Shown piece by piece: positions 1-64,000 of a stretch of DNA of 64,000 nt. The stretch's first letter is position 1. The number at the start of each line of letters is the position of its first letter. The position numbers and the translations under genes were made by a program. The notes under the pieces are model-generated. The model was given only the letters and a program-made list of their open reading frames with translations, searched no databases and was not told the origin of the DNA. This DNA comes from Macrostomum lignano (Eukaryota), in NCBI GenBank assembly GCA_002269645.1, contig NIVC01000712.1, positions 434,001 through 498,000 of the forward strand, read 5' to 3'.

Positions 1-343
1 CACGCTCACCGCCTCCAGCATCATCGGCTGCCTCAGCTGCATCACAAGCCACCGAGGCCCGGACCGCACAGCAGCAGGGAATCGGTTTGTCTCTGACTGC
101 CGACTCTCCCACCAACGGCAGTGCGCACCGCTGGGTTGCCAGGTGCGCAGAACGTCAGCCCTGCTCAGCTGCACTGTCACTGGAAAATTTATCGAAAAAG
201 ATTTGCAGCCTTGTTTTGCCAGCCTTTGAGCTGCCCCTAAAAGCAGCTGACTCACCCGTGCGATTCACAGCGGAGCAGTCCAAAGATGCAGCAACTCGCA
301 TGCTCAGCAGCAGAGGCAGCAATCGCCAAAGCGAAATTTTCAT
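1..343 (-). CDS. 5' part of a spliced gene for a secreted or membrane protein; exon 1 343-256, exon 2 179-<1 (continues outside the window); possibly discoidin/F5-8C-like
   Basis: ATG at 343 gives MKISLWRLLPLLLSMRVAASLDC (signal-peptide-like). A GTGAGT donor at 255-250 and a TTTTCCAG acceptor ending at 180 define a 76-nt phase-1 intron. The spliced frame stays open: ...NRTVTVQLSRADVLRTWQPSGAHCRWWESRQSETNRFPAAVRSGPRWLVMQLRQPMMLEAVSV. The last part loosely resembles the WLxIDL...V motif of F5/8C domains (inference). Confidence 0.7.
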
Positions 344-1599
344 TGTTCTTTTAAGAAAATATTTATCGCAACGAGTCTGTTGCTGGCTATCTGGTAGAAA
401 ATTTTCAATCGCAGAGTTTTCAATCGTTTCTTATATATTCTGCGCCATAAACGTGTTCCGCTGCATGCAGCCAGCAGCATAAAACCCACCATATCTGATT
501 GCAATGCGGTGGACTGCACTAGCATTCACTCTATCTGTTTTGGTGCTTTCAATGCCAATTTCGCCATGTTTCTGACCGCTTGCCATTACTAGACAGAAAT
601 CTCTATCTAATGACTTTGCCATCGAAAGAGACATGAGCGGCAGTTGTTTTTCAGTTCAGACACTTTTCGGCCGTGAAATTTCATTAAAAATTTGATAATT
701 TGAGAATTTTCAGAAGAGGAAAAATCGATTTAGATTAAAATAGCTCTCACGAAGAAGACGTTATTGTGAATTGTCTTCACGTTTTCGTGCCGTTTGTCTG
801 TTCGAACATTTTGCACATGGGCTTTTTCTCAGTCAGGACTGTCTTTTGATGTGGGACACCCTTTTGCTCCTTATTATTTTGGACTGTAATCTGAAAGTCT
901 GTCTATTCCCATTGCTTAGCTAATGACTTAGTAATCACTCACTTTAATAAATATGACCCCAGGTATTTGATTTAGCGCAATCAGCGTTCGAATCGTGCTG
1001 AAATTATTCAAACTAGAACAACTGGCCGTTTACGTATTTAACACCTTAATTATGTCAAGCTATATGCTGATAGAGAAGAGTGCTAACACTGCCAATGTAG
1101 AAGTGAAACTGAGGGGAGCTCAAATGATGCAATACTCAATACATTTGTATCAATGTAGGTCGTACTTACCGAAGCCACCTATTGCGTGTAAGCCGCAATT
1201 TAAAGAGGAAACTTATTTATCATCGCCACTCCATATGCATCAGAGTTCCAGGGAAATAATTTAGAAAGGCCATGTGATTCCGCGCCTTACACGAAGGAAT
1301 TCCCATCATGATAAATTTTTCTACACTATTCAATTCATCCCTTTCATAGAGTCACTTTACACCGGTTATGTCTAGACTAGAAGTGCCTAGCCCTGTGTTC
1401 GCTATTGTAGCGTATGGGAACCGAGATGATTAGTCCTGGTCATCCTGGTCCTAAGGAGCGAGGCCTGCTGACTGTACATGTACATATCGTCGCAGAAAAA
1501 ATAGAAGCCGGCCCAATTCTCACTCCGCAAAGGTCTCAGCAACAGCAGCTGGTAGCAGTTTTCAACAGCAACGGAACCTGGGCAACAATAATAGCAGTA

Positions 1600-2935
1600 T
1601 ACGTTGTCAGCCAGTCTCAGCGAGTCAAGAGGCAAAGACAACGTAACAGGGCACGTTTCAGGGCCTGGGCGCAAACGTACATGTATGCCTCACCATCGGC
1701 AGTGTCCAGGGCGCCAGCATCAGCCAGCAGGCAGTCGATGAAGCGCCGAGTGCGCGCCTGTTCCCGCCGGTAGGGTGCCTGCAGCGTGAGCAACAGCACC
1801 TCATGCACCGGCTGCGGGCAGTAGGACTCGGCTCAGATGATATGGCCTGCCAGATGAAGCCTCCGACGGCGCAACAGTTCGCTGGGACGGGACATGCCGG
1901 TGCGGCGATAGAGTGCGGCATTGCTGACGTGCTTGAAGCTAATCTTGAAGGCGGTGCACAGCAGGCCAGCGTGCGCCGCATCGACCTGCTGTTCGAGCGA
2001 TTACATCAGCGTCCAGGTCTCAAAGTTGAACAGCAGGACGGTCTCGATCACCGCCTGGAACAACTCCGCCCTTTAGCAGTCAGGCAGAGCCTTGGACTGC
2101 AGAACAGCTCTCACGGAACGAAAGGCAGCCCAGGCAAGTCCGCCGCGTCGTGACAGAAGCTCCTCGCTTCATGTACACGCAGGCACCAGACCACCGAGGT
2201 AGACGAACTGCTGACAGTGCGGAAGCTTCATCACCTGCGCGTCAGCGCCTCGGCAGCCTCGGTGTCATCGATGTCGTCCGGCTGGCGGAGCACGAAGCGG
2301 TCTTCTGTGTGTTCACCACCTGCTCGACGCTCGCCGCAACGCTCACCAGCCGGTCCAGCTGGCGCCGTGCGCCCTCAACGGTCGAGGACAGCAGGACGAG
2401 ATCGTCGGCGTAGCCAAGCGCGCTGAGCAGCCAGTCTGGTTGGTGTCGATGCAGCAGGAAGCCGTCCTCTCTTCTGCCGGCAACGGCGTCCCTGGCGGCA
2501 ACCTCAGATCGTTTTGCAGCGAGGGCAGCGGTGCGTTAACGATGGCGGCCAAGAATTCGCGCAGCTCATTTCTGCGCTCATTGGGGGGTATCATCAGCCA
2601 GCTCGCCCAGTCAGAGCGTTGATGGCGGATCAGGCCACGCGCCCTTTGGCGTCGAGTCGAAGGCCTGGATGGCGTCGCCAACAGCAGCTTGTTGCCGCTG
2701 CAGGAAGACAGCTGCAAGAGTCTCCTCCGCCTCACGAGTTCGCCGCCTGTTCAGACGGAGCCTCTACTCTGGCCTCGCTTGCCGAATCGCAGAGTCTTCC
2801 TGCCTCAGTGTAGTTGGCTTGCCCACACCTGTCACCAAGCATGCTGACGAAGTCTCTAGCAAAATGGCGACGTGTCTGGGTGGCCTTGAGCGCACGGTAC
2901 TAGCGCCGCAGTGTCTTCAGCGTCTCGTAAAATCT
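1600..2935 (-). mobile_element. Decayed non-LTR (LINE, RTE-like) retrotransposon reverse-transcriptase fragment
   Basis: The minus strand encodes ALGYADDLVLLSSTVEGARRQLDRL (YADD at 2412-2401), QFVYLGGLV, LAWAAFRSVRAVL, LFQAVIETVLLFNFETWTL and SNAALYRRTGMSRPSELLRRRRLHLAGHII. It has several stops and frameshifts and is GC-rich against AT-rich flanks. Boundaries are approximate. Confidence 0.85.
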
Positions 2936-3029
2936 AGTTTAAACTAGTGTTTTGATTGATTTGGCTATTCTTTTATGCTGAAAGTTTAGCATTATTTTGC
3001 TATCCATTTTACGAGTAGCTGTAGCTGTA

Positions 3030-3105
<76 letters not shown>
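3030..3105. repeat. (TAAC)n microsatellite, left part of the Gypsy target array
   Basis: About 19 perfect TAAC units abutting the 5' LTR. Confidence 0.97.
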
Positions 3106-3106
<1 letters not shown>

Positions 3107-3664
3107 GTAGTAGGGCATTATTTTAGAAACGGAATTTTGCAGGTTTAAATATGCTTTTACCCTACTATCAGTAGTTTCAACCCGGGGAAATAATTAGAGC
3201 GGGGGTAAGTGGATAAAATCGGGGTTCCTTTAGAAATACAGAGCAGTTGGGCTCTTGGGAAAGAAAACGCCTTCGTTGGAGTGTCTTCTCCTGTTTAACT
3301 TAGAGAATTCACGAAGAAGTGGTAAGGAAAGGGAAATATAAAGGGATAGGTTTGCACAGAGGAGTCTTGCCTCTAAATATTGGGAGTCTTGCCCAAAACG
3401 CACAACGGGAATAAAACTAGGGAATTAATGTAACACAAATAACCTTTTGTACGCATTCTCTTTATTATTAAATATTTCCAACTGATAACTATAATCTTTG
3501 GTGTCCTGACTCACTTCTTTAATCTAAAGTACTAGACTTAGGGAAAGCAGGAAACCTGGTGGCAGCGAACTACCAAACATTTAAACAGTACCGCAGATAA
3601 TAATCCACTCATAATCCTTAGCAATAGAAACCAGTAGCTTAGCCGCGGTTACACGCCCATTCCA
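3106..3664 (+). repeat. 5' LTR
   Basis: Runs TGTAGTAGGG...GCCCATTCCA and matches 11056-11614 with no difference seen by eye. TATAAA at 3337-3342 and AATAAA at 3410-3415. Confidence 0.97.
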
Positions 3665-3666
3665 AT

Positions 3667-3676
3667 TGGTGGCAGC
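3667..3676 (+). promoter_or_regulatory. Primer-binding site, tRNA-Leu-like
   Basis: TGGTGGCAGC starts 2 nt after the LTR end and is complementary to the ...GCUGCCACCA 3' end typical of eukaryotic tRNA-Leu. The tRNA identity is from recall, not a search. Confidence 0.75.
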
Positions 3677-4118
3677 TTAGAGGATTAGAATACCCGAGAA
3701 GCGCATACATTAGACTGGAGCTTAGGATTAGTAAGGGATTAACGGATTAACTCCTATGTGCTGAAATTAGAACCAAAACTAACACAAAATTACTAATTAG
3801 GTTCTAAATTAGAGATTAATGTACATAGTCAGTTGGTCTAAGATTGTCAAATCACAGATTAACGGATTAACGGATTAGGAACGGATTAACGCTCCTGAAA
3901 GGAATTCTAACTTAGTTTCTTCGCTAGAAGATTAGTAAGGTCTCAATTAAGACCAGAAGTAAGGCGGAAGTAATAAAACTAGAGTCACTGCTGTTTTATT
4001 AACTAAAGTCTTACCATTAGGCAATTAGCAGCTAAATTCGGAGTCTTGCCAATTTAACTGACCAAAATTATTAAACCAGAAGCGTTAATTCTAAAATCCG
4101 ACCTAAAAATAAACTAAT

Positions 4119-5162
4119 ATGGAAGCGAATGACGTAGTAGAAGCACTGGCTGAAGGCATTAGAGACAGGCTAGACATTAGGAAACATATTAGAATCCAAA
4201 AGTACACGCCTAATCAGGATATAGACGTGTGGATTCAGGCTTTTGAGCAGAGGTGTATCGCAGATGAGATACCCCCAGCTGAGTGGAAGAATGAGCTACT
4301 GTCTAACCTAGATGTTCAGTCAGCGTTCGCTATCGTGACAAGGCTAAACTTAGACCCTAATCTAGCATACGCAGACTTTAAGGACAGACTAATTGAGCGA
4401 TTCACGCATGTAGGTAGTGCTCAAGAAGCTAGGGAAGAGTTCCGTAGTAGGTTCCAGTGCAAAACTGAAAGCACTGATGACTACGCTGAGAAGCTAACAG
4501 AGCTAGCATGCAGGGCGTTTCCCCATCTAACTAACGATCAGAGACAGGAAGAGGTGGTGGAACAATTTATTAGAGGTGTTAGGGTTGCCCCAGAGACTAG
4601 AGAGAAGCTACTACTAGCTCAGGTAAACTCGCTTCAAGAGACACGTCGAGTCTTGCGACGTATTGAAATGGCGTACGCTATGTCTCGCCGAGGTAGAGAC
4701 CCGCAGCAGTGTAAGGCAACTGGAGGAGAAGAAGCTGAGAATAGCTTGAAGGAATTAGTCCGCAAACAGGGTGAGGCGCTAGAGAATCAGCAGAAGGTGC
4801 TTCAGGAGTTACTCCGACACCACCAGAATGTTGAGCAGAAGGTCAACCAGCAGCAGCCGTCAGGTCAGCAGCAGCAAGGCCAGAATCAGCAGAGGCGTCC
4901 CCCAGTGAAGTGTAACAGGTGTGGCAAGCTAGGTCACGTAGCTAAGAATTGTAGACAGCCACATCCTCAGAACCAGCTTAGGTACCCGGCTCAGCAGCAG
5001 ATGCAGTATCAGCAGCCGCAGTATCAGCAGCCGCAGTATCAGCAGCCGATGTACCCACAGCAGCAAATGCAGCCGCAGTACCCGCAGCCGCATTACCCTC
5101 AGCAGCAGAATTCGGGAAACGGAATAGACGGAAGCGTCGGAGGCAACGCTTTCCAGCAGTAG
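4119..5162 (+). CDS. gag: Gypsy Gag polyprotein (347 aa)
   Basis: Retrotransposon capsid-like helical region, CX2CX4HX4C knuckle CNRCGKLGHVAKNC, and a Q/P/Y-rich tail. Confidence 0.93.
   Translation: MEANDVVEALAEGIRDRLDIRKHIRIQKYTPNQDIDVWIQAFEQRCIADEIPPAEWKNELLSNLDVQSAFAIVTRLNLDPNLAYADFKDRLIERFTHVGSAQEAREEFRSRFQCKTESTDDYAEKLTELACRAFPHLTNDQRQEEVVEQFIRGVRVAPETREKLLLAQVNSLQETRRVLRRIEMAYAMSRRGRDPQQCKATGGEEAENSLKELVRKQGEALENQQKVLQELLRHHQNVEQKVNQQQPSGQQQQGQNQQRRPPVKCNRCGKLGHVAKNCRQPHPQNQLRYPAQQQMQYQQPQYQQPQYQQPMYPQQQMQPQYPQPHYPQQQNSGNGIDGSVGGNAFQQ
5114..5153 (+). promoter_or_regulatory. -1 programmed ribosomal frameshift signal (G GGA AAC plus downstream stem-loop)
   Basis: The heptamer at 5114-5120 is in correct gag phase. 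The -1 frame is open from 4946 into pol. An 8-bp stem GGAAGCGU/ACGCUUUC spans 5130-5153. Confidence 0.8.
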
Positions 5163-8100
5163 ACCCCTCACAGTCTGTAGCCTCACAACCTGTAAATAGC
5201 AGCGATACTTTTTCTGTAAATAGTGAATTGAATTCTTCAGTGTATAACAGTACGCATGCGCAATCATTTAATCAATCATTTAATCAGCCAAACATTTATT
5301 CTCAGCACTTTTCAAACGCACCACAACAGCAACCTTATTCTAGTGAGCAGCAGCTAAAACAACCAAAATTAACTGAACAAACTAAAAAACAAAGTTATGA
5401 TCCGTACATCACTGGCAGCATTTTAAATAAGGAAATAGTTTATCTATTAGACACTGGCAGTAATAGAAATATCTTAGGACGCGAAACCTGGAAGCATCTT
5501 TTCACTGGCAAGAATAGGCATCTAATTAAGCATTGGGATAATAGAATTGTTTCTTTTATGGAAGAGCCTATTCCAATTAAGGGTTTCGTAGTTATTAAGG
5601 CAACATTTGGCGATTTCGAAGAAGAAATTGAGTTTCTATTATGTGACGCAGATGTAGACAATGTAATAGGTGTGACGTTTGTCCAAAATTATTGTACTAC
5701 TATTGACTTCGATGCAGGAATGCTAACCATGAAACAAGGAACTAGAATTCCGCTTCGATCAACCAGAGCTAAGCCTCAGGTTAGGAGAATCTATGTCGCA
5801 GAAAAGACGACAGTTCCAGCCAATAGTTCAGGATTAGTCAAGGTCAGATTAGCAGCAGGTAGTGAAAATAATTTCGGAGTGCCATCAGTTGTTGAGCCAC
5901 TCAGATCAGGATTAAAGACTAGAGCAGAGAAAGTAACCGTAGTGCCAAGTTTAGTAACTCTAAGACAAGGGGAAGCTTATTTAGAAGTGATCAACACCAG
6001 TTCACAGGAAGCGAGAGTACCAGCATCAGCATTAGTTGGGATGGCTAAACCACTCTTAGCTAGCGAGCTTAACTATCTGAAGGAACAGCCAGAAGAGGAG
6101 CAGAATAGGAACACGCAGTCTTGCGGAAACAGGGAAAAGATCAGTCAGGTGCAGGAGAAGTCAGAAGACTGGATTAGTGAGATTAACATAGGAACTGAAC
6201 TGACTCAGGAACAGAGACAAAAGGTGATCGAGGTCGTCAAGGAACATTCAGCAGCTTTCTCGCAGCACGAATTAGACTTAGGCAGAACGCATTTAGTCAC
6301 TCATGAGATTATCTTGAAGGACAACAACCCAGTTCAGATACCAGCTAGAAAGATTCCACCTCATTGGATCAAGGAGGTAGATGAACAGTTAGATCTCATG
6401 TTGGCTAGAGGCATAATTAGGCCTAGTTACTCGCAGTACTCGACTCCATTAGTCATAGTACCTAAGAAAGACGGTTCGCTGAGATTAGTTAACGACTATC
6501 GAGCACTAAACAATAAATCGGAGTACTTTCCGTATCCAATAACGAATATCAATGAAACATTTTCATGTCTCCATGGAGCCAGTCAATTCTCTACGTTAGA
6601 TCTATTTTCAGGATATTATCAGATAGCTCTTAGGGAAGAAGATAAGTGCAAGACTAGCTTTCCAACTTTACATCGAGGCTCGTTTGAGTACGAAGTATTG
6701 CCAATGGGACTGCAAGGAGCTCCAGGAACTTTTCAAAGGTGCATGAACTTAGTTCTTAAGGACATTGCACAGAAGTTCGCCATAGCTTACTTAGACGATG
6801 TAATAGTTTATAGTGCAGACTTTGAATCGCATTTAGAACACCTGAAAGAAGTGCTCAAGAGACTAATACAAGCTAACATGAAACTAAAGGCTAAGAAATG
6901 TCACCTTTTCAAATCAGAATTACAATATCTAGGACACGTCATAGGCAAAGCAGGAATTAAGAGGGATGCGTCGAAATTAGAATCAATTAGGAACTGGCCG
7001 AAACCTAAATCTGTGACAGAGCTTCGAAGTTTTCTCGGACTCTGTAATTACTATAGAAAATTCGTTAGAGATTTTGCCGAGGTAGCAGCACCACTCTGTG
7101 AGTTAACTAAGAAGAACATCAAGTGTATCCAGGACAAATGGACCAGGATTCATGATGAATGCTTCGAACTGTTGAAGGAACGGATGTGTTCCGAAGAAGT
7201 GCTTGCTTACCCAGAGTTCAATACAGACCCCCAAGTTTATTTTGTGTTAGACACTGATGCATCAGATGTCAGAATTGGGGCGGTCTTGAATCAAGTTCAG
7301 AGCGACGGCATAGAAAGACCGATCGCGTATTATAGTCGGAAGATGAGGCAGTCAGAAACTAGATATCCGATTACGAGGAAGGAGCTTCTAGCGATTGTTG
7401 ACTCGCTGAAGTACTTTAGATTTTACCTCGTAGGAAAACATTTTAAGGTGCGCACTGATCACAATGCCCTAACCTGGTTGCTTCGCCAAACCGAACAGAC
7501 AGGCATTTTAGGTCGTTGGATCGAAAGACTTTCCGAATTTGATTTTGAGATAGAACATAGGAGTGGCCCTAAACATGTGAATGCTGACGCTCTATCCAGG
7601 ATCCCTGATCCTCAACCGGAAGAGATGTCCCCACATGCCAGGTCGCTAAGCTGTAGGGCAACTGTGAATACAGACCCAGCATCAGCTTTTACTGTCAGCT
7701 CAGGCAATTCCGCGTTCGCTGAAACCTGTAGCTCGAGCAGTGGAGTTCCGTCATGCTGTTCGTCACAAGACACTGTCACGAACCGACACAATACTCCGAT
7801 CTTTAGTAGCAGTAGGCTAGACAATAGACAGGGACAGGAGCCTAAAACCGGAAATCCGCCTGCATGCAATGCCCTGCTCAGTGACTATCTCCGTAGCCCA
7901 GTTCGCCGTGACCAATTGATCGCAGCACAGCTAGCCGATCCGGCGGTAGGCTTTGTTAGAAATTTAATTGAGAATGACTCGCCTAAACCGACATTTCAAG
8001 AACGACTAGAGTTAACCCACGACTGTAGGAACCTCTTAGGTTACTATGAGTTGCTCAGAATTGAGGACGGTGTACTCAAAGTAGACTTATCTATGGGGCA

Positions 8101-9679
8101 GACTGATCCAAAGGTAGTGTTGCCCAAGTCTCTGGATAGTGAAGTATTTCACCAATTCCATGATTCACCGTTAGCGGGACACCTAGGTCGAGATAAAACT
8201 TATCAGAGAATTAAAATTCGATTTTGGAGGCCAGGATTAGCAACAGCAGTCGAACGCTACGTAGCCAAATGTAAATCGTGCTTAGAAAGCAAAACTAGAC
8301 GAAGAATTAAGGCACCAATTCAGAACTATCCTGTAGTCGAACCGTTCGGTAGATTGCACATAGATCTAATATGACCTATTGGCCAAACTAGCAAATCAGG
8401 AAACAAATATGTACTTTCAGTCATAGACAGCACTAGCAAATTTCCATTCGCATTCGCAATTAGGAATCAGAAGGCTAAAACAGTTATCAAAATTCTACAA
8501 GAACGAGTTTTCGCTGATTTTGGGATTCCACAATGGATTCACACAGACCAGGGAACACAGTTCACTGGTAGGGCCTTTAAGAAATTTTTAGACCTCTATG
8601 GCATTAGACACACTCGAACAACTAGTTATCATCCGCAGAGCAATGGCTTAGTAGAAAACCTTAATAAGCAGATTAAATCAATTCTCACCTGTTTACTGGA
8701 GAAGGAGCATTCCAACTGGGACGTTCTGTTGCCAGGTTGCATCACAGCTCTGAGAACCAGCACGCACACTGCCACAGGATTTAGTCCGCACTATTTAGTC
8801 TTTGGACGAGAGGCCAGAATGCCCTGTGACAATGAGCTGAACGAGCCAAAGCAGTTTCAGGACCTGCCATCTTATGTCCAGGAACATCAGCAGAATCTGC
8901 AGGAAGGCCAAGAACTAGCAAGAAAGAGATTAAAATTAGTGCAACAAAACCGTGAGCAGGAGTACTCTAATAAGCCTAAGCCGAAAACATTGCCTGTAGA
9001 AAGCTTAGTATTTATCAATAATCCAGTAATTGCTAACACAGAGGCTAACAAATTTCACAGAAAACAGAGGGCAGTTTACGAAATTGTAGAACAATTATCA
9101 GAAGTAGTCTTTAAGATTAGACCAGTTACCAAAAATAAGAAGGCTAGAAAGGAAGAACTTATTATGCATAGGGATAATTTAATGGAAGTACCGCAAGCAG
9201 ATTATCAGGAAGAAGAAGCTAGTACTAAGCCAAAAGAGCAGAGGAAACAATACGATAGGGAACAGTTAGCCAATAGCCAGCCGAATGTGTACAATGACTC
9301 AGAAAGTGAAGACGAGTACGAAGACGCAGTGCAGTTTATGCCAGTGCAACATCAAAATAATGAGCAGTTTATGCCAGTGCAACATCAAAATAATGAGCAG
9401 TTTATGCCAGTGCAAAATCAAAATAATGTGCAGTCAGTGCCAAATCAACAAGTGCAGCATCAAAATAATAATCAAAATAATTCAGTAGGTGTACAAGGAG
9501 TTATGCCGGTACAATTAAATAATAACAATAATAATTTAGGGATTAATTTAGAAGCTAGGCCAGCTAGAGAGCGTCATGCTCCAGATAGATTAACTGTCAG
9601 GCCAAACCAGAAAAGTTATGTACAGAGGATAGCGGAGTTGTTTAACCCATTTAACCTCTTACAGCCTAAAACTAATTAG
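5114..9679 (+). CDS. pol: Gypsy Pol (protease, RT, RNase H, integrase), interrupted by one in-frame TGA at 8372-8374
   Basis: LLDTGS protease, YLDD RT, DTDASD RNase H, HHCC zinc finger ([10 protein letters not shown]...CKSC), and DDE residues HIDLI* / HTDQG / GLVEN. ORFs 5228-8374 and 8729-9679 share one frame, and the interval between them has no other stop. Confidence 0.93.
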
Positions 9680-9681
9680 CA

Positions 9682-10536
9682 ATGGCCGACGCCCCGTTGC
9701 GAGTGTACGCTAAAAAGAAGATCTATGGACAGAAGAGGAGGAATGAAGGCCAAGAAGAAAATGAACCTCCACGAATTAGGGCTGTCCATGACGCAAGCAC
9801 GAAGTTCATCGAGGGAGAACATAAGAGGCGGAAGCTGGAACCAAGAGAAGAGGACAGTGAACCGGAAGGAGGATTAGTCGTAGACGTGAATCTAGAAGAT
9901 TTAGAGAGGGCAACCAAACAAAAGGAGGAAGAGTTCAGAGACGAGATGGCGCGATTTATGGAGGAGATACGGCAACACGAGGAAGGGGTAGAGCCCATAG
10001 ACGAGCAGGAGGAGACGGCCGCAGACGAAACGAAGTGCCAACCAGAGCAACGTCAGCCCGAGCAGTGCCACACAACGCGAGGCCAGCCTGAGCCTGCGCC
10101 GAGCCCGCTCATTGATTATGCCTCACTGCTCAGGGTAGACCTGGGTGACACGCCGGCCTTTGAAGAGACCAGCACGGAGCGTCCGGACAGCCCCGGGACA
10201 CAGGCGCGGAAATTCCGCAAGTGCCGTCGCGCTCTTAAGCGGTCTATCCTGGCCACAGGAAGAACAGGGCACTTCGAGGCTCAGCTACCGGAAGCGTGCG
10301 TCCATTTCCTGGCCACGGCGACATCAGAGGAGGCAGTCAGGTGTTTTGAAATCGCCTGCTCATACTGCCTACAGTACGCAGAAGGAAGGGCTCGGGGACC
10401 AATCAGCATGAGGGCGACCACCGAGCAGCTTGAGTTCATCGCCAGTCGATTCGACCCTGCTAATCAGCTGATTCCGGTAAACGGACTACTTTACTTGTCC
10501 ACGCAAAACACCCTAAATCTCCGGCCAGTCAATTAA
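9682..10536 (+). CDS. Additional ORF3 of the Gypsy element, unknown function, not env-like (284 aa)
   Basis: ATG lies 2 nt after the pol stop and inside the LTR boundaries. The protein has basic NLS-like motifs (KKKIYGQKRR, KRRKL), an acidic helical middle and a Cys/His-containing C-terminus. No signal peptide or TM segment is visible. Confidence 0.75.
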   Translation: MADAPLRVYAKKKIYGQKRRNEGQEENEPPRIRAVHDASTKFIEGEHKRRKLEPREEDSEPEGGLVVDVNLEDLERATKQKEEEFRDEMARFMEEIRQHEEGVEPIDEQEETAADETKCQPEQRQPEQCHTTRGQPEPAPSPLIDYASLLRVDLGDTPAFEETSTERPDSPGTQARKFRKCRRALKRSILATGRTGHFEAQLPEACVHFLATATSEEAVRCFEIACSYCLQYAEGRARGPISMRATTEQLEFIASRFDPANQLIPVNGLLYLSTQNTLNLRPVN

Positions 10537-11045
10537 GCAAAACTAGGGAACTTAATAACTCTTCCAAAGCAACATAATTACACATGCTCGATGCCATCAA
10601 ATATTTTTTTTATCATTTACCATCTTTTGGAGTAAGAACTTGCCAATTATTTTACTGCTTTTTTTTGCACCGCATTTTTTTTAGATGTTGTATACACTTG
10701 CCATTATTTGCGTTCTTTTGTTCAACTTACTCAACATTTAGCGTAACTAGTAAGCATGTCATTAATTCCTCTTATCATACTTAACATTTAATCCAGGTCT
10801 TAATAATACAATGCCATACGCATATTTCAACTTGTTCAACCACTTAATATCATTAAAGTTTTACGACTATGCATACCATTAACTTTTCCACTTGTCATAC
10901 GTGTAGACTTAATAATCCTTGCTCACTACATTGTTTGATATTCAGTCATCACTGATAAGCGCATTGATACTTATTACGTAACTCAATTTTTGTTAATAAA
11001 TATAATCATCAATGTACAAAAGGGGGTTTTGCACATTTTTGTAGC

Positions 11046-11055
11046 GAGGGGGAGG
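11046..11055 (+). promoter_or_regulatory. Polypurine tract
   Basis: GAGGGGGAGG immediately before the 3' LTR. Confidence 0.9.
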
Positions 11056-11614
11056 TGTAGTAGGGCATTATTTTAGAAACGGAATTTTGCAGGTTTAAAT
11101 ATGCTTTTACCCTACTATCAGTAGTTTCAACCCGGGGAAATAATTAGAGCGGGGGTAAGTGGATAAAATCGGGGTTCCTTTAGAAATACAGAGCAGTTGG
11201 GCTCTTGGGAAAGAAAACGCCTTCGTTGGAGTGTCTTCTCCTGTTTAACTTAGAGAATTCACGAAGAAGTGGTAAGGAAAGGGAAATATAAAGGGATAGG
11301 TTTGCACAGAGGAGTCTTGCCTCTAAATATTGGGAGTCTTGCCCAAAACGCACAACGGGAATAAAACTAGGGAATTAATGTAACACAAATAACCTTTTGT
11401 ACGCATTCTCTTTATTATTAAATATTTCCAACTGATAACTATAATCTTTGGTGTCCTGACTCACTTCTTTAATCTAAAGTACTAGACTTAGGGAAAGCAG
11501 GAAACCTGGTGGCAGCGAACTACCAAACATTTAAACAGTACCGCAGATAATAATCCACTCATAATCCTTAGCAATAGAAACCAGTAGCTTAGCCGCGGTT
11601 ACACGCCCATTCCA
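11056..11614 (+). repeat. 3' LTR
   Basis: Copy of 3106-3664 at offset 7950. Confidence 0.97.
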
Positions 11615-12560
<946 letters not shown>

Positions 12561-13167
12561 CCCCGCTGCCAAGTACACAAAGCGTCGGCCAAAGCAAAGC
12601 AAACTTGGGCTGATCGAAAGCTTAGAAATAGATCTTTGGTTGGAACAATTGTCTTGTCGTTTAAGCTCTTGGAGGAAAGAATAGAATGGAGTGTGCTAAT
12701 CTGAGCCAGTTATTTTTGTCTTGTTCAGTAGAGATCTCCAAGCTTAGCAGACTACTAAAAGTAGTAAGATAAAAAACATGAATACTATTAAAAAACTAAA
12801 ATACGTCATACTCTATTTTCAGTAATACCTGCAATATCACGTAAACAGCGAGTGATCATTAAATAGTCCGAACAACCGGTTTTCAACCTATATGGTAAAT
12901 TTCAATTTAAATGCGACCCAAGCTTCACCCCTTTCTATTGATTCTATTGAGTTATTGAATTTGAAGCCTCCCTATTCCTAAGGGATTGGATAGGATCTGC
13001 GGACCGATTTCGATACTCTCGGATGATTATTGATTGATTGATTTTGGTACCCTAGAGTAACCGATAGGAGCACACGACTCCGATTTCGTTATTTCTAGGA
13101 GAAGACGCCTTTGTGGAGGACCCTTATACATGTATTGTTATAGAGTTGACTTTGTTATTAGGGCGCA

Positions 13168-13321
13168 TCTCTGCACTCGAGGAATATATTGATTTCTGCA
13201 CTCGAGGAATATATTGATTTCTGCACTCGAGGAATATATTGATTTCTGCACTCGAGGAATATATTGATTTCTGCACTTGAGGAATATATCGATTTCTGCA
13301 CTTGAGGAATATATCGATTTC
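13168..13321. repeat. 25-bp tandem repeat, about 6 copies
   Basis: Unit TCTGCACTCGAGGAATATATTGATT; the last two copies carry shared substitutions. Confidence 0.9.
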
Positions 13322-13385
13322 AGCTTTCCGCATACGGCCAATTAGCGCACTTGGTTTCCTTATTTTGAGGTACTAATAGATAAAA

Positions 13386-13864
13386 ATGTCTGTCGCGTAT
13401 TCCGACATAAAAAATTACTTGCTTAGTGGCACATACGACGTCCCTGCGTCTTTGACAACAACCAAGGAGAAGAACAACTTCAAAAGCAAGGTTCGGCAAA
13501 AGGCGCGCAACTTCAGGTACGAGGGCCAGCAGCTGTTCTATAAGCTCTCAGCTAGGGATGATAGTCAGAAGAAGCCTGAAGGTTGAAGAGCAAGAAGAAC
13601 GGAGTCGATTAATTCAAGAATATCACACCTCTGTGACTGGAGGAGCTCATCAGGGGATAAAGTCCACCCTATCGAAGCTTCAGGGGCGCTTTCATTGGGA
13701 CGGCATGACAAAATCTGTGCAAGATTACATTCAGAAGTCAGCGCAACAACAAGAGGGCCGTGGCGAACGAATCCCAATTGACGCCAATTTTGATTCCGTT
13801 GATGGCCGAACGAGTATTCGGTTTTGTCTGCGTTGACTTCGTCAGGTTCAAGCCATCTTCGAAA
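13386..13864 (+). pseudogene. Ginger/GIN-like (Gypsy-integrase-related) transposase remnant
   Basis: Reads MSVAYSDIKNYLLSGTY...KARNFRYEGQQLFYK, then after a frameshift EEQEERSRLIQEYH...HQGIKSTLSKLQGRFHWDGMTKSVQDYIQ, then after another frameshift QRNNK...LTPILIP...VCVDFV...SSKG|GT. It starts at its own ATG, lacks RT/RNase H upstream, and resembles the GIN1 N-terminus and HHCC domain. Confidence 0.7.
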
Positions 13865-15956
13865 GGTGATTGATTAATCGATTAATAGTTTTTGTGGCTA
13901 TGTGTATCAAATTTAAGTAGCATTCTCTCATTCATTTTAATGTAAACAACAACACAATGCTCCACAGGGAATCAATACCTGCTGACAATTTGCTGCAAAT
14001 TCACCAAATTTGCCCTGGCTTAAACGATATGGAAGTTTAATAATTCAACATATGCTTGTAATTTCTGTACGCATATTTGTAAAATGTCCACGATTTATTT
14101 TAAGGACAGTCTAAATTAGCAATTTACGGATAAATTATTTTTCACGTCAAGCCTTATAATATTATAAAGTGAATTAACTAATTTTGTGTACGCGAGTACT
14201 TCATTCAGTTCTGGATTGCTGTTGTCTTTTTGTAGCAATATGCACTTTACAGTAAATATTTATTGTCTACTCGCAATGTTGTCGGAATATTTAAAGACGA
14301 ATAAAATAAGGCATACGATAGTTTCTGCTCAGTGAGTGAGAGAATTCAAGATGAACGAATGAGTTTGGATAACTGAAAAGTATTTGGCCAAATACGTTTG
14401 TCGTCTTATTTCATTCAGCCGAATAAAACACCCAGCCCAGACACACACAGCCCAGGCATAGGACTTTAAAATCTTGTCAACAGACTTGCGGACGAGAATT
14501 TGCGGCTATAAAAACTTTGGCAGTGTTCATGTAGGTGATATCAGATCACGGCTTAAACTGATTATTCACAGGTTTTTAATCTCGTAAACCCCAGAGAGAA
14601 ATCAGCCTAGGAGTGCGCTTGGCATGACTTATGTCGTGCCGTATTCAATCTGGGCCCAAATAAAATAACGCATCCAAAGTTATTCAGCCGAATACTTTTC
14701 TGCCTAGGATAATGGTTGGCGTAACACCGGGGTCCTGGGCAGCAGCCCCGGCTACATGTAGCTCTGCGATTATCTTAATTATCGATGACACGTAGTTACT
14801 CGTATCAGATTGCTTAATTCGAAAATAATTTATTTTTGCAGAATTCTTCAAGTAACTTTTGCCAATAAACCTTACATGTACTTATTGTATGCAATAAATG
14901 CATGTATACTCGTAACTTTTTGTCAAACAACGTCAATTTCGCAAAAAGTTGAGGATGCAATGGTACATTTTTATGAAAATTCAGCCAAGGTGATTAAAAA
15001 ATATTTTGAGCTCGTCGTTTGGCTTTTGTTCAACTCAGCTTCATTTAAAACTAATCAAGTGAATTTAAATGTACTGGCCAAGCAAGATGTCAATATTCCA
15101 CACGTATTTCACGCTAATCTAAAAGTAGATGGATAGTGAACGTGATAAAGCAATAACGTGATGTAATTTGTACATATGTTACATGTAAATTAGGGAGCGC
15201 CGTGGAACAATTACAAAATATTGTACTTTTGTTTCTGTCTAGACGAAACTATTGAATTCTGATCGACCAAATCAATGCGGAGGAAAAGCACAGGCAGCAG
15301 TGTATGCCAGTAATTATAGATTTATACGAGTACTATGATGAATTAACAAAGCAGTAAATGAATTTTACGAGAAAAAAAACTGAATGTACAGAAAGTTTTT
15401 ATGTATTTAATGTCCGATATTTACAGCGTATTTATACAGAAGAGTAAATATTCTGTATCAGTAACAGCCTCGGATTCTGATCGCCAGTTTTAAAACAGCG
15501 CCCTCTCATTCTTAGTAGGAGAGCAAAGTCTCTTATGAGGCAGCAACAACCCAAAGTACAGTGTTAGTTGGATCTTCCAATAAAGAAATAAAACTGGATT
15601 TCCAGCTAGCAGACTCCAACATTATCACTAATTTTGTCTCTGTAGCTAGCTCTGTTATTAGCTGATCAAGCGATTCTGTGTTCTCAGAGTTCTGTCAGAG
15701 TTCAGAGTTCTGTGGAAAAGAATAATATGCTTTTTGTTGCTGTAAATTGATAGTTATAAGTTATTGGAGGGCTCACTCAAATGTTGACCCTCTTTAAAGT
15801 CTTCCATTAGAACATTAAATATTTTGTTTCTTGCCACATTGCCACCTATTAGTGCAGAGATTGATCGCAACGAAAATTAAAGAAATCGATTTTTTGGGTA
15901 ATTTGAAGGTTACAATCCGAATAAATTGATGTCGATCACTGCATTAAATCACAAAT

Positions 15957-18900
15957 TCAATTAAATTGACGGTTCTTCTTGTGCCTTCTTCTCACAAAAA
16001 GTAGCGTCGCAGTAAAGATAAGTGCTAACAGAGTCGTAGCAAAAGCTCCAAGCAGAACCATGCTCAGCACACTCATCTCTTCAAGACTGGGACTTAGTCT
16101 CTTCTTAGACTTAGACTTAGTCCCTTCAGTCTGTTCTTCTTCCGCAGCCGGCTGGGCAGCCGCAAGCATCCAGCTGAGCACAGGTTGACTTGAGTTTCCG
16201 CATCTGTTTCCTGCCGCATCCGGGAAGCTGATCAGAGCCGTAAGCTGCTCACTGCAGTCCGTGAAGCTCACCAGCCCGAGTACGTCACCATCAATGGTAA
16301 GATTGACAGCTCTGAGCGAGCCGCAGGAGACTGAGGAGTTCTTAGTCTCGACAACATGGTACCTGGAATTCAAGTGTCAGGAGTTTGTGATTTGTATGTG
16401 ACTTGACTAGCAAGCAAGGTTAACAAAATTTTGAGACTGCTGATTCTCAAGTCAAGAAACTCACAGCTTATCAGCATCCTCGAACTCAGCTATTTTTCAG
16501 CCAGCTTCTGCCCCGCAGTTCAGGTAGAATACCTTCTTGGTCCTGTGCTCATAGAACAGTCCGATGCGAAGCCTCTGAGCGAGATTCAGCGGCTCCTTGC
16601 TGCGGGTGCTCAGGCCGGAGCCGACGCGAGTTCGCTGGCCTGAAGCCGGTGTTCAAGTGGAGTGAAAATTGTGCAAAAGTTAAGGTGTGCGGTCTACAAC
16701 CCAAGGTAAACAGCGATGTTCAGTAAAGGACACTGCATGCGTTCAATAAGCTGGCAACGAAAGCCATTTCTAAGTTACTGCAGGCGTGGAATTTACCGGT
16801 ACATCTCTCGTGCGTTACTGCTCCTATTGTGGGTTTTGCGGCGGTTTAACATAACGGCTTTGTGGGCCTGAAACTTGTGAATATTATTCGATAATAATAT
16901 GAAAACTATCGATATAAAAGTAAGTGCAGGACAACTTTATGTTTCTGATTATAGCGCTATCTGGTATCATGGGCCATATTATTGATGCTGTGTGAAGCAT
17001 GCATATTGCAAAAATTATGTAGCTTAGGCCATAGGAGCTTGGGGTATGAGATGCAACAGCAAATAAAACGACGGTTTGTAACTTGAAAACTTTATTGAAA
17101 TAAGAGCGTATTTGGAAATGCAGTTTTTAATTTGCATTAATTATTATTAATTAATTTGAAAATTCGCCAATTAATTCGGCTTAAATTACCTACAGAGTGT
17201 GATTAAACCTTTTAATCACTGTCTTGTTTATGATTGGTAATCTGGTGAAAAATGTTTTTTTCAGTGGCGAAAAGGAGCATTTTTGAGCAATTGTTCAAAT
17301 TTGATGCATACGCTCGTACACCGCAGCACAATTATCAAGGCAAAACTTCTGGCTACGCATGCATTCTTTCTTTACCTGCGCTGTTACGTTGTAATAAGCT
17401 TTAAATATTGATTTGGTACTGACATGGCGGGTACAAGACCTGAATTTACCAGTTTTCTTAACCCGAAATGTTACTGTACTCTAAAATTTGGTGATAGACT
17501 TCAAGTTGATTCAATGCAAGCTGCACGCCACAGACATTAACCGTAGGAATACCTCAGGGAATTTCTCAGTTAAAATTTCTCAGGGAAAGGCTCATTTGCA
17601 CTCATTCTCAGGAGCCATTAAATTCAATAGCTGATGTGCAATGGAATATAGAATTTTACTTCATTTGATTGCAATTTAGATAAGCTTTTGTAGTGTAATT
17701 TAAGGTGCTATTTCTAAGATGGCTTTGTTTTTATCCCTAATCCATTCCTGACATGCATGTAGTATATTGAGGGAAGTTCACTAACACAGCAGCACTCAGC
17801 CCTGTTTTAAGATATATAGTCTTCATGCACTAGTAATTCGTACATTATTGTTTCATTTCGCTAAGTGTTTTAAAAGCCACCGGTTCACTCCAGCTTACTC
17901 TCTTTGACGAAGTTCTGCAGAGCCGCGGAGCTGTTGAAGCTGGCGAGCCTCATGACTCCGCTGTCAGCGCTCATCGCAGCCAGCTCAGCAGTCAGGTTCC
18001 GACGAACCGATCCTGTGGTGTAGCAGTTGCTCTCAAAATTTGTAATGTTTCTGCAGCAGAATCCCGGCTCCATCAGCCGAATTTGTAGACCCGGGATATT
18101 CGCTGAGCTTCTCCGATTCAGCCGGAATGAGACCGTCAGGTAGCTCCTACAGTTTTTATGTAGAGTGCAGTGGTTGAGTTCAATTACAGAATTATAGATT
18201 TCAGAGAATTGGCCAGCTCTATCGTACCCTTTGGTCAGTTGCAGCACGCGCAGCATCTCCAGTTCCACTGGCTTTGGCTCGCTTGTTGAAGGCGACGAGC
18301 AAGTGGCTGGAAATGCATTGGGATTTTTATTAGCAGGGTGAGAATGAAAGCATTTGGCCGGTTTTATTAAGTACCAGCTAGCATGGGTCAAAAACTACTG
18401 ACTGCTTGTTTACGGTAATGGTTAGAACTGGAAATCGAAACCAATATCACCTGTATGACAGCAAGTTTAACGGTGCTCAAAGCAGCTTACAGTCCGAAGC
18501 CTTCGAGTGCAGTTCGTATCGCATCGGTTGCTGCTGTGCAGCTGAATCCAAAGATCTTGCCCACCTCCGCTGGCTTAAGTGCGCCTCCGTGTCAAAGCCA
18601 GTCAGAACCACAACGGCATTGTCAAGATGGTCAGTCAGAATCTTCCATTTGCAGTTGAGTCCTTCCTCAGGCACAGGGTCCGCGTCAGCTTTCGGAATGA
18701 TTCGATCCTCAATGAACTCGAGTTTTTTGCTGAGCTGGAACTCATTGGTGATGCCACGCGGATAGCAGTACTCGTTGCCTGCAAGAGCTCTGTGGAGAAG
18801 AAGAATGAGGAGGAGTATATTTTTTTGTAAATGGACAGTTAAAAGTTGTCGGAAGGCTCAGCTCACTTAAAATTTGGTCTCTTAAACGTTATTTTCTGAG

Positions 18901-19770
18901 CTATTATTGGCAAAATGGGTTGTTGATTATGCGACTAATTGGCTTTTCGGCCGGTATTTCAGTTATTTCTTGCATACAGATCTGTTAAATAATATTTTAT
19001 ATTTTACGAGTAATAATATATAGAATGTATGATCACAACATACTATTATTATTAGCTACGCCCATGAACATGAAGAAATGCCATCGATTTTGTGACAACA
19101 TTCTAGCTGAAATCAATACGATAAAATAGTTATGTACTTACTATCCTACTGATTGTAAAAAGACAAGAAAATCTTGTGTGAAAAACAAGTGCTGTTTAAC
19201 CCACAGAACTGTTCTGCGGTTTAACCAGCTACAGTTGTTCAATGGTATAATTCAATTAACTTTCGTACAATAATGTACGACATTAACAGCGCCAGCCTCG
19301 CAAGGACAAGTCCCCAAATAACAGCCCCACCAAGGGGCAGTCCCCAAAAAAGACAGCACCAAAAAGGACAGTGCCCCAAGCAGTATGACACCCCAATCAT
19401 TATGATGACCCAATCAGTATGATGACCCAATCAGTATGATGACCCAATCAGTATGATGAGCCAATCAGTATGATGAGCCAATCAGTATGATGACCCAATC
19501 AGTATGATGACCCAATCAGTATGATGACCCAATCAGTATGACGCCCCAATCAGTGACGCCCCAATCAGTGACGCCCCAATCAGTATGACGCACCCAAAGT
19601 GTGGCATCCAAAAGCATTTAAACCACACCAATCAAAAACTTAAATCCGCTACAGAAATCCCCGCTGGTGCAAGAAATTAAGCTTCGCATGACTCACATTT
19701 GAAATGTGGCAGACAGCAGCAGAAGAGTCGACAGTCTTCTGCCTATCACAATCTGCAAATTCAGTCGCAT
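15957..19770 (-). pseudogene. Type-I membrane protein family copy 1, with a nonsense mutation in exon 4
   Basis: Exons 19770-19697, 18789-18491, 18306-17899, 16639-16465 and 16362-15957 have GT-AG junctions with consistent phases (2,1,1,2). TGA at 16499-16497 corresponds to TGC (Cys) in copies 2 and 3. Confidence 0.8.
19381..19595. repeat. 17-bp minisatellite in intron 1 of copy 1 (~12 units)
   Basis: Unit GACCCAATCAGTATGAT. Confidence 0.92.
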
Positions 19771-21282
19771 GTCGCTCACTTCCGGCACCTAAAATTCGCG
19801 ATGAGATGTGGGTGCAGCATGGAGTTTCTGTGTCTGCGCCAGCTTTTACACGTAAGACGTGAAACTGCTAAACAAAGATATTCGTAAATTGCATCAAACT
19901 TCTTGTACGCGTACTATACGAAATTTCTAATTTAGCAATCTGATTTCTGTTTTAGTACCCGGATGTAGTGACACATTTCTTGGCTTTTAGCTCGTGCTCG
20001 TAGTTTATCCAACCCTGCTGCCAAGAAATTTTAGATGCAAAATCGTGTAGATTTAGTTTTTATTTGATTTTATATACAATGAAGCATCTGGCGAGCCAGA
20101 CTCAGCCTTTGCTCTGACTTACCTGAGCATACGAGCGTAATTGCATGTATATTTGAGTGGCTCTAAAGACCTCAATAGCTATAATACTATACATGTGTTG
20201 CAGATTTAGTCATCTTTTCAGATTGAATTTAAAAATAATTTAGCAGTAGAAGTACAATACACACACAACCCCAAAGGACTCGCGAACGAGAATGTCTGTT
20301 AATCGAACGATGGTAGAAAATTCTGTGGTAACACAAAATATTTTGTTAACGATTCTAACTATTTTGCTTCCTATCTTTCCTTAAACAAATATCATTTGAC
20401 AAAAGAGGACACTTTAACATGGCCATCAAATTATGCTCAAATTTCTTAAAAACTATGGTAACTAAATGTGCACGAAACTCAACTCACTGTCCATGTGGAC
20501 TCACTCACCAAGAGATGTTGGCCAACTCCAGCTTCCTGCAGACTTTATGCAAGAAAATTTAAGAAGGGAGCACCACGGAAAACGCATGATTTTACAGGCG
20601 AAGCCGCGGTAACTCTGTGGCAGATCCAAGTAAAATCCAAGTAAAAACCCACGGCTTTTCCGCGGCGAATGTTTCTCTTAAAGCAGTTGGAATTTGCCCC
20701 TCCTTTCAAGTACAACTAAAAGGCAATTCCATGGCTCTCCCATGGAAATTCAGTCAGTAGAATTGTTTAAATAGGGTTGGAGTGTGGGTGTATGCGTGCG
20801 CACAGTTGCCGCCCTATTGTACGAGTACGTAGCATGCCAGGAAAGAGAGACAGAAGAGATCTGTATCGTTCATGCGCTTTCAGACCAAGCATGCACTGTT
20901 CTCTGTACGCCGCCTAACGCTGTACGTTCGTACAAAAAAGAAAACTTCAATTTTTCTGTGAACTTAAGAGTTCTTTATTTATTGTTCAAAGCTCAAGGCC
21001 CAAAGGCAAAGCAGTTAACTGCAGGGAATGATTACAAGCATGTGACATACGTAGGGTCTGGTGGATGTCACTGTCGTCAAAAGTTAAGAGACTAAAATTT
21101 TCTTTAGGGTTTCACAAGGGTCTTCAGAATGTGTTTATGAATTCTTCTTTTAGTTCAGTTCAACAACTGCGAGCAGTGCGAGCTTACGAGCTAAAAGTAC
21201 TGAGGTGCAGAAACAGCATGAGTATTAGTTTCTTCGCTCTCATTTTTTTTCTGGTGGAAAACTTTAGCTAGAACTTTAGGGT

Positions 21283-21825
21283 ATGTTTCACATTCCCCAG
21301 AGTTCACATTCCCCAGATTTCACATTCCCAGAGTTCACATTCCCCAGAGTTCACATTCCCCAGAGTTCACATTCCCCAGATTTCACATTCCCCAGAGTTC
21401 ACATTCCCCAGAGTTCACATTCCCCAGAGTTCACATTCCCCAGATTTTACATTCCCCAGAGTTCACATTCCCCAGAGTTTACATTCCCCAGAGTTCACAT
21501 TCACCAGAATTCCCATTTCCCAGATTTTGCATAACCAGTTTTCACATTCCCCAGATTTCAAATTCCGCAGATTTCAAATTTCCCAGATCAAATTCCGCAG
21601 ATTTCACATTCCCCAGATTTCACATTCCGCAGATTTCAAATTCCGCAGATTTCACATTCCCCAGATTTCACATTCCCCCAGTGTTCACATTCACCAGAAT
21701 TCCCATTCCCCAGATTTTGCATCAACAGATTTCACATTTCCCAGATTTAACATTCCTTGCATTTCACACTCACCATATTTCACATTCCCAAGATTTTACG
21801 TTCCCAAAATTTTACATTCCCCATA
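21283..21825. repeat. Degenerate 15-bp tandem repeat (TTCACATTCCCCAGA)
   Basis: Pure units at the 5' end decay toward the 3' end. Paralogous tracts lie at ~25270, 33163, 38150, 47345 and 53175. Confidence 0.9.
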
Positions 21826-23817
21826 TTTCTCCGGCGTCGCAATAAACAACAATACAGCAGCACAGGGCGCGCCTCTGGGTCAGGTCGCAAAGGAGGGCCA
21901 CGTCGACGACTGAATCCAGGGCGCAGGCGTCAGACAGCAGGCAGGAGACAAGGCGCGAACCCGCGATACGCGGCCTGCCTGCCTGCTTGTGCCAGCTGGA
22001 CGCCACCCTCACCCATGTACGTAGGAAAAACCCAGAGCTATTTTTAGCAACACATCTATAGAGAGCCATCTGCATGTGCAAGTACAAGGGATTCTCTGGC
22101 CTTTGCGGAACGCTCCTTGATTTTTAAACGTTATTAACAGGTTTTTTCCCTATTATCTTCTGCTTCCATGGCAGAAAGACTTCAAACACACCGGCCTCTA
22201 AGGCCCTATTATGAGTGCGAGGCTCACAGCTCAGAATTCGCAGTAATGAACACTTCAAGGCAGTGTATCTTATAATCAACTAAAACTAATCAACTAATGA
22301 ATAGTTTGAGCGGGGTAGGGTTAGCGCTCACGCAGTTTCTCTCTGTGCTGTTTTTATGGCAATTATCAACCCCCGCCTCTCAACACATTTTGCTGCGAGT
22401 CTTCTGTGTCACGCGTTCGCAGGCTGCTGGCTTGGCCCTCAAATCTCAGATTCGTTATTGTCATTTGGGCATTGAGATCGGCTTTCATAAGCTGGTCTGT
22501 TTGAATAGGTTTGATCAAGATGAGTAGAGGTTGTTGTTTTTTCCACTTCGATGCAAGCGCTTTTCCGGTGCTTACAGACAGGTATTAAAAGAATGAAAGA
22601 AACTGCAAATGATAACACGAACAAGTTTTGTAACTTAGATACTTACTGAATGTTATCTTACTTTTTATTTTCTTTCTTTCTAATCTCTTTCCACTTTCTT
22701 ACTAATCTCTTCTTTGATTAAAAAGATCAGGAGCGTGGCCACGGAAGGGCCAAAGGGCGATCCGACCCTCCAAATAGGCTGGCAAAGCTAATGGCTGAGT
22801 ACCTACTGACTTGGCGCCTCTTCAGCAGGTTTGGCGCTTCTTTTCCCAATTCTAGCAGTTCCCCCGACCACCACTTTGGCTACTTTGGCCCCAACAACAG
22901 CCCTTGGTGCTGGCGCCCCTTGGTGCTGACGCCCATTGGCCCAAAAGTACCGGGGTGATAACGGAATGCTTGAGATACCAGCTGAGGATGTCCAGCAGCT
23001 TGCCTACTGGATCTCGCTTGATCATCGAAACTAGATAAATTTGCAACAGCGTGTCTATAGTCACCTGGTGCCACCTGTGGAAGGTCCAGAAGCTCCGCCT
23101 GGGTGAAGCCTAGTGACCAACGAATGCAGAGCTGATGCAGACACATGTGGTCGACGTGCTGATGAAATTTGGAGACTTGGCAAGGCTGCACTGAGGCGAA
23201 GTGCTGATTGGCGCTCAGGGGTGTACTGAATACACTGGCGCTTATGGAAAAAATCAGACCTTCTGGCAGAATCGTCGAATATCTCGACAGTCTGGAGGGC
23301 TTGTGTTAGCCCGTGTTGTTGAATTTCGTATGTCTGCGTTGCTCCAGTACGGCGCAGCAAAAAAATGTCAGGAGGATACCCCCTCTGGGTAGTTATACTG
23401 TTAATTAAGTTCTCGGATTTTTTATCGTTACTTAATTATATTTTCTTCCTCGTTATTGTTTTATTTCCTCTTACAAATGTTTGATCCAGGGATTACATTT
23501 TCGATTGCCTTCTTTCTAGATTACGAGTAGTCTTGAAAGCAGCTCTCTGACTACCTTGATCATCGATCACTTAATCAGAGTGCATAATTCTTGAATAACT
23601 GGATTCTTCAAGTGACATCTTAATCAATTTTGCTTGTTACTGGTAAAATTTAATTTGTAATTCCAATATACGCTTGCAAATTGATACACTTTTATTACAA
23701 AAGTTAATAAATGGTTAGGATACAATAATAGGTTTGTACGTAAATGTGGCTTCGTTCCGAAATTCTCAATGCGTTCGATTATCGGGCCACTACTTCGTTT
23801 TAACTTAGTTACGAGCG

Positions 23818-23985
23818 CAGGGGCGTCGCCACCGGGGGGGCATGGGGGACATGTACCCCAGTAAAAGCTATGGGGGAGACATATAGCACCTGCGGCACCA
23901 AAATGAGTGCTAATAACACTAATTCACAATAATGTACATGTAGAAATTTAGTCATGTACTTGTAAAATTTATGACGGCGCCCCTG
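23818..23985. mobile_element. hAT-type MITE (168 bp)
   Basis: TIRs CAGGGGCGTCGCCA / TGACGGCGCCCCTG and an 8-bp TSD TACGAGCG at 23810-23817 and 23986-23993. Confidence 0.85.
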
Positions 23986-24806
23986 TACGAGCGTACATAT
24001 GTGTACTATTATTCCACACTTACTTCACGCTACTGCAAAGATAAGGAGGCGTGGATGGACAATAAACGTAACATGACAGGTCCGGTGATGAAATTTGTAC
24101 ATGGGCTAAGTGTACATTGGGGAGCTACTGAGGAACAATGGGCATATTTTGCAAATGTGTCTGGGTAAAAGTATTCTGGACAGAAGCTCGTGCAGCCTTT
24201 ATGACTTCTGCCATTGCTAGAATTAAGAAAGAAATAAATCTAAATATACTAAATCTCTAAGGTTTGTATGCTTGAATGAATGAATGTCCATAACGCTCTA
24301 GAGACTGCAATCCATATACTAAAAATGAATTAATTCTAAAAAATAGAAATATTTCCGATATTTGCAGAGATTTACAGCATTTAAACAGCAGAACAGTAAC
24401 AGCATAATTATACAGTCATCACTCGCATGTAACAGCATATTTCTCATTCCATCCTCTTATAGTTTCAATGAAGAGCTTTGAGGCTGCGAACTATTATTCT
24501 TACGATTAGTAAAGCTTAGTTAACACCAACAACTAAAACACAAAATCTTCAAACCTGACATCTGCTCGATGAAGCCGATGAGGAAGTGAAACTGGATTTT
24601 GAGTAATCAGACTCCATAATTATGGATCGTTTTGTCTCTTTTGCAAGCGCGGCTATTGGCTGATCAGATAGAGTTGACTGGCGAGACGAAATGCCAGCTC
24701 ATAGTCTTTCAAGCCGTTCTGTGCGCGCTGTAGTCTTGGTCAGATTGCCGAAAAGGTGATGGGTGTTGCGTCACTCCGTCCACATTAGGGAATTCAGCTG
24801 CGACGT

Positions 24807-25163
24807 CTAAGGCGCAGCCCCGTTACGATAAAGAAGTTTTTCAGAGCCGGATTGGCGGACCTCCCCAACCTTTCCTCCATTTTGCGAATTTGCCGCTTTA
24901 TATTGGCTGAGCTGCCGTCTCAGTAAAATTAGCTTTGAAGTAGAGATAAATGCCAATAGAGTTGCAGCAGCAGCCAGGAGTAGAACCAAAATCAGCCTCA
25001 ACCTTAAAGGATTGGCACTTGTTTGTTCTTCTTCCGTAGCCGGCTGGGCAGCCGCAAGCATCCAGCTGAGCACAGGTTGGCTCCAGTCTCCGCATCTGTT
25101 TCCGGCCGCATCCGGGAAGCTGATCAGAGCCGGAAGCTGCTCACTGCAGTCCGTGAATCTCAC
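24807..25163 (-). pseudogene. Orphan 3' part of exon 5 of the membrane-protein family
   Basis: Encodes FTDCSEQLPALISFPDAAGNRCG...QPVLSWMLAAAQPA, a TM segment and a tail. Its 5' side is fused directly to the module that precedes the 15-mer repeat, and exons 1-4 are absent. Confidence 0.8.
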
Positions 25164-26731
25164 AGCAGTGCGAGCTAAAAGTACTGTGGTGCAGAAACAT
25201 CATGAGTATTAGTTTCGTCGCTCTCATTTTGTCTTTTTTGGTGGAAAACTTTAGCTAGAACTTTAGAATATGTTTCACATTATCCCAATTTTACATTCCC
25301 GAGATTTCACTTTTCCCATGTTTTATATTTCCCAGATTTCACAATTCCCAAACTCTAAATTCCCCAGATTTCTCTGGCGTCGCAAGTAAAAAACAAAAAG
25401 ATAAGCTGTCAGAGTCCTTTGACAGTAGCGGCACAAGTCGCAAAGGAAGGCCACGTCGCCAACCGAATCCGGGTCGCCAGCGTCAGCCAGCAGGCTGGAG
25501 ACAAGGCGCGAACCCGCGATACGTGCATGGGACTGCTTGATTGTGCCAGCCGCTCTCACCTCATGTACGCAAGGCGAACCCCAGAGCTATTTTTAGCAAC
25601 ACATCTGTATAGTGCCATCTGCATGTGCAAGTGCACGGGGATTCTCTGGTCTGTGTTGAACGAACGCTCTTTAATTGTTAAACTTTTGCGTTATTAACAA
25701 GTTTTTTTCTGTTATCTTCTGCTTGCATGGCAGAAAGACTTTCAAACACTCTGGCCTGTAAAGGCCCTATTATGAGTGAGGCCCAAATCTCAGAATTCGT
25801 AGCACAGAATATATTATTCAAAGCAGGGTATTTGATCTAGTCAACAAGAACGCATAGGCACAATGCAAAAAATGCATAGTTTGAGTTGGGTAGTGTTAGA
25901 GCTCACGAAGTTTCTCTCTGTGTCATTTTTAGGCAACCATCAACCCCAACGCATTTTGTTGGGAGTCTTCTGTGTCACGCGTTCGCAGGCTGCTGGCTGC
26001 TGCAGCCTCTAATCTCGGAAACAGTTATTTAAATAAACAATGCTGAAAATGAAACGGAATGAAATTTCATTGCTATGTGCATGCTATATGCGCTAGTAAA
26101 TTTATTACATTTTCATTACAAAACGTATATTTCGTAAAAGAGTTACAGTTAAAATGGTTAGATTAGTAGGTACAATAATTTTGTTAAAATAAATTTGCAG
26201 GCTTTGAATTTACCTACTAATACTATTAATACCCAAAATTGTCCATGCACTCGTTTTTTTACCACTGTTTAATTCATCAACAAACTAAACAGTCAATTCT
26301 TATTCCACACATCTTTCGCGTTAGTGCAGTGAAAACATCAAAAGATGTGTGGATGGATAAGGTAAAGCAGTAAATGAATTCTAAGTAAATGAAATATTTA
26401 TAATATTTACAGCGATTACCGCATTTATAAAGCAGAAAAATTGTTGCATATTAGTGACAGCATAAGTGTACAGTGATCACTCGCATATAACAGCTAGCGA
26501 ACTTCTCACTCAATCCTCGTAGTTCATTCTTAGTAAAGCTGCTAACACTTAGTTAACACCAGCAACAAAATCATAAAATATTGTCTGTTGAATCTTCAAA
26601 CCAGTCATTACCGGATGCGTCCGATGAGGAAGTGAAGCTGGATTTCGAGCAAACAGACTCCATAACTATTAATGATTTTGTCTCTTTTGCAAGCGCGGAT
26701 ATTGCTGATCAAAGCGAGATGATTAGCGTGA

Positions 26732-29700
26732 CTAAATGAGAGCTGGTAGGCTTTCAAGCTGTTTTATGTGCGTGCTGTAGCCAGAATGAACCAGAGGTTT
26801 TTGGGCGTCGGATTGGCAGGCCCCCTCAGGCCCTCCTCCCTTTTCAACGGGGCTTGGGACCGTCTTTGGCGAAGCTGCTGCTTCACGTTGAAGGCATTGC
26901 CGTCGACTCACAAAAATTAGCGTTAAAGTAGAGAGAAATAACAATAGAATCAAACCAGCAGCCACAAATTGAACCATAATCAGCCTCATCCGTTCAGGAC
27001 TGGGACTTGTTTGCTCTTCTTCCGCAGCCGGCTGGGCAGCCGCAAGCATCCAGTTGAGCACAGGTTGGCTCGAGTCTCCGCATCTGTTTCTGGCCGCATC
27101 CGGGAAGCTGATCAGAGCCGGAAGCTGCTCACTGCAGTCCGTAAAGCTCACCAGCCCGAGTACCTCACCATCAATGTTAAGATTGACAGCTCTGAGTGAA
27201 CCACAGGAAACTGAGGAGTTCGTACTCTGGACGGTATGGTTTCTGGAATTAAAGTGTAAAGAGTTGTGAAATTTGATTTAATTAGCCAGCCAATTGTTCC
27301 GACAGCAGATAAACTGTTATTCTCAAGTTAAGAAACTCACAGCTTATCAGCATCCTCGAACTCAGCCATTTTGCAGCCTTCTGCCCCGCAGTTCAGGTAG
27401 AAGACTTTCTTGGTCCTGTGCTCATAGAACAGTCCGATGCGAAGCCTCTGTGCAAGACTCAGCGGCTCCTTGCTGCGGGTGCTCAGGCCGGAGCCGACGC
27501 GAGTTCGCTGGCCTGAAGCCGGTGTTCAAGGGGAGTGAAATTGTGCAAAAGTTAAGGTGTGCGGTCTACAACCCAAGGTAAACAGCGATGTTCAGTAAAG
27601 GACACTGCATGCGTTCAATAAGCTGGCGCTGAAAACCATTTCTAAGTTACTGCAGGCGAGGAATTTACATCTCTCGTGCGTACTGCTCCTATTGTGGGTT
27701 TTGCGGCGGTTTAACATAACGGCTTTGTCGGCCTGAAACTTGTGAATATTATTCGATAATAATATGAAAACTATCGATGTAAAAGTAAGTGCAGGACAAC
27801 TTTATGTTTCTGATTATGGCGCTATCTGGTATCATGGGTTATATTATTGATGCTGTGTGAAGCATGCATATTGCAAAAATAATGTAACTTAGGCCATAGG
27901 AGCTTGGGGTATGAGATGCAACAGCAAATAAAACGAAGGTTTGTAACTTGAAAACTTTATTGAAATAAGAGCGTATTTGGAAATGCAGTTTTTAATTTGC
28001 ATTAATTATTATTAATTAATTTGAAAATTCGCCAATTAATTCGGCTTAAATTACCTACAGAGTGTGATTAAACCTTTTAATCACTGTCTTGTTTATGATT
28101 GGTAATCTGGTGAAAAATGTTTTTTTCAGTGGCGAAAAGGAGCATTTTTGAGCAATTGTTCAAATTTGATGCATACGCTCGTACACCGCAGCACAATTAT
28201 CAAGGCAAAACTTCTGGCTACGCATGCATTCTTTCTTTACCTGCGCTGTTACGTTGTAATAAGCTTTAAATATTGATTTAGTACTGACATGGCGGGTACA
28301 AGACCTGAATTTACCAGTTTTCTTGACCCGAAATGTTACTGTACTCTAAAATTTGGTGATAGACTTCAAGTTGATTCAATGCAAGCTGCACGCCACAGAC
28401 ATTAACCGTAGGAATACCTCAGGGAATTTCTCAGTTAAAATTTCTCAGGGAAAGGCTCATTTGCACTCATTCTCAGGAGCCATTAAATTCAATAGCTGAT
28501 GTGCAATGGAATATAGAATTTTACTTCATTTGATTGCAATTTAGATAAGCTTTTGTAGTGTAATTTAAGGTGCTATTTCTAAGATGGCTTTGTTTTTATC
28601 CCTAATCCATTCCTGACATGCATGTAGTATATTGAGGGAAGTTCACTAACACAGCAGCACTCAGCCCTGTTTTAAGATATATAGTCTTCATGCACTAGTA
28701 ATTCGTACATTATTGTTTCATTTCGCTAAGTGTTTGTAAAGCCACCGGCTCACTCCAGCTTACTCTCTTTGACGAAGTTCTGCAGAGCCGCGGAGCTGTT
28801 GAAGCTGGCGAGCCTCATGACTCCGCTGTCAGCGCTCATCGCAGCCAGCTCAGCAGTCAGGTTCCGACGAACCGATCCTGTGGTGTAGCAGTTGCTCTCA
28901 AAATTTGTAATGTTTCTGCAGCAGAATCCCGGCTCCATCAGCCGAATTTGTAGACCCGGGATATTCGCTGAGCTTCTCCGATTCAGCCGGAATGAGACCA
29001 TCAGGTAGCTCCTACAGTTTTTATGTAGAGTGCAGTGGTTGAGTTCAATTACAGAATTATAGATTTCAGAGAATTGGCCAGCTCTATCGTACCCTTTGGT
29101 CAGTTGCAGCACGCGCAGCATCTCCAGCTCCACTGGCTTTGGCTCGCTTGTTGAAGGCGACGAGCAAGTGGCTGGAAATGCATTGGGATTTTTATTAGCA
29201 GGGTGAGAATGAAAGCATTTGGCCGGTTTTATTAAGTACCAGCTAGCATGGGTCAAAAACTACTGACTGCTTGTTTACGGTAATGGTTAGAACTGGAAAT
29301 CGAAACCAATATCACCTGTATGACAGCAAGTTTAACGGTGCTCAAAGCAGCTTACAGTCCGAAGCCTTCGAGTGCAGTTCGTATCGCATCGGTTGCTGCT
29401 GTGCAGCTGAATCCAAAGATCTTGCCCACCTCCGCTGGCTTAAGTGCGCCTCCGTGTCAAAGCCAGTCAGAACCACAACGGCATTGTCAAGATGGTCAGT
29501 CAGAATCTTCCATTTGCAGTTGAGTCCTTCCTCAGGCACAGGGTCCGCGTCAGCTTTCGGAATGATTCGATCCTCAATGAACTCGAGTTTTTTGCTGAGC
29601 TGGAACTCATTGGTGATGCCACGCGGATAGCAGTACTCGTTGCCTGCAAGAGCTCTGTGGATAAGAAGAATGAGGAGGAGTAGATTTTTTGTAAATGGAC

Positions 29701-31650
29701 AGTGAAAAGTTGTCGGAAGGCTCAGCTCACTTAAAATTTGGTCTCTTTAACGTTATTTTCTGAGCTATTATTGGCAAAATGGGTTGTTGATTATGCGACT
29801 AATTGGCTTTTCGGCCGGTATTTCAGTTATTTCTCGCATACCAACCTGTTAAATAATATTTTATATTCTACGAGTAATAATATACAGAATGTATGATCAC
29901 AACATACTATTATTATTAGCTACGCCCATGAACATGAAGAAATGTCATCGATTTTGTGACAACATTCTAGCTGAAATCAATACGATAAAATAGTTGTGTA
30001 CTTACTATCCTACTGATAGTAAAAAGACAAAAAACTTGTGTGAAAAACAAGTGCTGTTTAACCCACCGAACTGTTCTGCGGTTTAACCAGCTACAGTTGT
30101 TCAATGGTATAATTCAATTAACTTTCGTACAATAATGTACGACATTAACAGCGCCAGCCTCGCAAGGACAAGTCCCCAAATAACAGCCCCACCAAGGGGC
30201 AGTCCCCAAAAAAGACAGCACCAAAAAGGACAGTGCCCCAAGCAGTATGACACCCCAATCAGTATGATGACCCAATCATTATGATGACCCAATCAGTATG
30301 ATGACCCAATAAGTATGATGACCCAATCATTATGATGACCCAATCAGTATGATGACCCAATCATTATGATGACCCAATCAGTATGATAACCCAATCAGTA
30401 TGATGACCCAATCAGTATGATGACCCAATCAGTATGATGACCCAATCAGTATGATGACCCAATCAGTATGATGACCCAATCAGTATGATGACCCAATCAG
30501 TATGATGACCCAATCAGTATGATGACCCAATCAGTATGATGACCCAATCAGCATGATGACCCAATCAGTATGATGACCCAATCAGTATGATGACCCAATC
30601 AGTATGATGACCCAATCAGTATGATGACCCAATCAGTATGATGACCCAATCAGTATGATGACCCAATCAGCATGATGACCCAATCAGCATGATGACCCAA
30701 TCAGTATGATGACCCAATCAGTATGATGACCCAATCAGCATGATGACCCAATCAGTATGATGACCCAATCAGTATGATGACCCAATCAGTATGATGACCC
30801 AATCATTATGATGACCCAATCAGTATGATGACCCAATCAGTATGATGACCCAATCAGTATGATGACCCAATCAGTATGATGACCCAATCAGTATGATGAC
30901 CCAATCAGCATGATGACCCAATCAGCATGATGACCCAATCAGTATGATGACCCAATCAGTATGATGACCCAATCAGCATGATGACCCAATCAGTATGATG
31001 ACCCAATCAGCATGATGACCCAATCAGTATGATGACCCAATCAGTATGATGACCCAATCAGTATGATGACCCAATCAGTATGATGACCCAATCAGTATGA
31101 TGACCAAATCAGTGACGCCCAAATCAGTATGATGACCCAATCAGTATGATGACCCAATCGGTATGATGACCCAATCAGTTACGCCCCAATCAGTGACGCC
31201 CCAATCAGTGACGCCCCAATCAGTGACGCCCCAATCAGTATGATGACCCAATCAGTATGATGACCCAATCAGTATGATGACCCAATCAGTATGATGACCC
31301 AATCAGTATGATGACCCAATCAGTGACACCCCAATCAGTATGATGACCCAATCAGTGACACCCCAATCAGTATGATGACCCAATCAGTGACACCCCAATC
31401 AGTATGATGACCCAATCAGTGACACCCCAATCAGTATGATGACCAAATCAGTGACGCCCCAATCAGTATGACGCACCCAAAGTGTGGCATCCAAAAGCAT
31501 CTAATCACACCAATCAAAACCTGAAATCCGCTAGAAATCCCCGCTGGTGCAAGAAATTAAGCTTCGCATCACTCACATTTGAAGTGCAGAAGACAGCAGC
31601 AGAAGAGTCGCCAGGCTTCTGTCTATCACAATCTGCAAATTCAGCCGCAT
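26732..31650 (-). CDS. Type-I membrane protein family copy 2, intact, 487 aa
   Basis: Exons 31650-31577, 29654-29356, 29171-28764, 27512-27341 and 27242-26732 total 1464 nt in an open frame. The protein has a signal peptide (MRLNLQIVIDRSLATLLLLSSALQIALA), a Cys-containing ectodomain, a TM helix (LIMVQFVAAGLILLLFLSTLTLIFV) and an RR stop-transfer. Confidence 0.82.
30242..31477. repeat. 17-bp minisatellite in intron 1 of copy 2 (~70 units)
   Basis: Same GACCCAATCAGTATGAT unit as 19381-19595. Confidence 0.97.
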
Positions 31651-33162
31651 GTCGCTCACTTCCGGCACCTAAAATTCGCGATGAGAGGTGGGTGCAGCAT
31701 GGATTTTCTGTGTCTGCGCCAGCATTTACACGTAAGACGTGAAACTGCTGAACAATGATATTCGTAAATTGCATCAAACTTCTTGTACGCGTACTATACG
31801 AAATTTCTAATTTAGCAATCTGATTTCTGTTTTAGTACCCGGACGTAGTGACACATTTCTTGGCTTTTAGCTCGTGCTCGTAGTTTACTCAACCCTGCTG
31901 TCAAGGAATTTTAGATGCAAAATCGTGTAGATTTAGTTTTTATTTGATTTTATATGTAATGAAGCATCTGGCGAGCCAGACTCAGCCTTTGCTCTGACTT
32001 ACCTGAGCATACGAGCGTAATTGCATGTATATTTGAGTGGCTCTAATGACCTCAATAGCTATAATACTATACATGTGTTGCAGATTTAGTCATCTTTTCA
32101 GATTGAATTTAAAAATAATTTAGCAGTAGAAGTACAATACACACACAACCCCAAAGGACTCGCGAACGAGAATGTCTGTTAATCGAACGATGGTAGAAAA
32201 TTCTGTGGTAACACAAAATATTTTGTTAACGATTCTAACTATTTTGCTTCCTATCTTTCCTTAAACAAATATCATTTGACAAAAGAGGACACTTTAACAT
32301 GGCCATCAAATTATGCTCAAATTTCTTAAAAACTATGGTAACTAAATGTGCACGAAACTCAACTCACTGTCCATGTGGACTCACTCACCAAGAGATGTTG
32401 GCCAACTCCAGCTTCCTGCAGACTTTATGCAAGAAAATTTAAGAAGGGAGCACCACGGAAAACGCATGATTTTACAGGCGAAGCCGCGGTAACTCTGTGG
32501 CAGATCCAAGTAAAATCCAAGTAAAAACCCACGGCTTTTCCGCGGCGAATGTTTCTCTTAAAGCAGTTGGAATTTGCCCCTCCTTTCAAGTACAACTAAA
32601 AGGCAATTCCATGGCTCTCCCATGGAAATTCAGTCAGTAGAATTGTTTAAATAGGGTTGGAGTGTGGGTGTATGCGTGCGCACAGTTGCCGCCCTATTGT
32701 ACGAGTACGTAGCATGCCAGGAAAGAGAGACAGAAGAGATCTGTATCGTTCATGCGCTTTCAGACCAAGCATGCACTGTTCTCTGTACGCCGCCTAACGC
32801 TGTACGTTCGTACAAAAAAGAAAACTTCAATTTTTCTGTGAACTTAAGAGTTCTTTATTTATTGTTCAAAGCTCAAGGCCCAAAGGCAAAGCAGTTAACT
32901 GCAGGGAATGATTACAAGCATGTGACATACGTAGGGTCTGGTGGATGTCACTGTCGTCAAAAGTTAAGAGACTAAAATTTTCTTTAGGGTTTCACAAGGG
33001 TCTTCAGAATGTGTTTATGAATTCTTCTTTTAGTTCAGTTCAACAACTGCGAGCAGTGCGAGCTTACGAGCTAAAAGTACTGAGGTGCAGAAACAGCATG
33101 AGTATTAGTTTCTTCGCTCTCATTTTTTTTCTGGTGGAAAACTTTAGCTAGAACTTTAGGGT

Positions 33163-33710
33163 ATGTTTCACATTCCCCAGAGTTCACATTCCCCAGATTT
33201 CACATTCCCCAGAGTTCACATTCCCCAGAGTTCACATTCCCCAGAGTTCACATTCCCCAGATTTCACATTCCCCAGAGTTCACATTCCCCAGAGTTCACA
33301 TTCCCCAGAGTTCACATTCCCCAGATTTTACATTCCCCAGAGTTCACATTCCCCAGAGTTTACATTCCCCAGAGTTCACATTCACCAGAATTCCCATTTC
33401 CCAGATTTTGCATAACCAGTTTTCACATTCCCCAGATTTCAAATTCCGCAGATTTCAAATTTCCCAGATCAAATTCCGCAGATTTCACATTCCCCAGATT
33501 TCACATTCCGCAGATTTCAAATTCCGCAGATTTCACATTCCCCAGATTTCACATTCCCCCAGTGTTCACATTCACCAGAATTCCCATTCCCCAGATTTTG
33601 CATCAACAGATTTCACATTTCCCAGATTTAACATTCCTTGCATTTCACACTCACCATATTTCACATTCCCAAGATTTTACGTTCCCAAAATTTTACATTC
33701 CCCATATTTC
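33163..33710. repeat. Degenerate 15-bp tandem repeat (duplicate of 21283-21825)
   Basis: TTCACATTCCCCAGA units. Confidence 0.9.
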
Positions 33711-35699
33711 TCCGGCGTCGCAATAAACAACAATACAGCAGCACAGGGCGCGCCTCTGGGTCAGGTCGCAAAGGAGGGCCACGTCGACGACTGAATCCAG
33801 GGCGCAGGCGTCAGACAGCAGGCAGGAGACAAGGCGCGAACCCGCGATACGCGGCCTGCCTGCCTGCTTGTGCCAGCTGGACGCCACCCTCACCCATGTA
33901 CGTAGGAAAAACCCAGAGCTATTTTTAGCAACACATCTATAGAGAGCCATCTGCATGTGCAAGTACAAGGGATTCTCTGGCCTGTGCGGAACGCTCCTTG
34001 ATTTTTAAACGTTATTAACAGGTTTTTTCCCTATTATCTTCTGCTTCCATGGCAGAAAGACTTCAAACACACCGGCCTCTAAGGCCCTATTATGAGTGCG
34101 AGGCTCACAGCTCAGAATTCGCAGTAATGAACACTTCAAGGCAGTGTATCTTATAATCAACTAAAACTAATCAACTAATGAATAGTTTGAGCGGGGTAGG
34201 GTTAGCGCTCACGCAGTTTCTCTCTGTGCTGTTTTTATGGCAATTATCAACCCCCGCCTCTCAACACATTTTGCTGCGAGTCTTCTGTGTCACGCGTTCG
34301 CAGGCTGCTGGCTTGGCCCTCAAATCTCAGATTCGTTATTGTCATTTGGGCATTGAGATCGGCTTTCATAAGCTGGTCTGTTTGAATAGGTTTGATCAAG
34401 ATGAGTAGAGGTTGTTGTTTTTTCCACTTCGATGCAAGCGCTTTTCCGGTGCTTACAGACAGGTATTAAAAGAATGAAAGAAACTGCAAATGATAACACG
34501 AACAAGTTTTGTAACTTAGATACTTACTGAATGTTATCTTACTTTTTATTTTCTTTCTTTCTAATCTCTTTCCACTTTCTTACTAATCTCTTCTTTGATT
34601 AAAAAGATCAGGAGCGTGGCCACGGAAGGGCCAAAGGGCGATCCGACCCTCCAAATAGGCTGGCAAAGCTAATGGCTGAGTACCTACTGACTTGGCGCCT
34701 CTTCAGCAGGTTTGGCGCTTCTTTTCCCAATTCTAGCAGTTCCCCCGACCACCACTTTGGCTACTTTGGCCCCAACAACAGCCCTTGGTGCTGGCGCCCC
34801 TTGGTGCTGACGCCCATTGGCCCAAAAGTACCGGGGTGATAACGGAATGCTTGAGATACCAGCTGAGGATGTCCAGCAGCTTGCCTACTGGATCTCGCTT
34901 GATCATCGAAACTAGATAAATTTGCAACAGCGTGTCTATAGTCACCTGGTGCCACCTGTGGAAGGTCCAGAAGCTCCGCCTGGGTGAAGCCTAGTGACCA
35001 ACGAATGCAGAGCTGATGCAGACACATGTGGTCGACGTGCTGATGAAATTTGGAGACTTGGCAAGGCTGCACTGAGGCGAAGTGCTGATTGGCGCTCAGG
35101 GGTGTACTGAATACACTGGCGCTTATGGAAAAAATCAGACCTTCTGGCAGAATCGTCGAATATCTCGACAGTCTGGAGGGCTTGTGTTAGCCCGTGTTGT
35201 TGAATTTCGTATGTCTGCGTTGCTCCAGTACGGCGCAGCAAAAAAATGTCAGGAGGATACCCCCCTCTGGGTAGTTATACTGTTAATTAAGTTCTCGGAT
35301 TTTTTATCGTTACTTAATTATATTTTCTTCCTCGTTATTGTTTTATTTCCTCTTACAAATGTTTGATCCAGGGATTACATTTTCGATTGCCTTCTTTCTA
35401 GATTACGAGTAGTCTTGAAAGCAGCTCTCTGACTACCTTGATCATCGATCACTTAATCAGAGTGCATAATTCTTGAATAACTGGATTCTTCAAGTGACAT
35501 CTTAATCAATTTTGCCTGTTACTGGTAAAATTTAATTTGTAATTCCAATATACGCTTGCAAATTGATACACTTTTATTACAAAAGTTAATAAATGGTTAG
35601 GATACAATAATAGGTTAGTACGTAAATGTGGCTTCGTTCTGAAATTCTCAATGCGTTCGATTATCGGGCCACTACTTCGTATTAACTTAGTTACGAGCG

Positions 35700-35869
35700 C
35701 AGGGGCGTCGCCACCGGGGGGGGGCATGGGGGACATGTACCCCAGTAAAAGCTATGGGGGAGACATATAGCACCTGCGGCACCAAAATGAGTGCTAACAA
35801 CACTAATTCACAATAATGTACATGTAGAAATTTAGTCATGTACTCGTAAAATCTATGGCGGCGCCCCTG
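35700..35869. mobile_element. hAT-type MITE (duplicated with the segment)
   Basis: Same TIRs and TACGAGCG TSD as 23818-23985. Confidence 0.85.
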
Positions 35870-36530
35870 TACGAGCGTACATATTAAACAGTGTACGATT
35901 ATTCCACACTTACTTCACTCTACTGCAAATATAAGGAGGCGTGGATGGACAATAAACGTGACATGACAGGTCCGGTGATGAAATTTGTACATGGGCTAAG
36001 TGTACATTGGGGAGCTACTGAGGAACAATGGGCATATTTTGCAAATGTATCTGGGTAGAAGTATTCTGGACAGAAGCTCGTGCAGCCTCCATGACTTCTG
36101 CCATTGCTCGGATTAAGAAAGAAGTAAATCCATATACTAAAAATGAATTAATTATAAAAAATATAAATATTTCCGATATTTGCAGAGATTTACAGCATTT
36201 AAACAGCAGAACAGTAACAGCATAATTATACAGTCATCACTCGCATGTAACAGCATATTTCTCATTCAATCCTCTTATAGTTTCAATGAAGAGCTTTGAG
36301 GCTGTGAACTATTATTCTTACGATTAGTAAAGCTTAGTTAACACCAACAACTAAAACACAAAATCTTCAAACCTGACATCTACTCGATGAAGCCGATGAG
36401 GAAGTGAAGCTGGATTTCGAGTAATCAGACTCCATAATTATGGATAGTTTGGTCTCTTTTGCAAGCGCGGTTATTGGCTGATCAAATACGAGCTAGAGTT
36501 GACTGGCGAACCAAAATCAGACTCATTCTT

Positions 36531-36735
36531 TTAGGACTGCGACTTGCTTGTTCTTAGCTCGTATTCTGCAGTTGGCTGGGCAGCCACAAGCATCCAGCTG
36601 AGCACAGGTTGGCTCGAGTTTTCTCTCTTAATTATCATCTCTTGTTGGCTCTTATCATCAATGATAAGATTGACAGTTCTGAGTGAGTCACAGAAGACTG
36701 AGGAGTTTGTACTCAAAGCGGTATGGTTTCTATGG
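36531..36735 (-). pseudogene. Degenerate orphan exon-5 remnant of the membrane-protein family
   Basis: Encodes STNSSVFCDSLRTVNL...SSQPVLSWMLVAAQPTAE, with an internal replacement and no TM segment. Confidence 0.7.
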
Positions 36736-36750
36736 TACGTTTGGTACTTT

Positions 36751-37348
36751 TGGCAGTCAAATTGTGGCAGTCAAATTGTGGCAGTCAAATTGTGGCAGTC
36801 AAATTGTGGCAGTCAAATTGTGGCAGTCAAATTGTGGCAGTCAAATTGTGGCAGTCAAATTGTGGCAGTCAAATTGTGGCAGTCAAATTGTGGCAGTCAA
36901 ATTGTGGCAGTCAAATTGTGGCAGTCAAATTGTGGCAGTCAAATTGTGGCAGTCAAATTGTGGCAGTCAAATTGTGGCAGTCAAATTGTGGCAGTCAAAT
37001 TGTGGCAGTCAAATTGTGGCAGTCAAATTGTGGCAGTCAAATTGTGGCAGTCAAATTGTGGCAGTCAAATTGTGGCAGTCAAATTGTGGCAGTCAAATTG
37101 TGGCAGTCAAATTGTGGCAGTCAAATTGTGGCAGTCAAATTGTGGCAGTCAAATTGTGGCAGTCAAATTGTGGCAGTCAAATTGTGGCAGTCAAATTGTG
37201 GCAGTCAAATTGTGGCAGTCAAATTGTGGCAGTCAAATTGTGGCAGTCAAATTGTGGCAGTCAAATTGTGGCAGTCAAATTGTGGCAGTCAAATTGTGGC
37301 AGTCAAATTGTGGCAGTCAAATTGTGGCAGTCAAATTGTGGCAGTCAA
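36751..37348. repeat. Perfect 14-bp minisatellite (~43 units)
   Basis: Unit TGGCAGTCAAATTG with no variants seen. Confidence 0.98.
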
Positions 37349-39248
37349 CTGCCACAGACTCAACTAAATGTGCACGAAACTTAACTCATTGTCTCTGTGT
37401 ACTAACCAAGAGAAGTTTCTCTGCTTCTTGCAATATTTGCAAATTTTGATGGGGGGTAGCAACCGTGGCAAACGCATGATTTTATTTACAGGTGAAGCTG
37501 CGGTAACTCTGTGGCAAGTCCAAGTGAAACCCACGGCTTTTCCGCGGATTTTTCTTCTGTGAATAAGTCTCCAAGTACTTTTAAAAGGTCATTCCATGGC
37601 TTTTCCATGGAAATTTAGCCGATACAATACAGGAATGCGGATCTATGCCGCCGAGTACTATGCGAGGAAAGAGAAGCAGAAGGACGCACGCTTCTTGTAC
37701 CAAAGCAGTTTCCAAAGCAGCATGCACTGTTCGCTGTACGCCTCCCCCCCCCCCAAAGTCAAGTGCTGTACAAAAAAGGAACTTCAGTTTTGTTCCAAGT
37801 TACTTTAGATTTTTTTGTTGTTATTTTGAAAGGTTGCGAAATAAATGAATACGCAATATATGGTACAGTTCCCACAAAAAGTTCGTAGTTAATAGACTCA
37901 TCTCACGGCTCAAAGCACTCAACTGCAAGGAATAAGATTATAAGCATGTGAAATTACGTCTGAGTCCGGCGGATGTCCCTCTCGTCTAAACTAAGGAATT
38001 AAAAGTTTATTTTTGTAATCTTTCTTTTAGTTTAGTTTCACAACTGCGAGCTCAAGGTACTGTACGTGTGGTGCACAAACAGCATTAATTTCGCTGCTCT
38101 CATTTTGTACCTTAGGCGGACACCTTAAGCTAGAATTTTCGGGCACTGGGTATGTTTCAAATTACCCCATATTTCATATTTTCCAGATTTCACATCCCTG
38201 AATTTTACATTTCTTACATTTTACATTCCCCAAATATTACGTTCCCAAATTCTACATTTCTTTGATTTCCCTGGCTTCGTAAAGAAGCATCAATAAGATT
38301 ACGCTGTCAGATTACTTAGACGGAAGCGGCACAGGGCGCGCCTCTGGACCAGGTCGTGAAGGATTGTCACGTCGCCGACCGAATCCGGTACATTGGCGTG
38401 AGCCAGCAGGCTGCAAACAAGGCGCGAAGCCGCGATACGCGGCCTGCCTGCTTGTGCCAGCTGGACGCCGCCCTCACCCCATGTACGCAGGGGCGAACCC
38501 CAGAGCTATTTTTAGCAACACATCTGTAGAGTACAACTTGGGGATTCTCTGGTCTTTTCTGAAGGCTCCTTGATTTTTAAAACGTTATTAACAAGTTTTT
38601 TTCCTGTTATCTTATTATTGCATCGCTGAAGGACTTCAGCGATGTAATAATAACACACTGGCCTCCAAAAGCCCTATTGAGCGCGAGGCTCACAGCTCAG
38701 AATTCGCAGTACCGAATATTATTCAAAGCAGTGTATCTTATAGTCAACAAGAACGCATAGGCACAATGCAGAAAATGAATATTTTGAGTTGGGTAGAGTT
38801 AGCGCTCCTGCAGTTTCTCTCTGTGCTGTTGTTAAGGCAACCATCAACCCCCGCATTTTGCTGGGAGTCTGTGTCACGCGTTCGTAGGCTGCTAGCTTGG
38901 CCCTCAAATCTCAGCTTCGTTATTGTCCTTTGGGAATTGAGGTCGGCTTTCTTAAGCTGGTCTGTTTGGATAGCTTCATGGTCAAGACGAGTAGAGGTCG
39001 TTGTTTTTCCACTTCGATGCAAGCTCTTTTCACCACCAAGCTCTTTTTCGGTGCTTACAGTTATTAAAAGAATAAAAGAAACTGCAGATGACAAAATAAA
39101 CATATTTTGTAACTTATATACTAATTTTATCTTACCTTCTATTTTCCTTCTATCTAATTTCTTTCCACTTTCTTATCAATCTCTTCTTTGATTAAAAAAG
39201 ATCAGAAGCGTGGCCAGGGAAGGGCCCTCCAAATAGGCTGGCAAAACT

Positions 39249-39997
39249 AAAGCCCCTTGGTGCTGGCGCCCCTTGGTGCTGGCGCCCCTTGGTGCTGGCG
39301 CCCCTTGGTGCTGGCGCCACTTGGTGCTAAAGCCCCTTGGTGCTAAAGCCCCTTGGTGCTAAAGCCCCTTGGTGCTAAAGCCCCTTGGTGCTAAAGCCCC
39401 TTGGTGCTAAAGCCCCTTGGTGCTAAAGCCCCTTGGTGCTAAAGCCCCTTGGTGCTAAAGCCCCTTGGTGCTAAAGCCCCTTGGTGCTAAAGCCCCTTGG
39501 TGCTAAAGCCCCTTGGTGCTAAAGCCCCTTGGTGCTAAAGCCCCTTGGTGCTAAAGCCCCTTGGTGCTAAAGCCCCTTGGTGCTAAAGCCCCTTGGTGCT
39601 AAAGCCCCTTGGTGCTAAAGCTCCTTGGTGCTAAAGCCCCTTGGTGCTAAAGCCCCTTGGTGCTAAAGCCCCTTGGTGCTAAAGCCCCTTGGTGCTAAAG
39701 CCCCTTGGTGCTAAAGCCCCTTGGTGCTAAAGCCCCTTGGTGCTAAAGCCCCTTGGTGCTAAAGCCCCTTGGTGCTAAAGCCCCTTGGTGCTGGCGCCCC
39801 TTGGTGCTGGCGCCCCTTGGTGCTAAAGCCCCTTGGTGCTAAAGCCCCTTGGTGCTAAAGCCCCTTGGTGCTAAAGCCCCTTGGTGCTAAAGCCCCTTGG
39901 TGCTAAAGCCCCTTGGTGCTAAAGCCCCTTGGTGCTAAAGCCCCTTGGTGCTAAAGCCCCTTGGTGCTAAAGCCCCTTGGTGCTAAAGCCCCTTGGT
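39249..39997. repeat. 16-bp minisatellite (~46 units)
   Basis: Unit AAGCCCCTTGGTGCTA with GGCGCCCCTTGGTGCT variants. Confidence 0.97.
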
Positions 39998-41495
39998 CCT
40001 GGCGCCTCTCATTGCAGTCGTCCCTGAAAGGCACAGCCCCAATAAAAAGCCTAAAAGCTGAAAACCCTGATATGATGAACTCCAAACCAGGTCCGGGAAT
40101 TTTAGAACTTGACGATAAAACATTTCCGTCGAATTCTGACTCCCACCCACTGGGTAGAGATGCAGCTTCAAGACACTTTGTACAAAGAAATGAAGCCCGA
40201 ACACTAACTACATCTAGATTTAATACTCTGTTGTCTAAAGAATAAAAAAGGTTAAATTCGCATCATTCTAATAATCCCGTACAGAAATCCGACACACGTG
40301 ACGCTGCAGGTAAACGCAGTTACTTTTACAATGCAGGGACGTTCAGCCAACGTCGTTATTCGTCGGTGCAATGCGCCCATTTGTCGGATTCTATGGGCAC
40401 TCGGTTATGATCTTTTCATAATGAAATGCATTCAATACATTCAATTATTCTTCCCTGTTATTCTACTTACCTTTATTCTTATTCAACTCAGGGATGACTT
40501 ACAGGCAGTTTTTCGATGCCTACTCATCAAGAATATTCTTGAAAGCAGCTCTCTGCCTACCGTAATCACCGATAATTGAGATATTAGATTGCACAATTCT
40601 TGAATTACTGCGTTTCTGCTGGATTGTTCAAATGACAGGTAAATCAGTTTTTTATTATACGCTCGTAAATTCACACTAATTCAGGTACACTTGCATTAAA
40701 ATCATAAATTTTGCAAAATGTTAAGTATACAACTGCTACGAGTAGATTAGTGCGAAACACTCAGTCTCAATGCACTCGTTTATCAGCCACTACTTATTTA
40801 ATTAACTCAGCTAAAATGCATTCTAAACAGTCTACCATCATTTCACACTTCGCTAACGGTAGTGAATAGATAAAGAGGGGTACAAGACAAAACATTGGTA
40901 AATGTGCTTTAGGGAGCAACTTTGGGAAGCAATGAACACCAAATAATGAAATGTACAGAAATTTTACACAAAATAAACATTACAATGCCCGATGCGAGCG
41001 TACGAGCGTATTTGCAGTGCGTTCCATATTTATACAGCAAAGTTATTATTCTGCAACAAAAGCGGCATATTTACAAAGCAATTAACTGTTATATATAGCA
41101 GCATGTTTCTCACTCAGTGGGCTGTGTTGAAGCTCTTCATTGAACTTCTGAAGACTTTCTTTTTGCTGCTCAGGAGGCAATTGAAAGATTTTACTTTTTA
41201 GTTCACAAGTTAACAGCAGCAGCAACATCCCCAAAATACGGTTTTGTTGGATCTTCCGATGAGAAAGTGAAACTTGATTTCGGCTGATCAGACTCAGCTG
41301 TCATGGATAATTCTGTATCTGTTGCTAGCTCTGTTATTGGCTGATCAAGCCAACAAGATTAGCAGGGCAAAATGCGAGCTAAAAGGCTTTCAAGCTGTTT
41401 TTATGTGTGTGTGTTCTACCCTTGGTCAGGTTGCCAGGGAAAGGTGCTGATTATTGCGTCAATCTGTTTGCATGACGCCTAAGACGCTGCCTCCG

Positions 41496-44400
41496 TTACA
41501 CCAGAGGTTTTCCAGAGTCGGATTGGCAGACCTTATCAAACCCTCCTCCTTTTTCAACCGGGCTTGGGACCGTCTTTGGCGGAGTTACTGCTCTATATTG
41601 AAGGCATGGCCGTCTTCTCATAAAAAGTAGCGTCAAAGTAAAGATAAGTGCTAATAGAGTGGTAGCAAAAGCCCCAAGCAGAACCATGCTCAGCACACTC
41701 ATCCCTTCAGGACTGGGATTTAGTCTGTTCTTAGACTTCGAGTTAGTTCCTTCGGTCTGTTCTTCTTCCGCAGCCGGCTGGGCAGCCGCAAGCATCCAGC
41801 TCAGCACAGGTTGGCTTGAGTTTCCGCATCTGTTTCCGGCCGCATCCGGGAAGCTGATCAGAGCCGGAAGCTGCTCACTGCAGCCCCTAAAGCTCACCCG
41901 CCAAAGTACCTCACCACCAGCTCCCAGATTGACAGCTCTGAGCGAGCCGCAAGAGACAAAGGAGTTCGTAGTTTCGACAGCATGGTACCTGGAATTCAAA
42001 TTTCAGGAGTGTGAAGGTATAAACTAATTAGAGAGCCAATTGCTGTGAATGAAAATCAATTTTTGTCAATAGGTTAAGAAACTCACAGCTTATCAGCATC
42101 CTCAAACTCCATCATTTTGCAGCCAGCTTCTGCCGCGCATTTCAGGTAGAAGACCTTCTTGGTCCTGTGCTCATAGAACAGTCCGATGCGAAGCCTCTGA
42201 GCGAGATTCAGCGGCTCCTTGCTGCGGGTGCTCAGGCCGGAGCCGACGCGAGTTCGCTGGCCTGAAGCCGGTGTTCAAGTGGAGTGAAAATTGTGCAAAA
42301 GTTAAGGTGTGCGGTCTACAACCCAAGGTAAACAGCGATGTTCAGTAAAGGACACTGCGCATGATAAGCTGACAACGAAAGCCATTTCTAAGGTATTTCA
42401 TGCGTGGGAAAAGCATCTCTAGTGCGTACTGCTCCTATTGTGGTTTTTGAAATTGTTGAACAATTGTTGAACCATTGTTAAACATAACGGCTGTGCTGGC
42501 CTTAAAATTGTGCATATTGATCGATAAAACATGAAAACTATAGGTGTAGAATTAAAAGGGTACGATAATTTTATGTTTCAATTTTTTGTTGTGCTGTGTA
42601 AATTGTGCTATTTTAATGGTAGCATGTGTCATATTATTGATGATCAAGCATGCACATTGCAAAAATATGCTCGTTAGGGCATAAGACCTTAACGTGGTTT
42701 ACCTCCGATTCGCCGAAGCCTGATTTGCCGATTCTCAGCTCGCCGAATCCCGAGTCGCCGATCGACTTACTAAGTGACTAACTTAAGTAATACTATCTCT
42801 ACTAATAGCTACGCTCGTATTTAAGAAATAGTAGAGTAAATGATGATAAGCAAAAATATACAAAAAGTTTGAACAAAGAAAGGCTATCTGTTAGCTAGCA
42901 CAGGCCACAGGCATTACCAGAGATTCGGCGAGTCGGGAAATCGGCAAGTCGGTATTTGGCAAATGAGGATTTTTTGCATTTGGAACACCGTGAAGTTTTG
43001 CAACTTTTTGCGATACACGTAAGCTGCCAATGGACCTGGCCCGATTAATTTGGCTTTCATTTTTTAGAGTCTTGGCTTTGAACTAGGTAAACTGGCAAAA
43101 AACGTTTTTTCCAGAGGCAAAACTGAGAATTTTTTAGCTATTGTTCAAATCTGATGCATACACCGCAGTACTTTTGACCACTTGTGAAGGCAAACTTTAG
43201 GCTATGCATGCATTCTTACTTTACGCGTGCAAGACTTAAATTTACCAGCATTCTTGACGCAAAATTTCACTGTACTGTAAAAGTTTGTGATAGACATTAA
43301 GTTGTTTCAATGCATAAGCTGTAATGTAACAGTAAAAATACCTCAGGGAATTTCTCAGGCAAAAATTCTCTGGGAAATGCTCATTTGAACACATTCTCAG
43401 GGACCATCAAATTCAATAGCTGATTTGCAATCCAATAAGGTATTTTACTTCATTTGATTGCAATTTAAATAAGCCTTTATAGTGTCATTAAATATGCTAT
43501 TACTGGGATGGCTTATTTATCAATTTCTGGCATAATAGATTTAGGGAATTTTACTAAACACAGCAGTGCTCAGCCCTGTTGTAAGACATAGTCTTTATTA
43601 AATTTTGTTCGGCTAAGACTAAAGAATCAACAAGGTTCACTCAGCTTACTCTCTGTGACGAAGTTCTGCAGAGCCGCGGAGCTGCTGAAGCTGGCGAGCC
43701 TCATGACTCCGCTGTCAGCGCTCATCGCAGCCAGCTCAGCAGTCAGGTTCCGACGAACCGATCCTGTGGTGTAGCAGTTGCTCTCAAAATTAGTCATGCT
43801 TCTGCCGCAGAATCCCGGCTCCATCAGGCGAATTTGTAGACCGGGGATATTCGCAAAGCTTCTTCGATTCAACCGGAATGAAACAGTCAGGTAGCTCCTA
43901 CAGTTTTTATGTAGAGTGCAGTGGTTGAGTTCAATTACAGAATTATGGATTTCAAAGAATTGGTCCAGCATCAGGCCAGCTCTATCGTACCCTTTCGTCA
44001 GTTGCAGCACGCGCAACATCTCCAGCTCCACGGGCTTTGGCTCGCTTGTTGAAGGCGACGAGCAAGTCGCTGGAAATGCATTGGGGTTCGCATTGCCAGG
44101 GTAAGAATCGAAGTGTTTGACTGGTTTTATCGAGTTCCAGCTGGCAGTCAGCAGCGTGGGTAAAACCCACTGACTGCTTGTTCACAGATGCCATTCGACA
44201 ACTGCTTACTTTAATAATAATAATATAATAATTGATTACACCTGCCCAATGGGCAGATGTGCAACCGACAGCTCAGCCGCAGCTATTGCGCGGCGCGTCT
44301 GAAGTCTGCGTACGGCTGTTCAGTCCAAGGACTGGGGGGTCGACACACACCCTCACTTATCCCAGCTAATGCTGGCACCCATTTTACAGCTGGGTGAACT

Positions 44401-45756
44401 GAAGCAATGCAGAGTAAAGTGTCTTGCTCAAGGACACAAATTGTTCCAGTGGAATCAGGAATCGAAACCCCGACCTTCACGTTGTGCGTCCGACGCTCTA
44501 ACCACTAGGCTACAACCCCTAGACCATTACAACTGCCTTGAGTCAGCTATACTAGGCATTTATGCAAAGGCGTGAAGTTTGATTTCATAATCACTATTAT
44601 TATCAACTCTCTTTTCGTTGGCGACCAGACGGCTAAAATTGATGCTCTAAAGGCCTGCTGTCTTCTTCAACAATTAACATTATTGCACAGCTTATAGAAT
44701 ATTCTCTAATTGTGATCAAAGCGCTGCTTACCGTCCGAAGCCTTCGAGTGCAGTTCGTATCGCATCGGTTGTTGCTGTGCAGCTGAATCCACAGATTTTG
44801 TCCGCCTCCACTCGTTTACGCGAGCCTCCGTGTCAAAGCCAGTCAGAACCACAACGGCATTGTCAAGGTGGTCAGTCAGAATCTTCCATTTGCAGCTGAG
44901 GCCTTCCTCAGGTACAAGGTCCGCGTCAGTTTTAGGAATGATTCGATCTTCAATAAACTCGAGTTTTTTGCTGAGCTGGAACTCATTGGTGTTGCCACGC
45001 GGATAGCAGTACTGGTTGCCTGCCAGAGCTCTAAAGAAAAAAGGGCGGGAAAGTAGATTTATTGTAAATGGACACTCAAAAGTTACTGGAAGGCCCACTT
45101 AAGATTTGGTCTACTAAAAACGTTATTTTCTGAGCTATTATTGGCAAAATGTGTTGTTGATTATATGATTAATTGGCGTTTCGGTCGGTACTTCAGTTAT
45201 TTCTCCCATACCGACCTGTAAAAAGAAAACGTTTTATATTTTAATAATGTATAGAATGTATAGTAATATATTATTATCATTAGCTATGCTCTATACGCAT
45301 GTACGTGTAGAAATGCCATCGATTTTGGGGCAACATTCTAGCGGAATTCAATACGATAAAATGGGTGAGTATCTACTTACCATCCTACTGATAAGTAGAA
45401 AGACAAGAAAATATCGCGTGTAGAACAAGTTCTGTTTATCCAGCTACAGCACTATGATATAATCCAATTAACTTTCGTACATTAATGTACATTGACAGCG
45501 CAAGCCTCGCAAGGACAGGTCCCCAAAGAACAATCCCACAGCGGGCAGCCCCACAAAGGACAGCCCCAATTAGTATGGCGCCCCCAGAGTAGCATCCCAA
45601 AACATTCTGCCTACCTTTAAGCAAATGTTAATCCGCAAAAAAATCCCAGTTGGTTTAATGAATGAAGCGTCGCATCACTCACATTTGAAATGTGGCAGAC
45701 AGCAGCAGAAGAGTCGCCAGGCTTCTGCCCATCACTATCTGCAGATTCAGTCGCAT
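41496..45756 (-). CDS. Type-I membrane protein family copy 3, intact, 486 aa
   Basis: Exons 45756-45683, 45030-44732, 44069-43650, 42261-42087 and 41988-41496 total 1461 nt with the same intron phases. Exon 3 has a 4-codon insertion (LMLD region). Confidence 0.82.
42705..42990. mobile_element. Degenerate foldback/MITE-like insert in intron 3 of copy 3 only
   Basis: Inverted blocks TTGCCGATTCTCAGCTCGCCGAATC and GATTCGGCGAGTCGGGAAATCGGCAA; not seen in the matching intron of copies 1 and 2. No TSD identified. Confidence 0.5.
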
Positions 45757-47344
45757 GTCGGACGCTTCCGGCACCTAAAAATCCCGATGTGAGGTGGACG
45801 CTGCATGCAGGAGATTCTGTGTCCGCTCAGCATTTATAGGTAAAGACGTGAAACTGCCGAACAAGCTGGATATTCGTAGATGCCATCAAAACTTCTTGTA
45901 CACGTACGAGCGTACTTCTAATCACTTCTAATCGCTTAGCAATCCGATTTCTGTTTTAGTACCCGGATGTAGTGACAGTTAACTTGGCTTTTTGTTAACC
46001 CAACCCTGAGACCAAGGAATTTCACATGCAATAAGCGTCTTGATTTGACTTTTTATTTGATTTTAAATATAATATTGCATCTGGTGAGACAGGCTCAGTC
46101 TTTGCTCTGACTTACATGAGCAAAATTACATTCTAGTGACTCTAATGAACCCCTGTAGCTATGATACTACATGCAAAGAAAGTAATCAGGTACGTTGAAT
46201 TCAAAAATAATTTTGCAACAGAAGTACAATACACACAGCCCCTAAGGACTCGAGAACGGGAATGCCTGTTAATCGAACGATGGTAGAAAATTCTGCGGTA
46301 ACAAAAAATATTTTGTTTAACATTCTTAACCATTTTTGCTTCCTTCTATCTGATCTTTCCTTAAACAAATCTCATTTGACAAAAAAGGACTCTTAACATT
46401 GCCATCAAATTATGCTCAAATTTCTTAAAAATTATGGCAACTAAGTGTGCACGAAACTAAACTCACTGTCCATGTGGACTCACACTCACCAAGAGATGTT
46501 GGCCAACTCCAACTTCTTGCAGACTTTATAAGAGAAAATTTAGGAGGGGAGCACCGTGGAAAACCCATGATTTTATAGGCCAAGCCGCGGTAACTCTCAG
46601 GAAGATCCAAGTGAAACCCACGGCTTATCCGCGGTGAATTTTCTCTAAAGCAGTTGGAGTTTGCCCCTCCTTTCAAGTACAACTAAAAGGCAATTCCATG
46701 GCTCTCCCATGGAAATTCAGTCAGTAGAATTGTTTAAATAGGGTTGAATTATAGGAGTGCAGGTGTACGAGCTATGCGTGCGCACAGTTTACGCCTTTAT
46801 CACACTATTGTACGTAGCATGCCAGGAAAGAGAAGCAGAGGACGCACGCTCGATCTGTATCGTGCATGCGCTTTCAGACCAAGCGTGCACTGTTCATTGT
46901 ACGCCGCATAGTCAGTGCTGTACAAAAAAGGACTTCAGTTTACCGAGAACTTGGAGTTCTTTATTTTTTGTTCTTTCTAAAGGTAGTGAAGTAAAAAATT
47001 GCATGCATACAGATCCCACAAATAGTTCGTAAACAATAATAGCCTGCCGTTCAGCTCAAAGCAGTCAACTGCAGGGAATAAAATAAAAATTACAAGCATG
47101 TGACATTGGGTCTGGCGGATGTCCTTATTGTCGAAGTTAAAAGACTAAAATTTTCTTTATGGGTTCTATCGGGGTTCACAAGGTTTTTCAAAATGTATTT
47201 ATGATTTCTTCTTTTAGTTTATTTCAACAACGAGCAGAGCGAGCTAAAAGTACTGAGGTGCAGAAACAGCTTGAGTATTAGTTTCATAGCTCTCATTTAG
47301 TCTTTTTTGGTGGAAAACTTTAGCTAGAACTTTAGGATATGTTC

Positions 47345-47735
47345 CACATTATCTCGATTCTGCATTCCCCAGATTTTAGCTCGTACATTCCCCCAGATTT
47401 TACGTTCCCGCAGCTTTCACATTCCTAAGACTTGCATTTCCCAGATTTCACATTCCTTAAATTTTACATTCCTCCAATTCTACATTTCTTAGATTTCACT
47501 TTCTCCAACTTTTACATTCCACGAATTTTGCACCCCCAGCTTTCACATTTCGCAGATTTTGCTTTTCTCCATGTTTCACATTCCCAGATTTTGCATTCCT
47601 CCATATTTTACATTCCTAAGATTTCAAATTCCTAAGATTTCAAATTCCTATGATTTCAAATTCCTAAGATTTCAAATTCCTAAGATTTTACATTCCAAAG
47701 ATCTTACATTCCCCAAATTATACATTCCCAGATTT
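47345..47735. repeat. Degenerate 15-bp tandem repeat (paralog)
   Basis: TTTCACATTCC...AGA-type units. Confidence 0.8.
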
Positions 47736-47983
47736 CCCGGCGTCTCAAGGAAACAACAAGATACGCTGTCAGAGTCCTTTGACGGTAGCAGCACAAGTCG
47801 CATAGAAAAGCCACGTCGCCGATTGAATCCGGGGCGCCGGCGTCAGACAGCAGGCAGGAGACAAGGCGTGAACCCGCGATACGTGGCCTGCCTGTTTGTG
47901 CCAGCTGGACGCCGCCCTCACTCCATGTACGCAGGCCAAACCCAGAGCTATTTTTAGCAACACATCTGCATGTGCATTGGCCT

Positions 47984-50900
47984 CACAGACCAATAAGTAA
48001 GACTAGACTGCGCATGGAGAGTAAAAAAGTGTGCCTCTTTCCCAGTTATAAAAATGGCACCCACCCAACCCCCCCCTCCGCGGTCGATAGTGGGTAAAGA
48101 ATTTCCCTTCCTAAACCACTCCCACTCGTCTGCTTCTCGGTTCCTACAGGGCACAACAACAACAAAAATATTATCATAGCTTTTTAGACTCGTTTATAAA
48201 TATTTTTCAAGAGATTCTTTCTAAAGACTTTTAATTTAATTAAAGCTTGCCTGTATAAAAACTTGCAGAATCAAAATAATGAGTTCAACTTACCAGGTAT
48301 CCACTAGAATAGGCTAAACTACAGATTAAGAAATACCGCTGTTCGTAGAAGCTTTTGTCTCTTTCCTGATTTTCTTCTGGGACATGAAAGGTCTTTCGCC
48401 ACCTTCTTCATTCGAACCCGCATGTAGAGCAGCGCCATGATGCGAATCAAATGAAGCTTGTGGGATTCAATGCCAATGCTGGCAGCCGCGGAATGCAAGT
48501 CAAGTTCGGGAAATGCATCAACTGACATGCGCAACGTCTCCTGGACAGCCACATCGCTAGAAAATCCGCTGTTATAGTTTGAACGTCGAATGATTTTTTC
48601 GGCATGAAGCAAAACTTGCAAGACATTGTTGCTTGGAAAAATCAACCCCCCAGTCCCTTCTTTATTCAGCACATTTTTCATGGTGACAAGAGAGCAGGGC
48701 AACCGTGCAGCCGCTGACATTTCAGTGCTGGAAATGAGTGCTGATCTGCACGGCGCGCATTCAATTGATTTAAGCATGCTACGGACCACTGCGCCTGCAA
48801 TGTAATACACAATCGACTGGCATACTTCGCATTTTGATGCATTCACACAATGTTGAATGGAATTAAGGCTTAAACCCAAACTGTTCTAAGCACTTATCTG
48901 CTTCCATTGAGGTTTTCCTGCCTCTGTGGAATGTTGATAATGTTGATAATGTTGATTGTGACGAAGGCAGACATGATAATGACAACTGAATAGTGGCATC
49001 CTGTTGCTTAATGTTGGGACTAGTCGATTGGAGAATTCCACCTCCAGCGTGCACTAGTAACTGTCTAAAGGCTGAGCGAAACTGTCTCGGAGTCGGATTG
49101 TGATTCCAGCCGTTTCGAAGTCTGACGGCATTAAAAAATAACTCAAGAAAATCCTGCGACAACTTGTAAGTGCAAAGAAAGAAAAAACCACAACTTGAAA
49201 ACAAATACTTGGCAAGGGCCATAACAGCCTCACAATTCACCATGAAGCCGAGAAAGCCTGTTTTCTTTGCAGTTTCAACAATTTTGCGTCCAGACAGATT
49301 TTCAAGACTTCCGAGAAGCTTAATCGAGTCAGTAAAGAAGTCAATAAAGTCCGACTGGTTGTCAGCTCTTAGAGCCATTTTGGTCCCGTAATTTACTAGT
49401 CGCTTGGAGTTAAAGGCGTCGAACAAGTCATTCATGTGCTCAATAAAATCTGCCGTCACAAGTACATCATGGTGCTCGAATCCGGCCAAAGCTTGCTGAT
49501 GTACCCACCGCAGGGAGTCAGCAACTGACTTACTAAAAAGCTGGGATGCCAAATAGACCTTCATCTTTAAATTGGCAAAGTTGATGTGATGCCTGCTTAG
49601 TTTATTTCCCAGTTTGAGCCCGTGACTCTCCTGAACTTGCTGCAATAGTGAAACATATTTCCAATCAATATTCCCCCTATTCGGCCAAACTATCGGGCCC
49701 ATTGATTGCCACTGATTGCGAATCAGCTTCAACATATGAGGCGGATCGAGGAAGGCAGAAACCTGAATGCTTGGGTCACAAGGATGAGGGAACGTGGCGA
49801 CAATTGAGTCCGGAGAACTAATTTTAGCCCCAAGAAGTTCAATAGCTCGAATGTTGTGCTGCGTTCCATCGCATGTGAACGATGTGGCGACAACGCCAAC
49901 CTGATAAAGCCTCTGAATTGATTCTTCTACAACACTAGACAAAAATTCACCATCCACACCATTTACTAGAAAATAACCCAATGGCAACTTCCAATAGTTC
50001 TTCAGACCCACAGCCATCACTACCAATGCCGACGTCGCCTCCTGATCACTTGCCTTGCCATCTCCTTTGTCAACATAGCCGAAGAACATGCCTTCATTCG
50101 AATTCCATTCAATCAGTGATTCCAATGACATCTCATCGGCCACTACATTGCAGTAGTCAAAGGCAGTGCCATCGTCGGAGCTGCGTCGATGAGAAAGTTC
50201 TTGGAAAGCCTGATCACAAAATCCAGGAAAGCATTTAGCGTTTGAAATCCATCTACGAAGAGACGCAGGGTGCGGAAGCTGAAAATACTTTCTGACATAT
50301 TCATAGGCTTTGGGGCTGTAGAAGTGCAAGGTGGATGCGAATTTTCGCACTTCAGTAGGAAACTTTCTTGTCCGCTTATTGCTTTGAGGCAAAATGCTGC
50401 TAATCAAAGAATTCGAGGTCAAAAAATTCAGGCGCGACGCAGCCGCTTCATTCAGAATGCTCTTTTTCCTCAACTCTCCGATTGCCTCCTTCAGGGTTCT
50501 CGCTCTTCGCTTAATTTGCCTATGCTTTGAGCGCAATGATCGAATTTTGCGGTACTTGTTTCGAAGAGAACGCTGTAAGATTTCAATAGCTTTCGCACCT
50601 TTCTTGGACTTGGCATGAGCCGCTAGAAGCCTATTGTACCTGCGCCTCAGATTTTTCAAAGCTCTTACCTTCGTATTGAAATCTTCCCTGCTTACACAGT
50701 TGGCATGAAGGTCTGGCTGAGGAAGATCGTCATTGTTAGTAATGGCTTCCAAATCAGATTTCGTCTCGCTGCCTACTTGAGGCGCCTGAAAGATTTCAAA
50801 ATCAACTTCTCGAGCAGCCGCGGCTGCTGTGATTGTCTTTCTCTTCTTCTCAGCTGGCTGCAGATGTTCCGGAAACGCAGGAAAGATTGAAGGAACAGCG

Positions 50901-51476
50901 TGCGGATACAGTCTTCTTCTGGCGTTGGGCAAGAAGCCTTCAAACTGCTCCTTGAAACAAGACTCAGAAAAGTGCTCTGAGCAGACTTTTGAACTTTTTG
51001 ACGGTTTGAAGTCTTTTCGCCTCAGTGCTGCGACCCACTTCTTCTTCGTCTCATCGTCCTTGGGAAAGGAATGGAAGGAGACTCCGGAAGTTGAAGCTGC
51101 GCTATTCGTGCAACCAAAAGCACTGCAATAGCTGCCACATTTTCGAGTCTTCGACGGCTTAGAGGAATTAACTTCTTCCATCGCTTGATACAAAGTTGGT
51201 TGAATTAAATCGGTTTGATTCTAGTAGATAGGTAAATTTTGTGTTGTTTTAGCACCGAGAGAATGGCTTATTCGAACGCATATAAAAGGTGGGTTAGAAA
51301 CCATAAGGACCAGTAAAATGCTCTGTACCCACTATCCTGTTCCCCCTCACCTTCACATACTATCGATTTTTTTTTTTCGCGGGAGCAAGGGACCATTTTT
51401 TCCACAGCGTTTTTGTCAAAAAACACGCCAAGGCAGGGAATGGGGCTTGCGCAGTCTAGATACTTCTTGGTCTGTG
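47984..51476 (-). mobile_element. Full-length P-element (THAP9-type) DNA transposon, 3493 bp
   Basis: Imperfect ~29-bp TIRs CACAGACCAA(T/G)AAGTA..CTAGACTGCGCA and an 8-bp TSD ATTGGCCT at 47976-47983 and 51477-51484. It interrupts a module that is contiguous in other array units. Confidence 0.93.
48319..51181 (-). CDS. THAP-domain P-element transposase, with a 1-nt frameshift near 48875
   Basis: THAP C2CH domain (CSAFGC...SFHSFP...W...VCSEHF...AVPSIF) and catalytic motifs ADEMSL, TCDGT, DPPHMLK, MKVYLASQLFS and YKLSQDFLELFF. The C-terminal YYIAGAVVR...CAPC is in the next frame. Confidence 0.9.
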
Positions 51477-53174
51477 ATTGGCCTGTCCTTGATTTTTAAA
51501 TGTTATTAACAGGTTTTCCCTGCTACCTTGTGCTTAAATGGCAGAGAGACTTTAAAACACACTGGCCGCTTAAAGCCCTATTATGAGCGCGAGGCTCACA
51601 GCTCAGAATTCGCAGTACCGAATATTATTAAAGGCAGTGTATCTTATAGTCAACAAGAACGCATGCGCACAATGCAAAAAATGCATAGTTTGAGCGGGGT
51701 AGGGTTAGCGCTCCTGCAGTTTCTCTCTGTGCTGTTGTTAAGGCAACCATCAACCAACGCCTCTCAACACATTTTGCTGCCAGTTTTCTGTGTCACGCAT
51801 TTGCAGGCTGCTGACTTGTCCCTCAAATCTCAGCGATCGTTATTGTCTTTTGGTTATTGAGGTCGGCTTTCTTAAGCTGTCTTAAGAGGTCGTTGTTTTT
51901 TCCACTTCGATGTAAGCGCTTTTCCGGTGCTTACAGTATTTAACAGAATAGAAGAAACTGCAGATGACAAAACAAACAAGTTTTCTAACTTAGATACTGA
52001 ATGTTATCTTACTCTCTATTTTCCTTCTTTCTAATCTCTTTCCACTTTCTTACTAATCTCTTCTTTGATAAAAAATGATCAGGAGCAGCGTGACCAGGGG
52101 GGGGGGAGGGCCAAGGGCGATCCGGCCCTCCAAATAGGCTGGCAAAACTAATGGCTGATTACCTATTGACTTGGCGCTTCTTGATCGATAGCGTCTTTAT
52201 CGATAGCGTCTGTATTTGAGGTTTTTTGGTTTTAAATACAGTGTTGTATCTTAGTAAGACAACTTACCTGAGCATAACTATATTTTAGTGAATTTTAGAC
52301 TCTATTGACCCCTGTAGATGTAGTTATATTTAATATAACGAAAAGTCATTGCATCCATTGAATTCAAACATCATTTAGCAAGCTAAATTTGCTTGTGTAG
52401 TTCTACTCACCAAGAGAAGTTTCAGTGCTTCTTGCAGCAGAATCGAGGGTGGAAAACCCATGATTTCTACACATACAGGCAAAGCCACGGCAACTCTGTG
52501 GCAAGTCCAAGTGAAGTCCACGGCATTTCCGCGGATTTTGTCTTCTACTGTACGAGAAAAAGTAAAGTGAATGCAGTGAAGCACGTATTTAAGACAATGC
52601 TAATGTACGCTGGATTAGAGGAGTGGGAGTCTATGCGTGAGCACTTAGTTGCCGCCCAGGACGATATATCTACTAGCATCGATAGCATGTCAGTCAGGAA
52701 AGAGAAGCAGAGGATGCACGCTGCTGTATCGTGCATGTGCTTCCAAGGCATGCACAAGGACCACTAGAAGTTACCGTAACTTCTAGTGGTCCTTGGGCAT
52801 GCACTGTTCACTGTACACCGTACAGAGTCAGTGCTGTGCAAAAAAGAGAACATCAGGTTTATTTCCAAGAATTGACATTTTTATAGTTATTTCGACAAGT
52901 TCTGAAATAGCTCGTAATTAATAGACTACATGTACCTCACCTCAAAGCACTCAACTGCAAAGAAAAAGACTACAAGCATCGGACATTGGGTCTAGCTGAT
53001 ATCCACTAGCTGTTGGCTAAGGCAAGGAATTAAAAGTTAATATACTAACTAACTCTTAGTTTTGTTCAACAACTGCAAGCTAAGGGTAATGTTAGTGCAC
53101 GAACATCATAAATTCCGCCGCTCTCATTTTGTCGCTTTGATTGGCAGACATCGTTTGCTAGAATTTTAGGTTAT

Positions 53175-53590
53175 GTTTCAAATTTCACAGATTTTACATT
53201 ATTTCTCAGGTTTCACATTCCAAAGATTTTATGCTCCCTTATTTTTCATTCTCCAGATTTCATACACTCAAGACTTCATATTCTCCAGATTTACATTCCC
53301 CAGAGTTCACATTCCCCAGATTTCACTTTCCCCAGATTTCAAATTCCCCAGATTTCACTTTCCCCAGATGTTACAATTCCCAAATTCTACATTTCCCAGA
53401 TATTACGTTAAAAAGTTTACATTTCAAAAATTTTGAATCCCCCAGATTTCACATTCCTCAACGTTCACATCCCCAGATTTCACATTCACCAGATTTCACT
53501 TTTCCAAAGTTTTAGATTCCACGAATTTTGCATCCCCAGGTTTTACATTCCCCAGATTTTACATTCCCCAAATTTTACATTCCCAGATTT
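53175..53590. repeat. Degenerate 15-bp tandem repeat (paralog)
   Basis: TTCACATTCCCCAGA-type units. Confidence 0.8.
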
Positions 53591-54344
53591 CTTCGGCGTC
53601 GCAAGGAAACGACAACAAGATACGCTGTCAGAGTCCTTTGACGGTAGCGGCACAAGTCGCAAAGGAAGGCCACGTCGCCGACCGAATCCGGGTCGCCAAC
53701 GTCAGCCAGCAGGCTGAAGACAAGGCGCAAACCCGCCATATGTTTGACTGCCTGATTGTGCCAGCCGCTCTCACCTCATGTACGCAATGCGAACCCCAGA
53801 GCTATTTTTAGCAACACGTCTGTAGAGAGCCATCTGCATGTGCAAGTACACAGGAATTCTCTGGTCTGTGCTGAACGCTCCTTGATTTTTAAACGTTATT
53901 AACAAGGTTTTTTTCCTGTTATCTTCTGCTTGCATGGCAGAAAGACATTCAAACACACTAGCCTGTAAAGGCCCTGTAATGAGTGTGAGGCCCAAATCAC
54001 AGAATTAGCAGTACATAATATTATTCAATGCAAGTGTATTTGATATAGTCAACAAGAACGCATGGCACAATGCAAAAAATGCATAGTTTGAGCGGGGTAG
54101 GGTTAGCGCTCACGCATTTTCTTTCTGTGCTGTTGTTAAGGCAACCATCAACCTCTGCCCCTTAAAGCATTTTGCTGCGAGTCTTCTGTCACGCGTTCGC
54201 AGGCTGCTGGCTTGGCCCGGAAACCTAAGCGCTTTTCCAGTGCTTACAGTTATTAAAAGAATAAACAAATCTGAAAATGATATTGCAAACAAGGTTTGAA
54301 ACGAGGTACTTAGTTAATTTTCTCTTACTAATCTGATGATTAAA

Positions 54345-54790
54345 TGATCAGGGCGTGGCTAGGGAGGGGGCCAAGGGGACCCGGCCCTCCAAAAAGGCTG
54401 TCAAAAATAATGGCTGATTTCCCGCTGACTTGGCGCCCCTTCAAAGCAGGTTTGGCGCCTCTGATCTCAACTCTAGCAGTTCTCCAACAACCACTTTGGC
54501 TACTTTGGCCTCGTCAGCAGCCCCTTGGCGCCACTTGGTGCTGGCGCGTCTCCATGGCGCTGGCACCTCTTGCTATGGCGCCACTTGCCAAGACGCAGCC
54601 CCCAATAAACACCTCTTATGATAAACTCCATACCAGGTGTGGTAATTCTAGGATTGAACGATAAAATATTGCTAATCGTACGTCGGATTTTGACTCCCAC
54701 TGTGTAGAGAGACAGCTTCAAGACACTTGTACAAAGAATTGAAGCGTGAACATGAACTAGCTCGTCCAGCAAGATTTAATACTCTCTTCT
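54345..54790 (+). mobile_element. Possible deleted hAT element remnant (paralogs begin at ~22735, 34610, 39200, 52080)
   Basis: Starts CAGGGCGTGGC (hAT-like end). A frameshifted ER-SFKTL...RFNTL segment here and at ~40150-40240 resembles the hAT C-terminal dimerisation motif. Confidence 0.35.
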
Positions 54791-55345
54791 TCTCTCTTAA
54801 TACTAAAGTTGGTGCGTTGTTTGTCTGTTTGTGTGATACATCTCTTTCTTAATACTAAAGTTGGTGCGTTGTTTGTCTGTTTGTGTGATACATCTTAATA
54901 CTAAAGTTGGTGCGTTGTTTGTCTGTTTGTGTGATACATCTCTTTCTTAATACTAAAGTTGGTGCGTTGTTTGTCTGTTTGTGTGATACATCTCTTTCTT
55001 AATACTAAAGTTGGTGCGTTGTTTGTCTGTTTGTGTGATACATCTTAATACTAAAGTTGGTGCGTTGTTTGTCTGTTTGTGTGATACATATCTCCTCCTA
55101 GATGACTTGCATCTTAATACTAAAGTTGGTGCGTTGTTTGTCTGTTTGTGTGATACATATCTCCTCCTAGATGACTTGCAAGTCAGCGTTGAAATCTTAA
55201 TACTAAAGTTGGTGCGTTGTTTGTCTGTTTGTGTGATACATATCTTTCTTCTTAATACTAAAGTTGGTGCGTTGTTTGTCTGTTTGTGTGATACATCTTA
55301 ATACTAAAAGTGGTGCGTTGTTTGTCTGTATGTATGTCAGTTCGA
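54788..55345. repeat. 46-53 bp tandem repeat (~10 units; about 4 more at 56533-56790)
   Basis: Core CTTAATACTAAAGTTGGTGCGTTGTTTGTCTGTTTGTGTGATACAT, which is an amplified sub-segment of the macrosatellite unit. Confidence 0.92.
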
Positions 55346-58300
55346 TAACTCCTCCTAGAATACTTGCAACTCAGCGTTGAAACTTATATGGGAAAACTGC
55401 AAATTTTCCGAGGATGGCTTTAGGCTATTTTAATCTTTCATTTTTAAATTTTAAGATCCCTAAAAAAGCAGAAAGCAGCAATTCTGACCTTTGATAATCT
55501 TATTTGTCCCCTCTTTCTGCTCGGAGCTGAAAATTGGCATAAATTTTGAGTGATTACGCCACAACTTTTTCCTATGTCGCCAGTGCGTTTTCTCTCCTGT
55601 GGGGGAATGGGCGCGTTCTCATTGGCGGCGTGTGTACAATCGGACCCTGGCTCACTGGCTGACTTTATAGACAATTGCGCAACTATTTGTGTTCTGTTTT
55701 TTAACAGGCAGCCCTGTGTATTTTTTGCACAGTGAAATTCAGTGCATTTTTACGCATAAACTTGCGAGCATCTTTAGCAGGCAGTGAACGTACACTCGAT
55801 ATTTCAATGCTTAAAATCAGAAAGTTTCAAACACTAACTGTTGCTCGAGTTTTGAACTTAGAGAGGAGAGACTTATATTGCTGGAAAGATCTTGCTGCGA
55901 TGAGTTCGGGGATATAAGTTTTTTGCTTTAAATATGAAAATTAAATTCACAGCATTCAAGAAAAGATTTTCATACTTTTAGCTTTCTGCAAAGATTTTGC
56001 TCATTTTGGAGTTCAATGGGGGTTCGACCGACCCCCCCCCAATAGTTAGTAGGGGGGGGTTCAATTTCTAGCTGCACTGCGTATTGGAAGGGGGTCGGTT
56101 GCTGTGTATTGGAGGGCTGATTTAGATTGCGCAATCTTTTTGTTAACTTTAACCGACGCTGATACTGACTGCCTGAGAAATAAGTTGCGCAATTTAATTG
56201 GTTCAATGTTTTTACGGCGCCTTTCAACACGCAGCTGTGTGTAGCTCTAACCCTAACCCTAACCCTAACCAATGAATTCTGAGAGCTGGGCTGTTTGACG
56301 GAGAAATTTCGATTTAGTCCAGTTTCACGGAGAGGATTTCTATTTCGCGGAGAATATTTCGATGGTGTTCAGTTTCACGGAGAGGATTTCGATAGTGTTC
56401 AGTTTCACGGAGACGATTTCTGTTGCGCGGAGAGGTGTTGGAAAATGGGATTCCGCTGATGGAGTTCAGGGAATGGAATTCCGCTGATTGGAGTTCTTCC
56501 CCTTTCTTCTCCGAAGGAGGAGTTGGCCTCGTCTTAATACTAAAGTTGGTGCGTTGTTTGTCTGTTTGTGTGATACATATCTCCTCCTAGATGACTTGCA
56601 TCTTAATACTAAAGTTGGTGCGTTGTTTGTCTGTTTGTGTGATACATATCTCCTCCTAGATGACTTGCAATCTTAATACTAAAGTTGGTGCGTTGTTTGT
56701 CTGTTTGTGTGATACATATCTTCTTAATACTAAAGTTGGTGCGTTGTTTGTCTGTTTGTGTGATACATATCTCCTCCTAGATGACTTGCAAGTCAGCGTT
56801 GAAACTTACATGGGAAAACTGCAAATTTTCCGAGGATGGCAGTGGGCTATTTCAATTTTTTATTTTCACGTCTTAAGATCCCTAAAAAAGCAGAAGTAGT
56901 AAAACAATAGGGGAATTTGAACATCTTGCGTAATTTACAATTATTGCGCCACAACAGCCGGCCTATCTGTGCAGTGTATTCTTTCAACTGAAGGGGTGTA
57001 AGCTGGGCCGGTTGACATCAATTTTTAGCGATTGCGCCACAACTGTGTGCACTGAGAACTTAACCAAACCCCCCTGTGTTGAGGGTGCTGGGGCGGCAGT
57101 GGAATTCAATGAATAAACTTGCAAGCCTTTTTAGCAGGCAGTGCACGTATGCGTACACTCGATAGTTCAATGCTTTAAATTGGGATATTTCAAACGCCAA
57201 CTGTTCCTCGAGTTTTGAACTCTGAGAGAAGAGACTTATATTGCTGGAAAGATCTTTCAATGCTGACTTCGAGGATATAAGTTGTTTGCTTTAAATATGA
57301 AAGCAAAAAGCAAAGCAAAAGCAAAGACGATATTTCAATACTTTTAACTCTCTGCAAAGATTGTACTCATTTTACGGGTTCAATGGGGGTTCGACCGACA
57401 CCCCAACAGTTAGGGGGGGGGGGGGTTGAATTTCTAACCTTCACTGCGTATTGGAAGGGGTCGGTCGCTGTGTATTGGAGGGTTGATTTAGATTGCGCAA
57501 TTTTTTTTCCTAATTTTACCGAGACTGATACTGAATGACTATGAAATTGGTTGCGCATTCAATTGATTCAATTGGTTCAATTTTTTTATCGGCGCCTTTC
57601 AACACGCTGCTGTGTGTAGCTCGAACCCTAACCCTAACCCTAACCCTAACCATTGAATCCTGAGAGTTTATTCCCTTTGACGGACAAATTTCGATTGAGT
57701 CCAGTTTCACGGAGAGAATTTCAATGGTTTTCAGTTTCTTGGAGAGGATTTCTGTCTTGCGGAGAGGATTTCGATGGTTTTCAGTTTCACGGAGAGGATT
57801 TCTGTTTCGTGGAGAGAATTTTGATGTATTTCTGTTTTACGGAGACAATTTTGATGGATTTTAGTTTCACGCAGAGGATTTCCTTGGAGTTCAGTTTCCC
57901 GGAGAGGATTTCTGTTTCGCGGAGAGGATTTCGATGGTGTTCAGTTTTGCGGTGAGGAGTTGGATGATGGGATTCAGTTGGTGGATTTCAGGGAATGGAA
58001 TTCCGGTGATGGGAGTTCTTCCCCTTTCTCCTCCAGCAGAGGAGTTGGCCTCCTAATACTAAAACTCTAGCGATGTTTGTTTTTTTGTCCGTATGTTGCA
58101 ACTTTTCTCCTAGACTACTGGCAAGTCAGCGTTGAAACTTATATGGGAAAACTGCAAATTTTCCGGACTGGGTTTATAGCTATTTTAATCTCTCATTTTC
58201 TCATTTTGAGATCCCTAAAAAAGCAGAAAACTGATTTCCTAACCTTCTTTGGCCCTCCTGTGGCTACTCTGTCTCTCCAGTGGAGGGGTTGCAGTCTGTT

Positions 58301-61300
58301 TGTAAAAATAGCCACCCCAACCTCCGCCCGCGGGTCGCTGTGTATTTGGGGGGAGAGGGGAGTGGGTGCGCGTGTTTTAGCGTTCAATGCAAATAAAACC
58401 TCCGCGTGTTGGGGTGCAGTTAATTTAATCAGAATGGGGGGGGGGGTTGGGCTTGGGCTGAGTGTAAATAGCAATAGTTAGGACGGGTCGAGATTCAATT
58501 GGTTTTATTATCGGCGCCTTTCAAGACGCAGCCCTGTGTATTTGCTGGGCAGTGAAATTCAATGAAATAAACTTGCAAGCCTCTGTCTCAGCTCAATGCA
58601 GCAAGCAGTTAGGGAATCGGAAAATTTCAAATGCTAACTGTTCCTTAAGTTTTAAACTCTGAGAGGAGAGACTTACATTGCTGGAAATAATTTGCAACGC
58701 TGAGTTTGGGGATATAAGTTGTTTGCTTTATATATTAAAACTACAGCAGGGCATTTAAAAACGATTTCCATACTTTTAACTTTTTGAAAGAGTGTACTTA
58801 TTTTTGTGATAGGTCGGATATAAAGTTGGGGGGGTTCAACTTTTACTTGCCGCTGTGTATTGGAGGGGGTCGGTCACTGTGTGTTGGATGGTTGATTTAA
58901 ATTGCGCAATCATTTTGTTAACTTTAACTGAGAGTGATACTGACTGACTGAGAAATAAATAAAGCAGTCAATTAAATCAATTAGTTCAATTTTTACTTAT
59001 CGGCGCATTCAACCCTTTAAATTTACCCTTTTAAAGGGTAGGCAGCTCTGTGCAGCTCTAACCCTAACCCTAACCACTGAATCCTGAGTGTTGAGTTCTT
59101 TTTGACGGAGAAAATTTTGATTCAGTTCAGTTTCACGGAGAGAATTTCGATGGTTTTCAGTTTCACGGAGAGGATTTCTGTTTCGCGGAGAGGATTTTGA
59201 TGAATGTCTGTTTTACGAAGAGGTTTTTGATGGTGTTCAGTTTCGCGGAGCTTATTTGGATAATGGGATTCAGCTGATGGATTTCAGGGAATGGAATTCC
59301 GGTGATGGGAGTTCTTCCCCTTTCTCCTCCATCGGAGGAGTTGTCCTCGTCTTAAATACTAAAGTTGGTGCGATGTTTGTCTGTCTGTATGTTGCAATTT
59401 TTCTCCTAGACTACTTGCAACTCAGCGTTGAAACTTATATGGGTAAACTGCAAATTTTCCGGGTTGGGTTTATAGCTATTTTAATCTTTCATTTTTATAT
59501 TTTAAGATCCCTAAAAAAGCAGAAAAAATATAACAATAGGGAATATGATCCACCTTGCGCAACTCTTAGTGATTGCGCCACAACAGCTGGCCTATCTGTG
59601 TAGTGTATTCTTTTAGCTGAAGGGGTGTAACTGGGCCAGTTGGCATCAATTTTTAGTGATTACGCCACAACTTTCTCCTATCTCGGCAGTGTATTTTCTC
59701 TCCAATGGGGGAATGGGGGCATTCTCAGTGGCTGCGTGTGTACAATCGGACCCTAGCTCACTGGCTGATTGTATAGACAATTGCGCAACGATATGTTTTC
59801 TGATTTTCAATAGGCAGCCCTGTGTATTTGTTGGACACTGTGTATTTGTTGGACAGTAAAATTCAATGAATAAACTTGCGAGCCTCCCACTGCTGCAGGC
59901 AGTGAACGTACACTCAATAGTTCAATTCCTTAAAACGGAAAATTTCAAAGCCAAACTGTTCCTTGAGTTTTAAACTTTAAGAGAAGAGACTTATATTGCT
60001 GGAAAGAGGTTGCAATGCTGAGTTAGGGGATATAAGTTGTTTGCTCTAAATGTGAAAATTAAAAGCACAGCATTCAAAAAGTGATTTCCATACTTTTAAC
60101 TTTTTGCAAAGATTGTACTCCATTTCGGGGGTTCAATGAGGGTTTGACAGACCCCCAACAGTGGGGGGGTTCAATTTCTAGCTGCACTGCGTATTCGAAG
60201 GGGTTCGGTCGCTGTGTATTGGAGGGTTGATTTAGATTGCGCAATTTTTTTGTTAACTTTAACCGAGGCTGATACTGACTGCCTGAGAAATAAGTTGCGC
60301 AATTTAATTGGTTCAATGTTTTTACGGCGCTGTGTGTAGCTCTAACCCCTAACCAAAACCAATGAATTCTGAGAGCTGGGTTCTGTTTGACGGAGAAATT
60401 TCGATTGAGTCCAGTTACACGGAGAGGATTTTTGTGGAGAGGATTTTGATGGTGTTCAGTTTCACGGAGACAATTTCTGTTTCGCGGAGAGTTCAGGAAA
60501 TGGGATTCCGGTGATGGGAGTTCTTCCCCTTTCTTCTCCAAAGGAGGAGTTGGCCTCGTTTAATACTAAAAGTGGTGCGATGTTTGTCTGTTTGTCTGTT
60601 TGTCTGTGTGTTGCAATTTTTCTCCTAGAATACTGGCAAGTCAGCGTCGAAACTTATATGGGGAAACTGCAAATTTTCCAGGTCGGGCTATAGGCTATTT
60701 TAATATTTTATTTTAGATTGTTAAGATCCCTAAAAAAGCAGAAAATTGCAATCTTGACCTTTGATAATCTTATTTGTCCTCTCTTTCTGCTCGGAGCTGA
60801 AAAAATGTATCAATTTTGAGTGATTGCGCCATAAATTTCTCCTATCTCGGCAGTGCATTTTCTCTCCAGTCGGAGGATGGGGCCGTTCTCAGTGGCGGCG
60901 TGTGTACACTTGGACCCTTGCGCACTGGCTGACTGTATAGACAATTGCGCAATGATATGTGTTCTGCCTTTTAATAGGCTGCCCTGTGTAATAGCTGGGC
61001 ATGGGCAGTGAAATTCAATGAATAAACTTGCGAGCCACTTTAGCAGGCAGTGAACGTACACTCGATATTTGAATGCTTTTAATCAAGAATTTTCAAACAC
61101 TTATATTGTGACTTATAAGAAGAGACTTATATTGCTGGAAAGATCTTGCAACGCTGAGTTCAAGGATATAAGTTGTTTGCTTTAAATGTGAAAAGAAAAA
61201 GCACAGCATTCAAAAAAACTTTTTCCGTACTTTTAACTTGCTGCAAAGATTGTACTCATTTTGGCGAGAGGTGAGAGATAAAGTTGGGGGTTTCAACTTC

Positions 61301-63125
61301 TAACTAGCGCTGTGTATAGGAAGGGGGTCAGTCACTTTGTATTGGAGGGTTGATTTAGATTGCGCAAACTTTTTGTTAACTTAACTTTTTGTTAACTTTA
61401 ACTGAGACTGATACTGACTGACTGAGAAATCGGTTGCGCAATCAATTGATTCAATTGGTTCAATGTTTTATTATCGGTGCATTTTAACACGCAGCTCTGT
61501 GAAGCTCCAACCCTAACCCTAACCCTAACCCTAACCACAGAATCCTGAGAGTTGATTTGTTTGACGGAGAAACTTTCGATTGAGTCCAGTTTCACGGAGA
61601 GGATTTCTGTTTCGCGGAGAGGATTTCGATGGTGTTCAGTTTCACGGAGAGGATTTTGATGGATTTGGAGAACAGTTAGATGATATTCGGGTCTTGGGAT
61701 TCAGCTGATGGAGTTCAGGGAATGGAATTCCGGTGATGGGAGTTCTTCCCCTTTCTCCTCCAGAGGAGGAGTTGGCCTCGTCGTTAATACTAAAACTGCT
61801 GCGTTGTTTGTGTGTATGTATGTTGTAAGTGAACTCCTACAATACTGCCAAGTCAGCGTCGAAACTTATATGGGAAAACTGCAAATTTTCCGGATCAGGC
61901 TTTAGGCTATTTTAATTTTTAATTTTCACATTTTAACATCCCTAAAAAAGCAGAAAACTGCTTTTTTTTAACTCCCAATAACCTTCTTTGGCCACTCTGA
62001 CTGGGGCTGCAGCCAGTTTGTAAAAATAGCCACCCCAACCTCCGCCCGCGGGCCGCTGTGTATTGAGGGGTGGTGGGTGCGCGTGTTCTGGGTTCAATGC
62101 AAATAAAACCCCCCGCGTGTTGGGGGGTTGAGTTAAATTTAATGATTCCCCCAGAACGGGGGTTGGGCTTGGGCTGAGTGTACATAGCAGTTGTACAGTG
62201 TAAACAGATAGATAGGAATCAGGACTGTGTCGAGATTCAATTGGTTTTATTATTGGCGCCTTTTTTTCTCCATAGGCATCCCTGTGTATTAGCTTAGCAG
62301 TGAAATTCAATGAATTGCGAGCTTCTCTAGCAAGCAGTCGGGAAATCGGTAAATTTCAAACGCTAACTGTTCCTCGAGTTTTAAACTTTGAGAGGAGACA
62401 CTTATATTGCTGAAAAGATCTTGCAACGCAGAGTTCGAGGATATAAGTTGTTTGCTTTATATATGAAAACTAAAAGCTTTTCATTGGGAAAACTATTCCC
62501 ATACTTTTAACTTTTTGCAAAAATTGTAATCAGTTTTGCGAGACGTAATAGTAAAGTTGGGGGGAGGGTTCAACTTCTCACTGCTGCTGTGTATTGGAGG
62601 GTTGATTTACATTGACTGACTGACTGTGAAATCAGTTGCGCAATGAATTGATTCAATTAGTTCAATATTTTTATCAGTGCCTTTTAACACAAACCTGTAC
62701 GTAGTTCTAACCCTAACCCTAACCCTAACCAATGAATCCGGAGAGTTGAGTTGTTTGACGGAAAAAATTCGATTGAGTCCAGTTTAGCGGAGACGATTTC
62801 AATGTTTTAATTTTGACAAAGAGGATTTCTGTTTCGTGGAGAGGATTTCGATGGTGTTCAGTTTTGTGGAGAGGATTTCGATGGTGTTCAGTTTCGTGGA
62901 AAGGATTTCGATGATGTTCAGTTTCACGGAGAGGATTTCGATAATGTTCAGCTTCACGGAGAGGATTTCTGTTTCGCGGAGATAATTTATGATTGATTTC
63001 TGTTTTATGGAGACAATTTTGATGGATTTAAGTTTCACGGAGAGGATTTCGATGGTTTTCAGTTGCACGGACAGGATTTTTCTGCTTCGCGGAGAGGATC
63101 TTGATGGATTTGGCATCTTCAATCA
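55300..63125. repeat. Diverged macrosatellite, 6 units of ~1.2-1.4 kb, each with a (CCCTAA)2-4 seed and an AGTTTCACGGAGAGGATTT subrepeat
   Basis: The anchor GTCAGCGTTGAAACTTATATGGGAAAACTGCAAATTTTCC recurs near 55375, 56790, 58125, 59420, 60640 and 61855. CCCTAA runs lie at ~56247, 57624, 59058, 60342, 61509 and 62707. Confidence 0.9.
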
Positions 63126-63129
63126 GTCA

Positions 63130-64000
63130 GAGAAGAGAGTAAAGAGAAGAGTGAAAAGATCAGAAGAGAGATGAGATGAGATGATAGAAAACAGAGTAGA
63201 AATGAGACGAGAGATTAGACATGACAGATGGGAGAGAAGAGGGGAGTAAGGGGGGAACGAAGGAGAGAGAAGAGAAGAGGAGAGAGGAGACGAGAGGGGA
63301 GATATGAGATAGCAGAGGGAGACAAGAGAGATGATAGGAGAGAGAATAGAGATGAGGGATAAGAGCGTACAGAGGTAATAGAAAAGAGGGGAGAGTAGAG
63401 GAGAAAGAAAGAGTGAGATGAGGGATGAGAGATGAGAGAGGAGGGGAGAGAGAAGAGAGGAGAAAAGAGGGGAGAAATGAGACAGGAGAGAGTAGAGACG
63501 AAAGACCAGGGAGAAGATATAAATAAGGTAGTATAGATGAGAGGAGAGAGAGGAGAGAGAGAAGCGAGAGGAGAAGAGAGAGAGGGGAGAGAGGAAAGAG
63601 ATGAAAGATCAGAGATAAAAGAGTTAAGAGAAGGAAAGTAGTGAGGAGAGGAGAGATGAGAGGATGGAGAGGATAGAAAAGAGAGAAGAGAAGAGACAGG
63701 GGATAGTGGTAAGGAGGAAAGAAAGATGGGAGACAAGAAAGTAGAGTGTGAGAGCGTATATGAGATATGAAAAATGAGAAGCAGATAGGAGAGAAAAGAG
63801 AAGAGAGAGAGGGTTAAGAGAGACGATAGATAAGTAAGGAGAGATGACATATGAGAGAGGAGAGAAGAGGGAGAGATAAGAGAGAAGAGAGGAGACAGGA
63901 GACAGAAGTGAAGAGGAGAGATATGAGAGAAGAGAGGAGACAAGAGACAGGAGAGGGTACAAACGAAAGACGAGGGAGAAGAGATAAATAAGGGAGTAGG
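63130..64000. repeat. Purine-rich (GA) low-complexity tract
   Basis: About 870 bp of overwhelmingly A/G on the + strand; the minus-strand S/L-rich ORFs here are by-products. Confidence 0.93.

What the first reader, a model, noticed from the sequence alone, without database searches (positions are those of the whole stretch)
9640..10536. Gypsy element carries a non-env third ORF with nuclear-protein features and its own splice-acceptor-like site
Seen: a 284-aa ORF starts 2 nt after the pol stop. A strong 3' splice site (TTTAAC branch-like sequence, CCTCTTACAG ending at 9664) lies 17 nt before the ATG. GTAAGG donor-like sites occur in the 5' leader (~3730, ~3935, ~3959). The protein has no signal peptide or TM helix, so it is not an env. 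It has NLS-like KRRKL and KKKIYGQKRR, an acidic-flanked LVVDV (SUMO-interacting-motif-like) and a ~110-aa Cys/His-containing C-terminus. Known: errantivirus env is made from a spliced subgenomic RNA at this position. Inference: a subgenomically expressed nuclear accessory protein, perhaps an anti-silencing or targeting factor linked to insertion into (TAAC)n.
Basis: partly seen in the sequence, partly recalled or inferred. Interest (0 to 1): 0.78.

Follow-up and report, generated by a model that had tools for sequence, protein, structure and literature searches.

The report
Retrotransposon gene borrows host spliced leader
A branch of jumping genes in a flatworm carries an extra, long-conserved gene that resembles nothing known; in one public sequencing run its message is joined to the host's own leader RNA exactly at the predicted site, so the element likely runs as a small operon, and the protein likely acts in the nucleus through SUMO.

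Summary
ORF3 (9682-10536, 284 aa) is a real gene. It is open in 20 of 37 distinct copies, dN/dS is below 1 in all 8 measurable pairs, it has no transmembrane segment and no homologue was found outside this genome.

The acceptor at 9664 is real too (30 of 31 family segments; 19 of 20 sister-family loci). But the only junction seen is not from the element's leader. One contig in one run joins the host spliced leader (SL) to this acceptor in a sibling copy, and none of 61 genomic SL matches is followed by the element. SL trans-splicing is therefore the likely route.

ORF3 alleles 40-72% identical sit on pol genes 96-99% identical. Sister families carry a probable remote homologue, often fused to integrase, with textbook SUMO-binding motifs. 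(TAAC)n targeting is not supported (2 of 49 insertion sites). The function is untested; a SUMO-binding chromatin factor is my best guess.

Closest precedent: C. elegans Cer1/CERV. This scan earlier found other non-env third genes (J-domain) in this genome, but not this one or the SL junction.

The parts
3030..3106 (+). (TAAC)n host array, left of the insertion; 4-bp target duplication
3107..3664 (+). 5' LTR, 558 nt, identical to the 3' LTR; TATAAA at 3337, AATAAA at 3410
3667..3679 (+). primer-binding site (TGG-starting), 2 nt after the LTR
   Evidence: the priming tRNA was not identified
3731..3964 (+). three GTAAGG donor-like sites (3731, 3935, 3959); variably kept between copies, no junction seen
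4119..5162 (+). gag, 347 aa (Retrotrans_gag, one zf-CCHC)
4982..9679 (+). pol frame (PR-RT-RNase H-IN); interrupted in this copy by an in-frame stop at 8372-8374
9641..9664 (+). 3' splice site inside the last pol codons: two TTTAAC and TTACAG; site of SL addition in a sibling copy
9682..10536 (+). ORF3, 284 aa, orphan accessory gene
9682..9780 (+). ORF3 residues 1-33: conserved basic motif K-x-I-Y-[GS]-x-x-R-R and [DE]ENEPP, predicted disordered
9874..9888 (+). LVVDV, SUMO-interacting-motif-like, flanked by acidic residues
   Evidence: 14 of 16 family members; VIDLT-type in sisters; binding untested
9892..9984 (+). predicted acidic helix, residues 71-101
10192..10506 (+). predicted five-helix C-terminal domain, residues 171-275; no fold match
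10537..11056 (+). A/T-rich 3' untranslated region ending in the polypurine tract; not more structured than shuffles
11057..11614 (+). 3' LTR
11615..12560 (+). (TAAC)n host array, right of the insertion

Best explanation
ORF3 is a conserved, non-env accessory gene of a flatworm Ty3/gypsy branch; its mRNA is likely cut out of a longer element transcript by the host's spliced-leader trans-splicing at the acceptor in the end of pol, and its protein is likely a nuclear, SUMO-binding factor that acts on chromatin for the element. Steps: (1) shown: intact, selected gene in many copies. (2) Shown once, in a sibling copy: SL joined at the acceptor. (3) Inferred: the precursor is the LTR-driven RNA, so that each transcript either stays whole (Gag, Pol, genome) or gives up its 6-kb front part and becomes ORF3 mRNA; an internal promoter is not excluded. 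(4) Inferred: the SL's own AUG opens only a 3-5 codon frame that ends at the pol stop, so ORF3 would be read by leaky scanning or re-initiation. (5) Inferred: basic motifs import the protein; the SIM docks it on SUMO-modified chromatin proteins, most plausibly to blunt silencing of the element or of new insertions; the helical domain binds an unknown partner. (6) Shown as a pattern: old, diverged ORF3 alleles are exchanged among near-identical pol backbones.
For: Gene: 20 of 37 distinct copies have a full open frame. Of 22 pairs, 14 have saturated dS and 8 are measurable, all with dN/dS below 1 (0.06-0.53); the bootstrap interval excludes 1 in 6 of the 8. Splicing: in run X7 one 499-nt contig (depth 9.1) starts at the acceptor G (L013:1331 = window 9664) behind 20 loose nt. 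These plus the shared G are the last 21 nt of the published 35-nt SL (PMC8629364). Its 7 differences from L013 match copy L003, a full-length element 93.7% identical to the window's. The stretch laid holds 44 AG and 2 YTNCAG. Of 61 genomic matches to the SL 21-mer, 30 are followed by GTAAG and none by the element. The acceptor fits the published trans-splice motif [T/C]TNCAG with the N position varying. In sister families it recurs 56 or 68 nt after the integrase-tail motif K[ST]Y (54 in the window) in 19 of 20 loci, in a different pol codon phase, against 6.6% of 30-nt control windows; the one locus without it also lacks ORF3. Protein: SIM-like motif in 14 of 16 family members; VIDLT/IINLD-type motifs in 13 of 20 sister loci. 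In 7 of 20 sister loci the frame runs unbroken from the integrase core to the end of ORF3, which fits a role near integrase and chromatin. Sister and window domains align gap-free over 47-49 columns, P=0.003-0.009, above all 100 column shuffles. Mosaic: RT to IN core 96-99% nt identical while the ORF3 C-part is 63-64%.
Against: The SL junction rests on one contig in 1 of the 4 runs laid narrowly; that run is only guessed to be RNA, 8 of 31 loose ends were not shown, and the contig belongs to a sibling copy whose ORF3 is broken near its end in G000, not to the window copy. YTNCAG is also an ordinary cis acceptor, and the element has 15 such sites. Donor-like sites exist upstream and could compete. 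SIM-like motifs are short and common; 7 of 20 sister loci show none. The homology to sister ORF3s is weak by hhalign probability (5-9%). No fold or family match points to any function. Nothing here shows a protein, a location or an effect on silencing.
Confidence: 0.5

Rival explanations
1. Same SL-spliced mRNA, but the protein is a Rev/CERV-like regulator: made from the processed RNA, it returns to the nucleus and protects or exports the unspliced genomic RNA.
For: Direct precedent: Cer1 cerv mRNA is spliced, can carry SL1, and CERV is needed for export of unspliced RNA (PMC3315495 passages; PMC10309623 sections 9 and 15). The element must keep a usable acceptor unused to make Pol and genome. 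ORF3 has a conserved arginine/lysine-rich N-terminal motif.
Against: No conserved export-signal-like motif among the 10 members scanned. The 3' UTR is not more structured than shuffles in 11 types (z -0.6 to +2.7). C-domain types are not tied to one UTR or U3 type. No conserved Cys loop. Fusion to integrase in sisters is not explained.
Confidence: 0.2
2. ORF3 is an integration-targeting module, in cis when fused to integrase and in trans when separate; in the first reader's version it steers insertion into (TAAC)n.
For: Unbroken integrase-ORF3 frames in 7 of 20 sister loci. A second copy lies in a (GTTA)n array; 2 hits are somewhat more than expected if such arrays fill 0.1-0.3% of the genome (binomial P 0.001-0.01).
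Against: 47 of 49 distinct host flanks are not in the repeat (51 flanks listed, 2 of them polypurine tracts). The two that are carry different ORF3 alleles, and copies with the same alleles sit elsewhere. A general A/T pattern at the target (T at -6 in 34 of 51, A/T at -7 in 48 of 51) can account for the hits.
Confidence: 0.13
3. SL addition is incidental. ORF3 is mainly expressed by cis-splicing from the leader, from an internal promoter, or by re-initiation after the pol stop on the genomic RNA.
For: Three GTAAGG in the leader against 0.63 expected; a perfect GTAAGT 38 nt before gag in 3 of 4 copies of the divergent subfamily. The pol stop lies 2-4 nt before the ATG. Contigs also run through the acceptor unspliced. 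Any free acceptor may attract SL in this host.
Against: No leader-to-acceptor joint among 11 joints in 4 runs and no leader sequence among 23 loose ends shown, though contigs drop rare forms. Donors differ between subfamilies while the acceptor is fixed. In fused sisters there is no stop to re-initiate after, yet acceptor and Met are kept.
Confidence: 0.14
4. ORF3 is a decayed env or a passively carried host exon.
For: It occupies the env position; 17 of 37 copies are broken.
Against: No hydrophobic segment in 16 members; purifying selection; all 83 genomic matches examined by locus were element-associated where context was read, and no host or viral homologue was found.
Confidence: 0.03

Closest known systems
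Cer1 / CERV of C. elegans (PMC3315495 passages; PMC10309623 abstract, sections 9 and 15)
   Same: Gypsy-class element; nuclear orphan accessory protein from a processed mRNA that can carry the host spliced leader, while the genomic RNA skips the site.
   Different: cerv is a five-exon cis-spliced mRNA sharing exons with gag, with SL1 added near the 5' end. Here the acceptor is at the far end of pol and frees a separate downstream cistron. No CERV-like Cys loop or G-domain is seen; direct sequence comparison with CERV was not run.
Errantivirus env from a spliced subgenomic RNA (recalled; PMC3383448 seen as search listing only)
   Same: Third ORF directly after pol with an acceptor just before it.
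   Different: No signal peptide or TM helix; the junction seen is SL, not leader donor.
Non-env ORF3s of bdelloid Juno/Vesta elements (PMC5408684 abstract and section 3.3)
   Same: Family-specific extra gene in the env slot of animal LTR retrotransposons.
   Different: Those are recognisable enzymes (GDSL esterase, DEDDy exonuclease); this is an orphan helical domain with linear motifs.
SL-resolved operons of Macrostomum lignano (PMC8629364 parts 1-2 of 4; PMC5730564 passages)
   Same: Same 35-nt SL and [T/C]TNCAG acceptor; downstream cistrons are freed by SL addition.
   Different: Here the acceptor lies inside the upstream reading frame, before its stop, so use of the site would destroy the upstream message instead of releasing two mRNAs.

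Membership tests
Ty3/gypsy LTR retrotransposon | LTRs, PBS, PPT, target duplication | tested here: met
Ty3/gypsy LTR retrotransposon | gag, then pol in the order PR-RT-RH-IN; RT closest to Ty3 | tested here: met
Named gypsy clade (Mag, CsRN1, Gmr1/Osvaldo, Mdg3/Micropia) | RT groups with reference elements of the clade | tested here: inconclusive
   window groups (99) with three M. lignano-labelled proteins and one unnamed one; no named references in the tree; quick tree only; 58 rows of 121 held
env fusion glycoprotein | signal peptide and C-terminal TM helix | tested here: not met
   best 19-aa hydropathy 0.19-0.65 in 16 members
env fusion glycoprotein | sequence or fold match to a viral fusogen | tested here: inconclusive
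   no match; absence does not exclude
SL trans-spliced gene | SL sequence joined at the 5' end of the exon in RNA | tested here: met
   one contig, one run, sibling copy L003-type; not shown for the window copy
SL trans-spliced gene | [T/C]TNCAG acceptor | tested here: met
SL trans-spliced gene | junction absent from genomic DNA | tested here: met
   0 of 61 exact SL matches in G000 lead into the element; strain-specific copies not excluded
Operon-type downstream cistron | precursor comes from the upstream (LTR) promoter | not testable with these tools
   contigs show no start sites or strand
Rev/CERV-type export factor | made from the processed RNA | tested here: met
Rev/CERV-type export factor | conserved export signal and structured response element | tested here: inconclusive
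   none conserved by simple scans; only the 3' UTR was folded
Rev/CERV-type export factor | needed for export of unspliced RNA | not testable with these tools
   needs knock-down
SIM-containing SUMO binder | hydrophobic core with acidic flank in a disordered region, conserved | tested here: met
SIM-containing SUMO binder | binds SUMO through the motif | not tested
Histone fold | three-helix fold matching histones or TAFs | tested here: inconclusive
   feature hits at 0.75-0.81 for the window allele not reproduced with a 45% identical allele; model is a compact five-helix bundle, no histone-fold row
Zinc-binding domain | conserved set of Cys/His ligands | tested here: not met
   one invariant Cys, no conserved His

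The most novel reading that the evidence does not exclude
A whole branch of flatworm LTR retrotransposons is built as a host-style operon: a trans-splice acceptor hidden in the integrase tail switches each transcript between genome and accessory mRNA. The accessory product is a new family of SUMO-binding anti-silencing proteins that is fused to integrase in some families, split off in others, and swapped as old diverged alleles under conflict with the host.
Probability: 0.3. Interest if true: 0.85.

Novelty: new variant of a known kind. Interest (0 to 1): 0.66.

Why it matters
It would show a retroelement using SL trans-splicing, not its own donors, to express a gene downstream of pol. The ten literature searches run here found only the 5'-end SL1 case of Cer1. 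It offers a simple explanation for why other third genes in this genome showed no cis-spliced message, and a one-primer test. It also adds an orphan protein family in a species with transgenesis, where an element-encoded handle on SUMO-dependent silencing could be tested directly. Limits: one junction, no function, and the library misses most subscription papers.

Tried and rejected
Homologue searches. None at E<=1 among 1319 candidates (lengths 156-497 aa only). A profile over 1.84 billion representatives gave 8 multi-stretch hits; the 5 scanned were WD40, Ig-like or zinc-finger repeat proteins and were rejected. Pfam, NCBIfam and PDB sequences gave nothing significant. A metagenome scan with the integrase core found no relative among 473 pattern hits.

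RNA. No RNA holder was listed on record; the runs are guesses and contigs only. The joint 5187-8687 has 6 nt fitting both sides and reads as a deletion. The leader-to-integrase joint in L067 sits at a short shared sequence, not at splice sites. No genomic copy joined at the acceptor was seen in 22 loci inspected.

Co-evolution of ORF3 with its LTR or 3' UTR: not strict in 26 of 54 loci that could be typed.

Supplements of PMC12801592: 5 files held as text, no hit for 4 terms; its alignment files may hold this family and may not have been searchable.

Full report
THE ELEMENT. The window holds a full-length Ty3/gypsy element at 3107-11614 with identical 558-nt LTRs, gag at 4119-5162, pol in the order PR-RT-RH-IN and a 4-bp target duplication inside a (TAAC)n array. 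Pol is interrupted by an in-frame stop at 8372-8374 in this copy. A 99% identical RT belongs to a protein labelled Macrostomum lignano by its source (P0010); I take that as the host. A quick RT tree of 58 of 121 rows groups the element with other M. lignano-labelled proteins but names no clade.

ORF3 IS A REAL GENE. A search of G000 with the C-terminal part gave 83 matches at 37-100% identity. Of 37 distinct copies read from the ATG behind the acceptor, 20 are open to the end and 17 are broken. In 22 pairwise comparisons dS was saturated in 14; the 8 measurable pairs gave dN/dS 0.06-0.53, with the interval below 1 in 6 and spanning 1 in two near-identical pairs. No member of 16 has a hydrophobic segment, so it is not an env; the Cys/His residues are not conserved as a set. 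AlphaFold gives a confident five-helix domain at 171-275 (pLDDT 87.7, pTM 0.82, 15 sequences), a helix at 71-101 and disorder elsewhere. No sequence or fold relative outside this genome was found. A histone-fold hint did not repeat with a diverged allele.

ORF3 MOVES AS A CASSETTE. Against the window copy, L074, L079 and L080 are 96-99% identical over RT to integrase core, but 63-64% over the ORF3 C-part and 59-68% over the 3' UTR. L068 has 98% in RT and a 40% identical ORF3 protein. Synonymous saturation between such alleles means they are old and have been exchanged onto a homogenised backbone (inference). Half-gene chimeras exist (window versus L002 and L080). This is what conflict with a host would leave, but it does not prove it.

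THE ACCEPTOR IS USED BY THE HOST SPLICED LEADER. TTNCAG is kept in 30 of 31 distinct segments recovered by an upstream anchor; the exception is a deletion. The gap to the ATG is 13-18 nt and the frame relative to pol varies, so read-through is not the rule. Laying 4 runs on the whole element showed 11 joints, none from the leader to 9665. Laying 4 runs on 381 nt around the acceptor of L013 showed 23 of 31 loose ends; one, in run X7, is 20 nt joined at the acceptor G. With that G it equals the last 21 nt of the 35-nt SL in PMC8629364 (parts 1-2 of 4 read), which also gives [T/C]TNCAG as the trans-splice motif and 30% of genes as trans-spliced. The contig's 7 differences from L013 and its continuation match L003, a full-length copy 93.7% identical to the window's whose ORF3 is broken near its end. 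G000 has 61 exact matches to the 21-mer: 30 are followed by GTAAG, as SL RNA genes should be, and none leads into the element. So the junction is not in this assembly. Limits: one contig, one run guessed to be RNA, a sibling copy, contigs without strand or start information; other contigs cross the site unspliced. The SL ends in AUG; in 16 of 17 acceptor classes that AUG would open only 3-5 codons ending at the pol stop.

SISTER FAMILIES. Twenty loci with integrase cores 63-70% identical were taken from 150 scored matches. Nineteen have YTNCAG 56 or 68 nt after the tail motif K[ST]Y (54 nt in the window) and an ATG 6-24 nt later; 6.6% of 740 control windows hold the motif. The site lies in a different pol codon phase, so the constraint is on the RNA. 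L256 lacks both acceptor and ORF3. In 7 of 20 the frame runs unbroken from the integrase core to the end of ORF3, so the same domain is a Pol extension there and would also be made alone. Thirteen of 20 carry VIDLT- or IINLD-type motifs; that these are SUMO-interacting motifs is recalled knowledge. Their C-terminal domains align with the window family gap-free over 47-49 columns, P 0.003 and 0.009, above all 100 column shuffles and a reversed control, but with hhalign probability only 5-9%. I read this as probable remote homology, helped by the shared position.

TARGETING. Of 89 LTR starts of the window's type, 83 were read; they give 49 distinct host flanks after setting aside polypurine-tract ends, and 2 lie in (TAAC)n/(GTTA)n. 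That is a mild excess over an array share of about 0.1-0.3% (my estimate), but the two copies carry different ORF3 alleles, and flanks share a loose A/T pattern that such arrays fit. ORF3-directed insertion into this repeat is not supported.

HOW IT LIKELY WORKS. Shown: a selected orphan gene; a fixed acceptor across the branch; SL joined there once. Inferred: the LTR transcript is either kept whole or trans-spliced to give ORF3 mRNA; the protein enters the nucleus and binds SUMO-modified chromatin proteins to protect the element (0.5 for the whole chain; about 0.8 for SL trans-splicing alone). Rivals: CERV/Rev-like export factor (0.2), integration tether (0.13), other expression route (0.14), decayed env or passenger (0.03). 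SUMO binding could not be modelled here.

WHAT IS KNOWN. Cer1 of C. elegans makes the nuclear export factor CERV from a spliced mRNA found with and without SL1, while the 8-kb RNA skips that site (PMC3315495 passages; PMC10309623 abstract and sections 9, 15). Non-env third ORFs are described in bdelloid rotifers (PMC5408684 abstract and section 3.3). A paper on this species' LTR elements has no occurrence of 'ORF' or 'splic' in its main text (PMC12801592 passages). PMC5730564 and PMC4558846 were read as passages. Ten searches found no report of SL freeing a gene downstream of pol, nor of this protein. Earlier notes of this scan describe J-domain third genes in other elements of this genome, with no spliced message seen (unchecked); look-ups by sequence found nothing.

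VERDICT. A new variant of a known kind: real, clade-wide, with an unexpected expression route seen once and a function still to be shown. Interest 0.66.

Noticed in passing
window 5114-5120: GGGAAAC slippery-type heptamer where pol overlaps the end of gag in the -1 frame; likely the gag-pol frameshift site.
   Followed up: no
window 8372-8374: In-frame stop in integrase although the LTRs are identical; this young copy cannot make a full Pol by itself.
   Followed up: partly
L256 1483-1600: A sister family member that has lost both the acceptor and ORF3; a natural control.
   Followed up: partly
window 5187/8687: Joint skipping 3499 nt with 6 nt of shared sequence in run X6 (loose end also in X1): probably an internally deleted derivative keeping gag and ORF3.
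   Followed up: partly
L013:1204: A contig of run X1 joins an LTR 3' end directly to the pol tail of another ORF3 variant; nested insertion or deleted derivative.
   Followed up: no
L093-L153: 31 of 61 genomic SL matches are not SL RNA genes: 10 sit in one repeat continuing AACCAT, others look like reverse-transcribed SL mRNAs. The 30 true genes often recur at about 11-kb spacing.
   Followed up: partly
L167-L249: Loose target-site pattern of this family: T at -6 (34 of 51), A/T at -7 (48 of 51), A at -2 (31 of 51).
   Followed up: partly
window 9754-9771: [DE]ENEPP in 13 of 16 ORF3s, and KEN near the start of ORF3 in L269; recalls KEN/DEN-box degrons (from memory, untested).
   Followed up: no
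window 15900-45000: A unit of about 10.9 kb recurs two to three times and carries 16- and 17-bp minisatellites.
   Followed up: no
window 57624-57651 and 61509-61536: Short (AACCCT)n telomere-like runs inside a 1.3-kb repeat region.
   Followed up: no
L155-L161: Seven matches to an intron-less SUMO gene, several as inverted pairs on one contig.
   Followed up: no

What the first reader, a model, noticed from the sequence alone, without database searches (positions are those of the whole stretch)
15957..45756. Tandem family of unassigned five-exon type-I membrane proteins
Gene models built by hand from splice sites give ~487-aa proteins with a signal peptide, ~12 Cys, several N-x-S/T sequons, one TM helix and short tails. 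Intron phases (2,1,1,2) are the same in three copies. Exon 2 (LNCKWKILTDHLDNAVVVLTGFDTE) loosely resembles a CUB-domain start; the rest matches nothing I recognise. Clustered, fast-turnover surface proteins of this kind are typical of invertebrate immune, allorecognition or gamete-recognition loci (inference).
Basis: partly seen in the sequence, partly recalled or inferred. Interest (0 to 1): 0.72.

Follow-up and report, generated by a model that had tools for sequence, protein, structure and literature searches.

The report
Tandem flatworm CUB–lectin-like receptor genes
This stretch of the flatworm Macrostomum lignano genome carries a tandem array of recently duplicated genes for single-pass surface proteins whose outer part is a degenerate CUB-like domain followed by a very divergent C-type-lectin-like domain. 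It is a species-restricted offshoot of well-known receptor domain families, not a new kind of protein.

Summary
The repeated gene is real and lies on the minus strand. The window is 100% identical to M. lignano contig NIVC01000712.1. There are three copies (c3, c2, c1), each with a signal peptide, a Cys-rich ectodomain, one TM helix and a short tail. Copy c1 carries an in-frame TGA and a truncated 3' end. Two relics of the last exon also lie in the array.

The "unassigned" ectodomain can be assigned. A family profile hits almost only C-type lectin-like domains in the PDB. An AlphaFold model (pLDDT 74) matches NKG2D, NKR-P1B and Mincle CTLDs (TM 0.66–0.72) and, more weakly, CUB domains (TM ~0.5). 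No sugar/Ca2+ motifs are present.

HMMER-visible relatives exist only in M. lignano. Ectodomain dN/dS is 0.26–0.50; the TM and tail region scatters around 1. Copy c1 is a recombinant mosaic.

GenBank's models here are chimeras between neighbouring copies.

The function is not shown. My best guess is a non-classical, Ca2+-independent recognition receptor. This is a new member of a known kind, of modest interest.

The parts
41496..45756 (-). Copy c3. Intact six-exon gene, 455 aa. Exons (high-low coordinates): 45756-45683, 45030-44732, 44069-43991, 43897-43650, 42261-42087, 41988-41496 (stop included).
   Evidence: The protein is 91% identical over its full length to P0001. An independent UniProt model, P0009, joins c3 exons 3b, 4 and 5.
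26732..31650 (-). Copy c2. Intact six-exon gene, 460 aa. Exons: 31650-31577, 29654-29356, 29171-29093, 29011-28764, 27512-27341, 27242-26732. Intron 1 holds a 17-nt minisatellite at 30085-31480.
   Evidence: The C-terminal half equals the C-terminal half of GenBank protein P0011.
15957..19770 (-). Copy c1, a probable pseudogene. Exons: 19770-19697, 18789-18491, 18306-18228, 18146-17899, 16639-16465, 16362-15957. The 5' part is 97-100% identical to c2. From about 16800 down to about 15996 it is closer to c3. Homology to the other copies ends at about 15983.
16497..16499 (-). In-frame TGA in exon 4 of c1 (codon 281), at the position of a Cys codon (TGC) in c2, c3 and the other paralogues.
   Evidence: This column is Cys in 14 of 19 family members.
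43898..43990 (-). Mini-intron of c3 (93 nt, in frame, no stop). The equivalents are 18147-18227 in c1 and 29012-29092 in c2 (81 nt each).
   Evidence: It has gt...ag boundaries. It is absent from all transcript-based models and from the distant paralogues.
24807..25163 (-). Relic of the last exon, truncated at its 5' end. It keeps the end of the CTLD, the TM helix and the tail as an open frame, has stop codons just upstream, and abuts a dispersed repeat at 25273-25998.
36537..36728 (-). Degraded relic of the last exon, 41-47% identical to the paralogues, with an internal deletion. It sits next to a perfect 14-nt minisatellite.

Best explanation
The locus is a head-to-tail array of recently duplicated Macrostomum lignano genes. 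Each gene encodes a type I membrane glycoprotein built as follows: signal peptide, a degenerate CUB-like beta-sandwich (about residues 28-172), a divergent long-form C-type lectin-like domain (about 173-346), a short helix and a charged stalk, one TM helix, and a cytoplasmic tail of about 40 residues.

Shown:
- the gene structure;
- the domain folds (the CTLD firmly, the CUB weakly);
- restriction to this species in the databases searched;
- purifying selection on the ectodomain;
- birth-and-death and recombination among the copies.

Inferred:
- The proteins act as cell-surface recognition receptors.
- Their CTLD binds a protein or other non-classical ligand without Ca2+, as NK-receptor-type CTLDs do, because the EPN/QPD and WND motifs are missing.
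- The CUB-like domain serves as a second binding module.
- The fast-changing TM and tail set the membrane partners or the trafficking of the protein.

An innate-immune or environmental-sensing role, by analogy with the nematode CLEC proteins that combine CTLD and CUB domains, is the most likely biological context. It is unproven.
For: Source: the window is 100% identical to NIVC01000712.1.

Gene models:
- Compact one-unit, six-exon, transcript-based models exist for the next copy (P0005) and for a paralogous locus (P0012).
- The GenBank annotation is RNA-seq based (PMC5730564).

CTLD:
- A profile of the C-terminal half of the ectodomain found 27 PDB sequences. 25 of them are CTLDs: CD69 (E = 0.005), DC-SIGN/DC-SIGNR, MRC2, NKG2A and CLEC6A. 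They align in register from the first Cys.
- The AlphaFold2 model built on 22 family sequences has pLDDT 73.9, and 82-95 in most blocks of this domain (67 and 74 in two).
- Foldseek matched the model to NKG2D (TM 0.72), NKR-P1B (0.69), Mincle (0.68), LOX-1 and DC-SIGNR at probability 1.00.
- Family-wide conserved Cys sit at the C0/C0' and C2/C3 positions, and R[IL]G[LMIV] stands in place of WIGL in 19 of 22 members.

CUB:
- Foldseek hit the single CUB domains of NRP2, MASP-1, C1r and PCPE-1 (TM 0.5-0.55).
- The Cys pair C33/C71 and the C-x-W motif are conserved.

Selection: ectodomain dN/dS is 0.26-0.50 across 10 pairs.

Topology: one hydrophobic segment followed by RRR.
Against: - No Pfam family, neither Lectin_C nor CUB, is hit even at E <= 10 by any member tested.
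- The N-terminal domain profile finds nothing in the PDB sequences.
- The CUB TM-scores are borderline, and generic beta-sandwiches score similarly.
- Foldseek does not report which query residues were aligned, so assigning CUB hits to the N-terminal domain and CTLD hits to the C-terminal domain is my inference from the target lengths.
- The canonical C1-C4 disulfide of CTLDs is absent.
- Nothing here bears on ligand, tissue or function.
- UniRef's automatic names for homologous members disagree with one another (CUB, ZP, Tub, PAZ, Ricin B and others), so they are not evidence.
Confidence: 0.6

Rival explanations
1. The GenBank models are right. Under this reading, the functional transcripts are hybrids made by splicing exons 1-3b of one copy to exons 4-5 of the next copy downstream. 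The receptors would then combine parts of neighbouring genes.
For: - P0011 (BOX15_Mlig033233g1) equals exactly c3 exons 1-3b plus c2 exons 4-5, spanning 19,025 bp.
- The next annotated gene starts at the c2 ATG. Its 280-aa product is exactly what c2 exons 1-3b plus c1 exon 4, read up to the c1 TGA, would give.
- The annotation was built from RNA-seq.
Against: - The neighbouring copy c4 (P0005) and the paralogous locus (P0012) have compact one-unit models with the same six exons.
- P0001 and P0002 match c3 along their full length.
- An independent model, P0009, joins c3 exons 3b, 4 and 5.
- Each copy has its own canonical donor and acceptor at this junction.
- The exon 3b/exon 4 junction is nearly identical among paralogues, which favours assembly or mapping chimeras.
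- Copy c1 is a recombinant at the DNA level. Transcripts from recombinant copies in collapsed haplotypes of this redundant assembly would map as such chimeras.
Confidence: 0.1
2. They are classical Ca2+-dependent, sugar-binding C-type lectins that act as pattern-recognition receptors for microbes.
For: - The fold matches Mincle, DC-SIGNR, the mannose receptor and DEC205.
- Nematode CLEC proteins with CTLD and CUB domains bind bacteria and respond to pathogens (PMC8051790).
- The genes form a tandem, lineage-specific expansion.
Against: - No EPN, QPD or WND motif occurs in the CTLD of any of 22 family members.
- The best sequence matches are to non-lectin NK-type CTLDs such as CD69 and NKG2A.
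- No binding data exist.
Confidence: 0.15
3. They are reproductive or self/non-self recognition molecules, for example sperm-egg or mating-partner recognition, or allorecognition, in this hermaphrodite.
For: - The family is species-restricted.
- Variable patches lie at residues 91-110 and 291-325 among otherwise conserved ectodomains.
- Macrostomum reproduction-related genes are reported to evolve fast (title and abstract of PMC7336406).
Against: - Ectodomain dN/dS is below 0.5 in all 10 pairs.
- The most variable part is the TM and tail, not the ligand-facing domains.
- The gene IDs are absent from the supplements of the reproduction RNA-seq paper that I searched.
- There are no polymorphism data.
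Confidence: 0.1
4. The array is a decaying, non-functional set of pseudogenes.
For: - Copy c1 has a nonsense codon and a truncated 3' end.
- Two exon relics lie in the array.
- Copy c5, outside the window, shows apparent 1-nt frame problems.
Against: - Copies c2, c3 and c4 are open across all six exons with canonical splice sites.
- dN/dS is 0.19-0.62 in both ectodomain domains.
- Conserved Cys and motifs persist down to 20% identity across the wider family.
- Transcript-based models exist.
Confidence: 0.05

Closest known systems
Caenorhabditis elegans CLEC proteins that combine CTLD and CUB domains (CLEC-4, CLEC-41, CLEC-42; PMC8051790)
   Same: They combine C-type lectin-like and CUB domains. 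They belong to a large lineage-specific expansion (283 clec genes). They are invertebrate proteins with a signal peptide.
   Different: The nematode proteins are predicted to be secreted, carry two or more CTLDs, and are recognised by standard domain models. The flatworm proteins have one CUB-like domain and one CTLD, a TM anchor and a tail, and escape Pfam entirely. No sequence-level relationship was detected.
NK-receptor-type CTLDs (CD69, NKG2A/NKG2D, NKR-P1B, LOX-1)
   Same: These are the best sequence-profile matches and the best structural matches (TM 0.66-0.72). Both groups lack Ca2+/sugar motifs. From my own knowledge, the genes of this group lie in a cluster (the NK gene complex).
   Different: These are vertebrate type II membrane proteins (N-terminus inside the cell) without a CUB domain, and they keep the C1-C4 disulfide. 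The flatworm proteins are type I and lack C1 and C4.
Type I membrane proteins with CUB domains: neuropilins and NETO2
   Same: Both have a signal peptide, an N-terminal CUB domain, a single TM helix and a short tail. They are the top Foldseek hits.
   Different: Their CUB domains are followed by discoidin/MAM or LDLa domains, not by a CTLD. Their CUB domains have four Cys and often a Ca2+ site. Here only the first Cys pair is conserved.
Single-CTLD type I membrane proteins (layilin, CD302, chondrolectin) and attractin (CUB plus CTLD). These are recalled from my own knowledge and were not tested here.
   Same: They share the type I topology with a CTLD ectodomain. Attractin has both domain types in one chain.
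   Different: No detectable sequence similarity was found, and the domain order and number differ. This is a lead only.

Membership tests
[quoted passage not shown] | The CTLD fold: two helices and two antiparallel sheets with a long loop region | tested here: met
   The AlphaFold2 model has pLDDT 82-95 in most blocks of residues 173-346, dipping to 67 and 74 in two. Foldseek probability is 1.00, with target-normalised TM 0.72 for NKG2D, 0.69 for NKR-P1B and 0.68 for Mincle.
[quoted passage not shown] | Sequence-profile similarity to known CTLDs | tested here: inconclusive
   The family profile against PDB sequences gave 25 CTLDs among 27 hits, but the E-values are only 0.005-0.8 and only the N-terminal ~55 residues align. 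Pfam Lectin_C is not hit at E <= 10.
[quoted passage not shown] | Conserved cysteines C1-C4 and C2-C3, plus C0-C0' in long-form domains | tested here: inconclusive
   C0/C0' are present in 20 of 20 members and C2/C3 in 17 of 18. C1 is present only in the P0014/P0033 subgroup, and C4 is absent in all.
[quoted passage not shown] | WIGL motif in strand beta2 | tested here: inconclusive
   R[IL]G[LMIV] stands at the equivalent place in 19 of 22 members. The Trp is replaced by Arg.
Classical Ca2+-dependent carbohydrate-recognition domain (C-type lectin in the strict sense) | EPN or QPD triplet plus WND motif, which bind Ca2+ and sugar | tested here: not met
   None of these motifs occurs in the CTLD region of any of 22 family members.
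CUB domain | CUB beta-sandwich fold | tested here: inconclusive
   Foldseek hit the single CUB domains NRP2 CUB1 (TM 0.52), MASP-1 CUB2 (0.55) and C1r CUB2 (0.51) at probability 1.00. Unrelated beta-sandwiches score similarly. The model has low-confidence loops at 97-110 and 121-130.
CUB domain | Four conserved Cys (two disulfides) and a match to the Pfam or PROSITE model | tested here: not met
   Only the first pair (C33, C71, with the C-x-W motif) is conserved. C127 has no partner. Pfam CUB is not hit. The family profile finds no PDB CUB sequence. UniRef's 'CUB domain-containing' label is automatic and is inconsistent among homologues.
Type I single-pass membrane protein | N-terminal signal peptide, and one C-terminal TM segment with basic residues on the cytoplasmic side | tested here: met
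   The hydrophobic N-terminus ends in ALAG. There is one 19-residue window with Kyte-Doolittle score above 1.6, at 375-416, followed by RRR. The model predicts a helix at 389-414. No dedicated signal-peptide predictor was available.

The most novel reading that the evidence does not exclude
The two successive chimeric, RNA-seq-derived GenBank models (c3 to c2, and c2 to c1) might reflect real splicing between adjacent tandem genes. Each hybrid receptor would join the CUB-like domain and the first half of the CTLD of one copy to the second half of the CTLD, the TM helix and the tail of the next copy. That would be an RNA-level way of diversifying a recognition-receptor family in a flatworm.
Probability: 0.08. 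Interest if true: 0.7.

Novelty: new member of a known kind. Interest (0 to 1): 0.3.

Why it matters
The finding assigns a fold and an architecture to a group of M. lignano 'hypothetical proteins' that standard domain searches miss. At least ten close paralogues lie on five contigs, and at least a dozen more divergent 50%-identity clusters exist.

It also shows that the deposited gene models at this locus are chimeras of neighbouring copies. That matters for anyone using this model flatworm for knock-down, transgenesis or expression work.

Biologically, it adds a membrane-anchored CUB-plus-CTLD family to the lineage-specific, tandemly expanding CTLD families of invertebrates, which are candidates for immune or environmental recognition.

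It does not reveal a new kind of molecule or mechanism.

Tried and rejected
- **Pfam.** Scans of single exons, the full protein and ten distant paralogues gave nothing relevant.
- **phmmer against PDB.** The full protein gave nothing.
- **N-terminal domain profile against PDB.** Nothing.
- **First AlphaFold run.** With nine close paralogues it gave pLDDT 33 and was unusable. It worked only after distant paralogues were added.
- **My spliced window models.** GenBank paralogues (up to 91% identical to c3) were used as stand-ins, so the structure is that of P0001, not of a window copy.
- **My first search for exon 4.** It failed because of the c1 stop codon.
- **The relic at 25163-24807 as an alternative last exon.** Rejected. 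It has stop codons upstream, and the only nearby acceptor is out of phase.
- **Poly(A) signals downstream of each copy.** Uninformative.
- **Expression data.** The gene IDs appear in no searchable paper text. Of four M. lignano papers queried, three had supplements held as text and none of those contains the IDs; the fourth has no supplements held.
- **ITIM-like or YxxPhi reading of the tail motif LQYRAV.** Only some paralogues have it, so I treat it as a lead only.
- **Rfam and tRNA scans of the window.** Empty.
Full report
**What is there**

Shuffled sequence gives none. A self-comparison shows a tandem segmental duplication. Unit c1 (16129-24253) and unit c2 (27009-36141) are 96-98% identical. 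Unit c3 is 80-87% identical to both.

The closest database proteins are hypothetical proteins of the free-living flatworm Macrostomum lignano. Locus L002, fetched for one of them, is 100% identical to window 16732-55756. The window is therefore contig NIVC01000712.1 of assembly Mlig_3_7, positions 434,001-498,000.

**Gene structure**

I placed exon boundaries using the annotated paralogues as guides. All boundaries use gt/ag splice sites.

| Copy | Exon 1 | Exon 2 | Exon 3a | Exon 3b | Exon 4 | Exon 5 |
|---|---|---|---|---|---|---|
| c3 | 45756-45683 | 45030-44732 | 44069-43991 | 43897-43650 | 42261-42087 | 41988-41496 |
| c2 | 31650-31577 | 29654-29356 | 29171-29093 | 29011-28764 | 27512-27341 | 27242-26732 |
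| c1 | 19770-19697 | 18789-18491 | 18306-18228 | 18146-17899 | 16639-16465 | 16362-15957 |

  - Every transcript-derived M. lignano model removes it.
  - Paralogues at 20-40% identity have no counterpart to it.
  - The exact exon maps of P0012 and P0005 show the same six exons.
- The products are 455 aa (c3) and 460 aa (c2).
- They have 12-13 Cys, 2-5 sequons, a hydrophobic N-terminus, and one TM segment followed by RRR.

**State of the copies**

- Copies c3 and c2 are open throughout.
- Copy c1 has TGA at 16499-16497 in place of a conserved Cys codon.
- Copy c1 loses homology at about 15983, which shortens its tail.
- Copy c1 is also a mosaic. It is 97-100% identical to c2 from exon 2 down to about 16900. 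From about 16800 down to about 15996 it is closer to c3 (0.91-0.98, against 0.66-0.96 for c2).
- Two relics of the last exon lie at 25163-24807 and 36728-36537.
- The array continues outside the window.
  - Copy c4 is P0005, at window-equivalent 67,053-71,410. It has a compact 4.4-kb model.
  - Copy c5 lies further on and shows apparent 1-nt frame problems. These could be errors of the long-read assembly.

**Conflict with the public annotation**

- GenBank protein P0011 (BOX15_Mlig033233g1) equals exactly c3 exons 1-3b plus c2 exons 4-5, a gene span of 19,025 bp.
- The next annotated gene starts at the ATG of c2. Its 280-aa product is exactly what c2 exons 1-3b plus c1 exon 4, read up to the c1 TGA, would give.
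- The annotation was built from StringTie/TACO assemblies and from BLAT-mapped de novo transcripts, on an assembly with much redundancy (PMC5730564).
- One-unit models exist next door (P0005), at a paralogous locus (P0012, contig NIVC01002507.1) and in an independent annotation (P0009).
- Recombinant copies also demonstrably exist, since c1 is one.

I therefore judge the chimeras most likely to be mapping or assembly products, or transcripts of unassembled recombinant copies. Real inter-gene splicing is not excluded.

**What the protein is**

Pfam finds nothing for the window proteins or for ten distant paralogues. phmmer against PDB sequences also finds nothing.

A profile search of 1.84 billion representative proteins found 22 hits. 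One is a spurious bacterial repeat protein. Every hit whose source I looked up is from M. lignano, and identities go down to about 20%.

The wider family conserves the pattern:

    AG.HYC ... C.W ... PG.C.RDML.F.G.CY.VS....LT.A...G.AQLASFSS..E...F ... PLNL.Q..RIGLF ... C.L ... CG.L ... VEF..C...LPALISFP

. I recognised this pattern as CTLD-like, and then tested the idea in two ways.

1. *Profile against the PDB.* A profile of this region retrieved 27 sequences. 25 of them are CTLDs: CD69 (E = 0.005), DC-SIGN/DC-SIGNR, MRC2, NKG2A and CLEC6A. They align in register from the first Cys through helix alpha2.
2. *Structure prediction.* AlphaFold2 failed on nine close paralogues, with pLDDT 33. With 22 family members it gave pLDDT 73.9 and pTM 0.67, and 82-95 in most blocks of residues 173-346. 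Foldseek against the PDB returned two kinds of hit:
   - CTLDs: NKG2D (TM 0.72), NKR-P1B (0.69), Mincle (0.68), LOX-1, DC-SIGNR, the mannose receptor, DEC205 and the snake-venom CTLD proteins ZK002 and EMS16.
   - CUB domains: neuropilin a1/a2, MASP-1 CUB2 (0.55), C1r CUB2 (0.51), PCPE-1, NETO2 and GPR126.

The CTLD call is solid. The CUB call is fold-level only and weaker.
- Only the first Cys pair (C33, C71) and the C-x-W motif are kept.
- The N-terminal domain profile finds no PDB sequence.
- Generic beta-sandwiches score about the same.

Within the CTLD:
- the C0-C0' and C2-C3 cysteines are family-wide;
- C1 and C4 are missing;
- WIGL is replaced by RIGL;
- no EPN, QPD or WND motif exists.

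Ca2+-dependent sugar binding is therefore unlikely.

**Evolution**

I computed Nei-Gojobori dN/dS over ten pairs drawn from c1, c2, c3, P0005 and P0012.

| Region | dN/dS range |
|---|---|
| CUB-like domain | 0.19-0.45 |
| CTLD | 0.29-0.62 |
| Whole ectodomain | 0.26-0.50 |
| Stalk, TM and tail | 0.41-2.17 |

- Variability among 12 close paralogues peaks in a disordered loop (residues 91-110), in the beta3-beta4 part of the CTLD (residues 291-325), and most of all in the TM and tail.
- The TM and tail come in two sequence types that are shuffled among copies.
- The picture is a young birth-and-death array with recombination and a constrained ectodomain. It is not a hypervariable recognition locus.

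**Function**

Nothing here shows function. My committed reading is a cell-surface recognition receptor with a non-classical, Ca2+-independent CTLD and an accessory CUB-like module.

The nearest analogues by architecture are the nematode CLEC proteins that combine CTLD and CUB domains. Those proteins are secreted, respond to pathogens and bind bacteria (PMC8051790). I found no expression data for these genes.

**Verdict**

- The gene model needs one extra intron, and one copy is defective.
- The 'unassigned' protein is a very divergent member of known domain families, restricted to this flatworm in current databases.
- Novelty: a new member of a known kind.
- Interest: modest.
- The most useful by-products are the corrected gene models and the flag on the chimeric public annotation.

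Noticed in passing
window 3106-11614 (+): A young Ty3/gypsy-type LTR retrotransposon. Its two 559-nt LTRs, at 3106-3664 and 11056-11614, are 100% identical. The ORFs carry gag plus a zinc knuckle, then RT, RNase H and the integrase zinc-binding domain, and then a separate ORF with the integrase C-terminal domain. The reading frame is therefore interrupted around the integrase core (8374-8729). I examined it ORF by ORF only and did not extract the element.
   Followed up: partly
window 48319-51193 (-): A P-element/THAP9-like transposase ORF of 776 aa. It has THAP, Tnp_P_element, TNP-like RNase H and GTP-binding insertion domains. An adjacent 186-aa ORF follows it. It lies between array copies c3 and c4.
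   Followed up: partly
window 11463-12560; 19223-19675 and 30085-31480; 21263-21690 and 33128-33571; 36608-37350; 39135-40000: Many minisatellites with periods of 8/12, 17, 16, 14 and 16 nt. The 17-nt array sits in intron 1 of c1 and c2 and differs greatly in length between them (about 450 nt against about 1400 nt). The 14-nt array is essentially perfect over about 740 nt.
   Followed up: no
window 21730-22432, 25273-25998, 33611-34313, 38155-39226, 47384-47968, 51486-52182, 53154-54218: A dispersed repeat of about 0.7-1 kb, at 75-85% identity, occurs at least seven times between the gene copies. One copy abuts the truncated last-exon relic at 25163.
   Followed up: no
window 54700-64000: A separate block of nested direct repeats with spacings of about 1.3-2.8 kb at 75-85% identity. 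It has strong strand asymmetry: GC skew is +0.5 at 62-64 kb. The last kilobase is a low-complexity Ser/Leu/Pro-rich ORF on the minus strand. I did not characterise it.
   Followed up: no
L003 1060-4800 and 10001-14358 (window-equivalent about 76.6-80.4 kb and 67.1-71.4 kb, outside the window): Two further tandem copies of the same gene lie on the same contig. Copy c4 is P0005 and is intact, with a small extra 3' exon whose junction I could not place. Copy c5 has an apparent 1-nt deletion at the exon 3b donor and a frameshift in the tail.
   Followed up: partly
proteins P0013 (843 aa) and P0019 (696 aa), at other M. lignano loci: These database models string together several CTLD-TM units or fragments of this family. 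Fused or chimeric annotation of tandem copies therefore seems common for this family.
   Followed up: no
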